A DNA stretch of 64,000 bases from Leucoraja ocellata. Its lineage: Eukaryota. How positions within the stretch are numbered: position 1 is the first letter of the stretch; each line of letters starts with the position of its first letter. The stretch covers positions 620,001 through 684,000 of the forward strand of contig JAWMAR010000471.1 in assembly GCA_036785375.1 (NCBI GenBank). Direction: 5' to 3'. Of this stretch, positions 1 to 64,000 are shown piece after piece. The position numbers were made by a program, and so were the translations under genes. The notes beneath the pieces were generated by a model that saw nothing but the letters and a program-made list of their open reading frames with translations, had not been told where the DNA came from and searched no databases.

Positions 1-1639
1 GTTGAGCACCCTAGCTTAAAAAGTAACACAGGTGTTTGTGCAATAAATTAGTGTATGGGTCTGGAAGCAGAGAGAGAAGGTCCTGCAGATAGGACAACAG
101 TTGGAAATTAGGCTGATATAGCTTATTTTCAATAGACAATAAGTGCAGGTGTAGGCCATTCGGCCTTCGAGCCACCACCGTCATTCATGTGATCAAGGTT
201 GATCATCCACAATCAGTACCCCGTTCCTGTCTTCTCCCCTTTTCTTCCCTGACTCCACTATCCTTTAAGGGACCTATCTAGCTCTCCTCTTGACAGTATC
301 CAGAACCGGCCTCCACAGACTCAGTACTATGTGTGAAAATTTGTTTCGGTATCTCCATCAAAATGGCGTACCCCTTATTATTAAACCGTGGACCTGGTTC
401 TGGACTCTCCCAACATCGGGAACATGTTTCCTGCCTCGAGCGCGTCCAACCCCTCAATAACATTATATGTTTCAAAAATAATCCCTCTCATCCTTCTAAA
501 TTCCAATATATACAAGCCCAGTCACTCCATTATTTCAACATCTGCCAGTGCAGCCATCCCGGTTAGAACCGACCGTTGAGAAAATCAAAGTTCTGAAGTC
601 TACCTGTAGACGCCTATCATGAACTAATGTAACTAACTAAACTAGCACGCTGTACTAATTGGTGGCCAGTAATAAAGCCATTAGTGAATGTCTTTGCCAA
701 TTCGGCATTTGGACACATTTACTAAGTACACCGTGTTTTAGAGTCGCTGTTGCTCATTTACCGGAGTGGTGCTGGATTAGCGTTGCAGGGAGAGATTGGT
801 CATATTTGGATTCTTTCCCTCTGGAATGTCGGAGATTGCAGGAAGATCTGGTTGAGGTATGTAACGTTATGAGAGGCTACGGTAGGGTCTGCTCCCCCAA
901 CGCACCCGTTCCCTACCCGTAGCCCCACAGGAGGCGTGGTCCCCAACTCAAGCCGTTCCCGAACGTAAGTGAAGCTGATCACTGCTAGCCGAGCCATTGT
1001 GACATCATCAGTAGAAGCTAGTCGGTTTACAATTCAGTCTTTTGATTTTTTTAGAACTTCAATCAGTAATGTCGAGAAATAAAGCATAACATGTTCAGCG
1101 AAGGTATTTTCGGCCTCGAGAGGGAAAATGTCAATCAGAATATGTAAAAATGTAATCGTTACCGCGTCGGGAGCGGAGGATTTGGAGAGAGAGTACTCAA
1201 CTCAAATTTGGAGCTATACAATTCTCAGCCGCCATCGGTGAAGAAAATAATTAATGAATTTCTCACATTTCTTTGCCCTGCTGGAGGAAATAAATCCGAC
1301 TGTGAGCACTCACTCGAATCTCCAATAGGCAGAGCTCCAACGTCGGCGCTGCATCAATGGAGGTGGGACATTAATGCAAATCGATTCAGCATCTCTTTAC
1401 CACACAGGTGGAACTTACTCACTTTACCGCCCTCTACTGGACACTCGCTTGTTACTCATTGCTTGCATTAAAAATATAATTAGTAATGCCAACTTGTATG
1501 AATAACACCTCACTCACTACATTTGGCTGCATCTGGCACTGAATTACTAATTGTACTGAAAACCGAACACATCTGTAAGAAGCAACGGGGCATTACATTC
1601 AGTGCGAGAAACAAATATAAAATGGAACTCTCATTAACG

Positions 1640-2155
1640 TACCGCTGTATCCATCGAAAGCATCCTGATCACCTGCTTCACGGTATGGTACAGCAGTTGC
1701 CACCGTAGCGGACAGGAAGGCACTACAACGGGTGGTGAAAACCGCTCAGTATATCATCGGTGCCCGCTCCCTGCCATGGATGCCCTGCACCGAAAACGGT
1801 GTCTGAGACGGGCCGGGAAGTTCATCAAAGACCCCTCCCCACCCTAACCAGGGACTGTTTGCCCACCTCCCATGAGGGAGGCGGTACAGGAGCCTCGGGT
1901 CTCGTACTAGTAGGACGAGGAACAGCTTCTACAAGAACACTATCACATTGCTGAACTCGGAGTCCCGCCGATAGATTTCTCCAGTCTCTCCGTCCGCATT
2001 GTTTTGCTTATTCTGTATGTTTTATTTCTATATTGCACTATTACTACGGACTGAAGCTAAACTGCATTTCGTTGTACCCATACTTGTATCTGTGCAATGA
2101 CAATAAAGTTGAATTGAATTTAATTGAATTGAATTGAATTGTATTGAATTGAATT
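1640..2155 (+). mobile_element. Rex1/Babar-like LINE 3' fragment
   Basis: Degenerate YRC..ESIL...VWY...LQRVV...GRRYRSL RT C-terminus and (GAATT)n tail; mirrored at about 61820-62350. Confidence 0.7.
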
Positions 2156-2609
2156 AAAATGTTGCAGGAAGAATTGTATTAAACACATTGGTGCACATGG
2201 GCATTTACATACGTAAACATGGAACGTCTCAAAGAATTGTAGAGAAATGCATGCAATGTTTAGGACCATAACTCTCTGTCTGTTTTCATTGCGTGCTGGA
2301 GACGTGCCCCTGGATTCAAAGGAAGGTGGAAACAGTTAACGGCGAGGCTCAATTCCGGAGTCATTGGAGGTCTGCTACAGTACAACATAGCACTCGTTCC
2401 ACATGGCCGCCCTTCCCACTAGGCACTTTGAACAACGCGCCCGTGTTGCATGTTAAATAGATGGCCAAATATGCATTCCAGTGCAGGGGACTGCAGGTTC
2501 AGATTGTATTTTCTCAGCTATGTTTTTGAAATTTATGCGGAAAGCTTTCAGACAAAACTCTTCATTACCTAGTTTTTGCACTGACTCACGGTGGGATTAG
2601 TAATATATG

Positions 2610-3521
2610 TTATTTTACACCAGGTTTTCTCGATTTTATTAAACTTACAGTTAGGGTGAAGGGGTACATGAGTACCTGGAGCAGATGCTCTCTGAACCTC
2701 CTCTGGGTCCGGTGTAAATGACCGTGTTTGGTGCAGGTGCTCAACAGTTGTAGCAGAATTCCAGTTTGTTAAATGTTGGAAATCGGTTCATCAACACCCC
2801 TGGCCCGAAATGCATTCGTAATTCGATAGAAAACGAAATATACTACATTTGTGCTCCAGAGCACCATAAAACTGCTGGAGATTGCAAGGAGTAAAATTAC
2901 AGACCGTCTGCGGTTTGCGATCTCGGGGTCCTCATTACTGAGATCGCGGAGTTTTCTGCGGACACGACTGGCCACTAAAATTCGTCTAACTGTGAGCACG
3001 TTCATCAGCATAATTAAACAAAATGGAATGACAGGGACAAGCAGCTGTTGAGTCCAGGAAAATGCTATCCACGAGGATAGGCTATAGAAGTGATATCTTA
3101 TTAGGCAACCCCACTGTATACCCTGCTGATCCCTGACATGATAATTGTACGCAAACGGCCAGGGGACGTTCAGTAAACAGAAGAACGCAGTTAGGGTCAC
3201 TATAACCACCAGCGCGGTTCTCTCCGTGCAGTATCTGGTTCTCAGATTCTGAGTGGAAATGGCCACAAAGCGATCAAATGTGAAAGCGACCGTGAGCCAA
3301 ACAGAACAGGCAACGGCCGCGGGAGCAGGACATAATGGACCTGCACACAGTATTGTGGAGTAAGAATGTGTCCCACCAGTAAAGGTCGGCAATCCGATGT
3401 AATATCACTTCGCAGACAATCACCGAGAGGTCCGCCGTCGCCATGGCCACCAGGTACCGAGTGGTGCATTTGGAGAGACCACAATTTCTGCGCGACAGGA
3501 TCACAATCGCCAACAGGTTCA
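2610..3521 (-). pseudogene. GPR139/GPR142-like GPCR 'A', exon 2; frameshifted (pseudogene or consensus errors)
   Basis: ORFs 3274-3570 and 2769-3392 are two frames of one 7TM sequence nearly identical to intact GPCR-E (60642-61555). Acceptor ttttccag at 3522-3529. Net -2 shift near 3325-3331, in-frame TAA at 2769-2771, further +1/-1 indels near 2710-2735, paralogous stop at 2610-2612. Confidence 0.85.
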
Positions 3522-4419
3522 CTGGAAAAGAGAAAACTGTCGTTACATGTAAGAGAAACGCGATGCTCATTTGGAGGCGGGGGTCACATTTGGGTTACAC
3601 TTTGCACATTTTTTCGAAAACAACTGGCCCACATGCAAACCTGTGTGCGTGCTAAGGAGCTGTGCGGATTAGCTAACAGCGGTATACGCAGGCAGCGTGA
3701 GCTGTCTCCCAGCCACCCGTGATGCACCGCAGACTGCATATAGCAGCAAAACATGTCCGCATCAGATGCCATCGTCCTGGACCTAAACAGTTCCCGGGAA
3801 CAGCCGGGCAACAAAGGTGTCGAAAGTTAGATTCCCATTTCTCCGCTGGAGAACTTGCCTTCAACACTATTCCCATCCAAACCATTGATTAACTCACGAG
3901 CCTTAGCGATCAGCACCCAGCTTGCGAGTGCACACTTGACGTTCTAATGAACATACCTTAATCAGTGAGAATTAGTATTAACACCACTTCCACAATAATT
4001 CTCTACAACGGTGCCGCATAAAGATGTCTTCCCCGTCCCCGACTCTTCACCCTGTGCACTCACGACCCCGCGTCCAAATTTGCTGTGACTGCTCCCGCAA
4101 GTTTCCAGATAATGACAATCTATACGTCCATATCAACTAGTCGAAGGAGCAATTGTCGATTTCAGGAAAGCGATGGATCACCGGCACAATCAATGATGCT
4201 GAAGTGGAATTGATTGAGGATTTCAAGTTCCTCGGAGTTAATATTACCAACGATATTTCATGGACGACCACATCGAAGGGAAAGCCAATGGCAGAACAAC
4301 ACCTTTACTGGGAAGTCTGAGGAACTTTGACCTGCCTCTGATGACTCAAACATGCTGCTACAGATTAGCGTAGAAAGCATACTGTTGGGTACAATACAGC
4401 TTCTGCGGGCACATCTCAA

Positions 4420-5440
4420 TACAACAATACACAATACACAATACAATTTATTTGTAGGCTTGAACCTCATAGAGGCTCAAATGAAATGTTTCTGCGGCCA
4501 TCCACGCAAGAAAAAAAGACCCAAGACACAACACAATTTACACAGACATCCATCACAGCGCATCTCCTCCTCGCTGTGATGGAAGGCAAAAAAACAGTAT
4601 CTCTCCCCAGCACTCCCATTTACCTCCCGCTGTCAGAGGCAAAACCCCCGGCGGGCGATGGCAATTGTCCGCGGCCATTAACGCCGCGCAGGGTGATGCA
4701 AGGCCGCGCTCCGGGTCTTGTTGTTGGAGCCTCCGGCGGGCGCTAGAAAAGTCCCGCAGCCGTTGAAGCCACGCCGGGCGATGATGTAGGCCCCGCTCCA
4801 GGTAATCCTCGACCCGCGACTCGGGCAGGAGAAGTCGCCGTTGCGGAAGCCCCCGAAAAGCGGTCTCTCAGCAGGGACCGCGGGCTCCCGATATTACTGT
4901 CTGCCAGACCTGCGGTAAGCCTCCGGAATCTCCGGGGGTCGGGTCGCAGCAGCGCGCCACCACAGCTCCACCCGCTCCGGACTCGGCCAGCTCCATGATG
5001 GTGAGTCGCTCCGCAGCTCCGCGACTGGAGCCCCAGGTCGTTCCTGCTGGAGGCCGCTCCACGTTGCAGCCCCAACGACAGGGAAGAGGTCGGGTTGTCC
5101 GTGCAGCGGAAAGATTTTAAAAGTTTCCGCCCCCCCCCCCCACACACACACATACCCCAAAAAATAAATTAAAACCACATGTATTTATCTACTTATTTAT
5201 TTATTTATTTATTTTATTTATTCCGAACAAGTAAAGACATTAAAGACATTAATAGTGACAAAATCGAAATTATCAAATAATTGGACATTACAATCAATGT
5301 TTACAAGCAATGAAAAGAACAAAAAGCAAATGTCCAATGTCCAACTCTGTGTCTGTACAAGCTCGAAAAGGAGTGAGAAGAAGAATAACTTATTAAATCT
5401 CACCCCCTACATTAAAACGGGACCAAAAATAACAACCGCT
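4420..5440. mobile_element. Interspersed repeat insertions in the intron of the left-arm GPCR only
   Basis: Begins with (ACAAT)n and (TTTA)n tails; absent from the right arm. Confidence 0.55.
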
Positions 5441-5874
5441 CGTTCCATCACCCGTCCCTGCACCCGTCGGGTAGAACATAACAGAAGGCTTAAATGCTTG
5501 CAACACCAGACTCAGAACAACTTATACGCTCTGTTGGCAGGATTCTTGAGCCGCTCTTCCATATGCCAGGGCGTTGCCGTTTCACCTCTATCCCCCTTGC
5601 GGACATTGGGCTTTGTGGATGGTGATACGCAGCAGTGCGCTCCCAAACTTGAACTACGCTCTGCACTCCGATTTCCCCTCTCACACTACCTGTTACTGAG
5701 ATTGAATAGTTTGTACTGATATTTAATATTATTTGATCTAGGTGCATTGTTGTCATGTCTCTCCGGAAGCTTTTTGCAGCCCCGGAGAGACATGAACAAC
5801 AATGCACCTAAACCTGAATCTGAAGAGAATTAACCTGTGCCAGATCCAATGAAAGACCAACGATCAAGTAGATT

Positions 5875-6045
5875 AACAAAGGAATAGGTGACGTTTCGGG
5901 TCGAGACCCTTCTTCAGACTGATCAGTCTCGACCCGAAACGTCACCCATTCCTTCGCTTCATAGATGCCGCTTCACCCGCTGTCTAATTCTCTAGCATAT
6001 TTGTCCACCTTCGATTTCTCCAGCAACTGCAGTAATTTCTTAAAC
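5875..6045. mobile_element. Penelope-derived short palindromic repeat with hammerhead-like core
   Basis: Inverted repeat; CTGAAGA-AGGGTCTCGACCC-GAAACGTC on minus strand at 5890-5917; mirror copy at about 59135-59300. Confidence 0.65.
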
Positions 6046-6187
6046 ATTTCTTAATACCGCCCTAACCTGAAGAATGCAGTCTAGCATTCCCGTGTTTGGC
6101 ACACTATTTTCACTTTACCTTATACATTGTCTTTATCAACACTTCATCCCACGTCTCAGTCCCACTTACTGCGTTCCATTGACCTAC

Positions 6188-6257
6188 CTGGTATTGCAAT
6201 TGCTGCTAGAATTGGATAATAATAATATTCAACTGTCAAGTGCCGCATCCAACTCAT
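6188..6257 (-). CDS. GPCR 'A' exon 1 (MSWMRHLTVEYYYYPILAAIAIP)
   Basis: 70 nt from ATG to G|gtaggt donor; phase 1 joins exon 2 as P-V-N-L-L; paralogous to 58912-58981. Confidence 0.85.
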
Positions 6258-7514
6258 TTTTCCGTCAAGCCGTCCGCTGTTATGCAGTGCAAAAGTATAG
6301 AAGTCAAAGTGAGAAGTAAAACAACGCTGTATTTATATTCTTCCGACAAAATGAAGGACAGCGTGCGTTCACCTCCCCGCGGACATTTCTTGTGGAACAT
6401 TGAACACATAGTTTGCTCCCAGGTGATGCAAAGCGATCAAACTCATTATGCGATCGCTCGGTACTCAGGCACCAGCTGAGCACCAACAGAACAAAGGAAC
6501 TGTAAAATAACGACTGCACATTCTATTTTTAAATTTTAACGCGTGGCACGCAGATGCAGCAAAATTCATGTTATGTAGCATTATACGCACATGCTGCGAT
6601 GTAATACAGTATATTATTTGTAGCATTTGTAATGCATTTTCCAGACACCGTTCCACTCATTTACATACCGTTAATAATTTGATCTGGGATTTCCGTGGAG
6701 CTCCCTTTCAAAGGAAAGATAATCACTTTTGGGCAGGGTCTAAATTATGTAAATTACAGGGAACCTTCTAGACGACATTGTATACAATTCAGATACAACA
6801 GCAGCATTAATGTCTTTCAACTGTTGGCACTTCATGAAGTAAAGAAAATGCGAATATAATGTGTAACGTGACAACTGACTGGAAATAAACAGCGGCTATA
6901 AATATTCTTGATCAACAGGTTATCTTTAAATGAATGTGTTAAATCATAAAACACAGAGGTGAACAGCTTTTGGTGTTATTCCAAAATAATTAGGGCGAAA
7001 TCTCTCATGCATTAATCCGTTTTGAGATATCACGAATGTGGATGTGCAAGATAATAGAACGAATTGATGGGTCTGATCGGCTGTAAATGTTTGGGGATAG
7101 ATCATATTTGTAAGAAAGATTTGACCTAAGAAAAGAAGTGTCATGTTTGCTGCACTCGACCATAAGGAATTCACAGGAAAAAAAAAAACTTCACGGGGCT
7201 GTACAGCACAGGAACAGGGATATTATTTTTCGAAATAATGAATTAAGGATCAATTTAAACTGGGGAATATGCAAATCTCCTCACACGAATGATACTAGTA
7301 TTGGACAGTGTGAACTGTGTGATGGACTGGATAATGCAGAATTGTTTTCCCTCTGCAACGAACAAAACCATGATGAGTTATGGAGGGTTAAAATATGACA
7401 AGGTGGTCAGTTCAGGTATTACCTACTGAACCTTCTGAATTTTGAAGTAGGCAGGGCAGTACTCTGCATATCGCCAAGTTGGATAATTTAACGTTTTTTT
7501 TATCAAGCCAATTA

Positions 7515-8768
7515 ACATAGAAACATAGAAAATAGTTGCAGGAGTAGGCCATTCGGCCCTTCGAGCCTGACCGTCATTCAATATGATCATGGCTGATCAT
7601 CCAACTCAGAATCCTGTACCTGCCTTCTCTCCATACCCCCTGATCCCTTTAGCCACAAGGGCCAACATCTATCCCCCCTCTTAAATATAGCCAATGAACT
7701 GGCCACAAACTACCTTCTGTGGCAGAGAGTTCCAGAGATTTCACCACTCTGTGTGAAAAAATGTTTTTGTCATCTGGGTCCTAAAAGAATTCCCCTTTAT
7801 CCTTAACCTGTGACCCCATTGTCCTGGACTTCCCCAACAACGGTAACAATCTTCCTGCATCTAGCCTGTCCAACACCCCTTAAGAATTGTGTAAGTTTCT
7901 ATAAGATACCCCCTCAATCCTCTAAAGTCTAGCGTGTACAAACCGAGCCTATCAAGTCTTTCTTCATATGAAAGTCCTGGCATCCCAGTAGTCAGTCTGG
8001 TGAGCCTTATCTGTACTCCCTCTATGGTAAGAATGCCTTTCCTCACATGTGGATAACAAACTGTACGCAATACTCCAGGTGTGGTTTCACCAAGACCCTG
8101 TACAACTGAAGTAGAACCCCCCTGCTCCTATACTCTAATCCTTTTTTCTATGAATGCTAACATACCATTCGCTGTCTTCGCTGCCTGCTGCACCTTGCAT
8201 GTCTACTTTCAATGACTGGTGTACCATGACACCCAGGTATCGTTGCATCTCTCCTTTTCTTAATCGGCCACCATTCAGATAAAGTCTACTTCTTGGTTTT
8301 GCCACCAACGTGGATAACCCTCACATGTAAACACATTATATTGCATCTGCCATGCATTTTCCACTCACCCAGCCAATCCAAGTCACACTGCAGCCTCCTA
8401 GCATCCTCCTCACAGCTAACATTGTCCCCCAGCTTCGTGTCATCGTAAACTTGGAGATGTTGCATTCAATTTCCTTGTCCAAATCATTAATATATATGTG
8501 AATAGCTGGGGTCCCAGCACTGAGCCTTGCGGTACCCCACTAGTCACTGCCTGCCATTCTGAAAAGGACCCGTTTACCCCTACTCTTTGCTTCTTGTTTG
8601 CCAGACAGTTCTCTATCCACATCAATACTGAACCCCCAATACCGTGTGCTTTAAGTTTGTTTACTATCTCTTATGTGTGACCTTGTCGAAAGTTTCTGAA
8701 AGTCCAGATATAAACACATCCACTGGTTCTTCGTTATCCACTCTACTAGTTTACATCCTCGTTAAATT
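7515..8768 (-). mobile_element. CR1-clade LINE 3' portion
   Basis: RT motifs QRVGVNGSFSEWQAVTSGVPQGSVLGP and GLSYEERLDRLGLY; (TTTCTATG)n tail. Confidence 0.88.
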
Positions 8769-8968
8769 NNNNNNNNNNNNNNNNNNNNNNNNNNNNNNNN
8801 NNNNNNNNNNNNNNNNNNNNNNNNNNNNNNNNNNNNNNNNNNNNNNNNNNNNNNNNNNNNNNNNNNNNNNNNNNNNNNNNNNNNNNNNNNNNNNNNNNNN
8901 NNNNNNNNNNNNNNNNNNNNNNNNNNNNNNNNNNNNNNNNNNNNNNNNNNNNNNNNNNNNNNNNNNNN
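8769..8968. other. Assembly gap (200 N)
   Basis: N run. Confidence 1.
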
Positions 8969-9760
8969 AACACCAGGAAAACAAAAGAGCTCATGTGTCG
9001 ACTTCAGGAGGCACAGCACCGACTTAGTCCCCCTATATCAACGGCGAGTGTGTGGAGAGGGTCAACACCTTCCGGTTTCTCGGCGTCCATATCGCTGCTG
9101 ATATCTCCTGGACAGACAACACGACAGCGGTCATCAAGAAGGCTCAGCAGCGGCTGCACTTGCTGAGGGTCCTCAGGAAGCACAACCTGGACTCTAACCT
9201 GCTGCTGACCTTTCTACCGCTCGTACATCGAGAGCCTACTGACATACTGCATTACAGCATGGTATGGCAGCTGCACCATGGCAGACAGGGAGAGGCTTCA
9301 GAAGGTAACTAGGACATCACAGAAGATCATTGGCTGCCCTCTCCCCTCCCTGATGGACATTTACACCTCCCGCTGCCTTAGCAGGGCAAAGAATATCATC
9401 AAGGACAGCTCCCATCCTGCGTTTGGACTGTTCGACCTGCTGCCCTCTGGAAGGCGCTATAGGTGCATCAAATCCAGGACAAATAGACTCAGGAATAGTT
9501 GTTTTCCGAAAATTATAATTACTCTTAATTCACACATGCACTGACTTCACAGCCCAACACCCGGACTTTCCATCTGTATATATGTATGTAGCGCCCCAGA
9601 ATTGTGCACCTACCCCCCCCCCCCCCCCTCTTCTCCTTCTGTTTTGTTTTCTGTTTCTTGTTTTCGTATTAAATTATATGTATGCACTGAGTACGAGCAG
9701 CTTTTAATTTCATTGTACATGTATAGTGACAATAAATGGCATATCATATCATATCATATA
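8969..9760 (+). mobile_element. Rex1/Babar-like LINE 3' fragment
   Basis: ERVNTFRFLGVHI...KKAQQRLH and LLPSGRRYR motifs; (ATATC)n tail. Confidence 0.8.
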
Positions 9761-10182
9761 AAACGTGGATTCAAGTGGCTTATTATAACTATTAGAAGTG
9801 GATTCTAAGAAGGTAGTGTTTTTATTAAAATTACAATAAGATGTTTGGTAATCACAGTGTCATAAATGAAAGGGTAGAGGCGGCGGGTACATCTGGAATA
9901 CGTAATCAGAATGGACATTATTTTATGGGAAATACTTTAATTTAACTTTAAGCTTCACATCATTAACGTCGTGTTAAAACGGAATTGCCTAACAGCTGCT
10001 GAACAGACGAAACATCGCGTTCCACCCAAAAATAAATGATCTTCAAATATACATAATTATCCACAGGTTTCCCTGATCATCCATCCATCTATTATTATAT
10101 CTCTATTTCCTGGCAGTCCAGCTGATCACAACAGCAATCACAGCCACCTAGAGGCAGAGAATACGCAACAGCACTCGTCAAT

Positions 10183-10817
10183 TAACCATATAACAAAACA
10201 TATAACAATTACAGCACGGAAACAGGCCATCTCGGCCCTACAAGTCCGTGCCGAACAACTTTTTCCCTTAGTCCCACCTGCCTGCACTCATACCATAACC
10301 CTCCATTCCATTCTCATCCATATGCCTATCCAGTTTATTTTTAAATGATACCAACGAACCTGCCTCCACCACTTCCACTGGAAGCTCATTCCACACCGCT
10401 ACCACTCTCCGAGTAAAGAAGTTCCCCCTCATGTTACCCTAAACTTATCCCTCTCCTTGTTATCCCTCTCTTTGTACAATTTTAACATTACATCCCAGCT
10501 TCTATACTCAATGTTCTGATTTATAAAGGCTAGCATACCAAAAGCTTTCTTTACCACCCTATCTATATGAGATTCTACCTTCAAGGAACTATGCACGGTT
10601 ATACCCAGATCCCTCTGTTCAACTGTATTCTTCAATTCCCTACCATTTACCATGTACGTTCTTTTTAGATTTGTCCTGCCAAGGTGTAGCACCTCACATT
10701 TATCAGCATGAAACTCCATCTGCCATCGTTCAGCCCATTCTTCCAAATGGCCTAAATCACTCTGTAGACTTTGGAAATCCTCTTCAAAGTCTACAGAGTG
10801 ATTTAGGCCATTTGGAA
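10183..10817 (-). mobile_element. CR1-clade LINE fragment with 5' fold-back
   Basis: LQSDLGHLEEWAERWQMEF...KCEVLH...QRDLG; perfect 33-bp inverted repeat at 10741-10817. Confidence 0.85.
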
Positions 10818-10868
10818 TTCTGCAAGGCACAGAAAGAACATGCAAACCAAATAAGACGTTTAATATGT

Positions 10869-11345
10869 TTAAGAAGGGGCTGCAGATGCTGGAAAATAGA
10901 AGGTAGCCAAACGTGCTGGAGAAACTCAGCGGGTGCGGCAGCATCTGTGGGGCGAAGGAAATAGGCGGAAATCCTTCTACAGACTGATGTTGGCGGGGGC
11001 GGGAAAAATAAAGAAAGAGGAGGAGCCAGAGGGGCTGAGGGAGAGCTAAGAATGGGAGGAGACAGTGAGGGCTACCGGAAATTGGAGAAGTCAATGTTCA
11101 TGCCGCTGTGGTGTAAATTACCCAAACGAAATATGAGATGCTGCTCCTCCAATTTCCGGCCGTGCTCACTCTGGCCATGGAGGAGGCCCAGGACAGAAAG
11201 GTCAGATTCGGAATGGGAGGGGGGATTGACGTGCTGAGCCGCCGGGAGATCAGGTTGGTTATTGCGGACCGAGCGGAGATGTTCGGAAGGAACTTCAGAT
11301 GCTGGAGAATCGAAGGTAGACAAATCAAGTGCTGGAGGAGGAACA
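10869..11345 (-). mobile_element. Penelope-like element 3' fragment
   Basis: RKLEEQHLIFRLGNL...GMN resembles the C-terminus of the PLE GIY-YIG endonuclease; followed by the short repeat seen elsewhere in the window. Confidence 0.72.
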
Positions 11346-11664
11346 TATAATACAAAGGTTACTTGGAATTCGCCCATGGAAGTGCATGGGTTGGACCGTG
11401 GTGATCCGTTCCTGAGCGACGCGTTATGAATAAGACGAGAGAGACGGCTCAAAGATGCAAGCATTTTATTTAGGAGCTATATCCGTAAATATATTATCTA
11501 TCCCGTTTCTGTACCGCTGGTCTCTCGTCCTCAAACACGCTGAGACGGCGCACAGAGCGATATTGAAGATAAAGAGATTGTGAATCGCACCCCTCCCTCC
11601 ACCCACGCCCCGACACACATTTCCATTTGAACATATATTTATTCTTTGTACTTATTATCAAGGG

Positions 11665-12140
11665 AATCAAATGTTGCATTCCCGATCCTGGCCTCGCTCC
11701 ACTGGCTCCCTGTGCGGTTCCGTATACATTTCAAGACCCTCATCTATGTCTACAAAGCCATCGATGGGCTTACCCGCTCCTACATTAAAAGTCTTCTCAC
11801 CCACAACTCAGATCGAACGACTTGGGGCGTCTGAATATCCCTCGGTCTAGGCATAAACTTAGGGGGCGACCACGCCTTTGCGGTTACAGCTCCTAGAGTG
11901 TGAAACAGCATCCCCCTTCCCATCAGAACTGCCCCCTCCATCGACTCCTTTAAGTCTAGACTAAAACATTGTCTATACTCACAAGCCTTTCCTGACGTCC
12001 ACTGAGCGAGGGTTATATGTATATATGTATGTAGTTTGTTTGTTTATACTATTCTTATAACAAATGTAAAGCACTTTGACCAACGAGAGATGTTTTTTAA
12101 ATGTGCTATATAAATAAATGTGACTTGACTAAATGTGACT
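11665..12140 (+). mobile_element. L2-clade LINE 3' fragment
   Basis: PILASLHWLPVRFRIHFK...YKA motif. Confidence 0.75.
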
Positions 12141-12173
12141 ATTCTCACTTGTACTCACTATTTGACCCATTTC

Positions 12174-13069
12174 CTAATTTCTTTCAAGGGGGGATTGAAT
12201 CGCATTTTTCAACTGCTCTCTGAATTTGGTCTGCGTCCCTGCATAAATACAGGAGTTGGTGCAGGAACTGAGAAGCTCCAACATGTATCCGCTCTCCTGT
12301 AGAATAAACCTTGGGGTCATTGGAATTGGAGCCGCTGGCATAATAACTATGCTGGTAAATTGCACATATAGAAAATTGACAACATATGTCAACCGCAACA
12401 GGAGAAAACTGCCCGAGATTGCCATGAGTAAAATGATGGACTTTCGCCTGCTCTCCATCTCTGGGTCCCTCTGTTTGGGACCAGTGCTCTGGGCCCTGAG
12501 CCTCCTGCGAACTCCACTGGCTGACAGAATGTGCCTGACCGTCAGAATATTGAGCAGGAAAATCGAAACGAAGGGGAAAAAGGGATTTATAATGCGGTCA
12601 AACCAGTCAGAAACCCTCCATGCAATCGAAGTATAATAGACATCTTTTATGGTGCAGTACCAGGGCACATCGTCAATGATGTAGGCAGGCTCGTATACAA
12701 AGTAGGTTGGACGTTTTTTCAAACAACCCACCACACAGATTGCGCACACGACGATATTCGCGATTCTCTCGCGGCAATACCTAAGCTTCAGTCCCTGGCA
12801 ACAAATGGCGATGAAGCGATCGAATGTGAATGCGACCGTCAGCCAAGAGGACGTGTCCTTGGACGCCCAGCTCAGGACAATAACGAGACTGCAACCCGGA
12901 GTGACGGAGAGCAAGCTGACTGGAAAATATATCGCTCGAAGTCGGCTTAATATCACAGCGTTAATAATAACCAGGAAATCCGTCACTGCCATGAACACCA
13001 GGTAGCGTGTGATGCATTTGGAGAGACCACATCCTCCGATTGACAGGATGACTATCGTTACTAAGTTCG
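12174..13069 (-). CDS. GPR139/GPR142-like GPCR 'B', exon 2
   Basis: Acceptor ttctcttacag ending at 13070; reads (A)NLVTIVILSIGGCGLSKCITRYL...WLTVAFTFDRFIAICC...SSCTNSCIYAGTQTKFREQL. Local compensating indels are present and the true stop may be 12158-12160. Confidence 0.88.
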
Positions 13070-14912
13070 CTGTAAGAGAAAGGGAGATACTGGATCAGTC
13101 GGAATCAGGCTGCCCTCTACATCATCAGCGTATTGAGGAAACGGGAAAATGTATTTTCCCAATTAATCTTTACAATACAATACAATACAATATTCATTGT
13201 TATTTGAACCGCAGTAGGCTTAAACGAAATTCTGTTTCTACAGCCATACAAACAAAAAAACGATTCCTACTCGACGCACAACCAATTCACACAAACATCC
13301 ATCACAGTGAACCTCTTCCTCACTGTGGTGGAAGGTAAAGTATTTTCTTTCCCCAGTTCTTCATTTTTCTCCCGATGTTGAAGCCCGTTGTAATCTTAAT
13401 GCTATTGGAATGCCTAAATGGATATCAATGTGCGCTTTGGAGCTGATTATGCCAGTTGAACTCGCGAATGTTAAACAAAGGTCTTAATTGCCCGCTTCAA
13501 GGATCCAAACTGGTAAAATACCCCTAGAATGACCCACCGAGTCCACGGGGAACATCGCTCTCCCGTTCACTCGAGTTCTGTCATCACACGGTCAAGGGGC
13601 AATTTATCGTATGAAAGAATGAATAAGAACGAATTAGTTTATTAACCAAGTATTCACATACAAGGAATTTGCCTTGGTGCTCCGACCGCAAGTGACAACA
13701 TACAGTGGCCTAGGAATGACACATAAAACATTAAACATTAATATTAAAATGTATCGATTAAACATGTGAATTAAATAAAATACCAGAACAAAAGGAGGCT
13801 ACAGATTTTTGGTTATTGAGTCGTGGAAAAAAAATCTGTTTTTTTTATTTCTGGGTGTGGCAGCGTTGACAGTCCGGAGTCGCCTTCCAGAGGTAAGTGA
13901 TTCAAAGAGTCTGTGTATATCTATACACTGTAATTTGCTCGATTGCAATCATATATTGTCTTACTGCTGACTGGGTGGCATAAAAAACACAAGCTTTTCA
14001 CTATACCTCGGCACACGTGACAGTAAACAAAGTTGTAAATTGCAAACTGTAAACTGTATAATACAACTGTATAAACTGTAAACTGTATAAACTGTATAAC
14101 TGTATATGGATGAGAAGAGAATGGAGGGTTATAGTACGAGTGCAGGCAGGTGGGACTAAGGGGGAAAAAATGTTCGGCTTGGACTTGTAGGGCCGAGATG
14201 GCCTGTTTCCGTGCTGTAATTGTTATATGGTTATATGGTTATATGGTTATATGGAAGCAAAAGCATTCTGGTTTAAAAACTGCATCATATCAATCTGAAC
14301 ATTCCGTGTTGATGTTATATTCCCACATGCCTAATTATTCGTCGTGGTAAATAATTTGTTACATACCCGTGCAAAAGTAACACCAGAAAATAAACATTTA
14401 GGTAGATTAGTATGTGGGACACCGCAGCAAACGTTTGTGGATGGATAACGAGAAGTTGCATCGGTCGGACAGGATGAGCATGTGTAATTAGCTTAATATC
14501 CTCAGTCGATAATTCAATTTTAAATGATAGCAACGAGGCACGTTTCAAATTTTAAGCAGATTACTATCAGTGATGTTCTCACTTGCCCAGAGAACGTCGA
14601 TATTCCAGTCAAAAGTGCAATCAAACGTAATTTTAAACAAAAGATGAGACAAGAAATATACGCGATTTCATTGCACAGGCCAATATTATAGAACACGTTA
14701 TTTTTGAATCAATATTAACAACCTCCCCTTGCAAGTAATTTGGTCAAATTAATATTTACTTTCAATCTCACAAACAGCGGAGATCTGGGGCCGTATTTTC
14801 TTTGCACCGTAAGAAAACTGAAATAAAATGACCACCAATTAGTAATAAGCAATTGCTGCGCGGCGTGACCGACAGAGTCACTGTACGTTGTTAACAGGTA
14901 CTGGTGCCTTAC

Positions 14913-14982
14913 CTGGGACACCGAACGATGCAAGGAGAGAATAGTAAATTGCAAAGACCGGCCCATTTCCAGGAGCGTGCAT
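14913..14982 (-). CDS. GPCR 'B' exon 1 (MHAPGNGPVFAIYYSLLASFGVP)
   Basis: 70 nt, G|gtaagg donor; homologous to exon 1 of GPCR-C and GPCR-D. Confidence 0.88.
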
Positions 14983-16273
14983 TTTTCTTCTGAACGGTAG
15001 TATAATGAGATGCAATGTCAGATATCGGCGCTTCCGCACATCTTTATTCACACGATTGTATTCCCTGAAGTGGCAATTAACCTGGATTACGACAAAGTGT
15101 TGATTGCAGTATTCTGAACGAAGAGATCAAACAGCCATGATAATGCGTTTTGAAATTAAGCAGATGTAATGCATTTAAAGTGAAAGCACAAATCAGATAC
15201 AATAGAAGTTTGTTACTGGTATTGGTTTCGATAAGCCCCTGTCCCACTTAGGAAACCTGAACGGAAACCTCTGGAGACGTTTCGCCCCACCCAAAGTTCC
15301 CGTGCGGTTTCCGGAGGATCCCGGAGGTTTTTGTCAGTCTCCCTACCTGCTTCCACTACCTGCAACCTCCGGCAACCACCTGCAACCTCCGGAAACCGCA
15401 CGGAAACCTTGGTACACTAGTTCTGTAATCCCATTTTAGCACCAACTCCTTGCACCGTATGGCCTCGCTTGGAAGATGAAGCATGGCAAAAGGCCCCTCG
15501 AATGACCCAGGGACTGCACGCCGGGCATCGTTCAACCGTTCACACCAGTTATGTAATGCCATTTTAGCACCCACTCTCTACACATTGGGGGCAATTCACA
15601 CATAAGAATTAACGTGCATCCAACACGGCTTTGGATTCGAAGTGACCAATGTAATATGTTTGGCCGACTCATCGTGCAACGTGAAATTTGCCTGACCACG
15701 GAGTCCTGACGTTAGTTAAACATTATGGAGGCTTCCTTTAAAATAAGATGGACCGTTGTGACATACCAACAAGATGTCAGGTAAAGGTTGAAGGACATGT
15801 GTACTATGACCGATGATTGGGTAATGACTGACAGGGACCACTGGAATATGAACTCAGGCTGGGCGCTGCATAATGGGGAATTATATAGTTTGAAGAAGAA
15901 ATTACATGAAAAACGGTATCGTCCCAAAACGTTGCCTATTTCCTTCGCTCCATAGATGCTGCCCCATCCGCTGAGTTTCTCCAGCATTTTTGTCTACCTT
16001 TGGTGTAATTTAAATGCAGGTGTCACGTGGTGTTGTCGTGGAATTGAAAAAAGGAATGGTGGGTGTTTCACTGGGAGCAGACTCATAGGAAAATAATCCA
16101 GGCCTTCCTTGTGTCTTTTACCAGTGTCTGTTCCTGATCTATTGCTGAAAGAGATGACAGGTTAAACTAAGCACTTCCGCCTGCACGTGTCCAAATCCCT
16201 GCATGTTCAGGTGCCTATCTAAAAGGCTCTTCAATGCCACTATTGTATCTGCCCCAGCGCTACCCTCAACTGT

Positions 16274-16500
16274 GGGACAACAGATGGCGCAATGGGCTAA
16301 GTGTTCGGCTGGCGACCAGAAGGTAGCCGGTTCGAATCCCGCTTGGAGTGCATACTGTCGTTGTGTCCTTGGGGCAAGACACTTCACCCACCTTTGCCTG
16401 TGTGTAAATGTAATGTAATTATGTGAAGCACTTTGGGGTCAATGCAAGTTGACTAAAAATGTGCTATATAAATAAGATTATTATTATTATTATATTATTA
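16274..16500 (+). mobile_element. tRNA-derived SINE
   Basis: A box TGGCGCAATGG, B box GGTTCGAATCC, (ATT)n tail, flanked by AACTGTG. Confidence 0.75.
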
Positions 16501-17107
16501 ACTGTGATCAGCCATGATCACTATGAATGGCCGTGCTGGTCAAAGGGCCAAATAGCTTCTTTCTGCGCATATATTCTATGTTCCCCTGTTTCTATGTGCG
16601 TTCCAGGGCCCTACCACTCCGTGTAAAAAATAAAATAAAAATCCACCGATTCACTTTTAACCGGAATGTTCAGCAAGTGTAATGCAAACATTTTCTGTTT
16701 GGTATTGCAGCAGTCAGAGAGATATGAATCGTGCTTTCGGCAATCACAGCGTATCCCTCAATTAATGTGGACTTATTCTAGACATACAATTTTAGTAACG
16801 GCTGTGATATAGGCAGAGATCCAGCCTGGTGCTATGGCTGGTGTTGCAATATCAGAAGAGATGTACAGCGTACAGGATACAGTTTGGTTTGAAGTAGAGG
16901 TCTGAAGTAGTGCTCGTTTTAAGTGCCTTCAATATGATCAATTCATTGAAGCAAGAATGCTGGAGAAACTCACCGGGTAAGGCAGCATCTGTGGAGCGAA
17001 GCAATAGACGACGTTTCTGGTCGAGACCCTTCTTCAGAAAGGTCTTCTTCAGGAGAAGGGTTTATTCTTCAGAAGAAGGGTCTCGACCCGACCCGCTGCC
17101 TCGCCAG

Positions 17108-17772
17108 ATAGAAGCAAATGGCATGTTAGCATTTATAGCAAAAGGATTTGGGTATACGAGCAGGGAGGTTCTACTGCAGTTGTCCAGGTCTTGGTGAGAC
17201 CACACCTGGAGTATTGCGCACAGTTTTGTTCTCCTAATCTGAGGAAAGATATTCTTGCCATAGAGAGAGTACAGTGAAGGTTCACCCGACTGATTCCTGG
17301 GATGGCAGGACTTTCATATGAAGAAAGGCTGGATAGACTCGGCTTGTACACGCTAGAATTCAGAAGGTTGAGGAGGGATCTTATAGAAACTTATAAAATT
17401 CTTAAGGGGTTGGACAGGTTAGATGCAGGATGATTATTCCCGATGTTGGGGAAGTCCAGAACTAGGGGCCACAGTTTAAGGATAAGAGGGACGTATTTTA
17501 GTACCGAGATGAGAATATCATTTTTTTACACAGAGAGTGGTGAATCTGTGGAATTCTCTGGCACAGAAGGTAGTTGAGGCCAGTTCATTGGCTATATTTA
17601 AGAGATAGTTAGATGTGGCCCTTGTGTCTAAAGGGATCAGGGGGTATGGAGAGAAGGCAGGGATGGGATACTGAGTCGGATGATTAGCCACGATCATATC
17701 GAATGGCGTTGCAGGCTCGAAGGGCCGAATGGCCTACTCCTGCACCTATTTTCTATGTTTCTATGTTTCTAT
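17108..17772 (+). mobile_element. CR1-clade LINE 3' fragment
   Basis: RPHLEYC..FWSP region and (TTTCTATG)n tail. Confidence 0.85.
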
Positions 17773-18009
17773 GAGATTCTCCAGCATTTTTGTCTGCCTT
17801 CGATTTTTCCAGCATCTGCAGTTCTTTCTTAAACAATTCATTGAAGCATGTAAGTTTGTGAGCTAATTTGTTTTTCTCCGAGAAATGCAACTAACAATGT
17901 TAATGGTTTGAGCTATTTTTAGATTCAATGGCGTGATCTAATATAAGGAGATGTACTGCAGTATTAATTTCACAATCGACATTTTACCAGGGCGTCGTTC
18001 TAACGGATT

Positions 18010-18079
18010 ATGCACGCGCCTGGGAATGGACCTGTCTTCGCTATTTATTATTCTGCCCTTGCTGCTTTCGGCGTTCCAG
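18010..18079 (+). CDS. GPCR 'C' exon 1 (MHAPGNGPVFAIYYSALAAFGVP)
   Basis: 70 nt, G|gtgaag donor at 18080; homologous to exon 1 of B and D. Confidence 0.88.
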
Positions 18080-18225
18080 GTGAAGAGTGAAAATAGACTA
18101 AACGTGGACAAAACACGTATAACCGTTCGTTGCTGAGTATTTTGATTGTTCAATATATTTTTTCATGATTTATTTTCAGCTACCTACAGAGTGTTTCGAC
18201 GACGAAGTGTATTCCTTCGATTTTT

Positions 18226-18531
18226 AGGGCCTGTTCCACACTACAAGGTAATTCAAGAGTTCTCCCGAGATTCACCTGATTCGAACTCGGAGAATTATGG
18301 TAACAGCCGCTCGTAGGTATTCGGGGCTCTCGTGGACATTTTTCAACATGTTGAAAAATCTTCACATGTCTTCACGGGTTACCGCGTTCCCCGAGTACCT
18401 GCCGTTAGCGTTACGAGCTGCTAAGAGACGTCCCGACCTCAGACGTACCCGCTACGTACATTCTACGTACTTACAACGAGTTTGATTTTTTAAAGAGCTC
18501 TTGAATTACCTCGTTGAGTGGGACAGGCCCT
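18226..18531. mobile_element. Non-autonomous DNA transposon (MITE, PIF/Harbinger-like termini)
   Basis: Terminal inverted repeats AGGGCCTGTT/CCCAC...GTGGGACAGGCCCT; related partial copies at about 15235-15412 and 56754-57040. Confidence 0.6.
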
Positions 18532-18854
18532 TTACTATTTTAGGTCCCAATGTTAACTTCATTATATATTACTTGACCAGTTTCTCAAGGCTGATTTAAA
18601 AATATTCTCTGATGCACGCAGTTTGGTGCAAGGCACGCACTTTTCGTTCAACGTCGCGTCACATTCAAACGTTTTTACGTCTAATGTTTATTTTTAAATT
18701 ACTTTTATCCTGTATATTTTCTTTGGCGACACAAGGGGCTGTAAATACTGGAATCTTGCAGCAAAACATAAAGTACCGGAGTGATTTAGCTAGGCGGCAG
18801 CATCTGTGGAGGTAATGAATGGGCAACGTATCTGAACCCTTGTATCGACCATGA

Positions 18855-19308
18855 GACCTGGGATGTCAGCACTTTCATATGAAGAAAGACTGGATAGACT
18901 CGGCTTGTAGTCGCTAGAACTTAGAAGGTTGAGGGAGGATCTTATAGAAACTTACAAAATTCTAACGGGGTTAGACAAGCTAGATGCAGGAAGATTGTTC
19001 GCGATGTTGGGAAGTCCAGAACAAGGGGTCACAGTTGAAGGATAAGGGGGAATCTTTTAGGACCGAGATGAGAAAAACATTTTTTACACAGAGAGTGGTG
19101 AATCTGTGGAATTCTCTGTTGAAGCGAGTTAATTGGCTATATTTAAGAGGGAGTTAGATGTGGCCCTTGTGGCTAAAGGTTTCAGGGGGTATGGAGAGAA
19201 GGCAGGTACAAGATACTGAGTTGGATGATCAGCCATGATCATATTGAATGTCGGTGCAGGCTCGAAGGGCCGAGTGGCCTACTCCTGCACATATTTTATG
19301 TTTCTACG
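18855..19308 (+). mobile_element. CR1-clade LINE 3' fragment
   Basis: Same family as 17108-17772. Confidence 0.8.
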
Positions 19309-20769
19309 TTAAGAGACTTCTCCCAGTAAGCTTCGTGGGGTGGGGTTAGGGATGCGATAAGCAGAACAAGGGCACAGAGGACACATGGGTGAGTGATCCA
19401 CCGCGACAGCATGGGGAGCTACGTTTACTGAATAAAGGACATTCTGGATAATCTGAAGTGAAATGCTTCGGCGTGGAAGCAGATGCGGCGGTATTCGAGA
19501 GCAAGGGGTGACATTCTTGCAAGTGGCAGGACAGGAGGAAGGTCTGAAGATGGGCCCCGACCCAAAATGTCGCCGATACGTTCTCCCTTACTCACCAAAG
19601 ATTATTGCCCGACCCGCTGTGTTACTCCAGCACTTTTTGTTTTCTAGTGTATTTCTTTCATTTTGTACTTTGATTAAAATATGATAACTATCACAGATAT
19701 TGTGACTGTCTAATGTAAACCATAAATGCGGCATCGTATTGATACATTTCGTATCCAGAGCAGATTGGAATTCTATTTCACCAAGCTCTCCGACTTGTTG
19801 GTCATCACAACTTTTTTTTGAATTGTAGTTCTTATTGTAATCAATAAATTTTCAGGCGCTTTATTGTCACGAGCCCAGTACCTATCTTATGCATAGCGAC
19901 GTAATTACACGAACTGAACTCTGAAATCGGTGCCTTAATGCAGAAAGTCATGATCTTTATTTCGGCCATGAATCCTATCCGTATACCAAATGGTTTTGTA
20001 GTGGTTTGTTAACTCGCTTTAGTAACGATATTAACCCACCCTCCCCCCTTGGGAACTTCTACTGGCAAAGGATGTCGTGTTTGAAATTGGAAGTTGAGAG
20101 GCTGCAATTTTCCACTCAGAAACTGGCTGGAATTATAAAGTATGGTAACATTGAACTATTGTGAACGGGTGGTTGGCGTGATTGGTGGGATGAACGGGCT
20201 CTTTCCACGTTGTAGCTCTGATATATACTGGACGACGAAACATGAGATAGAAAATGTCTTGAAACATTTGCCAACGTTCATGTTTGCGAGACCTCTTGGG
20301 CCACCGCCACGCCCTTCATCGAAGGAGTCGTTACGATGAAGCTCTGTCAGATTTATCCGCGACACCCCATCACTGGTGGTAGTTTCTTACAAGAAAAAAA
20401 ATCTATCTTCATTATGTGTTTCCATGTAAACTGGTTACATTCCATGGACTGTCTGCTGATGTATTAAATTATTCTTACACGATATGCGAAAATGGGCCTC
20501 GTATCACACGCATGAAGAGAATTAGTTGATTATACGCGCGAAATTGGAATTATTTTTATGTCGTTTGTGTGCAGCTCAAGTCAATGGGCGAATTTAAGAC
20601 GGAAGTCGACACAATCCGGAATAGTAAGTGTGCCAAGGGTTATGGGGAGAAGGCAGGTGAATGAGTTTGAGCAGTAAAGATAGATCAGCCACGATTCAAT
20701 GGTCGAATAGACAGGATCTGACAGCAATATTAGAATTCGTTGCATTTTCTAGCCGCGAAGCTAATTATT

Positions 20770-21230
20770 AATTAGCTTACAGAGAAAGATTGAACAAGTT
20801 AGGTCTTTATTCTCTGGAGCGCAGGAGGCTAAGGGGGACTTGATAGAGGTATTTAACATGATGAGAAGGATAGACAGAGTTGACGTGGATAAGCTTTTCC
20901 CATTGAGAGTAGGGGAGATTCAAACAAGAGGACATGTTTGAGAAATAAGGGATAGAAGTTTAGGGGTAACATGAGGGGGAACTTCTTTACTCGGAGCGTG
21001 GTAGCTGTGAGGAATGAGCTTCCAGTGGAAGTGGTGGAGGCAGTTTCGATTTTATCATTTACAAATAAATTGGATAGGTATATGGACGGGAAAGGAATGG
21101 AGGGTTATGGTCTGAATGCAGGTAGATGGGACTAGGGCAAAATAAGTGTTCGGCACGGGCTAGAAGGGCCGAGATGGCCTGTTTCCGTGCTGTAATTGTT
21201 ATACGTTACATGTTACATGTTATATGTTAT
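20770..21230 (+). mobile_element. CR1-clade LINE 3' fragment (second subfamily)
   Basis: LSYRERLNKLGLYSLERRRLRG; GTTATAT-type tail. Confidence 0.8.
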
Positions 21231-21263
21231 ATTAATATCCCGGTCTCTCCCTCTGTTCTGCAG

Positions 21264-22171
21264 CGAATTTGGTGACGATTGCGATTCTATCCAGAGGAAG
21301 ATGCGGCCTCTCCAAATGTATCACTCGCTACCTGGTATACATGGCGGTGATGGACTTCCTGGTCATCATCACCGCCGTGATCTTAAGCCGGCTTCGGGCT
21401 ATTTATTTCCCGAACACAGTCCTGTCTACCATTCCGACCTGCAAGGTCCTTATTGTCCTCAGCTGGATTTCAAAAGATGCTTCCGTCTGGTTGACGGTCG
21501 CTTTCACGTTCGATCGGTTCATCGCCATTTGCTGTCAGAAACTGAAACTAATATATTGCACCGAGAAAATCGCGGCGGGTGTTATTGCAACGGTCTGCGC
21601 GTTAGGCTGTTTGAAGAACGCCCCATTCTATTTTATATATGATCCAGTCTACATAATTGATAATGTACCCTGGTTCTGCACCATAAAAGATTCGTACTAC
21701 ACTTCAATTGCATGGATAGTGTACGATTGTCTACACCGCGTTTTGAACCCATGTCTCCCGTTCCTACTAATTCTGTTGCTCAATGTTGTGACGGTCAGAC
21801 ACATTCTAGCTGCCAGTGCAGCCCGGAAGAGGCTCCGGGCCCAGACCAACGGTGGAAAACAAAGTGACCCGGAAATGGAGAGTCGGCGGAAGTCGATCAT
21901 TCTACTCATGGCGATCTCGGGCAGTTTTATGCTGTTGCGATTGACCTACGTCGCAAACTTCCTCTTTGTGCAAATTACAAGCAGCGGTTATGCAACCCGT
22001 TCCAATTCCAACGACCCCAGGTTTATTCTCCAAGAAAGCGGATACATGCTGGAGATACTAAGTTCTTGCACCAACTCGTGCATTTACGGGGGGACACAGA
22101 CTAAGTTTAGAGAGCAGCTGCAGGAAGTGGTTAAGTATCCTTTCTATCTAATTCGCAAGCGGTTCAAATAG
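21264..22171 (+). CDS. GPR139/GPR142-like GPCR 'C', exon 2 (intact; 325 aa spliced)
   Basis: Acceptor ctctgttctgcag ending at 21263; open frame with CGLSKC, SVWLTVAFTFDRF, PWFC (ECL2 Cys), DPEMESRRKS and SSCTNSCIY motifs. Confidence 0.93.
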
Positions 22172-22458
22172 ACTGAAAGCATTTACCTCTACAACAACAA
22201 TGAGGATTGTAAGTGAAACGGAGCTTGAGAGCTATAGTCTATTTTCCATCCTTACTGTTAATGTGAGCTGCTGATGTATGCTATGTAACTCGCTCTCGCG
22301 GGCACACCAATGCAAGTTTACATCTCCGGGTCTAAACATCTGAAATAAAAGCATATACAATTCGAAGTTTCTTTCCTGTTCATGCGGTTACGTGGGTATT
22401 CAGATGCCAAGTTAAAGTCATATCATCTCTCTCCGTGTGATTCATATCCCTACTTTCC

Positions 22459-22995
22459 TAGAAACATAGAAACATAGGAAATAGGTGCAGGAGTATGCTA
22501 TTCGGTAGTTCGAGCCTACACCGCCATTCAATATGATCATGGCTGATCATCCAATTCAGTATCCCGTACCTGCCTTCTCTCCATATCCCTTGATCCCTCT
22601 AGCCCCAAGGGCCGCATCAAACTCCTTCTTAAATATAGCCGATAAACTACCTTCTGTGGCAGAGAGTTCCAGAGATTCACCACTCTCTGCGTGAATTTTT
22701 TTTTTCTCATCTCGGTTCTAAAGGATTTCCCCCCTATCCTTAAGCTGTGACCCCTTGTCCTGGACTTCCCCAACATCGGGAGCAATCTTCCTGCATCTGG
22801 CCTGTCCAATCCTTTAAGAATTTTGTAACTTTCTATAAGATCCCCCCTCAATCTCCTAGATTCTAGCGAGTACAAGCCGAGTCTTTCCAGTCTTTCTTCA
22901 TACGAAAGTCCTGAAATCCCAGGAATCAGTCTGGCAAACCTTCTCTGCACGCCCTCTATGGCAATAATGTCCTTCCTCAGATTTGCAAACCATAT
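22459..22995 (-). mobile_element. CR1-clade LINE 3' fragment
   Basis: ORF 22537-22950 QRRFARLIPG...FTQRVVNLWNSLP. Confidence 0.85.
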
Positions 22996-25826
22996 CCATT
23001 CCCCTGCATATCCACGTGTCTATTTGCAACCATCTTGTACGTCACTATCCGATTTGTCTCGAACAGCCCATTGGCAGCGCGTTCCAGGCACCCACCGTCC
23101 TCTGTATTAAAACCCCCCATCTCTGATAAATATTGTCCCTCCCATCCTCAAGCTGTGCTGTATAGCCGTTAACATTTACACCCGGGGAAAAAGGTTCTGA
23201 CTGTCAGCCCTTTCTACTCCTATCAGGTCTCTCCTGAGCCACCGACGTTCAAGAGATGCCAATCCAAGTTGGTCCAATCTACTCTTGTAGCTAAAACCCT
23301 CTAGTCCATTCTTGCAAACGTCACCTGCACCCACTCTTAAGCCTCCCTCTCTTTCCTGAAATGGGGCGGCCTGCACTGCACGCAATACCCCAACATAGAC
23401 ACAACAAGCGGCACAAGCAGAAACACTGGAGAGAAGGAATGGGTGACGTTTCGAGACCCTTCTTCAGACATGACTTGCAATTTTTTATACTCAATGCCCA
23501 GACCGTTGAAGGAATTCATGCTCTGCTTGTAACAGTCATAAATTGACCTGCTGGTTATATCTGATTTTCTGTTTGATTTTGTTATTTTCTGAATCTGTGG
23601 TTATTCGCTTTATAACGCGAAAAATGATTGTGTAGAGTGCGTGAGCAATATGTATTGTGTGAGACATTACCCAGTGTAATATGCACTCTGTCAACGTCTA
23701 CTACTGCAGAAAGTGAGATCGACCCGTCCGCATTTACCTCAGCATTCAAACCTGATACATTTCCTCCAAGTCACTGGAAGTGTACAACATAACATACGTC
23801 GAGACGTAGCCCACAGGGCTGGGCCTGGGACTGGAGACATGTAACCACACGTTTGACATAACATTGTAAGTGATGAAATCGTTTATTATAATAATAATCT
23901 GACCTGCTCCGCCTGGGTCGGCAGAACATGCGGCCGGTCCCTGGGTCGACGGAACCCGCGGCTGGGGCCTGGGTCGGCGCCACGGAGGCGTCAGGAGGAG
24001 ACCCGGTGGCAACAGTCGAGAGGTCGGTGCGACGTTCGACGAGGGCGCCGGCCTGTGCACGAGGATGGACCACGTGGGAATGTGGACGATGTTGCTTGGG
24101 GGATGACGAAGGAGGACCCGGCGTGGCAGGACCGCCGTGAAGCGGGGGGGGGGGGGGGGGGGGCGGGGGAGAACATTGAAGGACCCGGCGTGTGGGTGTG
24201 TGTGAGTGGGGGGGGGGGTTGTGGGAGAACAAAGGAGGACCTGGCGTAGATGTAACTTTGTCGGCGTCTCTTTACGTGGCGACTATTGCATACCTTTTCA
24301 CCGTGACTTGGCACATGACAACAAAGTATTGATTGAGTGATCGATCGTCGATTGATTGATCGATTGGTCGATTGATCGATTCAATCATTCAAATAAAAGG
24401 AACGGAAATGTAAATAGCATGATCTACGATCCCAGGAGAAACGTCAGAGAGCTTTGTTGAATATCTATCCGCGCAGCGTTTGGAAAACATTGCACACATC
24501 CGTAAAATTCAGGCTGCATTTAAAATGATTTGATGTGTAGGAAGGAACTGCAGATGCTGGTTTAATTCGAAGCCAGAAACAAAATGCCGGAGTACCTCAC
24601 CAGGACATGCAGCATCTCTGCAGAGAAAATTTTATATTTTTGATTTGAGAATAATACCAGTGTAGTACAGGGGAAAGAGCAGCTTGAATATGTCCCAATG
24701 GAAAGAGAGTGGAATAGGTTTACGAGGATGTTGCAAGGACTCGAGGGCATGAGCTACAGGGAGAGATTGGGGAGGCTGCGACTTTACACGATGCAGTGCA
24801 GGCGGCTGAGTGTTGACCCAAAAGTGATGTACAAAATCACGAGTGGAAGGGACAGGGAGAATCGACAAAGCTTCACGGGGTAGGGGAATCAAAACAAGGA
24901 GGGATAGTTTTAGGGTGAGATTTAATAGGAAGTTGAGTGGCATTTTTGCTCCCAGATTGTGGTGGGCTTATGGACCGACCTGCCAGGGTGGGAGGTCGTG
25001 GAGGCAACGACTACAACATTTCAAACGGATTTGGACAATGGGATGCACAGGAAAGGATACGGGGGAAAACAGGCAAATGCGACTATCTTACAAGGGGTAT
25101 CTTTGTCGACTTGGGCTAACTGGGCCGAAGGGATTATACCGGCTGGTGTGGCTCTGATGCATTTGCGCCTACAACATGTTTTAACCATGCTACTCGTGGG
25201 ATATTATTGTGCAAGAGTAAACACATGAGATCGACAATAATGCATATAATGGCAGTTTTACGACATTCTCAAACTTCGATAGCCAATACTCCTCGGCAAT
25301 GGTTGGGAGGTATACTTTACGCACTCACGACACACTTAAATAGTAAAAACGAATCTTCCAAACGTTATTTCTTGATTAATTAGACTTGTATTGAAGTAGT
25401 CCATAGCAAATAAATAATCCGTCACTTTCCGTTCTAAATCGCTGTTCCATTCATGTCACATAAATCATATGAAATGTCTTCCTATAAAAATATGTAGTCT
25501 CATCCACTTGTACGTGTCGTGAGCATGTCATGAGTGTGTGGTAAAAACACTGTATTCTCACCATGTTGTCCCCAGGCCGCGCAGTCATTATTATGAGTCA
25601 TAGACCCGCGCAGCTCAGTAGCGTGGCCCTTCTCCAATCCGTTTCATGTTGTGACCGCCCCGCCCACTTCGCGTTTGGTTCATTCGCATTGGCAGCATTG
25701 CTTCCATTCATCTTTGCGAGCCGGCTGCAGCCGGTCGGAGCTGGTTGAGTTAGCTGGTTCTACAGTTAGCATATTTGGTCCGACCGTGCGTTTCACAGAT
25801 TGTTTGCTTACAGAATCTTGCCCATT

Positions 25827-25872
25827 ATGTGCGAGCACCGCCTCCCGATCTTTGTTCTCATGTCTCTTCTCA
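25827..25872 (+). CDS. TCR V1 leader exon (MCEHRLPIFVLMSLL)
   Basis: 46 nt hydrophobic signal peptide, A|gtaagg donor, phase 1 compatible with V exon at 26000. Confidence 0.8.
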
Positions 25873-25999
25873 GTAAGGATTTTCACCCAGTAAAAATCCC
25901 GTCTTCCCACGAATGCTATCGCCTGATTTCTGCCGATGTAAAGATAATGCTGATGCCGCTTCAATCATGTTGATTCTGACAATTTCTATTTTCTCTTAG

Positions 26000-26303
26000 A
26001 CTGGAGCCATCAAAATGCGGTGGAACAGACCGAAGCAGAAACCACGTTTGCAGAGGGAACGGATGTAACACTCAAGTGCCTGCTGAAAACCAGCGATTCC
26101 CTCCCATTTGTTTACTGGTACAAGCAGTGCCTTGGACATTCTCCGCAGTACCTGATTCAGGTTATAGGATATAACGTATACAGGGCGAAGGGCATCACAG
26201 ATCGATACTCTGCTACATTCAATACAACTACAAAGACGGGCGAGTTCGTGATACGTGACGGCGTGTTCTCCGATTCCGCCCTGTACATATGTGCTATGCG
26301 ATA
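26000..26303 (+). CDS. TCR alpha/delta-type V segment V1 (family I), V exon
   Basis: Acceptor ttctcttag; Ig V-set motifs VEQ...VTLKC...VYWYKQ...DSALYICAM; followed directly by a 23-RSS. Confidence 0.92.
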
Positions 26304-26342
26304 CACACTGGTGCAAATGTGCCGCGGGCTCGAACAAAATCC
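26304..26342 (+). other. 23-RSS of V1
   Basis: CACACTG + 23 bp + ACAAAATCC. Confidence 0.9.
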
Positions 26343-26367
26343 CACCTTCGGTCTTTGTCATAATCGA

Positions 26368-26381
26368 TCGCTAGAGGGCGC
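26368..26381 (+). promoter_or_regulatory. CTCF-like motif downstream of V1 RSS
   Basis: TCGCTAGAGGGCGC vs core consensus CCASYAGRKGGCRS; 25 bp after the nonamer. Confidence 0.55.
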
Positions 26382-26754
26382 ACTTAGTCATAAAACAGAA
26401 AGGGCTGCCTCAATAAAAGATAGCTCTAGACATTCGATTTTAGACCTTAGAGATACTACGCGGAAATGGATCCTTAAGAACACCGATTACCCGCGGATCA
26501 TCCCACACAGTAACACTATTCTGCACACCAGGGACAATTACAACTACTGGGACTGAACAATGGCGCTCCTTATACGACTGGTTTACACTTGGACTGCATC
26601 TGAGATGGTTCTCTGATATGTATCTAAGCGCTCATGTGCATTGAACGGCATATTAAAATGTATTTCACTGTACCTCGGCACACGTGACAAGTAAATACCA
26701 TACCACACCAATTTACAATGTTTAGCGAAGCCAATTAATCTAAAACCCTGTGGC

Positions 26755-26935
26755 ACACAAAAATTCCGGATAAACTCAGCGGGTGCAGCAGCATCTATGG
26801 AGCGAAGGAAATAGGCAACGTTTCGGGCCGAAACGTTGCCTATTTCCTTCGCTCCATAGATGCTGCTGCACCCGCTATGTTTCTCCAGCATTTTTGTGTA
26901 CCTTTGATTTTCCAGCATCTGCAGTTCCTTCTTAA
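26755..26935. repeat. Penelope-derived palindromic repeat
   Basis: About 50-bp perfect inverted arms centred near 26827. Confidence 0.7.
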
Positions 26936-27584
26936 ACAATCTACAACCCTCTACCTTGTGTGTGGGACGTAAGCAGAGCACCCGGTGAAAACCTACGCAA
27001 TCACAGGGATATAGTACAAACTCCGTGCAGACGGTACCCGTGGTCAGGATCGAACCTGGAGCTCCAAGGCAGCAGCTCTACCGCTGCGCTATTGTGCTGC
27101 CCCCTTATTCGCCTGGAGGTAAACTGCAACAAACAATCGGGTTGTTTTCGGATGTGAATAAGTCCGAACAGTTTAGTCTGTTGACCAACACAGAGATATT
27201 CAGATTTTTTCAAAAATCTAACCGTCTCATAATTCCCTTCGCATCGACCTGGTATCGCTTGGTGATATTTATTAAATTTATTTATTGAAAAGCACGGACT
27301 CCTGTATTTAAAAAAAACCGTCTGCTTGAAGCACTGAAAGGAAGTACGGCAGCGAAGAAGCAATGTATAAAAGGATATTGTACTGTGTGCTCCACGAATA
27401 AATTTGGAAGATACGATCAATTGTGACCACACAAAAACAGTACTTGACAGTCCAAGGTACACAGCATTGCTGGAGAAACTCAGCGGGTGCAGCAGCGTCT
27501 ATGGAGCGAAGGAAATAGGCGACGTTTCGGGCCGAAACCCTTCTTCAGACTTGAACCCAGTGATTGACAGTCGTTGGTCGCGTG

Positions 27585-27912
27585 CCTGCGCAGCGGTTGA
27601 GTTGCTGCTATACACCCGGGTTCTATCCTGGCTATGTACAAGCTGTTGCACGAAGTTTGTACGTTCTCCGTGACCTGCGTGTGCTTTCTCTGGGAGCTAT
27701 AGTTTCCTCCCACACTCTAAAGATGTACAGATTTGTAGGTTAATTGCCTTGGCATGATTGTAAAATTGTCCCTAATATGTGTGGATATCTGCCCCCCTGC
27801 TGGATCGAAGGGCCTGTATCTCCAAGTTAAAGTATCTCTAAACGCTGTATCTCTAAACTAAACTACACTAAACTAAACTAAACTAAACTAAACTAAACTA
27901 AATTAAACTAAA
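27585..27912 (+). mobile_element. tRNA-derived SINE (HE1-like) with (ACTAA)n tail
   Basis: Degenerate A/B boxes, CR1-like 3' end; related to 45817-46130 (+) and 42225-42545 (-). Confidence 0.7.
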
Positions 27913-28360
27913 CATATAACCATATAACCATATAACAATTACAGCACGGAAACAGGCCATCTCGGCCCTGCAAGTCCGTGCCGAACAACTTTCCCTTAGT
28001 CCCACCTGCCTGCACTCATACCATAACCCTCCATTCCCTTCTCATCCATACGCCTATCCAATTTATTTTTAAATGATACCAATGAACCTGCCTCCACCAC
28101 TTCCACTGGAAGCTCATTCCACACCGCTACCACTCTCTGAGTAAAGAAGTCCCCCCTCATATTACCCCTAAACTTCTGTCCCTTAATTCTGAAGTCATGT
28201 CCTCTTGTTTGAATCTTCCCTATTCTCAAAGGGAAAAGCTTGTCCACATCAACTCTGTCTATCCCTCTCATCATTTTAAAGACCTCTAGCAAGTCCTCCT
28301 TTAACCCTCTGCGCTCCAGAGAATAAAGACCTAACTTATTCAACCTATCTCTGTAACTCT
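27913..28360 (-). mobile_element. CR1-clade LINE 3' fragment
   Basis: ORF 27996-28433, FFTQRVVAVWNELP. Confidence 0.85.
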
Positions 28361-28825
28361 GTAACATGGTTCTCCCTCGATCATAGGAACTGACGCTGTC
28401 TGCCGGCGCATTCGAGAGTATCAGTATGATCACAAATCAAATCGGTTAAATTACCGATTATAAATTCGGTATGGTAACGAATTTCAGATGTCTTTTCTCA
28501 GAAATCCCCATTGAAACGACTTACATCGGGTCATTTCCTTCAGCTGTGTGCGGATGAAAGGCAAGTGTGGATTATAAGGCATGCTCGCCCTCTGTTGGCC
28601 CGCCATGGGAATTTCGCTACACCCATCTCCGCCCTGCAACCGCACGTTCCGCCTCTCACGCAGTATCCAATCGATGTCATCTGATGATGGCCCCGCCCAT
28701 CTCTCGCCTTTGGTTCTGTCGCTCTGTGAACATGTCGTGCCTTTGTCTTTGGGAGCCAGCTGCAGCCGGTCACTGGTTGGTCTTGGTTGGTTTTACAGAG
28801 TGTTAGTTTGGACAGAGTGTTTCAA

Positions 28826-28901
28826 ATGATGAGCAGCTACAGATTTATACCTATTATTGTCGGACACCTCCTCCCGCTGTTCATTACCATGTCACTTCTC
28901 A
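28826..28901 (+). CDS. TCR V2 leader exon (MMSSYRFIPIIVGHLLPLFITMSLL)
   Basis: Homologous to V1 leader, A|gtaaga donor at 28902. The codon at V1's ATG position is ATT, so an upstream in-frame ATG is assumed. Confidence 0.7.
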
Positions 28902-29036
28902 GTAAGATATTTCTTGCCCGTAAAAAATGCTATCTTGCAATGAATGTCGTAACCTAATTGTTGACAGTGGAAGGTTAATACCTATGCTGCTTCACGCAAA
29001 GACGCTAATCGTGCCATTGTCACTATTTTCTCTTAG

Positions 29037-29340
29037 ATTCGACACATCAAAATACAGTGGAACAATCCGAAGCAGAAATGACGTTCGAAGAGGGAAGGAA
29101 TGTCACACTATACTGTGCCCTGAAAACCAGTGATACAACGCCATATGTTTACTGGTACAAACAGCGCCCAGCTCACTCTCCACACTACCTGCTTCAGGTT
29201 CTGGGAAATATTGTATTAAGGAACCAGGGCGTGACCGATCGCTTCTCTGCTACGTTCAATAAAACTGCGACGATGACCGAGTTCATGATACGCGACCCCG
29301 TGATGTCTGATTCCGCCCTGTACATCTGCGCCATGAGACG
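29037..29340 (+). CDS. TCR alpha/delta-type V segment V2 (family I), V exon
   Basis: Acceptor ttttctcttag; VEQ...VTLYC...VYWYKQRP...DSALYICAMR; followed by a 23-RSS. Confidence 0.93.
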
Positions 29341-29379
29341 CACACTGTTGCAGACATGCTGCAGGCTCGAACAAAAACC
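29341..29379 (+). other. 23-RSS of V2
   Basis: CACACTG + 23 bp + consensus nonamer ACAAAAACC. Confidence 0.93.
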
Positions 29380-29461
29380 CACCCTCTGTGATCCCCATGA
29401 GCGTTCGCCAGCGAGCGCTCTTAAACAAAACGGAGACATTTTGGAGAAATAGGAAGGAAAA

Positions 29462-30500
29462 TGTAGATTGGTTATTTCCTACTAGCCAGTTACAATTCTT
29501 CTTAGTAGTTACTCCGCGTATTGTGTACTTTCGGTGTCAAAATTGCAACTATTTCCATTCTACGGGTCGTCAGTTCTGTGTTGCTTATGACAACGCCTGC
29601 AAATTCTGCAAGAAGTTAAACCACTTCGCTCGGTGCTGCCGTTCCCGTGTGAATCCAGCAGCTTCAAGGACGAGCCTGCACCTGCTACAACATTGTTGAT
29701 AATGACTTCCAAGAGCACCACATCGCACCACGCCCAGATCGAAAAAGAATTGTTCGCAGTGGTTTTCGCCTGCACGAAATTCGATGACTTTAGGTGATTA
29801 GTGGGGAAGATGAGGGCACATGGTATTGGGGGTAGAGTGTTGACATGGATAGAGATTTGGTCGGCAGACAGGTAACACAGAGTAGGGATTAACGGGTCCC
29901 TTTCAAAATGGCAGGCAGTGACTAGTGGGATAGCGCAAGGCTCGGTGCTGGGACCGCAACTATTTACAACATACATCAATGATTTGGATGAATGGATTCA
30001 AAGTAGCATTAGCAAGTTTGCAGATGACAAGATCGCTGGGTGGCAGTGAGAACTGTGAGGAGGATGCTATGAGAATGCAGGGTGACTTGGATAGGTTGGG
30101 GGAGTGGGCAGATGCATGGCAGATGAAGTATAATGCGGATAAAGGTGAGGTTATCCACTTTGGCAACAAAAACAGGAAGGCAGATTACTATCTAAATGGC
30201 GTCAAGTTGTGCAAAGGGGAAGTACAACCGCATGTGTTATTAACAGTCCACCTATATTGCTTAGCCACTGGTGCTTCTTTTGTTTCTAAAGGAAAGATGT
30301 AGATTGGTTATTTCCTACTAGCCATTTATAGTGCGTGTTAGAAGCGACTCCGCCTAGTATGTGCTTGATATTATCAAGTGCTTGCCTATGCTAGTTGGTA
30401 TGAGTAGTTCCTTGGAACTGTAATGTCCTACAGACCCATGCTGTAAGTAGATTTAATAAACATGTGTGATATCTTGATATGTGTTCGACTCGGCTCATTC
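29462..30500 (+). mobile_element. Internally deleted Ty3/Gypsy LTR element with nested CR1 fragment (about 29795-30230)
   Basis: Direct repeat TGTAGATTGGTTATTTCCTACTAGCCA at 29462 and 30298, purine tract before it, gag knuckle CKFCKKLNHFARCC and RNase H motif AQIEKELFAVVFAC. Confidence 0.68.
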
Positions 30501-30975
30501 AGATTCAATTTTTAATTGTCATTGTCAGTGTACAGTACAGAGACAACGAAATGCATTATAGAAAGGGTACTTATTCGCTTGGAATAAAGTGTGCCAAAAA
30601 GCAGGAAGACTGGGATTGTTTTCAATATGTAAATTCGTGCGAACGCTGTTGTTCCCAATGTTCAACATCTTGATATTCCGATGTGGAACTATACCTTGTA
30701 CGACTCGGAAATGATTTGCATTGACATGGACTCCGTTGCTGATCTATGTAAATATCTCTACAGTCTCCCACGGACTCTTGTATATTTCGAAACCCGCCTG
30801 CATGAAGAGTGGAAGTAAGTACGACAGTAAGCAGGGAGATCGTGAGATGGATAATGTATTTTCATCAACACATTGTGCCAGCAATAAAGTTGAAGGACAA
30901 GACCAATCGCGATCTCAGGACGGCAGCAAACGCACTTCATTAGAGTTCTATCTCAATTACACGGCTGACGGCTTC

Positions 30976-30989
30976 TGCTGACGTCAGCA
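30976..30989. promoter_or_regulatory. Perfect C-MARE/CRE palindrome
   Basis: TGCTGACGTCAGCA. Confidence 0.4.
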
Positions 30990-31210
30990 AGACAATCCAG
31001 AAAATAACATCATCAACGGGACCGCTGGGCACCACGGGGGGTAGAATGTATCCTCAATAAGGATGGGGAAATGGCTATTTAATATTTAGGAATATGTGTT
31101 TACTTTGTATTATAGTGGTGGGTTTATTTGTATTTTTGTATGTGTTTTTGTAAATAGATGATTAAAATTATTTTTGGTTAATAAATAAAGAGACGTCGTT
31201 CGCGGGCAAA

Positions 31211-31339
31211 NNNNNNNNNNNNNNNNNNNNNNNNNNNNNNNNNNNNNNNNNNNNNNNNNNNNNNNNNNNNNNNNNNNNNNNNNNNNNNNNNNNNNNNNNN
31301 NNNNNNNNNNNNNNNNNNNNNNNNNNNNNNNNNNNNNNN
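31211..31339. other. Assembly gap (129 N)
   Basis: N run. Confidence 1.
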
Positions 31340-31655
31340 TATACTTTGAAATGTTTCAGAAACTCGTTGCGTCAAAGCCAAATAAAGGTGTTGAGTAAAT
31401 GCTCCTCTGACCAACAACGCTCATATTTGTCAAAACGTAGAAAGTCGAGTTGACGGAATTTTATTTTGCAATTTCCTTCCGCTAAGATATACACTTTTAT
31501 CTGTTTCCACAAAGTTTCAACAATTGCTTCCAATAATGTGACAATAATACTACAAACCCTGAAGCGCAATTGACCCGACCATTTTTAATTGTAATGTAGA
31601 CTGAAAATATCCTTCCCTTTATGAACCCTTCGTACAATTGTATTTGTCTTGACTA

Positions 31656-32563
31656 TTATTTGAACAGTTGTCTAATTATGTTGAAAGGGTATTGGATAGT
31701 TGTCTTCAGCTGTTGTCTGAATTTAGTCTGAGTCCCCGCATAGATAAATGTGTTGGCGCAGGAACTGAGAAACTGCAACATATATCCGCCTTCTTGAAAT
31801 ATGAACTTCGGGTCATTGGAATTAGAGGCGCTGACATAGTTATTCGCTGTGATTTGCACAAATAGAAAATTTGCAACGTCCGTGGCCCAGAGCAGAATAA
31901 AACAGCCCGAGATGGCGAAGAGCAAAATGATGGACTTTCTCCTGCTCTGCATCTCTGGGTCCCTCTGTTTCTCTCCGTTGTTCTGGGCCCGAAGTCTACC
32001 GCGAGCTCTGTTGGCGGCCAGGATATATCTGACCGTCAGCACATTGAGCATCAAAATCAGTAAGAAAGGAACGCATGGGTTTAACATCCGGTGCGACCAT
32101 TCATACACTCTCCAAGCGACGGAAGTATAAAATATTTCTTTTATGCTGCAGAACCAGGGCACTGTATCGATAATGTACATCGGTTCAAATTCAAAATAAA
32201 ACGGGACGTTTCTCAAACAGGCGAGGAAGCAAACGGTTCCAATAACAACGGCCGCGGTTTTCTCGGTGCAATACCTCAGTTTCAGTTGTTGGCAGCAGAT
32301 CGCCACACACCGATCGAAGGTGAAAGCCACCGTTAACCAAACGGAAGCATCTTTAGCTGCGGAGCTGAGCGCAATGATCAGACTGCAACCCGGCGTGGTG
32401 GATAAGATACTAACTGGAAAATAAATCGCCCGAAGGCGGCTGAATATCACAGCCGTGACGATGACCAGGAAATCTGTCACCGCCATGAATACCAGGTACC
32501 GAGTGATGCATTTCGAGAGGCCGCACTTTCCCTGGGACAGAATGGCAATCGTCAGGACGTTAG
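31656..32563 (-). CDS. GPR139/GPR142-like GPCR 'D', exon 2 (intact; 325 aa spliced)
   Basis: Acceptor ttttccttgcag ending at 32564; 7TM ORF with the same family motifs (DRC variant of DRY). Confidence 0.93.
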
Positions 32564-32869
32564 CTGCAAGGAAAAGAGTGGGATTATGTAAATAATATCT
32601 ATCGGTGATCTCTTCATAACTGGCTTTTGGGAGCAGACGTGCAATCCCATATCGTTGCAACGAATGCAGAGCGTGAAGCGGTTATTGGTTTGATGGTTAC
32701 TTGTTTCTGATATCAAATGGCCACGCGAAACCGAGCTCTACGGCCTATCGCGTGCACTACGATGGACATAATTGCGCAGTCTTATGAATTTCACTGCCTG
32801 GTATAATTTACGTGGTATGTATATTTGTGCGTGTTGCCTGTCATGCTGTTGCAAGCACGATTTTTATGG

Positions 32870-34343
32870 TAACCATATAAACCATATAACAATTACAGCA
32901 CGGAAACAGGCCATCTCGGCCCTACAAGTCCGTGCCGAACAACTTTTTTTCCCTTAGTCCCACCTGCCTGCACTCATACCATAACACTCCATTCCCTTCT
33001 CATCCATATGCATATCCTATTTATTTTTAAATGATACCAATGAACCTGCCTCCACCACTTCCACTGGAAGCTCATTCCACACCGCTACCACTCTCTGAGT
33101 AAAGAAGTCCCCCCTCATGTTACCCCTAAACTTCTGTCCCTTAATTCTGAAGTCATGTCCTCTTGTTTGAATCTTCCCTATTCTCAAAGGGAAAAGCTTG
33201 TCCACATATGTTTGGTACATATGCCTCGTCACACTTGACTTGTCTATCTTCAAACAGGACAAGGTTAATTAATAACTGAAATGACTTACAGATTTACATG
33301 GACAGGACAATTTTAAGCAAGGCAGGGAAGACATATTGGAACAGGATATGTGGAGTTTTATGGACGAATCTGAAAGCGCCAGTAAAGTATGTTTGCAACA
33401 AAAGTAAGACATAAGGGGAACTTCGAATCAACTATGAAAATAGGTTATGACATAAAATAAATTATTGTAATAATGTAAAGACTGGATATAATAAGTAACG
33501 CCCTTACCAGGACAAGGGGTCACAGCTTAAGGATAAAGGGGAAATCCTTTAAAACCGAGACGAGAAGAACTTTTTTCACGCAGAGAGTGGTGAATCTCTG
33601 GAACTCTCTGCCACAGAGGGTAGTTGAGGCCAGTTCATTGGCTATATTTAAGAGGGAGTTAGATGTGGCCCTTGTGGCTAAGGGGATCAGGGGGTATGGA
33701 GAGAAGGCAGGTACGGGATACTGAGTTGGATGATCAGCCATGATCATATTGAATGGCGGTGCAGGCTCGAAGGGCCGAGTGGCCTACTCCTGCACCTAAT
33801 TTCTATGTTTCTATGTTTCTATGATTCAGTCGTCTATCCCCTTCTCTGTTTGAGGGGGGGGGGGTTACAGAAACTTACAACATTCTTAAGGGATTGGACA
33901 GGCTAGATGCAGGAAGATGGTGACACTGAGTTGTATGATCATCCATAATCATGTTGAATGGCGGTGCAGGCTCGAACCTGCTCCCCTGTACATCAAAGGA
34001 GACATGGTGGAGAGGGTCATTGACTTTAAGTTCCTGGGTACATACATCTCCCAGGACCTCACATGGACAGTGAACACCATCACTCTCGTGAAGAACTCAC
34101 AGCAGCGGCTATGGTGGTGAATCTCTGGAACTCTCTGCCACAGAGGGTAGTTGAGGCCAGTTCATTGGCTATATTTAAGAGGGAGTTAGATGTGGCCCTT
34201 GTGGCTAAGGGGATCAGGGGGTATGGAGAGAAGGCAGGTACGGGATACTGAGTTGGATGATCAGCCATGATCATATTGAATGGCGGTGCAGGCTCGAAGG
34301 GCCGAGTGGCCTACTCCTGCACCTAATTTCTATGTTTCTATGT
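32870..34343. mobile_element. Cluster of CR1 3' fragments in the GPCR-D intron
   Basis: Minus copy 32870-33207; plus copies 33510-33823 and 34113-34343 with near-identical tails. Confidence 0.8.
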
Positions 34344-34498
34344 TACCAAAGCTGCCCCGTGTAAAATTCGCAATTTTAAGAGCAACGATAAGGGACAAAT
34401 TATGGAAAATTGTGGTGCAGAACCGAAGACTAAGGCGGCCGGAGCGGAACATATCAGATGACACGGTTACGTATTTATCAACTCTGGCGAAGCCTTAC

Positions 34499-34568
34499 CT
34501 GGAACACCGACGACTGCAAGGATTGTGTAATAAGTGGCGAAGATTGGCCCGTTTCCAGGCGCGTGCAT
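34499..34568 (-). CDS. GPCR 'D' exon 1 (MHAPGNGPIFATYYTILAVVGVP)
   Basis: 70 nt, G|gtaagg donor; homologous to exon 1 of B and C. Confidence 0.88.
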
Positions 34569-35094
34569 CTTCCCTGATTTCGATTGCGGAGCTGCATCAG
34601 CTAAAATAAACACGAGCACACGAATATTTATGTCTTATATCATCCTCTGGGAAGCAATTAGATTGCAACATCGTCATTACTTCTTTTGATATTCCGGTTG
34701 AAGACGAAACAATCGTGTTTACAGACTTCTTCTTATCGAGTCCACATCACAAGATTAGAAAGTGTTCAGCCAGGGCTGCACACGCTTCTCGGAATCTGCA
34801 CACAATGGTGTATGTCTTGCGTTTCTTGCGCGTCTTGTGCGTGGTGGTGGAAAGGTTGTTGGAAACAGGGGCGCGACGTGAACGCCCTTTCATTGACTCC
34901 ATTTTTACGATAATGAATGCAATTAAATACACCTAATTCGACGAGCATTCTAGCCCCGGGTTGAATGGACGTCGCCGCTTCGATGCAATGTAAATAAAAT
35001 GTAAGGTATAAAAGGTATAAATAGTAATTAAGGCGAGTTACACGGAAACGGGACCGCCGGCCCTGCGCATCAATTCCGATCAAGTCACAGTCAG

Positions 35095-37200
35095 ACCGTC
35101 ATAAAGTGATACAGCGTGGAAACAGGCCCTTCGTCACAACTTGCCCACACAGGCCATCACATCCCCAGCTAAACTAGTCCCACTTGCCACCGCTTGGTCC
35201 GTATCCCTTCAAACCTGTCCTAGGCATGTACCTGTCCAACTATTTCTTAAACGACGGGGTAGTCCAAGCCTCAACTGTCTCCTCTGGCAGCTTGTTGCAT
35301 ACATCCAACACCCACTGCTTGAAAAAGTTACCGCTCGGATTCCTACTAAATCTTTTCCCGTTCACCTTGGTCCAATGTCCTCTAGTCTTCGATTCCCCCA
35401 GTCTGGACAAGGGACTCTGTACATCTACCCGATCTATTCATCTCATGATTTTGTACACCTCAATAAGATCATCCCCATCCTCCTATTCTACATGGAATAG
35501 GGACCTAGTCTACACAATCTCTCTCTATAGCTCGCACCCTCTCATCTTGGCAAAATCCTCGTAAATCTTTTTTGAACCGTTTCAAGCTTGAAAATATCTT
35601 TGCTATAACATGGTGCCCAGAACTGAACACAATATTCTAAATGCGGTTTCATCAACGTCTTATAGAACTGCAACATGACCGCCCAACTTCCATATTCAAT
35701 ACTCTGACTGATGTAGGCTAAAGTGCCACAATTCTTCTTGACCACCTTATCAAGCTGCCACTTGACCTTCAAGGAACCATGCACATGTACTCCTTGATCC
35801 CACTGCTCCACCACACTACCAGGAGGCCGACCATTTACTGTGTATGTCCTGTACCTGTTCGACGTCCCAAAACACTTCACACTTCTCTGTAATAAATTCC
35901 ATCAAACTTTCCGCCGCCCACCTGGTCAATCGATCCAGATGCTGCTGCAATACTTCACAACCGTCTTCACCATCTGAAAAACCACTCACTTTTGTATCAT
36001 CAGCAAACTTGCTAATATTTCCCTGTATGTTCTCATCCAAATCATTGATGTTGATGACAAACAGTAACAGGCCCAGCACCGAACCCCTGAGGTACATCAC
36101 TAGACACAGGCCTCCAGTCTGAAAAGCAATCATCCACCATCACCCTCTGCTTCTGCCCATTGAGTCAATTTATTGTCTATATAGCTAGCTCTTCTTAGAT
36201 ATAACCTTTCAGAACCTTACTTAAATTCATGTACACAACCTCGACAGCACTACCCTCGTCGACCTTTTTGGTCACAACTTCAAAACATCACTCAGATTTG
36301 TGAGACACGACCTGCCACGTACAGACCATGTTGACTATCCCTACTCAACCCTTGCCGATCCAAATGCTTTTATAACATGTCCATCAGAATCCATCTCTCG
36401 TAACTTTCCAACTACAGATGTTCAGCTCACTGGCCTAGAGTTCGCAGCATTTCCCCTGCAGCCCTTCTTGAAAAGAGCCACAACATTTGCCACCCTCTAG
36501 TTTCCCGGCATCTCTCTTGTATTTAAGGATGGCTCATGAATTTCAACCAGGGCTCCCGCAATTTCCTCTCTAGTTTCCTGCAATTTCCACGGATATATCT
36601 GATAAGGCCCTGGAGGGTTGGCTACCTTCATACACGACAGTACCTCCAGTACTGCTTCCACGGTAACACTGACTGCCCTCTAGACCCTCCCATTGACTGC
36701 CCCCAAGTACCTCGGCCTATTGTCTTTCTCCTCGGTCAATACAGAGGAGAAATATTCATTGAGGACTTTGTCCATCTCCTGTGGCTCCACACAGAGGTGA
36801 CCGCTTTGATTTCTGAGAGGTCCCACTCTCTCTCTAGTTACCCTTTCCCCCGTATGCGTTTATAAAATATTTTGGGATTGTCCTTAATGCTTAACGCCAG
36901 AGCTATCCCCTGGCCCATTTCTGCCCTTCTGATATCCTTTTTTCAGTTTACTCCTTAGTTCCCGAAAGTCCTCCAAGGTTCCACTTGATCCCTGCTGTCT
37001 ATACATGTGCCATGCATCCTCCTTGTTCTTGAACAACGCCTAAATTTCCCTCGTCAGCCAAGCTTCCTTACATTTTCCTGATTTGCCTTTCTCTCTAACG
37101 GGGACGTACAGATCCTGAGCTTTTAGATCCGCACAGATCCGCACACTTTTAAAAACATCCCACTTAGCCGATGTTCCTTTCCCTCAAATAACATGCTCCA
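35095..37200 (-). mobile_element. Degraded CR1-clade LINE ORF2 fragment
   Basis: GSVLGLLLFVININDLD...SKFADDTK and PHLEYCVQFWAP motifs. Confidence 0.87.
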
Positions 37201-37559
37201 GTCAACTCCAAGTATTCTTTGTTCAAGTTTTTTAAAGGCTGTAGTTGCTCTAGGTAGCCGAGCAACACGTGTGAGCTGGTTCCATGAACCCATAGCCCGT
37301 TGTTTGCAAAGGTTGCCCTCCGATACATTTTTACACGTTTCCCTTCCCACCGTTATCTCTCACCTCTTGTCTTCGGCACTCGACTCTTGTACAAATTATA
37401 TCATCATCCGCCTTAACTGAGTTTGGAAATGGCCATCTATTCAAGAGGGATCAGCAATCGGGTAGCAAAGGTGACAGCCCAAGGAGGTTGTTCGTAAATA
37501 TATATAATTAGTTCTCCATAGCTCTGTTTAAATAAAAAACATACAAAGTTCATTATGAA

Positions 37560-38335
37560 TGAATTAATGCATGAATAAGTTTATTGGCCAAGTATTCACA
37601 TACAAGGAATTTGTCTTGGTGCTCCGCCCGCAAGTGACAACGACATACAGTGACAGTTAGGAATGACACACAATACATTAAACATTAATAATAACCCAGA
37701 TTCAGATTCAGATTCAGATTCAATTTTAATAACAACACATTATTGATTAAACATGTTAATTAAATCAAACACCAGAGCAAAATGAGGTTACAGATTTTTG
37801 GTTATTGAATAGAGCTACTGCTCGTGGGAAAAAAAAAGTTGTTTTTATATCTGTCTGTGGCAGCTTTGACAGTCCGGAGTCGCCTTCCAGAGAGAAGTGA
37901 TCCGAAGAGGTTGTGGTTGTGGCCAGGGTGAGAGGGGTCAGAAATTATCTTACCCGCTCGCTTCCCTGCCCTTGCAGTGTATAGTTCATCAATGGAGGGA
38001 CGGTTGCTGCCAATAGCCTTCTCAGCTGATCGGACGATTAGCTGCGGCCTCCAGATGTCGCGCCAAACCAGACCATGATGGTTAAGGTGAGGACAGACTC
38101 TACGATGGCCGTATAAAATTGGACCATCATTACCGGTGGCAGATTGTGCTTCATCAGTGCCGCAGGAAGTACATACTGTGTTGTGCATTTTTGACCGTGG
38201 AGTCGATGGTAGCCCCCCATTTAAAGTCCTTGGAGATGATGGTTCACAGGAACTTAAAATACTCCACATATGTGACTGTGCTGTTGTTGATGTTGAGTGG
38301 GGTGTGGGGAGAGGGACCTCTCCAAAAGTCTAAAT
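37560..38335 (-). mobile_element. Rex1/Babar-like LINE 3' fragment
   Basis: FYTAIVESVLT and SDPSHPGH...LLSGRRLR motifs; related fragment at about 13625-13910. Confidence 0.75.
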
Positions 38336-38595
38336 AGGCCTGAGGTATTTCGAAAGCAGCGCCGCTCTGTTAAATCAACAACTGCGTACAACGTTGCTTT
38401 TTACTATTAAGTCGTGGAATTTCGTGGTACACATATTAAAGTTTGCTGTTAGTGCAATATTTTGACGGAGTGGAGATATCCTGTGGAGGTAGTGGCGTTT
38501 CCGCTTACAGCAAATGGTTTCCGGCGCCACTGCCTGCGCCACAATAAGCTACATAGCTGAACATCTGCAGCAGATGTGCCTCAGAAACCTGCAGC

Positions 38596-38634
38596 AGTTA
38601 TTGTACGAGTCTACACGCCGTTACCAACACTGTG
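38596..38634 (-). other. 23-RSS of V3
   Basis: CACAGTG + 23 bp + ACAATAACT. Confidence 0.9.
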
Positions 38635-38934
38635 CGACTGCACAGTAATACATCGCCGTGTCAGACAGCCGTAGTACCGAAATAGTCATCTGATATGTTT
38701 TCGTTGACTGCTGAATTTCGTCAGAAAACCGCTCACGAGCGAAATCCGCCTTCTGGTCATACCGTCCGTCAGTGTATCTCCGGAGCAGAAACTCCGGGTG
38801 ACCGTTGGGGTACTGGCGGTACCAGAACAAGTTGTAACCATCCTTGGCAAAGGTGCATGTTAAAATGGCGTTTTCCCCCTCTGTATGTGTCAGAGAAGTC
38901 TTCTCTTGGGTCACGGAATCAGCATCACCCCGAC
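38635..38934 (-). CDS. TCR alpha/delta-type V segment V3 (family II), V exon
   Basis: Acceptor ttgcag; DSVTQ...AILTC...LFWYRQYP...PEFLL...LSDTAMYYCAV; followed by a 23-RSS. Confidence 0.93.
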
Positions 38935-40186
38935 CTGCAACGCGTTAAACGGAGCGTTTATTTGACTTAAATCATCAAAAACTGACCTCAAAAGACCGTG
39001 AACGAATATGTGACAACAACAATTGTATTTACGGCAGATAGTCAGTCCTTGCATATCTCACAGACGGGCAAGTTTATCCTGACGCTCACTTCCTCTTTCG
39101 TCCCAGTGCACCGCCATCGATCACACACCAGTGTCCCCCCGAGTTCTATTCTGGAATCTGTTTGATTTATTTATAATATTTAGCTCTATAATCCCGTGGT
39201 GTGGAGCCGTTACATATTTCCTTGACAAAGAACATTCTGTCCGTTCCTGCATGATTTACCGGCATCCATAGAATCAAATAGACATAAAAGAGACCATGAA
39301 AGAGGTCGCCATTAAAGAGACCTTTCGACCCAACTCGTCCTTGACAACTATGGTGCCCCATCAACGTTGGCCCCAGTGACCGCGATAGGCGGACGTCTCT
39401 TTATATCTTCCCCCCTCGATGTACCTGTCCAAGTGTTTTTCAGATGCCCATTATATAACCATATAACCATATAATAATCACAGCACGGAAACAGGCCATC
39501 TCGGCCCTACAAGTCCGTGCCGAACAATTATTTTCCTGCCAATTCCTGCAATTATAGAACCTGCCTCAACTACCCGGCAGCTCAAGTTCAATCTAGTGAC
39601 CACCCTTTGAGTAATACAATGCCCCTTAGATTACTCTAAAATGACTCCGCTTAGATCTGCATCTAGATCTAAATCATATTGAACCCCTTTCTCTTGGTGA
39701 AAGAAAACGGTGCATTCATCCTATCTATTTTCATTATAATTTAATGCACCTCCATAAGTTCAGCTCTGCGCTTCAAGGAATAAAGTCCCACACTGGCCAA
39801 GCTCTCCATATATCTCAAGCGATCAAATTCGGGCAATGTCGTTGTAAACCATCTATACACGCTTTCAGGGAATGGGTAAACCATCTATAGACGCAGTCCA
39901 GCAGAATGACACCCTTCCCGTAGCATTCTTCCCAAACAGAACACAATGCACGGAATGCGGCTTAGTCACCCATCATACATTTTGAACACGGAATTTCAAC
40001 GCTACGGAGCTACAACTCTTCCAATGTCGATTGAATTGCTCGTTCAAACTCTTAAACATATTTTTCTTACTGGAGACGCAGAATACGTGTTGGATTGTAG
40101 GTCTGGTACAACAAATGAGCTACAGCAGTTGACCGAAGCCATCTTTCTGCAAAAACGCCGCTGTTTAATACAATGAAAATTCTTAC

Positions 40187-40232
40187 TGATAATGAATGTC
40201 GCCCACATGACAGTTTGTACCATGAGGCGCAT
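40187..40232 (-). CDS. TCR V3 leader exon (MRLMVQTVMWATFII)
   Basis: 46 nt, A|gtaaga donor, phase 1; decamer/CRE-like AGTGACGTGA about 95 bp upstream. Confidence 0.72.
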
Positions 40233-40811
40233 CTTCGATCCCCGTGGCGGCACCAACTTTGCTGTCTCTCCTGAATACCTTCAGTGCGTCCGTCAGGCAG
40301 AATTGAGAGCGCTGGTGGGAGCTAGTCTCACGTCACTTTCTGCAGGCCACCAATAAAACGGTGGTTATATTGTCATCCCCATCTCACGCAAACGAAATGT
40401 GGCGGAAGTGCTCTGATAGAGGAAAATGTACTAGAAGGCATCAGCAGCAGGAGAGCACCTGACACAATCAAAGCTCTCGTCAAACGTTAGATCTTTTCTC
40501 TCCTCCCTCCTCCTCTCCGACAGAAGAGGCAAATGATTAAAACTACTAGATTCAAGGACAGTTTCTTCCCTGCAATTGTAAGACTCTTGAGTGGACCTCG
40601 CGAAAGCCAAGGATTTATTTCCGATTTCCCAGTCTACCTTGCTGCGACTCTTGCACTTTTAGTTAACCTGCACTTTCTCTGCAATCGTCATATTTTTTTA
40701 AGAGATCGTTTGTGCCCATAATGTAGGGCCCGTGCGGACCAGGTGTTGGAATTTCCACTGCATTTGAAGGATGTTAGTGGACAGTTATTTATTCTGTGGG
40801 CAAATGTGGAT

Positions 40812-42037
40812 TCATAGCAAAAGGATTTGAGTATAGGAGCAGGGAGGTTCTATTGCATACAGTTTTGGTCTCCTAATCTGAGGAAAGACATTCTTGCCAT
40901 AGAGGGAGTACAGCAAAGGTTCACCAGACTGATTCCTGGGATGTCAGGACTTTCATATGAAGAAAGACTGGATAGACTCGGTTTGTACTCGCTGGAATTT
41001 AGAAGATTGAGGGGGGATCTTATAGAAACTTAAAACAATCTTAATGGGTTGGACAGGCTAGATGCTGGAAGATTGTTCCCGATGTTGGGGAAGTCCAAAA
41101 CAAGGGGTCACAGTTTAAGGATAAGGGGGAAGTCTTTTAGGACCGAGATGAGGAAAACCTTTTTCACACAGAGTGGTGAATCTATGGAATTCTCTGCCGC
41201 AGACGGTAGTTGAGACCAGTTCATTGGCTACATTTAAGAGGGAGTTAGATGTGGCCCTTGTGGCTAAATGGATCAAGGGGCATGGAGAGAAGGCAGGTGC
41301 AGGATACTGAGTTGGATGATCAGCCATGATCATATTGAATGGCGGTGCGGGCTCGAAGGGCCGAATGGCCTACTCCTACACCTATTTTCTATGTTTCTAT
41401 GTGTGAGTCGCCATCGTCAGTCGGACACTATTATGCCATGATGTCGGACCATGATAGAAACATAGAGAATAGGTGCAGGAGGAGGCCATTCGGCCCTTCG
41501 AGCCAGTACCGCTATTCATTGTGGTCATGGGTGATCGTCCCCTATCAATAACCCGTACCTGCCTTCTCCCCATATCCCTTGACTCCACTAGCCCCTAGAG
41601 CTATATCTAACTCTCTCTTAAATTCATCCAGTGACTTGGACACCATCTGTGGCAGGGAATTCCATAAATTCACAACTCTCTGGATGAAAAGTTTATTCCC
41701 ACCTCAGTTTTAAATGGCCTCCCTTAGATTCTAAAACCGTGGCCCCTGGTTCTGGACTCGCCCCATATTGGGAACATTTTTCCTGCATCTAGCTTGTCCA
41801 GTCCTTTTATAATTTTATATGTTTCTATAAGAATGCCCCTCATCCTTCTAAACTGCAGTGAATATAAGCCTAGTCTTTTCAATCGTCCCTCATATGACCG
41901 TCCCGCCATCCCAGGGATCAATCTCGTGAACCTAGGCTGCACTGCCTCAATCACAAGGATGTCCTTCCTCAAATTAGGAGACCAAAACTGTACACAATAC
42001 TCCAGATGTGGTCTCGCCAGATCCCTATACAACTGCA
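40812..42037. mobile_element. Two tail-to-tail CR1 3' fragments
   Basis: Plus copy 40812-41402 and minus copy 41453-42037 (RPHLEYCVQFWSP). Confidence 0.82.
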
Positions 42038-45000
42038 GTTTCTCTATCAAAACACTGCGTTGCTGGCCGAGCAGTAACACAGCCAACGTCTGTCTGCGTT
42101 GTATGTAATCGTGTGGATATACATTTCATGTAGAGAGGAGCGACACCGGGCGCTATTCCTGCTATTGGGCCGAATGGCCTACTCCTGCATCTATTTTCTA
42201 TGTTTTCTATGTTTATTAGCTGAGGATAGTTTTTAGTTTACAGATATACCGCGGAAAGGGGGTATTTTGTCCCACCGTGTCCGCGGCGACCTTGATCCCT
42301 TCACACTAACACTATCCTACACATACTAGGGACACATTTAAATCTATACCAAGCCTATTAACATACAAACCAATACGTCCTATATATGGAGTGTGGAAGC
42401 AAGCCGACGATCTCGGAGAAGACCCACGCTGTCACGGGGACGACGTACAAACTCCCCACAGACAACACCCGTAGTCGGAATCGAACCCGGGTGGCTGGAG
42501 GTTTGAGCGCTCGCGGGTAGAAACTCGAGCGCCGCCCCAATGTGCTGCAGGTTACTTAACTTTCCCCTCCCCCGTCTGCTATTTGTCAGTCGCCCGGTGG
42601 CAACAATTGGGTCACAACCACTCTTGCAAATCAACAACGTCCGTCTCCAAACCCCCGCGCACAATCACCAGCTGCAGCTAACAGTTTCCGACAGTTGGCA
42701 CCAGCGCCAATCCGCCCCGCCCTCACTTCCTTCCTCTGCTCTGGCTGCGAACCGCCTTACCTACTGCAGCAGTTTGCTGCCACGGATACGTGTTGGAACT
42801 GTACGCAAGTGGTTTTGTGAAATTTGTGTTTCTAACCGGCCAGCAGTTGTTTTGGACTGCAGAGTGACCGATGCAGCAAACGGCAAAGTGACTCTCTGAT
42901 CCAACCGTTAAACATATCTTGAATTAATGATCAGCGGGTTCAATTTTAGGCGAGTCTGAGAGCGCCCGAATAACGGACGCCAGGAGACTGTCGATAATCA
43001 ACTCCACAACAGTCGATCGCTTAACATGTCCCCATCAACGTCTGTAATTGCTCAATATCTGTGTGCACGTATACACAATCATTTGTCCATGCACGGATGA
43101 TAGCAGAAAGCTACATTGCCTCCGCAAGCCATTGCCATCCGTGGAATGAATCATAATTTAATCTTACTTTAATGAACTTATGTTTTCCCATCTCTACGTC
43201 ACTGAGCGGTACCCTATTCACGAATGGCAATGGCTTGCGTAGGCAAAGTGGCGTTCTGCTATCACCTGTGCATGGACAGGCCAGATGCAGGAAGATGATT
43301 CCCGATGTTGGGGAAGTCCCAACTAGCGATCACAGTTTAAGGATACGTGGGAAGTCTTTTAGGACCGGGATGAGAAAATCATTCTTCACACAGAGAGTGG
43401 TGAATCTGTGGAATTCTCTGCCACAGAAGGTAGCTGAGGCCAGTTCATTGGCTATATTTAAGAGGGATTTGGATGTGGCCCTGGTGGCTAAAGGGATCAG
43501 GGGATATGGAGAGAAGGCAGGGACGGGATGCTGAGTTGGATGATCATCCATTGTCATATTGAATGGCGGTACAGGCTCGAATGGCCAACTCCTGCACCTA
43601 ATGTCTATGTTTCATAATAAAACAGAAAACGATGGAAATACTTAGCAGGTCAGGCGCATCCGTGTGCTGATAGACACATTTAAACTTTTACGTCAAACCG
43701 GAAAGGAGAGAAGGCACGCGCCTTGGGCTGCGTACTCCGCTGGGAGGTGGCTGATTTGGAGGCCGGGGCCGCTGAGGATGTTCTTCGTCGGGGTTCGACG
43801 TCGGAGTTCCATCATTCCCGGCGAGATGGCCTACGGGGTGCGCGGGAGGCCCCGACGAAGGGTGAACATCTGGGAAGATCAGCCAGGAGGCTGACTGGAG
43901 TTTTGTTCCTTCCCTAACTGTGGTGCCGCTGTGGGAATGTTGTGTCGTGGACTTCTGTGTTTGTGCTTTAAAAAAAAATTATGACTGTAAAATCCATTTC
44001 GTTGTCTCTAACGAGACAATGACAATAAATTGAATCCAATCCAAAGGTGGCCATAAGAGTAAATACACAAGAAACTGCAGATTCTGGAAACTTGTGCAAA
44101 ACTGAATGTGCTGCAGGAACTCAGCAGACTAAACATCATCTGGGGAGCGAAACGATAGGGTCTGAAGAACGGTCCTGGCCAGGAAAGTAGTCTGTCCATG
44201 CCTTCCACAGATGTTGCCTGACCAACGAAGTCCCTCTTTGTGATTTAGTTCAAAGAAAGCTGTACGGCCGGTGATGACGGCAGCCTTCGCCAATAACCAC
44301 GCCGACACTTGCAGTAGAGTGAAATTACGTGATATGTTTTACTTACATAAGTATCAACCGCATGGGGGCACTGTCCCTCGCCATCAAGGCGCATGTGCGA
44401 CGACGCTGGGATTGGTTCAAGTGATTCAAATGATTCAAATGATTCAAGTGCTCAACGAATATCAACTAATTGGACCCAGCTGTAACCAATCTCAGATCGA
44501 TCAGTCAGCGACAGGGATCAGAGCAGCAGACAAGGCAGGGGGCGCCGTTACAAACGGCGTGTCACTTATTGGGTAAAAACCAAGGCACAGCCACCATCCC
44601 TCTCCTCCAAAGTTTCCTCCAACCGCCCCTACCGCTCCACCCCCACGCCCCATCCACACACCCCCTCCCCCCCCCCCCCCCCGCCTCCCACATAAAACAG
44701 GCTAAAGAACACTAAAAACGTACATGTAACACATACTGTCAAACACAATGGAAAGAAAGGACAATCGGACTGTAGGCGAGGCAGCCATTGCTGGCGCCAC
44801 CCGGTGGAGCAATAAAGCAATCCATCGAACCAACAAGGTGCATGTATGATTATTTTCCAATAGTTTACAGCGGAAGTTGTATTCCCACCTTTCCTTCCCC
44901 ACCATATCTATTTTTCGACACAATCGTTTTTAGCTGTTTGCAATCTACCGATGTACTGATTCCGCTGTCTTGCGCAGAACTAACACAGCCAGTCATTTCA

Positions 45001-45221
45001 TTTTCAGCAGCCGCTTTCCTTATCCGGCATGTGGCCGCCATTAAACGCGGATAATACAAATCCCCATGTCCATGCTGGAAGCCTTTTTAATAGCGACAAA
45101 TACACTATTTGGCCGTTTCCGTTATTCCACTTATCAAGTACAATATTGTAATGTTCCTGCGTCAGTGTCTCGGCCTCTGTTGTAAGCAGCGCACATGCTG
45201 CATGTATTGGAAATCTCCGGC

Positions 45222-45260
45222 AGTTATTGTACGAGGCCCCAGCCCACTCCCATCATTGTG
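45222..45260 (-). other. 23-RSS of V4
   Basis: CACAATG + 23 bp + ACAATAACT. Confidence 0.88.
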
Positions 45261-45564
45261 AGCCTCAGTGCACAAAGATATACCGCCGTGTCAGACAGCT
45301 GCAAATCCGAGATTGCCAAATGATACGTTTTGCTTGAACGCTGAACGGAATCAGAAATACGGGTCCGAGCGAATTCTGCCTTGAAATCTAAATTGCCTTC
45401 GATGAAACGCCCGACCGCAACTTCCGGTCGCTTGCTTGGGTACTGGCGGTACCAGAATAAGGAAGAAATATCGCTGGTGTATGTGCAGACTAAAGTTGCA
45501 GTTTCTCCTTCTGCCCTTGTCAGCGGGGGATCCCTCTGAGACACAACGTTTCCATTGCTCTGAC
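45261..45564 (-). CDS. TCR alpha/delta-type V segment V4 (family II), V exon
   Basis: Acceptor tgttccag; VVSQ...ATLVC...LFWYRQYP...LQLSDTAVYLCAL; followed by a 23-RSS. Confidence 0.92.
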
Positions 45565-45816
45565 CTGGAACACAGTTGAAACAAGCGTGACATGGATCAT
45601 TAGATTGGACTTAAGTAATGCTTGCAGGATTTGGGTGTGGGAGATTGCAACCTTCACGTGGTCCGCCCTGTTTCAACGAGTGCAATGAACCTGGCGTGCC
45701 ACAATCAAATAAGATCAAATAGAACACGTTAGCCTACAACTTTAGACTGTGCACGCCATACGCAAGAATAAGAAGTAGCAGGATTCGGAGCGGTCAATAG
45801 CTGTGGAAAAAATATA

Positions 45817-46130
45817 GGGCGGCACAGTGGTGCAGCGGTAGAGTTGCTGCCTTACAGCACTTACCTGGGTTCGATCCTGGCTACTGGTGCTTGCCTGTAC
45901 GGAGTTGGTACGATTTGTTCCCGTGACCTGGGTGGGGGTCTCTCCGAGCACTTCCGTTTCCACCCACAGTCTAAGACGTACAGGTTTGTAGGTTAATTGG
46001 CTTGGTATAAATGTTTTTAAATGTCCCTCTTGCAGGATGGCATTAATGTGCGGGGATGGTTAGTCTGTGAGAACTCGGTGGGCCGAATGGCCTGTATCCG
46101 CGCTGTGTCTCTAAACTAAACTAAACTGAA
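45817..46130 (+). mobile_element. tRNA-derived SINE (HE1-like)
   Basis: GTGGTGCAGCGG A box, GGTTCGATCC B box, (CTAAA)n tail. Confidence 0.78.
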
Positions 46131-46944
46131 CTTGCAGAGTAGAATTGTGATTCATGGGTAAATAAGAATGCGCGAGCATCAATCCCAGGACATACCTCCA
46201 CACCTCCCTTTGACATAGTCAACTTACATTCCCACATTTCACTCGCAGTGACCACCTATTTATACTGTGCCTGATACACTATTTGCATGAGTTTGTAACA
46301 CTACGAAAAGCCACCCAAGCATTCCACATAATATTGTTCTCCTCTATATCCCGCTGGGTTTATCAGTTATGTGATATGTAAAACCATAAGTTGAAATTAG
46401 AACACAGAACAGAGAAGAGTGTAGCACATAAATAGATCCTTCAGCGCACAATATCCGTTTCGAGGATGACGTAGATAAACGAATCTAATTTGCCGCTTGT
46501 ACCGTTCCCTGCCTAGCCACGTACCTCTCCGTAAATCCTTAAATGCCACTATCTTACACGGCTCGACCACCGTACCTGTTTCATGTACACAGCACACACT
46601 GTGTAAAAACAATACCTACACTACACCACTGCTTGAAATTTCGTACCTCTCACCTTAACACAACCCCCTCTTATTCTCGGGATTTCCACCCTGGGAAAAA
46701 AAATGTTCCCACAGGCTATGCGCCTCGTAATTTGATGTACTCCTACAATGTCTCCAGCTTTCGACATTCCCGAGAAAACATTGCAAGTTTTTTTCAACTT
46801 CTCCTTATTGCTAATCCATGCAGCATGTTGGTAAATTGATACTGAGCTGGACCCTTTTCCTCTATGCAACACCTTGATTAGCTGTTTGCTTACTGGAGAA
46901 TACTACCGCATTCATTCTGGTGGTAATAATCGAATGGCGATTAT

Positions 46945-49200
46945 AGAGACATAGAGTGATACAGTGTGGAAACAACCCGTCTGCCCAATTTGCCCACATC
47001 GGCCTACAAGTCCCAGCTACATTCGTTCCACCTGCTCGCGTTTTGGCCATATCCCTCCAAACATGACCTATCCATGTACCTTTCTAACTGTTTCTTAAAT
47101 GTTGTTATCGTCCTTGCCTTAACTACCTCCTCTGCCAGCTTGTTCCATACACCCATCACTCTTTGTGTGTAAAAGTTACCTCCTGTTAAATCTTTTCGCC
47201 TTGACCGAAATCCATATCCTATGGCCCTCGATTCACCTACTCTGGGCAAGAGACTCTGTGTATCTACCTTGTCTATTAATTTTGTGATTTTACGCAAGTC
47301 AACAATATTAGCCCTCATTCTATTGCGCTCCAAACAACGGAGTCACAACATACTCAATCTCCCCCGACAGTTCAGACAATCTAACCCTGGAAATATCTTT
47401 GTCAATCTTCTCTGAGCCCTTTTCAGCTTGACAACACCTTTCCTATAACATGTTGCCCGGAACTGAACACAATGCTCTATGTGCGGCCTTATCCACGTCT
47501 TATACAACTGCAACATGAACTCCCAACGTCTATACTTAATACTCTGACTTATGAAGGCCAATATGCCACACGCCTTGCGCGACTCCACAATCATTGAACC
47601 ATGCACCTGTACTCCAAGATCCCTCTGCTATACAACATTCCCTGGATCCCTAGCATTCATTGAGCAGGACCCGCCCATGTTCGACGTCCCAAAATGTAAC
47701 GCCACACATTTCTCTGTATTAAATTCCATCAACCATTCCTCAGCCCACCTGGCCAATCGATCAATATCCTACTGCAAATTTGCACAACCATCTCACTGTA
47801 TGTAAAACTACCCATTTATGTTTTATCAGCAAACCTGCCAATCTTGCCGTGTATGTTCTCATCCAAATCATTGATATAGATGAGAAACAGTAACGGGCCG
47901 AGCTCCGAATCCTGAGGCACACCACTAGTTACAGGCATCCAGTCCGAGAAGCCTCCTTACGCCACCACCCTCTGCTTCCTTCGATGAAGCCAATTTTCTT
48001 TGCATTTAGCTGTCTGTCCTTGGATCCCATGCGATCTTACCTTCCAGAGTAGCTTATCTGTGCGGAATCTTGTCGAATGCTTTGCTGAAGTCCATACATA
48101 CAATATCTGTAGCTTGGCGCTCAACGACCTTTTTGGTCAGGTCTTCCAAAAAAACACAATCAAATTTGTGAGACACGACTTCCCACATTCTCACTATCCC
48201 TAATCAGCCCTTATCCGTCTAAATGCATGTACATCTTATCCGTCAGAATACTGTCGAGTAACTTTCCAACTAAAGATGTTGAGCGCACTGGCCTTCAGTG
48301 ACCAGCTCCTACCCTGCCGCCCTTATTGAATAGAGTCACAACATTTGTCTCCCATCAGTCTTCCGGAAGCTCTCCAGCATTTAAAGACGACTCGTAAATT
48401 TAAACCAGGGCTCCCAAAAATAACCTCTCTTGTTTCCCCACAATGTCTTCGGATACATCTTCGGTTATTGTCCAAAAAAGTCTTAATGTGTTATCCATTT
48501 AATTTCCTCGTGGGTCAGAGGTTTCGAATCGTGCACTATGCTTTGTGCAAAGTTGCAAAAGTGGATAAGTCGTTGAGTCATGGATCTGTGCGGAACGGAA
48601 ACAGACCAATAGACAATAGACAATCGGTGAAGGAGTAGGCCATTTGGCCTTTCGAGCCAGCACCGTCATTCAATGTGCTCATGGCTGATCATCCCCAATC
48701 AGTACCCCGTCCCTGCTTTCTCCCCATATCCCCTGACTCCGCTATATTTTAAGAGTCCTATCTAGCTCTCTCTTGAAAGCATCCAGAGAACCGGCCTCCA
48801 CCGCCCTCTGAGGCAGAGAATTCCACAGACTCACCACTCTCTGTGAGAAAAAGTGTTTCCTCGTCTCCGCTCTAAATGGCTTACTCCTTATTCTTAAACT
48901 GTGGCCCCTAGTTCTGGACTCCCACTACATCGGGAGCATGTTTCCTGCCTCTAGTGTGTCCAAGCCCTTAAGAATCTTATATGTTTCAATGAGATGCCCT
49001 CTCTTCCTCCTAAACTCCAGAATGTACAAGCCCAGCTGCTCCATTCTCTCAGCATATGACAGTCCTGCCATCCTGGGAATTAACCTTGTAAACCTACGCT
49101 GCACTCCCTCAATAGCAGGAATGTCCTACCACAAATTAGAGGACCAAATCTACATACACTACTGCAAGTGTGGTCTCACTAGGGCCCTGTACAACTGCAG
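46945..49200 (-). mobile_element. Two CR1-clade LINE fragments in the V4 leader intron
   Basis: 46945-48460 and 48605-49200; RT C-terminal motifs and 3' tails. Confidence 0.82.
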
Positions 49201-49614
49201 AATTAGGAAGCCTTCTTTGTCTATTCTGATCCATTTGGCGAACTGGGATGTTTTCATTTGCATGTATTTACTCCATAGTTATCCAAAGACTTCTTATCCA
49301 TATGTCTGGCCAAATATATTTTAAAAGTAGTAATTCTATCCTCCAATAGCTTCTACTGGCAAAAATCTAAACTAAAAACAGGAAATCCCGAAACACTCAC
49401 CAGGTCAGCCAGCATCCGTGGCAGAAAAAAAACACAGTTAATAATTCACAACGCTTCGTCAGAACAAGGAAAACGAATCAAGCCCCTTTTAAGTTGCAGA
49501 AATGGCGGTGGAAGGACGGACAGTTCTATAAATGTTTAACGGGGCATCTGATTTTTTTTAATGTCTTCTTTTTGACGATAAACCAAACTTCATAAAAAAG
49601 ATTTATTGTCTTAC

Positions 49615-49657
49615 CGATAATCAGTGCAACCAATGTAACGGGTGCAAATAGTTGCAT
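49615..49657 (-). CDS. Probable TCR V4 leader exon (MQLFAPVTLVALII)
   Basis: 43 nt hydrophobic peptide, G|gtaaga donor, phase 1 giving II-GQSNG; about 4 kb of mostly repeats separate it from the V exon; AATGACATCA decamer-like site upstream. Confidence 0.68.
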
Positions 49658-50834
49658 TTTAACTGCTCGCGGATAGTGTGATCGTTTGAGCGTCAAATTC
49701 GTATAGATAATCTCGCAACTGTTGTTGCAATAAGAAGTACAAATAGCTGAGTACATTGGCTGAAGCTGGACTGATGTCATTTCCGTGCAGAACACCAATC
49801 AAAAGGATTCCACTGCGGTGAACAATTAATCCAATACATTTATATTTATTTAGAACAACTCCCACAGTTATTAATGACAGAGAATAGTTAAACCTGCGTC
49901 ATTAAACACATGGCTTCCACTGTGTTCTTTTCCACCAGATACAGTTAGGTAAAAACGTGAGACACAATTCGCAAGTTGACAAAGCCAACTGGACGCAAGT
50001 ACTTTGCGGGGCGAAGAACGCTGCAGTATAGGAGAGTCAGAGGGGACATTCGGTATGTGATGGCGCTCTCCAAATAACAACTCATGAGAGGATATCTCGT
50101 TGATTGTTTCAGTTTTATATCGTGGTAGAATGGTAGGAATGCTTCAAAAAAGACAGAGTAAACTCGAAATAAGGTTGTAATGAGATGACGGTTGTATTAA
50201 TGTAGTGAGAGAGAATGGGGGAGTGAACCATTATTTATGAAAAAGGTGTGGCTCGTTTTAAAGATTTTGGCTAGCTCCATCTGCTGGCGACTTAGTATCA
50301 ATTATATTGAGCTGCATCGTGGAGTTCGTGGCACTGCAGTGCACGGCGGAGTAGGATGTTGGTCTTTTACCAGTTGTTCCCTTGGTTGGCTTGTTAGTTT
50401 CGTGCAGCGAACGGGCGAATCGTTTAAATCGTTTGACTACAGATAATACAGCTACCAAAGAAGCTCACGTCGCCTGTTCCCGTCGCCCTTTCCTCACCTG
50501 TTTCCTAAAATACATCTCCCTCAAGAAAACAAATATACAGCTATTTCTGGAATTGAGTTTTCGATAGTAAACTCCTTGGACATCATTTACTCCCTGCCCT
50601 CGATTCGATCACTCTTTATATTAGTGATTTCTCGGACACTGGTCTTTATGTCAGTGGTGATTAGCAGTAAATAATCCCATCACAATCTATGATCTTGGGT
50701 GATATTTGCCGCAGTGACGGCAAAAATACTTCGCGGGCTATTCGCATCCGTGAAACGCTTCATAATTCCTACCGTTCACGGTATGTCTTCGACACATAGG
50801 CGGTAGCCTGCGACATTTTAAATAATTGACTTAG

Positions 50835-51578
50835 GGGAAGTACAACGGTGATCAGGGTGGTCCTTGTACATCGGTCTATAAAAGTAAGCATGCCGGTACA
50901 GCAGGCAGTGAAGAAAGCGAATGGCATGTTGGCCTTTATAACAAGAGGAATCGAATGTAGGAGCAAAGAGGTCATTCTGCAGTTTTACGGAGACCCTAGT
51001 GAGACCACACCTACAGTATTGTGTGTAGTTTTGGTCCCCTAATTTGAGGAAGGACCTTCTTGGTATTGAGGGAGCCCAGCGTAGGTTTACAAGGTTAATT
51101 CCCAGGATGGCGGGACTGTCATATGCTGAGAGAATGGAGCAGCTGGGTTTGTACACTCTGGAGTTTGGAAGGATGAGAGGGTTCCTCTTTGAAACATATA
51201 AGATTGTTAAGGGTTTAGACACGCTGGAGGCAGGAAACATGGGGAGTCAAGAACCAGGTGCCACAGTTTAAGAATGAGGAATAAACCATTTAGAACGGAG
51301 ACGACAAAACACATTTTCGCAATGAGAGTGGTGAGTCTGTGGAACTTTCTGCCTCAGAGGGTGGTGGAAACCGGTGCTCTGGATGCTTTTAAGAGAGAAC
51401 TAGATAGGGCTCTTAAAAATAACGGAGTCAGGGGATATGGGGAGAAAGCAGGAACGGGGTAGTGATTGGGGGTGATCAGCCAAGATCACATTGAAAGGCG
51501 GTGCTGGCACGAAGGGCAGAATGGACTACTCCTGCACCTAGTGTCTATTGTCTATTGTATATTGTCTATTGTCTATTG
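50835..51578 (+). mobile_element. CR1-clade LINE 3' fragment
   Basis: KKANGMLAFI...QRRFTRLIP; (TGTCTAT)n tail. Confidence 0.83.
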
Positions 51579-52436
51579 ACTTTGTTTGCGTTCCATGAAA
51601 ATACCGTCGACGATATCCAACCGGGAAGGTATGTATGAGAAGCGCTACTATCTTGCTCAAGATTTGCACGTGGATTATCCAGTGAAATTGGCTTTTGAGT
51701 CGATTTCGTGGAAAACAAAACTGACGCTCCGCTTCTGAAATAGAAACTACGCTCTCGCGGTTACCAAAATTGCAATGCCACCTACAGGTAAGTATAGGCA
51801 TCGACATAAATCTATTCATTTGGGGGAAAACGAGTGTTGGCAAAGTAGTAGCCAAAACTAATCCTTGATAGACACAAAAAGCTGGAACAAATCAGCGGGA
51901 CAGGCAGCAACTCTGGAGAGAAGAATGCGTGACGTTTCGGGCCGAAACCTTTCTTCAGACGTCTCGACACGAAACCTCATCCATTCCTTCTCTCCAGGGA
52001 TGCTGCCTGTCACACTGTGTTTCTCCAGCTTTTTGTGTCTACCTTCGGTTTGAACCAGCATCTGTAGTTCCTTCCGACACACATTTAATCCTCGTCGTGT
52101 GAGATCATGATGGGGCGGCCCCCTTTGGACTGTTAGTGGAAAAATGCAACGGACAGACCCAGGGACACATTTTTCTGCAATATCGGTTCCTTTTGCACTC
52201 GCGTACCTGCAGGAGTTTCAGCTATATGCACTAGTTGCATCTACTTTATCGGGATAGGTTCGATTAATTGCTAGTTTCGAACCCCCTAGAGCAAATGTAT
52301 TTGAAAATTCCTTTGAAAACCGTTGAAACAATTAGCGATCGATAAGGATCATGTAGCGGACTGCACAGTGTACCCAGGGGAACAAAGAATGCCGTGTTTT
52401 TCTCTATATCGTGTCTTCTTGTTCCTTTGGGCCACC

Positions 52437-52450
52437 TCGCCCCCTGGCGA
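52437..52450 (-). promoter_or_regulatory. CTCF-like motif downstream of V5 RSS
   Basis: TCGCCAGGGGGCGA, 24 bp after the nonamer. Confidence 0.55.
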
Positions 52451-52474
52451 GTGCTCACGAGATTGGAAATGGTA

Positions 52475-52513
52475 AGTTTTCGTTCGGGTCCGTTACACGT
52501 CGGTGGCAGTGTG
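52475..52513 (-). other. 23-RSS of V5
   Basis: CACACTG + 23 bp + ACGAAAACT. Confidence 0.87.
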
Positions 52514-52817
52514 GGGTTCATGACACAGAAGTACACGGCAGATTCGGAGATCACGGACTTGCGGATCGTCAGCTCGGTATTCTTGGCAGTTTTATTGAAC
52601 GTATAAGAGATTCGGTCTGTGAGGTATCTCGTTTCAGTTTGTGTCCCCCTTGTAATCTGAAGCAGGTAATACGGAGGCTGGCCAGGGCGCTGGATGTACC
52701 AGTAGACATATGGGTATGGATCGGTTGTTTTCAAGGTGCAGGTTAGGTTGATGTTACATCCCTCTTCGGACATAATTTCTCCCACCAGTTGTTCCACTGA
52801 GTCTTGCAGGCTCCAAT
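52514..52817 (-). CDS. TCR alpha/delta-type V segment V5 (family I), V exon
   Basis: Acceptor ccttttattag; DSVEQ...INLTC...VYWYIQRP...ESAVYFCVM; followed by a 23-RSS. Confidence 0.92.
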
Positions 52818-52948
52818 CTAATAAAAGGCAATACAACTGTCATCAATATTACATTTCTCAAACAAGCTATTTTTATTCCAGCAAGATAAACATCAGTATT
52901 AATGAGGTCAAATGAACCCTGCAATTTTAATGGGAAGTAAATCCTCAC

Positions 52949-52994
52949 CAAGAAGTAACGCAATGATAAGGAGCGGCGCTAATTGTTTCTTCAT
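52949..52994 (-). CDS. TCR V5 leader exon (MKKQLAPLLIIALLL)
   Basis: 46 nt signal peptide, G|gtgagg donor, 131-bp intron similar in size to V1 and V2. Confidence 0.85.
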
Positions 52995-54227
52995 GATGCT
53001 CGCTGTGTTTGTAAATTTGTGGTCATCAGTGACGGTCTGTTTCAGCTAAAATACTACATGCCCCACCCGCGTTGATCAGCTGAGCAAACCAATCGCAAGC
53101 AGCTACACCCAGAAACGCCTCTTCAGTAACACTGGCAAGGAAATGCACGGAACCTTAGCAGCATTCTTAAGATGTAGGCGGGTCCGCGACAAGAGTGGGG
53201 GACTGGATAAAGCCTGTAGGGGGAAGAAGGTCACAAGAATCCCTCAGTGGCAACAGGAGCTGCTGGAGCTGGAGGTAGTTGAAGGGAAGATTGTGACGCA
53301 AGTGGCTTGCCGAGCCATCGACTGCGAATGGAGGTAGTGAAGCGAAACGGTATGAATGGACATTATTTCCTTCGCAGTCTGAGGAAGGGTTTCGGCCCGA
53401 AACGTTGCCTATTTCCTTCGCTCAATTGATGCTGCTGCACCCGCTGAGTTTCTCCAGCATTTTTGTGTACATTAGCAGAGATATTGTGACCTGGGTATGT
53501 GACAAACACGAGATATCTTTATGTCTTCTGTCCAGATTTCCCGTTTACGGGGCTCGTAAGATAAAGCATATTCTACTCTGTCATCGAACATTTTAGTCAG
53601 AATATATAGCGGTGAACAGTAACCTCCAGATTTTGAATCATAGAGAGCTTCCAGGAATGATCTAGATCTGATTAATAAACATAGATGGCCAATTATTCCT
53701 ATAGGGTGGGCTGGGCGCATGACAGAGAAACACACAGACAAATACATATTAAGAGAAGATAATAGGTGAGGAAATGTTAAATTGCACAGCACGTGACCGG
53801 AGACGTTGAACAGAGTAACGTTAAGTGCGGTGTTTGCATTCACAATTATCATCATTTATTGGCATACTTTCTTCAGGTTGACATGTAATAGATCAGCCAG
53901 TTTGGAAGCTCGTGGCAACAGTGCGACAAAGACATGAACAAAGCAACACAATGACTATCTTCTAACTGTGGAAAGTATGCGCCACCTTCATTGGTAATTG
54001 TAATTTATCTGGAGAGGAATACACTTAAATACACTGAAATTGATCATTCCAATGGAATTGTGATATTTTCTTTCTTATTCCAGCGAAGAACAAGAAACTC
54101 AGTAAATGAAATGGGCAATAACCTCGATATTTACTTTTACCTGTAGAATCTGCGAATGCTGACCAGATGTAATTTGCTTCCCTGTCGACTTATGCTTGAA
54201 GGTATCTAGCACTCATGGTATGACATA

Positions 54228-56312
54228 TAGACAATCGACAATAGACCATAGCCAATAGGTGCATGTTTCCTGCCTCTAGCATGTCCAAGCCCTTAAAAAT
54301 CTTACATGTTTCAATGATATCTCCTCTCGTCCTTCTAAGCTCCAGAGTGTACAAGCCCAGCTGCTCCATTCTCTCAGCATTCGGCTCTTCGAGCCATCAC
54401 CACCGTTCAATATGATCCTGGCTGATCATCCAGAATCAGTACCCTGTCCCTGCTTTCTCCTCATGTCCCTTGATTCTGTTGTCCGAAGAGCAAAGTCTAA
54501 CTCTCGCTTGAATACATCGAGTGAATTGGCCTCCACTACCTTCTCTGCCGGATAATTCCATAGATTCAAAGCTCTCTTGTTGAAAACGATTTTCCTCATC
54601 CCAGTCCCAAATGGCCTACCCCTTATTCTTAAATTGTGACCCCTGGTTCTCGACTCCCAACATCGGAAACATTTGTCCTGTATAATTCCTTAAGAATCTT
54701 ATATGTTTCTATAAGATCCCCTTTCACCCTTCTAAATTCCAGTGGATATAAACCCAGTCGATCCATCCTTTCACCATATTTCAGTCCCGCAAGAATGCCC
54801 TTCCTCAAATAAGGAGACAAAAACTGCGGTCTCGCCAGGATCGCTTTGCTCCTTTACACACATCCTCTCGCTATGAAAGCCAAAATGCCATTAGCTTTCT
54901 TCATTGCCTGTTATACCTGCATGCTTACTTTCAGTGTTTAATGTACAAGGACACCAGTGTCCCGTTGACACTCCCCTTTTCCAAATCTGACACAATTTAG
55001 ATAATAATCTGCCTTCTTGTTCTTGCCACCAATGTGCATAAACTCACACGTATCCACATTATATTGCATCTTACTTGCATCTGCCACGCACCGAAGCAAG
55101 TCACCAGGCGGCCTCATCGCATTCTCCTCGCAGCTCACACTGCCACCCAGCTTTGTGTCATCCGCAAACATGGAGATGTTGCATTTAATTCCTTCGTCTA
55201 AATCGTTAATATATATTGTAAACAACTGGAGCCCCAGCACTTAGCCTTACGGTACTCCACGGGTCACTGCATGCCATTCTGAAAAGGACCTGTTATTTCC
55301 TACTCTTTGCTTCCTGCCTGCCAACCAGTTATTTATCCGTGTCAATAGCCCACCCCCAATACAATGTGCTGCAATTTTGCACACTAATCTCCTGTGGTGA
55401 ACCTTGTCAAAGCTTTTTTGAAACTCCAGATACACCACATCCACTGGCACTCCCTTATCCACCCTACTTGTTACGTCCTCAAAAAAATCCCGAAGATTTG
55501 TCAAGCATGATTTCCCCTTCAGAAATCAATGATAAGTCTGACCTATCCTGTCACTGCTATCCAAATGCGGTTCTATTAATCTATTAATAATCGATTCAAG
55601 CATCCTCCTCTCTACCAATGTCAACCTAACTGGTCTATAGTTCCCCGTTTTCTCTCTTCCTCCTTTCATTAAAAAAAAGTGGTACATTAGCTATCCTCCA
55701 GTCCGCAGGAACTAATTCACAGTCAAAAAAACTGATCACCAATGCAAGCACGATTTCTCGGCCCACCTCCGTGGCTACTCTGGGATGCAGACCATCAGGT
55801 CCTGGTGATTTATCTGTCTTCAGTCCCAACATTTTACCCAACACTATTTCATGACTAATGTGAATTTCCTTCAGTTCCTCAATCACGATAGAACCTCGGT
55901 TCTCTAATATTTCTGGGAGATTGTTTCTGTCTTCCGTAAGTAAGTACTTGTTAAACTGGTCTGAAATTCCTTGCTTTCCATTGTAAATTTACCTGTAATT
56001 CTGTCTGTAAGGGACTTTTGACTACATTTATTGCATCAGCTGACATTATATAAAGAAACATAGAAACATTGAAAATAGGTGCAGGAGTAGGTCATTCGGC
56101 CCTTCGAGCCTGTACCGCCATTCAATATGATCATGGCTGATCATCCAACTCAGTATCCTGTAACTGCCTTCTCTCCATACCCCCTGATCCCTTTAGCCAC
56201 AAGGACCACATCTAACTCCCGCTTAAATAAAGCCAATGAACTGGCCTCAACTACATTCTGTGGCAGAGAATTCCAGAGATTCAGCACTCTCCGTGTAAAA
56301 AATGTTTTGCTC
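54228..56312 (-). mobile_element. CR1-clade LINE fragments
   Basis: KSPGPDGLHPRV, VDVVYL.F.K.FDKV and FTIYINDLD...FADDTK motifs. Confidence 0.87.
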
Positions 56313-58911
56313 ATATTTACACTATCCAGTAATATTTACATGTCAAGCCATGAAATTGTCATCTAACATCTAACTTCAAGCCAAGAATTTGTCCGTAGGT
56401 TTACTCTGTCCGCCTGTCCACTATTCGCATGTGGTGGAATGACCATGCGTGGACAGAGGATCGGCCAGCTCATGCGATATGTCTACGCAGAGAGAATAAT
56501 TCCACTTGATACATCGTCAGAGAGATATAGAGGCATACCCCACGGGAACAGCGCTTTGGGCCCAACTTGTCCATGATGACCAAGATGCCCCTAGTGTCAT
56601 TTTCCCGCGTTTGCACCATACCCCCCTACGCCTTCCGTATCCATATACCTGTCCACATGTGTTTTCAATACAGTACCTGTCATACGGCTCCCTCTGGCAG
56701 CACGTTCCATATACCGGGCACTCCCTGTGTGAAACAGTGTGAATGCAGTGCAAAGGGCCTGTCCCTCGAGCATGCGACTCCATGCGGCAAGCGCGACCTA
56801 ACGTGGTCGCTAGAGCCGTTCAGGCTCGCGTGGCCGGTCCCACTTCGATCGCCGGAGGCGTATGGAGTTGTGCCGAGCTGGTCCCGACATCGCGCGGGGC
56901 TCCGAAAAACTGACTGTGTTCATAAATTCCGCGCGGCAACGGTCTGCCTGACCGCAGCCGCCTCGCCGCCTCGCCGCCTCGCCGCCGTGTCACTCACTCG
57001 ACCTCCGCGCGGCTTCCGCTTCTGGTTTGGTCGCGCTCGCAGGATGACACCAGGACTTTATTGCAAGATCGAAGAACAACACATCATCTTCCCCCGAGGC
57101 AAGGCGCAAATTTCTGAACATAACATATGAGTCTCCAACTCTACTAAATCTCTCTTCCTCGTCATTTGGAACACAATTGGGCATTTCGACGACTGTCTTG
57201 ATTATATTGTCTCTCGTGAAAACGTTCCAAACTTGAAATGTCAAATCACAACATCGTTCGGTCCAGAGAAATAAAATATCCTGCCCTATACAGTCTCTCT
57301 CGGAATTCAACCTCTCCATTCCTGGCAAAAACGTTGTCATTAATACTCTGCCACTCCCCAGATTAATGGTATCATCGCTAACATATTGCGATCTGAACAA
57401 CATTGCACGTGCGGTCTCGCCAACGTCCCAGACCAGATGGTTAAACTCCACTTATGCCCAACTGCGTGTTACTCCTGCAGTGAAATAAGCCGACACCTCA
57501 AGCTGGCTGAGGGGAAACAAATCTTAACATCCACATTCAAATTTACTCGCATTGGTTGCAAGCAAATTGTTCATGAACAAGATGGAGAAAAGGCCATGTC
57601 TCTGTGCTGTGTAACATGCAACTACCACTTACAGTGAGAGTTGGTTCAATATACCTGCCTCTCCCGTGAAGGAGAGTTGGCGCGGCGTCCCCTTTAAATA
57701 TTTACCGCCTCATTTTAGACTTTTGCCCTCTTTTAGAGACCTACATCCGAGGAACACAGTAAAATACCACAACTGATCTTCTTGTCATATGTTAACCCTC
57801 CACAACTCCTCCAGGTTTTGTTCGCAGCAGAGGGATAAGGCTTCTGCATTAGCCAGTCCATCTCACAATTCACACTCTCCAATATTAATACCATTCTTAT
57901 GAATAGAGTTGCATACTTAAATGAATCCTAAATGCACTATTTCGAAAAATAATTTCCCTCCCCCTGTGGTGTACTGCTCTGAAGTTTTTGTCAGTGAATT
58001 GCTTAGGTCGAGTGCAGCAAACATAACACTTCTTTCTTGGGTCAAGACTTTCTTCAGGATGATCTATCCCCAAACATTTACAGCCGGTGAGATTCTCCTT
58101 AACCGATTCAATCACCTTGTACATCAACATACTTGACATCTCCAACGGATCATTGAATTGAGAAAATTTCGCTCTAATATCTGGAATAACATCAAAAGCT
58201 GTTCACCTCTGTGTTTTATGAATTAACACATTTCTTTAACGATAATCTGATCAAGAATATTTCTAGCCGTTGTATATTTCCAGTCAGTTATCACATTACA
58301 CGTTATATTCGCCTATTCCTTACTTCATGAAGTGGCAACAGTTGAAATAAATTAATGCTGCTGTTGTAGCTGAATTGTATACGATGTCGTCTAGAAGGTT
58401 CCCTGTGGTTTACATCATTTAGACCCTGCCCAAAAATGATAATCTTTCCTTTTGAAAGGCAGCTCCACGGATAATGCAAGATTAAATCATTAATGGGTGC
58501 ATGTTAAATGAATGGAACGGTGTCTGGAAAATGCATTGCAAATGCGACAAGTAATATATTGTATTACATCGTAGTATGTGTGGATAAATGCTACATTACA
58601 CGTATTTTGCTGCATCTGTGTGCCACCCGTTAAAATTTAAAAATAGAATGTTCACTCGTATTTTACAGTTCCTTAGTTCTGTTGGTGCTCAGCTGGTGCC
58701 TGAGTAGTGAGCGGTCGCATAATGAGTTTGATCGCTTTGCATCACCTGGGAGCAAACTATTTGTTCAACGGTCCACAATAAATGTCCGCGGGGAGGTGAA
58801 CGCACGCAGTCCTTCAGTTTTTTCTAAGAATATAAATATAGCGCTGTTTGACTTCTCACTTTGACTCCTTTAAGTTTTGCACTGCATAACTGCGGACGGC
58901 TTGAAGGAAAA

Positions 58912-58981
58912 ATGAGTTGGAAGCGGCACTTGGAAGTTGAATATTATTATTATCCAATTCTGGCAGCAATCGGAGTACCCG
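58912..58981 (+). CDS. GPCR 'E' exon 1 (MSWKRHLEVEYYYYPILAAIGVP)
   Basis: 70 nt, G|gtaggt donor at 58982. Confidence 0.88.
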
Positions 58982-60641
58982 GTAGGTCAAGGGAACGCAG
59001 TAAGTGGGACTGAGACGTGGGATGATGTGTTGATAAAAACATTGTTAAAGGTAAAGTGTAAATAGTGTGCGAAACACGGGAATGCTAGACTGCATTCTTC
59101 AGGTTAGGGCGGTATTAGCTAGAAAATGTTTGTTTAAGAAATGACTGCAGTTGCTGGAGAAATCGAAGCTAGACAAAAATGCTGGAGAATTGGACAGCGG
59201 GTGAAGCGGCATCTATGAAGCGAAGGAATAGGTGACGTTTCGGGTCGAGACTGATCAGTCTGAAGAAGGGTCTCGACCAGAAACGTCACCTATTCCTTTG
59301 TTAAGCTACTTGATCGTTCGTCGTTCATTGGATATGTCACAGGTTAATTCTCTTCAGATTCAGGTTTAGGTGCATTGTTGCCATGTCTCTCCGGGAGCTG
59401 CAAAAAGCATTGGTTTGCATGAAAAACCAAATTAGATCAAATACTATTAAATATCAGTACAAAGAATTCAATCTCAGTAACAGGTAGTGTAAGAGGGGAA
59501 ATCGGAGTGCAGAGCGTAGTTCAAGTTTGGGAGCGCACTGCAGCGTATCACATCCACAAAGCCCAATGTCCGCAAGATGATATAGGTGAAACGGCAATAC
59601 CCTGGCATATGGAAGAGCGGCTCAGAAGCCTGACAACAGAGGGTAAGAATCTGTTCTGGAGTCTGGTGGTGCGAGCTTTAAGCCTTCTGTATCTTCTGCC
59701 CGACGGGTGCAGGGAGTAGAAGGAATGAGACCCGTCATCTTCCAGAACCCTGCGCAATTTACTCTTTATAGGACATATATGTCCCCACAACAAGCTGTGA
59801 TATACCCAACAGTATGCGTTCTATGCTAATCTGTCGCAGCATGTTTGAGTAATCAGAGGCAGGTCAACGTTCCTAAGACTTCTCCGTAAAGGTGTTGGTC
59901 TGCCGCTGGCTGTCCCTTCGATGTGGTCGTCCAACAAACATCGTTGGTAATATCAACTCCGAGGAACTTGACGTCCTCAATCACTTCCACTTCAGCACCG
60001 TTGTTGCTGACCGGTGATCCACCGCATTTCCTGATATCGATAACTTGCTCCTTGGCCTCGTTGATACTGACATAGAGATTGTCATCATCTGGGAGCTTGT
60101 GGGAGCAGTCACAGCCGCATTTGGCCGCGGGATCGTGAGTGCATGGGAGGAAGAACCCGGAACCGGATGAGACGTCTTTATGCGGCACCGTTGTAGAGAT
60201 TTATTGTGGAAGGGGTGTTATAACTACTTCTCACTGATTAAGGTACGTTCATTAGAACATTAGAAGCTGGTGTGCTGATCGCTAGGCTCGGGAGCTTATC
60301 AATGGGTTGGATGGGAGTAGTGTTGGGAATGGTAATCTGACTTTCGACTCCTTGCTGCCCGGCTGTTCCCGGGAAGGGTTTAGGTCCAGGACGATGACGT
60401 CTGATGCGGACATGTTGCTGCAATATGCAGTCTGCGGTGCAACAAGTGTGGCTGGGAGACAGCTCACGCTGCCTGCGTAGACCGCTGCTACGTAATCCGC
60501 ACAGCTCCTTAGCACGCACCCATGTTTGTATGTAGGCTAGTTGTTTTCAAACAAATAAGCAAAGCGTACCCAAGTTTGACCCCCGCCACCAAATGAGCAT
60601 CGCGTTTCCCTTACATGTAACGACAGTTTTCTCTTTTCCAG

Positions 60642-61555
60642 TGAACTTGTTGGCGATTGTGATCCTGTCGCGCAGAAATTGTGGTCTCTCCAAATGCACC
60701 ACTCGGTTCCTGGTGGCCATGGCGTCGGCGGACCTCTTGGTGATCGTCTGCGAAGTGATATTACATCGGATTGCCGACGTTTACTGGGTGCACTCATTCC
60801 TCTTACACAATACTGTGTGCAGGTCCATTATGTTCCTCGCTCCAGCGGCCGTTGCCTGTTCTGTTTGGCTCACGGTTGCTTTCACATTTGATCGCTTTGT
60901 GGCCATTTCCACTCAGAATCTGAGAACCAGATACTGCACCGAGAGAACCGCGCTGGTGGTTATAGTGACCCTAACTGCGTTCTTCTGTTTACTGAACGTC
61001 CCCTGGCCCTTTGCGTACAATTATTATTTCAGGGATCTGCAGGGTATACAGTGGGGCTGCCTAATAAAATATCAGTTTTACAGCGTATCCTCGTGGATAG
61101 CATTTTCCTGGACTCAACAGCTGCTAGTCTCAGTCATTCCATTTTGTTTAATTATGCTGATGAACGTGCTCACAGTCAGACGCATTTTAGTGGCCAGTCG
61201 TGTCCGCAGAAAACTCCGGGATCTCAGTAATGAGGACCCCGAGATCGCAAACCGCAGACGGTCCGTAATTTTACTCCTTGCAATCTCCAGCAGTTTTATG
61301 GTGCTCTGGGGCACAAATGTAGCATATTTCGTTGTCTATCGAATTACGAATGCATTTTGGGTCAGGGGGTTGATGAACCAATTTGCAACATTTGAACAAA
61401 CTGGAATTCTGCTACAACTGTTGAACACCTGCACAAACACGCTCATTTACACCGTGACCCAGAGGAGGTTCAGAGAGCAGCTGCTCCAGGTACTCATGTA
61501 CCCCTTCAACCGAACTGTAAGTTTAATAAAATCGAGAACACCTGGTGTAAAATAA
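60642..61555 (+). CDS. GPR139/GPR142-like GPCR 'E', exon 2 (intact; 327 aa spliced)
   Basis: Acceptor ctcttttccag ending at 60641; 7TM ORF with CGLSKC, SVWLTVAFTFDRF, DPEIANRRRS and LNTCTNTLIY motifs. Confidence 0.93.
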
Positions 61556-63148
61556 CATTACATTACTAATCCCACCGAGTGCTATGTTGTACTGGAGCAG
61601 ATCTCCAATGATTCCGGAATTGAGCCTCGCCGTTAACTGTTTCCACCTTATTTTGAATCCAGCGGCAACGTCTCCAGCACGCAATGAAAACAGACTGAGA
61701 GTTATGGTCCTAAACATTGCATGCTCCATTACTCTACAATTCTTTGAGACGTTCCATGGTTACGTATGTAAATGCCCAGTGCACCAATGTGTTTAATACA
61801 ATTCTTCCTGCAACATTTTCAATTCAATTCAATACAATTCAATTCAATTCAATTCAATTCAATTCAATTCAACTTTATTGTCATTGCACAGATACAAGTA
61901 CGGGTACAACGAAATGCAGTTTAGCTTCAGTCCGCAGTAATAGTGCAATATAGAAATAAAACATACAGAATAAGCAAACAATGCGGACGGAGAGACTGGA
62001 GAATCTATCGGCGGGACTCCGAGTTCAGCAATGTGATAGTGTTCTTGTAGAAGCTCATCCTACTAGTACGAGACCCGAGGCTCCTGTACCGCCTCCCTCA
62101 TTGGAGGTGGGCAAACAGTCCATGGTTAGGGTGGGAGGGGTCTTTGATGAACTTCCCGGCCCGTCTCAGACACCGTTTTCGGTGCAGGGCATCCATGGCA
62201 GGGAGCGGGGCACCGATGATATACTGAGCGGGTTTCACCACCCGTTGTAGTGCCTTCCTGTCCGCTACGGTGCAACTGCTGTACCATACCGTGAAGCAGG
62301 TGATCAGGATGCTTTCGATGGTACAGCGGTAAAAGTTGGTTAGGATCTGACCAACTTTACATTACGTTAATGAGAGTTCCATTTTATATTTGTTTCTCGC
62401 ACTGAATGTAATGCCTCATTGCCTCTTACAGATGCTTTCGGTTTTCAGTACAATTAGTAATTCAGTACCAGATGCAGCCAAAGGTAGTGAGTGGGTGTTA
62501 TTCATACAAGTTGGCATTACTAATTATATTTTTAATGCAAGCAATGAGTAACAAGCGAGTGTCCAGTAGAGGGCGGTAAAGTGAGTAAGTTCACCTGTGT
62601 GGTAAAGATATGCTGAATCGATTTGCATTAATGTCCCACCTCCATTGATGCAGCGCCGACGCTGGAACTCTGCCTAATGGAGATTCTAATGAGTGCTCAC
62701 AGTCGGATTTATCTCCTCCTGCAGGGCAAGGAAATGTGAGAAATTCATTAATTTATTTTCTTCACCGATGGCGGCTGAGATTTGTATAGCTCCAAATTTG
62801 AGTTGAGTACTCTCTCCCCAAATCGTCCGCTCCCGACGTGGTAACGGTTACATTTTTACATATTCTGATTGACATTTTCCCTCTCGAGGCCGAAAATACC
62901 TTCGCTGAACATGTTATGCTTTATTTCTCGCCATTACTGATTAAAGTAAAAAAAAAAATCAAAAGACTGAATTGAAAACGACTAGCTTCAACTGGTGACG
63001 TCACAATGTGTTGGCTAGCAGTGATCAGCTTCACTTACGTTCGGGAACGGCTTGAGTTGGGGGACCACGCCTCCTGTGGGGGCTACGGGTAGGGAACGGG
63101 TGCGTTGGGGGAGCAGACCCTATCGTAGCCTCTCATAACGTTATATAC

Positions 63149-63330
63149 TATATTTAAGAGGGAGTTAGATGTGGCCCTTGTGGCTAAGGGGATCAGGGGG
63201 TATGGAGAGAAGGCAGGTACGGGATACTGAGTTGGATGATCAGCCATGATCATATTGAATGGCCGTGCAGGCTCGAAGGGCCGAATGGCCTACTCATGCA
63301 CCTAATTTCTATGTTTCTATGTTTCTATAC
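63149..63330 (+). mobile_element. Young CR1 3' tail inserted in the right arm only
   Basis: Flanked by TATAC duplication; empty site in the left arm at about 855-865. Confidence 0.75.
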
Positions 63331-64000
63331 TTCAACCAGATCTTCCTGCAATCTCCGACATTCCAGTGGGAAAGAATCCAAATATGACCAATCTCTCCCT
63401 GCACCGCTAATCCAGCCACCACTCCGGTAAATGAGCAACTGCGACTCCAAAACACGCTGTTCTTATTAAAGGTGTCCATCTTGCTTAGTTGGCAAAGACA
63501 TTCACTAATGACTTTATTACTGGTCACCAATTAGTACAGCGTGCTAGCTTAGTTAGTTTACATTAGTTCATGATAGGCGTCTACAGGGTAGACTGTCAGA
63601 ACTTTGATTTTCCCAACGGTCGGTTCTAACCGGGATGGCTGGTCTGGCAGATGTTGAAATAATGGAGTGACTGGCCTTGTATTTATTAGAATTTAGAAGG
63701 ATGAGAGGGGTTCTTTTTGAAACATATAATGTTATTGAGGGTTTGGACGCGCTCGAGGCAGGAAACATGTTCCCGATGTTGGGAGAGCCCAGAACCAGGT
63801 CCACGGTTTAATAATAAGGGGTAAGCCATTTAGATGGAGATGCCGAAACAAATGTTCACACATGGAGTACTGAGTCTGTGGAGGCCGGTTCTCTGGATAC
63901 TGTCAAGAGAGAACTAGATAGGTCTCTTAAAGATAGTGGAGCCTGGGGAAAAGGGGAGAAGACAGGAACGGGGTACTGATTGTGGATGATCAACCTTGAT

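What the first reader, a model, noticed from the sequence alone, without database searches (positions are those of the whole stretch)
2610..61555. Orphan GPR139-like receptor array interleaved with rearranging TCR V segments
Seen: five GPCR genes and five V segments with intact 23-RSSs alternate over about 60 kb (A-, B-, C+, V1+, V2+, D-, V3-, V4-, V5-, E+). Adjacency is within gap-free contigs for C with V1/V2 and for D and E with V3-V5. Known: mammalian TRA/TRD loci have olfactory receptor genes at and among distal V genes, TRB contains trypsinogens, and mammalian GPR139/GPR142 sense aromatic amino acids. Inference: this is an independent embedding of an expanded receptor family in an antigen-receptor locus. 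V(D)J joining would delete or invert clone-specific subsets of GPCR genes, or move them relative to the TCR enhancer, so T-cell clones could differ in GPCR content or expression. Alternatively both families simply co-amplify in the same duplication units.
Basis: partly seen in the sequence, partly recalled or inferred. Interest (0 to 1): 0.85.

Follow-up and report, generated by a model that had tools for sequence, protein, structure and literature searches.

The report
Receptor array inside skate TCR locus
In a skate genome, about 60 T-cell receptor V segments are mixed with about 60 genes of a large orphan GPCR family across 0.94 Mb; the two were repeatedly copied together, and the receptors are likely passengers that T-cell gene rearrangement would cut out or flip.

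Summary
The window lies in a skate TCR alpha/delta scaffold (V, two D, J arrays, C-alpha). Its J-proximal 0.94 Mb holds 62 GPCR loci (46 intact) mixed at random with 60 V loci, 15 of them NAR-TCR-like. All five window Vs have leaders, open frames and 23-RSSs. GPCRs B-E are intact two-exon genes; A is frameshifted.

The receptors are not GPR139 orthologs (under 30% identical; most amino-acid-binding residues changed). They belong to an elasmobranch family with at least 1,428 database members. Eleven of 29 duplicated blocks carry both gene types. On other scaffolds, dead V copies (9 of 9) sit among stop-free receptors (13 of 13). Linkage to the TCR-alpha chromosome holds in 4 of 4 stingrays/mantas but was not shown in sharks.

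Best reading: co-duplication, with receptors as passengers of V(D)J joining, like mammalian olfactory and trypsinogen genes but on a much larger scale. V use and lymphoid expression remain untested. Ten literature searches found no description.

The parts
2610..6257 (-). GPCR A (E-type clade), two exons (6257-6188; 3521-about 2610), frameshifted, spliced frame ends at 105 aa
12174..14982 (-). GPCR B, intact, 321 aa, exons 14982-14913 and 13069-12174; conserved B/C/D clade
18010..22171 (+). GPCR C, intact, 325 aa, exons 18010-18079 and 21264-22171; B/C/D clade
25827..26342 (+). V1: leader 25827-25872, V exon 26000-26303, 23-RSS from 26304; best full-length structural hits are TCR alpha/delta V
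28826..29379 (+). V2: leader 28826-28901, V exon 29037-29340, 23-RSS from 29341
31656..34568 (-). GPCR D, intact, 325 aa, exons 34568-34499 and 32563-31656; 96% to a Leucoraja protein, 72-74% to Amblyraja, Pristis, Heterodontus, Mobula proteins
38596..40232 (-). V3: leader 40232-40187, V exon 38934-38635, 23-RSS from 38634
45222..49657 (-). V4: predicted leader 49657-49615 (4-kb intron), V exon 45564-45261, 23-RSS from 45260
52475..52994 (-). V5: leader 52994-52949, V exon 52817-52514, 23-RSS from 52513
58912..61555 (+). GPCR E, intact, 327 aa, exons 58912-58981 and 60642-61555; recently expanded clade (14 intact copies at C471 503-848 kb)
8969..64000 (.). Segmental duplication unit holding B, C, V1, V2, D, V3-V5, E; 94-99% identical copy at C471:445,978-506,948, further copies on C1182 and C3093

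Best explanation
The J-proximal 0.94 Mb of this skate TCR alpha/delta V region is shared with an expanded orphan GPCR family, the two gene types have been copied together in 10-60 kb duplications, and the receptors are likely passengers that V(D)J joining would delete or invert without that being their function. Shown: the interleaving, D/J/C-alpha on the same scaffold, shared duplication units, V segments on both strands, and decayed V copies beside open receptors on other scaffolds. Inferred: the neighbourhood is old (at least as old as the split of skates from sawfish and stingrays); unequal crossing-over driven by birth-and-death of either family amplifies both; a T cell that joins a distal V by deletion would lose the receptor genes between that V and its J on that allele, buffered by the many family members elsewhere. 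Predicted, untested: the receptors are a ligand-diversifying sensor family, likely for peptides rather than free aromatic amino acids, transcribed from their own promoters in a restricted cell type.
For: 62 GPCR loci (46 with intact exon 2) and 60 V loci (51 with one open frame and an RSS) between C471:411 and 1,347 kb. Order indistinguishable from random. 11 of 29 duplicated blocks of 8 kb or more hold both types, 13 hold GPCR only, 1 V only, 1 neither in the query copy, 3 lie in the J region; one V+GPCR unit is tandemly repeated inside a single contig (1,023-1,049 kb). On C10 and C2063, 9 of 9 NAR-TCR-like V copies share an in-frame stop and a decayed RSS, while 13 of 13 receptors in those fetched stretches have stop-free exon 2 and are sister to a TCR-zone receptor. 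Family matches on 33 scaffolds in three capped searches; sampled clusters on C156, C128:3.85 Mb and C10:6.12 Mb have no V. Precedent: TRAV among OR genes and trypsinogens inside TRB (PMC2275272 passages). In young clades extracellular-facing codons evolve faster (dN/dS 0.77-0.78 vs 0.32-0.44).
Against: The B/C/D clade is old and strongly conserved (dN/dS 0.16). Its members in this genome lie in the TCR zone, on probable alternate copies of it, or on C128 within 10-30 kb of two TRAV-like segments with 23-RSSs; the C1809 member had no V in the 30 kb fetched. Family members share the TCR-alpha chromosome in 4 of 4 rays. Such persistence could mean selected linkage. Genes with the same NCBI label sit in the sawfish MHC. 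The exported receptors show only weak constraint (dN/dS 0.73 at dS 0.05), so their open frames may partly reflect youth. No expression data from lymphoid tissue were obtained.
Confidence: 0.6

Rival explanations
1. The family is an old resident of immune gene complexes (TCR alpha/delta, IgH, MHC) and works in leukocytes as an innate sensor repertoire; linkage is kept for co-regulation or haplotype co-evolution, not through recombination.
For: 13 genes labelled probable GPR139 lie among C4, class Ib and B2M on the sawfish MHC chromosome (PMC10751288 supplement). IgH constant exons lie inside and beside the C128 receptor array. TCR-alpha chromosome linkage in 4 of 4 rays. Faster extracellular evolution.
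Against: The MHC genes are matched by label only; I did not see their sequences. The family occupies many scaffolds, some sampled ones without V. Repeat-rich regions collect any tandem family. No leukocyte expression shown (uninformative).
Confidence: 0.22
2. V(D)J recombination is functionally coupled to the receptors: each T-cell clone keeps or activates a different receptor subset, for instance the gene brought nearest the TCR-alpha enhancer.
For: The whole array lies between the distal V-only array and J-alpha. Vs lie on both strands (31 plus, 20 minus), so both deletion and inversion are possible. Receptor subclades track V types, e.g. one clade with the NAR-TCR cassettes.
Against: No evidence of T-cell expression. 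The tracking is explained by shared duplication. Close paralogs (88% to E) lie outside the scaffold on C128. Mammalian OR and trypsinogen neighbours are regarded as bystanders (recalled).
Confidence: 0.12
3. The interleaving is largely an assembly artefact of mis-scaffolded or duplicated haplotype contigs.
For: The scaffold has 200-N joins every 30-200 kb, inverted duplicate J arrays across gaps, a likely inverted duplicate V array at 0-113 kb and near-identical copies on C1182, C3093, C2754, C4017.
Against: V and GPCR alternate inside gap-free contigs of about 200 kb. B, C and D orthologs are consecutive accessions on one Leucoraja scaffold. Only copy numbers and contig orientation are in doubt.
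Confidence: 0.04

Closest known systems
Olfactory receptor genes among distal TRAV segments in mammalian TRA/TRD (PMC2275272, passages read)
   Same: A rhodopsin-class GPCR multigene family interspersed with RSS-bearing V segments of the alpha/delta locus.
   Different: Mammals have one or two TRAV among ORs at the far 5' end. Here about 60 Vs and 62 receptors mix over 0.94 Mb on the J-proximal side of a V-only array. The receptors are two-exon GPR139/142-related genes, not ORs.
Trypsinogen genes inside TRB (PMC2275272, passage read)
   Same: Non-TCR genes lie between V and C and would be removed by deletional joining.
   Different: Different locus and gene type; far fewer genes.
GPR139/GPR142 (PDB 7vug; PMC5430874 abstract)
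   Same: Closest solved structure by sequence (E 2e-13, next best 3e-6). The intron in TM1 matches my recollection of GPR139 gene structure (recalled, not tested).
   Different: About 80 identities in a roughly 300-column alignment (my count). F109, H187 and N271 align to C, D and Y in the shark member; only W241 is kept, and B and C have R at that position. Single-copy brain receptor versus hundreds of tandem copies.
Shark NAR-TCR cassettes in the TCR-delta locus (recalled; one passage in PMC12698447)
   Same: 15 VNAR-like V segments with 22-spacer RSSs, most near a distinct extra-cysteine V, lie in the zone.
   Different: Here the repeated cassette includes a GPCR gene; I found no report of that.

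Membership tests
TCR alpha/delta locus | V segments with leader, open V-set frame and 23-RSS | tested here: met
   5 of 5 in window; 51 of 60 in the zone by a relaxed RSS score
TCR alpha/delta locus | Many J segments with 12-RSS and a C-alpha | tested here: met
   J arrays at C471:1,399-1,597 kb; C and TM exons at 1,497-1,500 kb; homologs named TCR alpha
TCR alpha/delta locus | D-delta, J-delta, C-delta between V and J-alpha | tested here: inconclusive
   Two D segments with 12/23 RSSs at 1,365.8 and 1,366.9 kb; J-delta and C-delta not found, contig ends at a gap 3.4 kb further
TCR alpha/delta locus | These V segments occur in rearranged transcripts | tested here: inconclusive
   V3 had zero depth in 4 RNA runs of unknown tissue; the only V2 homolog found is germline
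GPR139/GPR142 orthologs | High identity to human GPR139 and conserved agonist residues F109, H187, W241, N271 | tested here: not met
   Under 30% identity; 1 of 4 residues kept in P0004
GPR139/142-related (FMRFamide receptor/Srw-like) branch of rhodopsin GPCRs | Best solved-structure match GPR139; neighbours are GPR139, FMRFamide-receptor-like and Srw clusters | tested here: met
   no tree with true GPR139/142 or outgroups was built
Olfactory receptors / TAAR / V1R | Family-specific Pfam match and single coding exon | tested here: not met
   Only 7tm_1 (and a weak Srw) hit at E<=0.01; two coding exons
Chemosensory or immune sensor repertoire | Sparse expression in sensory neurons or leukocytes; ligands known | not testable with these tools
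   Tissue of available runs unknown; ligands need assays

The most novel reading that the evidence does not exclude
Elasmobranchs carry an undescribed repertoire of hundreds of GPR139-related receptors that occupies the TCR alpha/delta, IgH and MHC regions, the places where mammals keep olfactory receptor clusters, and V(D)J joining gives each T-cell clone its own set of these receptors.
Probability: 0.12. Interest if true: 0.92.

Novelty: new variant of a known kind. Interest (0 to 1): 0.62.

Why it matters
Cartilaginous fishes are described as poor in GPCRs (PMC8455134 passage) and have 6-13 OR genes (PMC10116579 passage). A family with at least 1,428 database members, hidden under the label 'probable GPR139', is a candidate for an overlooked sensory or immune repertoire. 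Its position between the distal V array and J-alpha makes it the largest block of non-TCR genes inside a rearranging locus that I know of (recalled). It gives a direct single-cell test of whether bystander genes are affected by V(D)J joining. The map also gives a first outline of a skate TRA/D locus with NAR-TCR-like cassettes.

Tried and rejected
RNA: no RNA holder was listed for window 28900-32700. Laying 4 RNA runs of unknown tissue on 31340-40640 gave depth 0 on V3 and 0.1-0.9 over part of D exon 2 in 3 of 4 runs, the rest being repeats; this is no evidence either way. Homolog search with V2 gave one germline Logan protein. Pfam DUF1968 found no C-alpha; the C1-set search was saturated by Ig loci. 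Accession proximity between TCR-alpha and GPCR proteins was uninformative. Strict alternation rejected by a runs test. The careful tree did not finish; one search is a quick IQ-TREE tree on 99 rows (47 of the 120 listed homologs or their isoforms, 46 C471 and 6 other G000 genes) without outgroup or one-clade test; one search is FastTree. No structure prediction was run. Literature: 10 searches gave nothing on this family or arrangement; term searches in the catshark, little skate, whale shark, stingray, nurse shark TCR, TRA-evolution and MHC papers found no mention in the main text. Six look-ups (meant for nurse shark TCR-delta locus papers, a primordial immune complex paper and a shark genome paper) returned nothing held, so those papers are unseen. 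The scan's earlier findings returned nothing.
Full report
Observation. Six-frame translation and Pfam show five 7tm_1 genes and five V-set exons in the stated order and strands. A scan for recombination signals finds five 23-spacer sites, each at a V end, against 0.38 expected from shuffles. Each V has a leader exon that splices in frame. The receptors have a short first exon and an intron in TM1. B (321 aa), C (325), D (325) and E (327) are intact. A carries several 1-bp indels and stops at 105 aa. B, C and D are 65-71% identical to each other and 43-47% to E.

Where the window lies. It is G000:C471:620,001-684,000; the nearest named proteins are from skates. I fetched C471 290 kb to the end and 105-135 kb. 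The first 400 kb are a dense V array; no receptor was found in the 140 kb of it that I read. From 411 to 1,347 kb lie 62 receptor loci, 46 with an intact second exon, and 60 V loci, 51 with one open frame and a signal, 31 on the plus and 20 on the minus strand. Fifteen are VNAR-like, mostly near an extra-cysteine V, which fits NAR-TCR cassettes (recalled). Then come two D segments, J arrays and a constant exon with its transmembrane exon, whose homologs are named TCR alpha. C-delta was not found. Contigs are joined by 200-N gaps and J arrays appear as inverted duplicates, so contig orientation and copy numbers are unreliable. Interleaving inside contigs of about 200 kb is not affected.

How the mix arose. 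V and receptor order is random (65 runs vs 62 +/- 5.5). Of 29 duplicated blocks of at least 8 kb, 11 hold both gene types, 13 only receptors, 1 only a V, 1 neither in the query copy, and 3 lie among the J segments. Most of the window is such a block, copied at 446-507 kb. A search with a NAR-TCR-like V also found stop-bearing copies on C10, C7, C2063, C2073 and C3594. In the stretches fetched from C10 and C2063, 9 of 9 V copies share one stop and a decayed signal, while 13 of 13 receptors have stop-free second exons and are sister to the receptor at C471:805 kb. So a V+receptor unit spread outside the scaffold after its V had died. Their dN/dS of 0.73 at dS 0.05 shows only weak constraint.

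What the receptors are. A search with D gave 1,428 proteins at E<=1e-10; of the 120 listed, all named ones are from sharks and rays and nearly all are labelled 'probable GPR139'. Three capped genome searches placed matches on 33 scaffolds. Human GPR139 is the closest solved structure but under 30% identical. Of four residues needed for its activation (PMC5430874, abstract only) the aligned shark member keeps one. Feature neighbours are GPR139, FMRFamide-receptor-like and Srw clusters. The family is therefore GPR139-related, not orthologous, and aromatic amino-acid sensing cannot be assumed. The B/C/D clade includes Heterodontus, Stegostoma, Scyliorhinus, Pristis, Mobula and Hypanus members (SH-aLRT 100, quick tree) and is under strong purifying selection (dN/dS 0.16). 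The young E and NAR-zone clades have 0.52 and 0.62, higher in extracellular-facing codons (0.77-0.78 vs 0.32-0.44; pooled pairwise counts, no significance test).

Conservation. By matching contig lengths, all 10 listed receptors of Mobula birostris, M. hypostoma, Hemitrygon and Hypanus lie on the contig that carries TCR-alpha C: 4 of 4 species, at chromosome level only. Three sawfish members with near-consecutive accessions share a 57.8-Mb contig; sawfish TCR-delta is at chr12:55.6 Mb (PMC10751288 supplement), and that these are the same chromosome is my inference from length. The same holds for the catshark member (133.84-Mb contig) and IgH on chr17 reaching 133.54 Mb. Direct matches in sharks failed in 4 of 4 testable species, several of them fragmented there. 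Amblyraja proteins nearly identical to genes on C471 and on C128 share one 59.9-Mb contig, so C128 likely belongs to the same chromosome. C128 holds large receptor arrays, two TRAV-like segments with 23-RSSs and IgH constant exons. Thirteen genes with the same label lie in the sawfish MHC (label only). Gene-level interleaving in other species could not be tested.

Mechanism. Joining a V to a J removes or inverts what lies between, so any use of the distal V array would affect most of the 62 loci on that allele (established V(D)J chemistry; orientation uncertain here). That this matters to T cells is not shown. The RNA test was uninformative. The simplest reading is co-duplication with bystander receptors (0.6). 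An immune role independent of recombination (0.22) and true coupling (0.12) remain open; artefact is unlikely (0.04).

Comparison and novelty. TRAV among olfactory receptor genes and trypsinogens in TRB are known (PMC2275272, passages). This case differs in gene family, scale and position. Ten searches of the open library and term searches in seven relevant papers found no account of the family or the arrangement; one paper calls cartilaginous fishes poor in GPCRs. Subscription papers on the nurse shark TCR-delta locus could not be read and may mention these genes; supplements other than that of PMC10751288 were not seen. Verdict: new variant of a known kind, interest 0.62.

Noticed in passing
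G000:C471:829-1,237 kb (L036-L078): Fifteen VNAR-like V segments with 22-spacer RSSs, most near an extra-cysteine V; the repeated unit at 1.00-1.24 Mb is NAR-like V + partner V + GPCR. Opposed 12- and 23-RSS sites near 828.5-828.9 kb may mark their D/J pieces.
   Followed up: partly
G000:C10:6.1-6.5 Mb, C7:0.62-0.66 Mb, C2063, C2073, C3594: Orphon arrays of a dead NAR-TCR-like V plus open GPCR, about 20-kb period, derived from the C471 805-917 kb region.
   Followed up: yes
G000:C128:4.55 Mb, 4.77-4.78 Mb, 5.73-5.81 Mb (L122, L128, L129, L132-L135): IgH constant exons inside and beside a GPCR array, and two TRAV-like segments with 23-RSSs next to B/C/D-clade receptors.
   Followed up: partly
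G000:C471:1,375,387-1,375,671 (-): An Ig-like V (single-exon leader+V frame) upstream of the two D segments, possibly a TAILV/VH-delta-type segment (label recalled).
   Followed up: no
G000:C471:1,434-1,494 kb vs 1,507-1,597 kb; 0-113 kb vs 115-291 kb: Inverted near-duplicate J arrays and V arrays across gaps, likely uncollapsed haplotypes or mis-oriented contigs.
   Followed up: partly
G000:C471:1,026,478; 1,039,559; 1,088,367; 1,227,614: A 12-spacer RSS-like site about 100 bp beyond the 3' end of four paralogous GPCRs; one event copied four times, probably chance.
   Followed up: no
window 12174-14982 and 18010-22171: Receptors B and C have Arg where GPR139 and most family members have the TM6 Trp (6.48).
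   Followed up: no
PMC10751288 supplement, sawfish chr34 10.1-13.7 Mb: Thirteen genes labelled probable GPR139 among C4, MHC class Ib and B2M, not discussed in the paper's main text.
   Followed up: partly

Follow-up and report, generated by a model that had tools for sequence, protein, structure and literature searches.

The V genes of one elasmobranch TCR alpha/delta family probably carry an RSS-associated CTCF-binding element that is ancestral to the family, was copied with the V gene, and was then either selected or left to decay; comparing sequences, we give this reading a probability of roughly 0.6. The family was found in a 64,000-nt stretch of Leucoraja ocellata contig JAWMAR010000471.1 (the window), which contains three intact members, V1 (25827..26303, +; leader 25827-25872, V exon 26000-26303), V2 (28826..29340, +; leader 28826-28901, V exon 29037-29340), and V5 (52514..52994, −; leader 52994-52949, V exon 52817-52514), all with GT..AG introns and open spliced frames. 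Each is followed by an RSS with a 23-bp spacer: that of V1 (26304..26342, +) has one mismatch in the heptamer and one in the nonamer, that of V2 (29341..29379, +) has a perfect nonamer, and that of V5 occupies 52475..52513 (−). The split leader, the V-set exon, this type of RSS, and the fact that the closest solved relatives are TCR alpha/delta chains agree with the earlier note, which had seen here a chondrichthyan TCR locus, and by sequence comparison V1, V2, and V5 are paralogues of one TCR alpha/delta V family. Alpha and delta are not separable in the window, where D, J, and C segments were sought and none was found. The V genes are flanked by, and interspersed with, five GPR139-like genes or relics, and the GPCR genes of the window are possible clients of its stronger CTCF-like sites.

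A CTCF-like 14-mer had been described behind each of these RSSs. We re-found it at 26368-26381 (+), 29405-29418 (+), and 52437-52450 (−), always on the strand of its own V gene and 25, 25, and 24 bp past the nonamers of V1, V2, and V5 (RSS starts 26304, 29341, and 52513). As 19-mers, the sites span 26365..26383 (+), 29402..29420 (+), and 52435..52453 (−), starting 22, 22, and 21 bp past the nonamer. When 127,234 window positions were scanned with a JASPAR CTCF matrix, the V1 site scored 13.8 bits (p = 5.9e-6, rank 9) and 12.7-15.0 bits under four alternative backgrounds, under all of which it passed the cut of 8 that has been applied to skate ATAC peaks (PMC10115646). The V5 site was borderline (9.1 bits, rank 20; 7.4-10.7 bits depending on the background, the lowest value being that of the uniform one), and the V2 site, whose G-rich core has two changes, reached 2.4 bits (p = 7.7e-4, rank 134; 0.8-4.6 bits by background). 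Thus, the claim of a CTCF-like motif at all three genes stood for V1, was marginal for V5, and failed for V2, which was rejected as a functional CTCF site for its sub-threshold score. Nor do the three sites count as independent observations: since the genes are paralogous, they represent one inherited site arising from a single ancestral event. All eight window sites that score above V1 are located elsewhere in the window. The published consensus (as quoted in the available part of PMC6746451), with two mismatches allowed, matched the window 15 times, 9.6 matches being expected by chance; among the sites behind the RSSs it picked up only that of V1, and V5 has three mismatches. The second-family genes V3 (38596..38940, −; RSS 38634-38596) and V4 (45222..45570, −; RSS 45260-45222), whose exon starts are approximate, served as internal controls. 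No motif at p ≤ 1e-3 was present within 500 bp behind the RSS of V3; the top nearby motif of V4 scored only 3.0 bits, at +35, and a 16.4-bit site lies at +411.

The comparison of the paralogues indicated that the motif is more conserved than the adjoining spacer and flank, although the sequences are few, the linker is partly conserved too, and close relatives are uninformative. Identity was 55-59% in the 22-bp linker (random 45 ± 8%; p = 0.08-0.19 each) and 63-74% in the 19-mer (p = 0.002-0.035). Behind the 19-mer, two scattered blocks reached p = 0.023 and the others were near random, in line with the earlier statement that the surrounding 3' flanks have diverged; the blastn homology stops at 26386/29423 and 52438, that is, at the motif end. 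An orthologous contig (X12) differs from the V1 region by 53 changes over about 1,090 bp. Among the changes listed, none falls within 26365-26381, and one at 26382 lifts the V1 motif score to 15.6, but the conservation of the motif was not significant (P = 0.43). In two further sets (X15 and X18), compared with the V1 region over 40 of 176 rows, the linker of one X18 contig carries a net 7-bp insertion, so the spacing is not strictly fixed. The degenerate V2 site recurs as the same read-through peptide in the near-identical protein P0002. One 224-bp piece from run X17, a small contig set, spans the RSS and the motif and leaves the promoter, the intron, and most of the exon uncovered; despite resembling an enrichment peak, it was not counted as one, because uncovered regions prove nothing and a random piece covers the motif 21% of the time. 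No common restriction site accounts for its ends. A transposon origin of the motif was also rejected, as none of the other copies in the window covers it, and an Rfam search gave no match.

Evidence from other species was obtained from predicted gene-model proteins whose reading frame continues across the RSS, in which we looked for a CTCF-compatible peptide, the DNA being back-inferred from the peptide. Four of the eight family-I proteins were unusable (three apparently spliced, one too short). When the entire tail was scored on both strands, the strongest CTCF-compatible peptide of the horn shark protein P0031 (XP_067869992.1; 9.9 bits, p = 0.00095) and that of the bamboo shark protein P0021 (GCC20494.1; 5.0 bits, p = 0.0087) fell at the V1 and V5 offsets (gap 21 in both); P0014 gave a weak signal (1.0 bit, p = 0.035), and the combined p value of the three is 3.7e-5. 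Scores of at least 5 bits at a gap of 20-24 were found in 2 of 5 family-I tails versus 0 of 60 other tails (p = 0.005). When P0031 was compared with V1, five of six motif codons matched, followed by only 2 of 23 after the motif (p = 0.001), and its post-motif flank showed no sign of descent from V1 or V2 DNA. A CTCF-like motif is therefore apparently present at the same RSS offset in horn shark and bamboo shark, as judged from the peptides. Word-indexed protein searches yielded no new family-I members, and no family-I loci were found in viral, prokaryote, or metagenome contigs.

These data bear on the possibility that a mediocre match arose once by chance, was duplicated neutrally with the V genes, and is now decaying. 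From the window alone, a V1-level site on the same strand within 60 bp of any of the five RSSs has a chance of about 0.02, and such an origin would agree with a degenerate V2, a borderline V5, the non-significant conservation among close relatives, and the remaining linker similarity, including a P0021 linker that still resembles that of V2 (4-5 bits). However, the offset has been retained in V genes that are only 41-45% identical, while the flank past the motif has become random, and we regard this explanation as very improbable.

The motif could instead be read by another GC/CpG-reading factor, or be a CpG-rich stretch kept for some other reason that merely resembles a CTCF site. All three window copies begin with TCGC, where the consensus has CCAC/G, and keep their CpGs; the non-consensus T4 and G6 that they share lower the score by 4.5 bits. 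The V2 19-mer is 74% identical to that of V1 yet fails the matrix, and the CpG observed/expected ratio is 0.8-1.1 at the RSSs of V1, V2, and V5 versus 0.75 window-wide. On the other hand, the differences among V1, V5, and P0031 fall on matrix positions 7, 8, and 11, each of which tolerates two bases in the CTCF matrix, the one used in this comparison; the chicken FII site likewise has CGC at these positions, according to the available part of PMC6746451; and a teleost counterpart carries a textbook CTCF motif. These observations make a different factor quite unlikely. Lamprey, chicken, and human share a nearly identical CTCF motif (PMC5504073).

The teleost counterpart is an RSS-linker-CTCF cassette common to three fish loci (L001, L020, and L032; 14.7 bits, gap 31), and the identity of L001 and L032 stops just past the motif. 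In teleost V tails, strong hits (at least 11 bits) numbered seven forward and none reverse over 3,134 offsets per strand, with 0.4 expected, at spacings other than the family-I offset. Among fish DNA flank groups, 21 of 24 had no site of at least 11 bits within 60 bp, and the forward enrichment was not significant (p = 0.08). On a V tree from which the domain filter left out five labelled rows and P0012, the near-CTCF label was unclustered (9 changes; as few or fewer in 81 of 500 shuffles), so we do not claim a single origin.

The predicted element resembles the CTCF-binding elements (CBEs) of mouse proximal VH genes (7183, Q52; the VH81X CBE) and the human RSS-associated IGH sites, and the mouse Igh and Tcra facts cited in the earlier note were confirmed from the literature. 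According to the available parts of PMC6746451, PMC4914699, and PMC6439775, there too the motif lies just behind the V RSS nonamer, the spacer length is kept while its sequence is looser, the sites are limited to some V families and, as we read the source, have the same orientation relative to the V, and one V carries a decayed copy (mouse VH5-1 there, V2 here). In contrast, those loci are IgH rather than TCR alpha/delta, the distance to the same core position is 17-19 bp (mouse) and 19 or 48 bp (human) versus 22-23 bp here, the VH consensus lacks the CpG at matrix positions 5-6, and the putative sites described here follow V genes of both orientations. In the consulted parts of the mouse Tcrb reports, two V-proximal CBEs lie near an RSS (PMC5859386), and Trbv1 is likewise a TCR V gene carrying a CBE of its own, which anchors loops and supports orientation-independent synapsis (PMC10772921); few genes are involved at that different locus, whereas a family-wide fixed offset across species is inferred here. 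The mouse Tcra/Tcrd V-region CTCF sites belong to the same locus type, but, in Table 2 of PMC5859386, most lie upstream of promoters or between genes, and none is listed at an RSS. Promoter-side motifs are also present here, at V2 (28583..28601, −; 14.3 bits) and V5 (53210..53228, +; 12.9 bits); unlike those of mouse Tcra/Tcrd, they point against their V genes. V2, for which the earlier note predicts lower usage, thereby has a promoter-side motif that is missing at V1, besides its perfect nonamer.

Could the sites near the V genes act as insulators? The five GPR139-like genes or relics, the many CTCF-like sites in other parts of the window, and the intact frame of V2 despite its poor site would suit this role. 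Nevertheless, an insulator would not need an RSS offset held within 1 bp in two sharks, and at mouse Igh V usage is governed by this very arrangement (PMC6439775); we consider insulation unlikely.

Under the preferred reading, that of an RSS-associated element, the motif would already have been present in the family ancestor when the lineages leading to horn shark, bamboo shark, and this animal separated, and V, RSS, linker, and motif would have been copied as one unit at each duplication, with selection retaining the motif at V1, probably at V5, and decay at V2. CTCF would bind the predicted element in thymocytes, keep the adjoining RSS in open, positioned chromatin, and stall or anchor cohesin there, making RAG likelier to find that RSS. 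By analogy, the CpG at matrix positions 5-6 could render the predicted binding sensitive to methylation. The sites do not point one way toward D-J-C along the locus, since V1 and V2 lie on + and V5 on −, so that inversional joining is unavoidable for at least one of the two groups. RAG scanning is incapable of inversional joins (as stated in the consulted part of PMC10772921), so an Igh scanning pause cannot serve both V1 (+) and V5 (−). Thus, of the Igh-like layout proposed earlier, the kept offset held, at the peptide level in two sharks, and the scanning pause for both genes did not; local access, together with loops anchored for synapsis by diffusion in the manner of mouse Trbv1, would be likelier.

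A broader reading, possible though doubtful, is that the RSS-coupled CTCF site would be an ancient device in general use at jawed-vertebrate antigen-receptor loci, present at shark, ray, and teleost TCR alpha/delta, spread between V families as a cassette, working at inversional V genes and so not by linear RAG scanning, lost from mammalian Tcra, and kept at Igh. RSS-adjacent CTCF sites have so far been regarded as a mammalian Igh feature: the paper that defines them covers mouse, human, chimpanzee, and rabbit (PMC6746451), and our literature search found no report of them in fish. The sequences suggest that a layout familiar from mammalian antibody genes would go back much further and be far more widespread. 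Inversional joining has been inferred for teleost TRAV genes (PMC8559430), so a fish model could separate local access or looping from scanning. Should CTCF prove to occupy these sites at fish TCR alpha/delta V genes and to act there, its control over V choice would be at least as old as early elasmobranchs and would be tied neither to IgH nor to deletional scanning.

The window carries five V genes, each with a 23-bp-spacer RSS: V1 (RSS at 26304, plus strand), V2 (29341, plus), V3 (38634, minus), V4 (45260, minus) and V5 (52513, minus); a search for a J motif across the window found none. The best solved relatives of V1 are TCR alpha/delta domains, and the spliced frames of V1, V2 and V5 are open. 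In a 59-row tree these three genes fall in one supported clade (10 rows, support 95/84) with horn shark, bamboo shark and devil ray as named members, and V3 and V4 pair outside it. This placement makes the animal an elasmobranch; it is likely a batoid, on weak tree support (80/89 with the devil ray), and the repeat tails in the window seem skate-like.

The earlier note had described a CTCF-like 14-mer at a fixed distance behind the RSS of each family-I gene. Re-measurement confirmed that the 14-mers lie 25 bp (V1, 26368-26381), 25 bp (V2, 29405-29418) and 24 bp (V5, 52437-52450) after the nonamer, each on the strand of its own V. Using a reconstruction of the JASPAR MA0139.1 matrix (column sums 908-913) over 127,234 window positions, we obtained 13.8 bits for V1 (p=5.9e-6, rank 9), 9.1 bits for V5 (p=5.9e-5, rank 20) and 2.4 bits for V2 (p=7.7e-4, rank 134); four alternative backgrounds gave 12.7-15.0, 7.4-10.7 and 0.8-4.6 bits, respectively. 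A skate study applied a threshold score of 8 when scanning with this matrix (PMC10115646). The genome-wide CTCF consensus, as quoted in PMC6746451, matched V1 alone of the three, with 15 matches in the window vs 9.6 expected. By score, the proposed motif is clear at V1, borderline at V5 and degenerate at V2; the 400 bp that follow the RSSs of V3 and V4 contain no match at p<1e-4. In the window alone, a V1-level site would occur by chance within 60 bp of any of the five RSSs with a probability of about 2%. The three copies count as one ancestral event, so that the case from the window alone is modest.

The lower usage of V2 predicted from its degenerate motif is a weak expectation, because the V2 nonamer is the better one and a CTCF-like motif of 14.3 bits (28583-28601, minus, opposite to the V) lies on the promoter side of the gene. 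A similar promoter-side motif accompanies V5 (53210-53228, plus, 12.9 bits, opposite to the V) and none was found at V1; hence V1 has the RSS site only, V2 the promoter site only, and V5 both.

Local homology between V1 and V2 stops at 26386/29423, and that with V5 at 52438, in each case at the motif end; V3/V4 homology stops 12 bp past the nonamer. Identity among V1, V2 and V5 is 63-74% in the 19-mers, 55-59% in the linkers and near random in the flanks beyond. Part of V1 was present in at least 20 sequencing runs under seven organism labels; four of the runs were compared, with 40 of 176 substitutions and 12 of 29 indels listed. A contig from run X12 differs from the window at 53 positions over about 1,090 bp; among the differences listed, none lies at 26365-26381 and one, toward the consensus, at 26382, a sparing that by itself is not significant (P=0.43). 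The listed indels include 26351-26356, 26402-26404 and 26432, with none in the motif. The linker is 7 bp longer in one X18 contig, and an X17 contig spans the motif site with four differences, the three listed being all outside the motif.

Predicted gene models commonly continue past the RSS, making the flank readable as peptide, the level at which the sharks are known here; tails were scored by the likelihood that their codons derive from the CTCF matrix. Usable tails were available for four of eight family-I proteins. The whole-tail best score fell at the V1 offset in horn-shark P0031 (9.9 bits, p=0.00095, best of five preset offsets) and at the V5 offset in bamboo-shark P0021 (5.0 bits, p=0.0087), while P0014 gave 1.0 bit at the family offset (p=0.035), with its top score elsewhere, and P0002, a near-copy of V2, retains the degenerate form. 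Of the 85 tails with an RSS, 65 could be tested, and in these, scores of at least 5 bits at a gap (nonamer end to motif start) of 20-24 bp occurred in 2/5 family-I vs 0/60 other tails (p=0.005), counting the apparently spliced P0025 as a miss; the top non-family tail there reached 4.9 bits. P0031 agrees with V1 in 5/6 motif codons vs 2/23 codons beyond (p=0.001), and shark V domains of the family are 41-45% identical to V1. The P0021 motif may have been carried over neutrally, since its linker is still similar to that of V2. We conclude that the RSS-associated CTCF-like motif is a real feature, with a degenerate copy at V2. In the read-through peptides of P0031 and P0014, a 24-bp RSS spacer fits better than 23; by the same peptide reading, the P0031 motif stands at V1's distance from the heptamer.

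In 80 non-family tails, matches of at least 11 bits appeared at 7/3,134 forward and 0/3,134 reverse offsets (0.39-0.41 expected), and at 0/20,460 offsets of V-domain coding sequence. The seven forward matches come from six proteins, which show five types of flank (P about 7e-5); they have gaps of 15, 26, 27, 34 and 47 bp and include Danionella, Xiphophorus, Alosa, Hippoglossus and Platichthys proteins; two notothenioids gave 7.8-9.4 bits at gap 31. Fish DNA in metagenome contigs supplied 38 V-RSS loci, 29 of them distinct. Three (L001:1300-1390, L020:1288-1377, L032:37-125) have in common an RSS and linker and, at gap 31, a forward motif of 14.7 bits, which gives a DNA-level check on the peptide method. 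This cassette is near-identical across different V families, L001 and L020 sitting in different clades of the tree, and L001/L032 identity ends just past the motif, which suggests spread by gene conversion. After dropping one locus without flank and one with a spurious spacer, 21 of 24 fish flank groups showed no match at 11 bits in the first 60 bp, which counts against generality; one group has a reverse site, and enrichment gave p=0.08 forward and p=0.03 for both strands. Because the near-CTCF label does not cluster on the V tree and spacings vary, the sites may reflect either repeated gain or an old origin with turnover. Farther out (60-980 bp behind the RSS, at least 8 bits), L001-L037 have nine forward and two reverse sites, a lean resembling the bias in orientation seen across V arrays in mammals.

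Around and among the five V genes lie five genes or relics of rhodopsin-family GPCRs, GPR139 being the nearest solved relative: 2613-3594 (minus, frame-broken), 12174-13094 (minus), 21236-22171 (plus), 31656-32681 (minus, between V2 and V3) and 60536-61555 (plus). The V group may be a small cluster within a GPCR array. The V cluster is flanked by the two arms of an inverted duplication some 6-7 kb long (192-7420 vs 57763-64000, 87-93% identity), each arm containing a GPCR copy and, facing outward, the window's top CTCF motif (22.4 bits; 1425-1443, minus; 62560-62578, plus). Other strong CTCF-like sites lie at 44792-44812 (411 bp behind V4; 16.4/12.0 bits, near-palindromic), 38045-38063 (532 bp behind V3; 15.5 bits, reverse) and 50272-50290 (between V4 and V5; 20.4 bits). 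There is also a 1.5-kb direct repeat (35100-36600 vs 46950-48460, 71% identity), and assembly gaps occupy 8769-8968 and 31211-31339.

We found no report of CTCF at shark, cartilaginous-fish or teleost TCR RSSs in a search with most subscription journals outside its coverage, and CTCF does not occur in the text of the fish-locus papers checked for it; PMC4914699 calls local CTCF roles at TCR loci an open question. The distance from nonamer to CTCF core is 17-19 bp in mouse Igh and 19 or 48 bp in human IGH, in some V families only (PMC6746451), the same core position being 22-23 bp here in our alignment. Site mutation reduces mouse VH81X usage, repair raises that of VH5-1, and inversion at VH81X has a modest effect only (review PMC6439775). 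Mouse Tcra/d sites are mostly promoter-side, and two Tcrb sites lie near an RSS (PMC5859386 Table 2). Oriented CTCF motifs mark domain borders in skates, which have cohesin genes (PMC10115646).

V1 and V2 are opposed in orientation to V5. Putative CTCF binding at the family-I motif would act via local access and via loop anchoring, readings favored because inversional joins are beyond linear RAG scanning, a V-side anchor at Trbv1 allows orientation-independent synapsis (both PMC10772921), and joining by inversion has been inferred for teleost TRAV genes (PMC8559430). We give somewhat better than even odds, about 0.58, to the whole account, in which the RSS motif is predicted to bind CTCF and would act through local access and loop anchoring.
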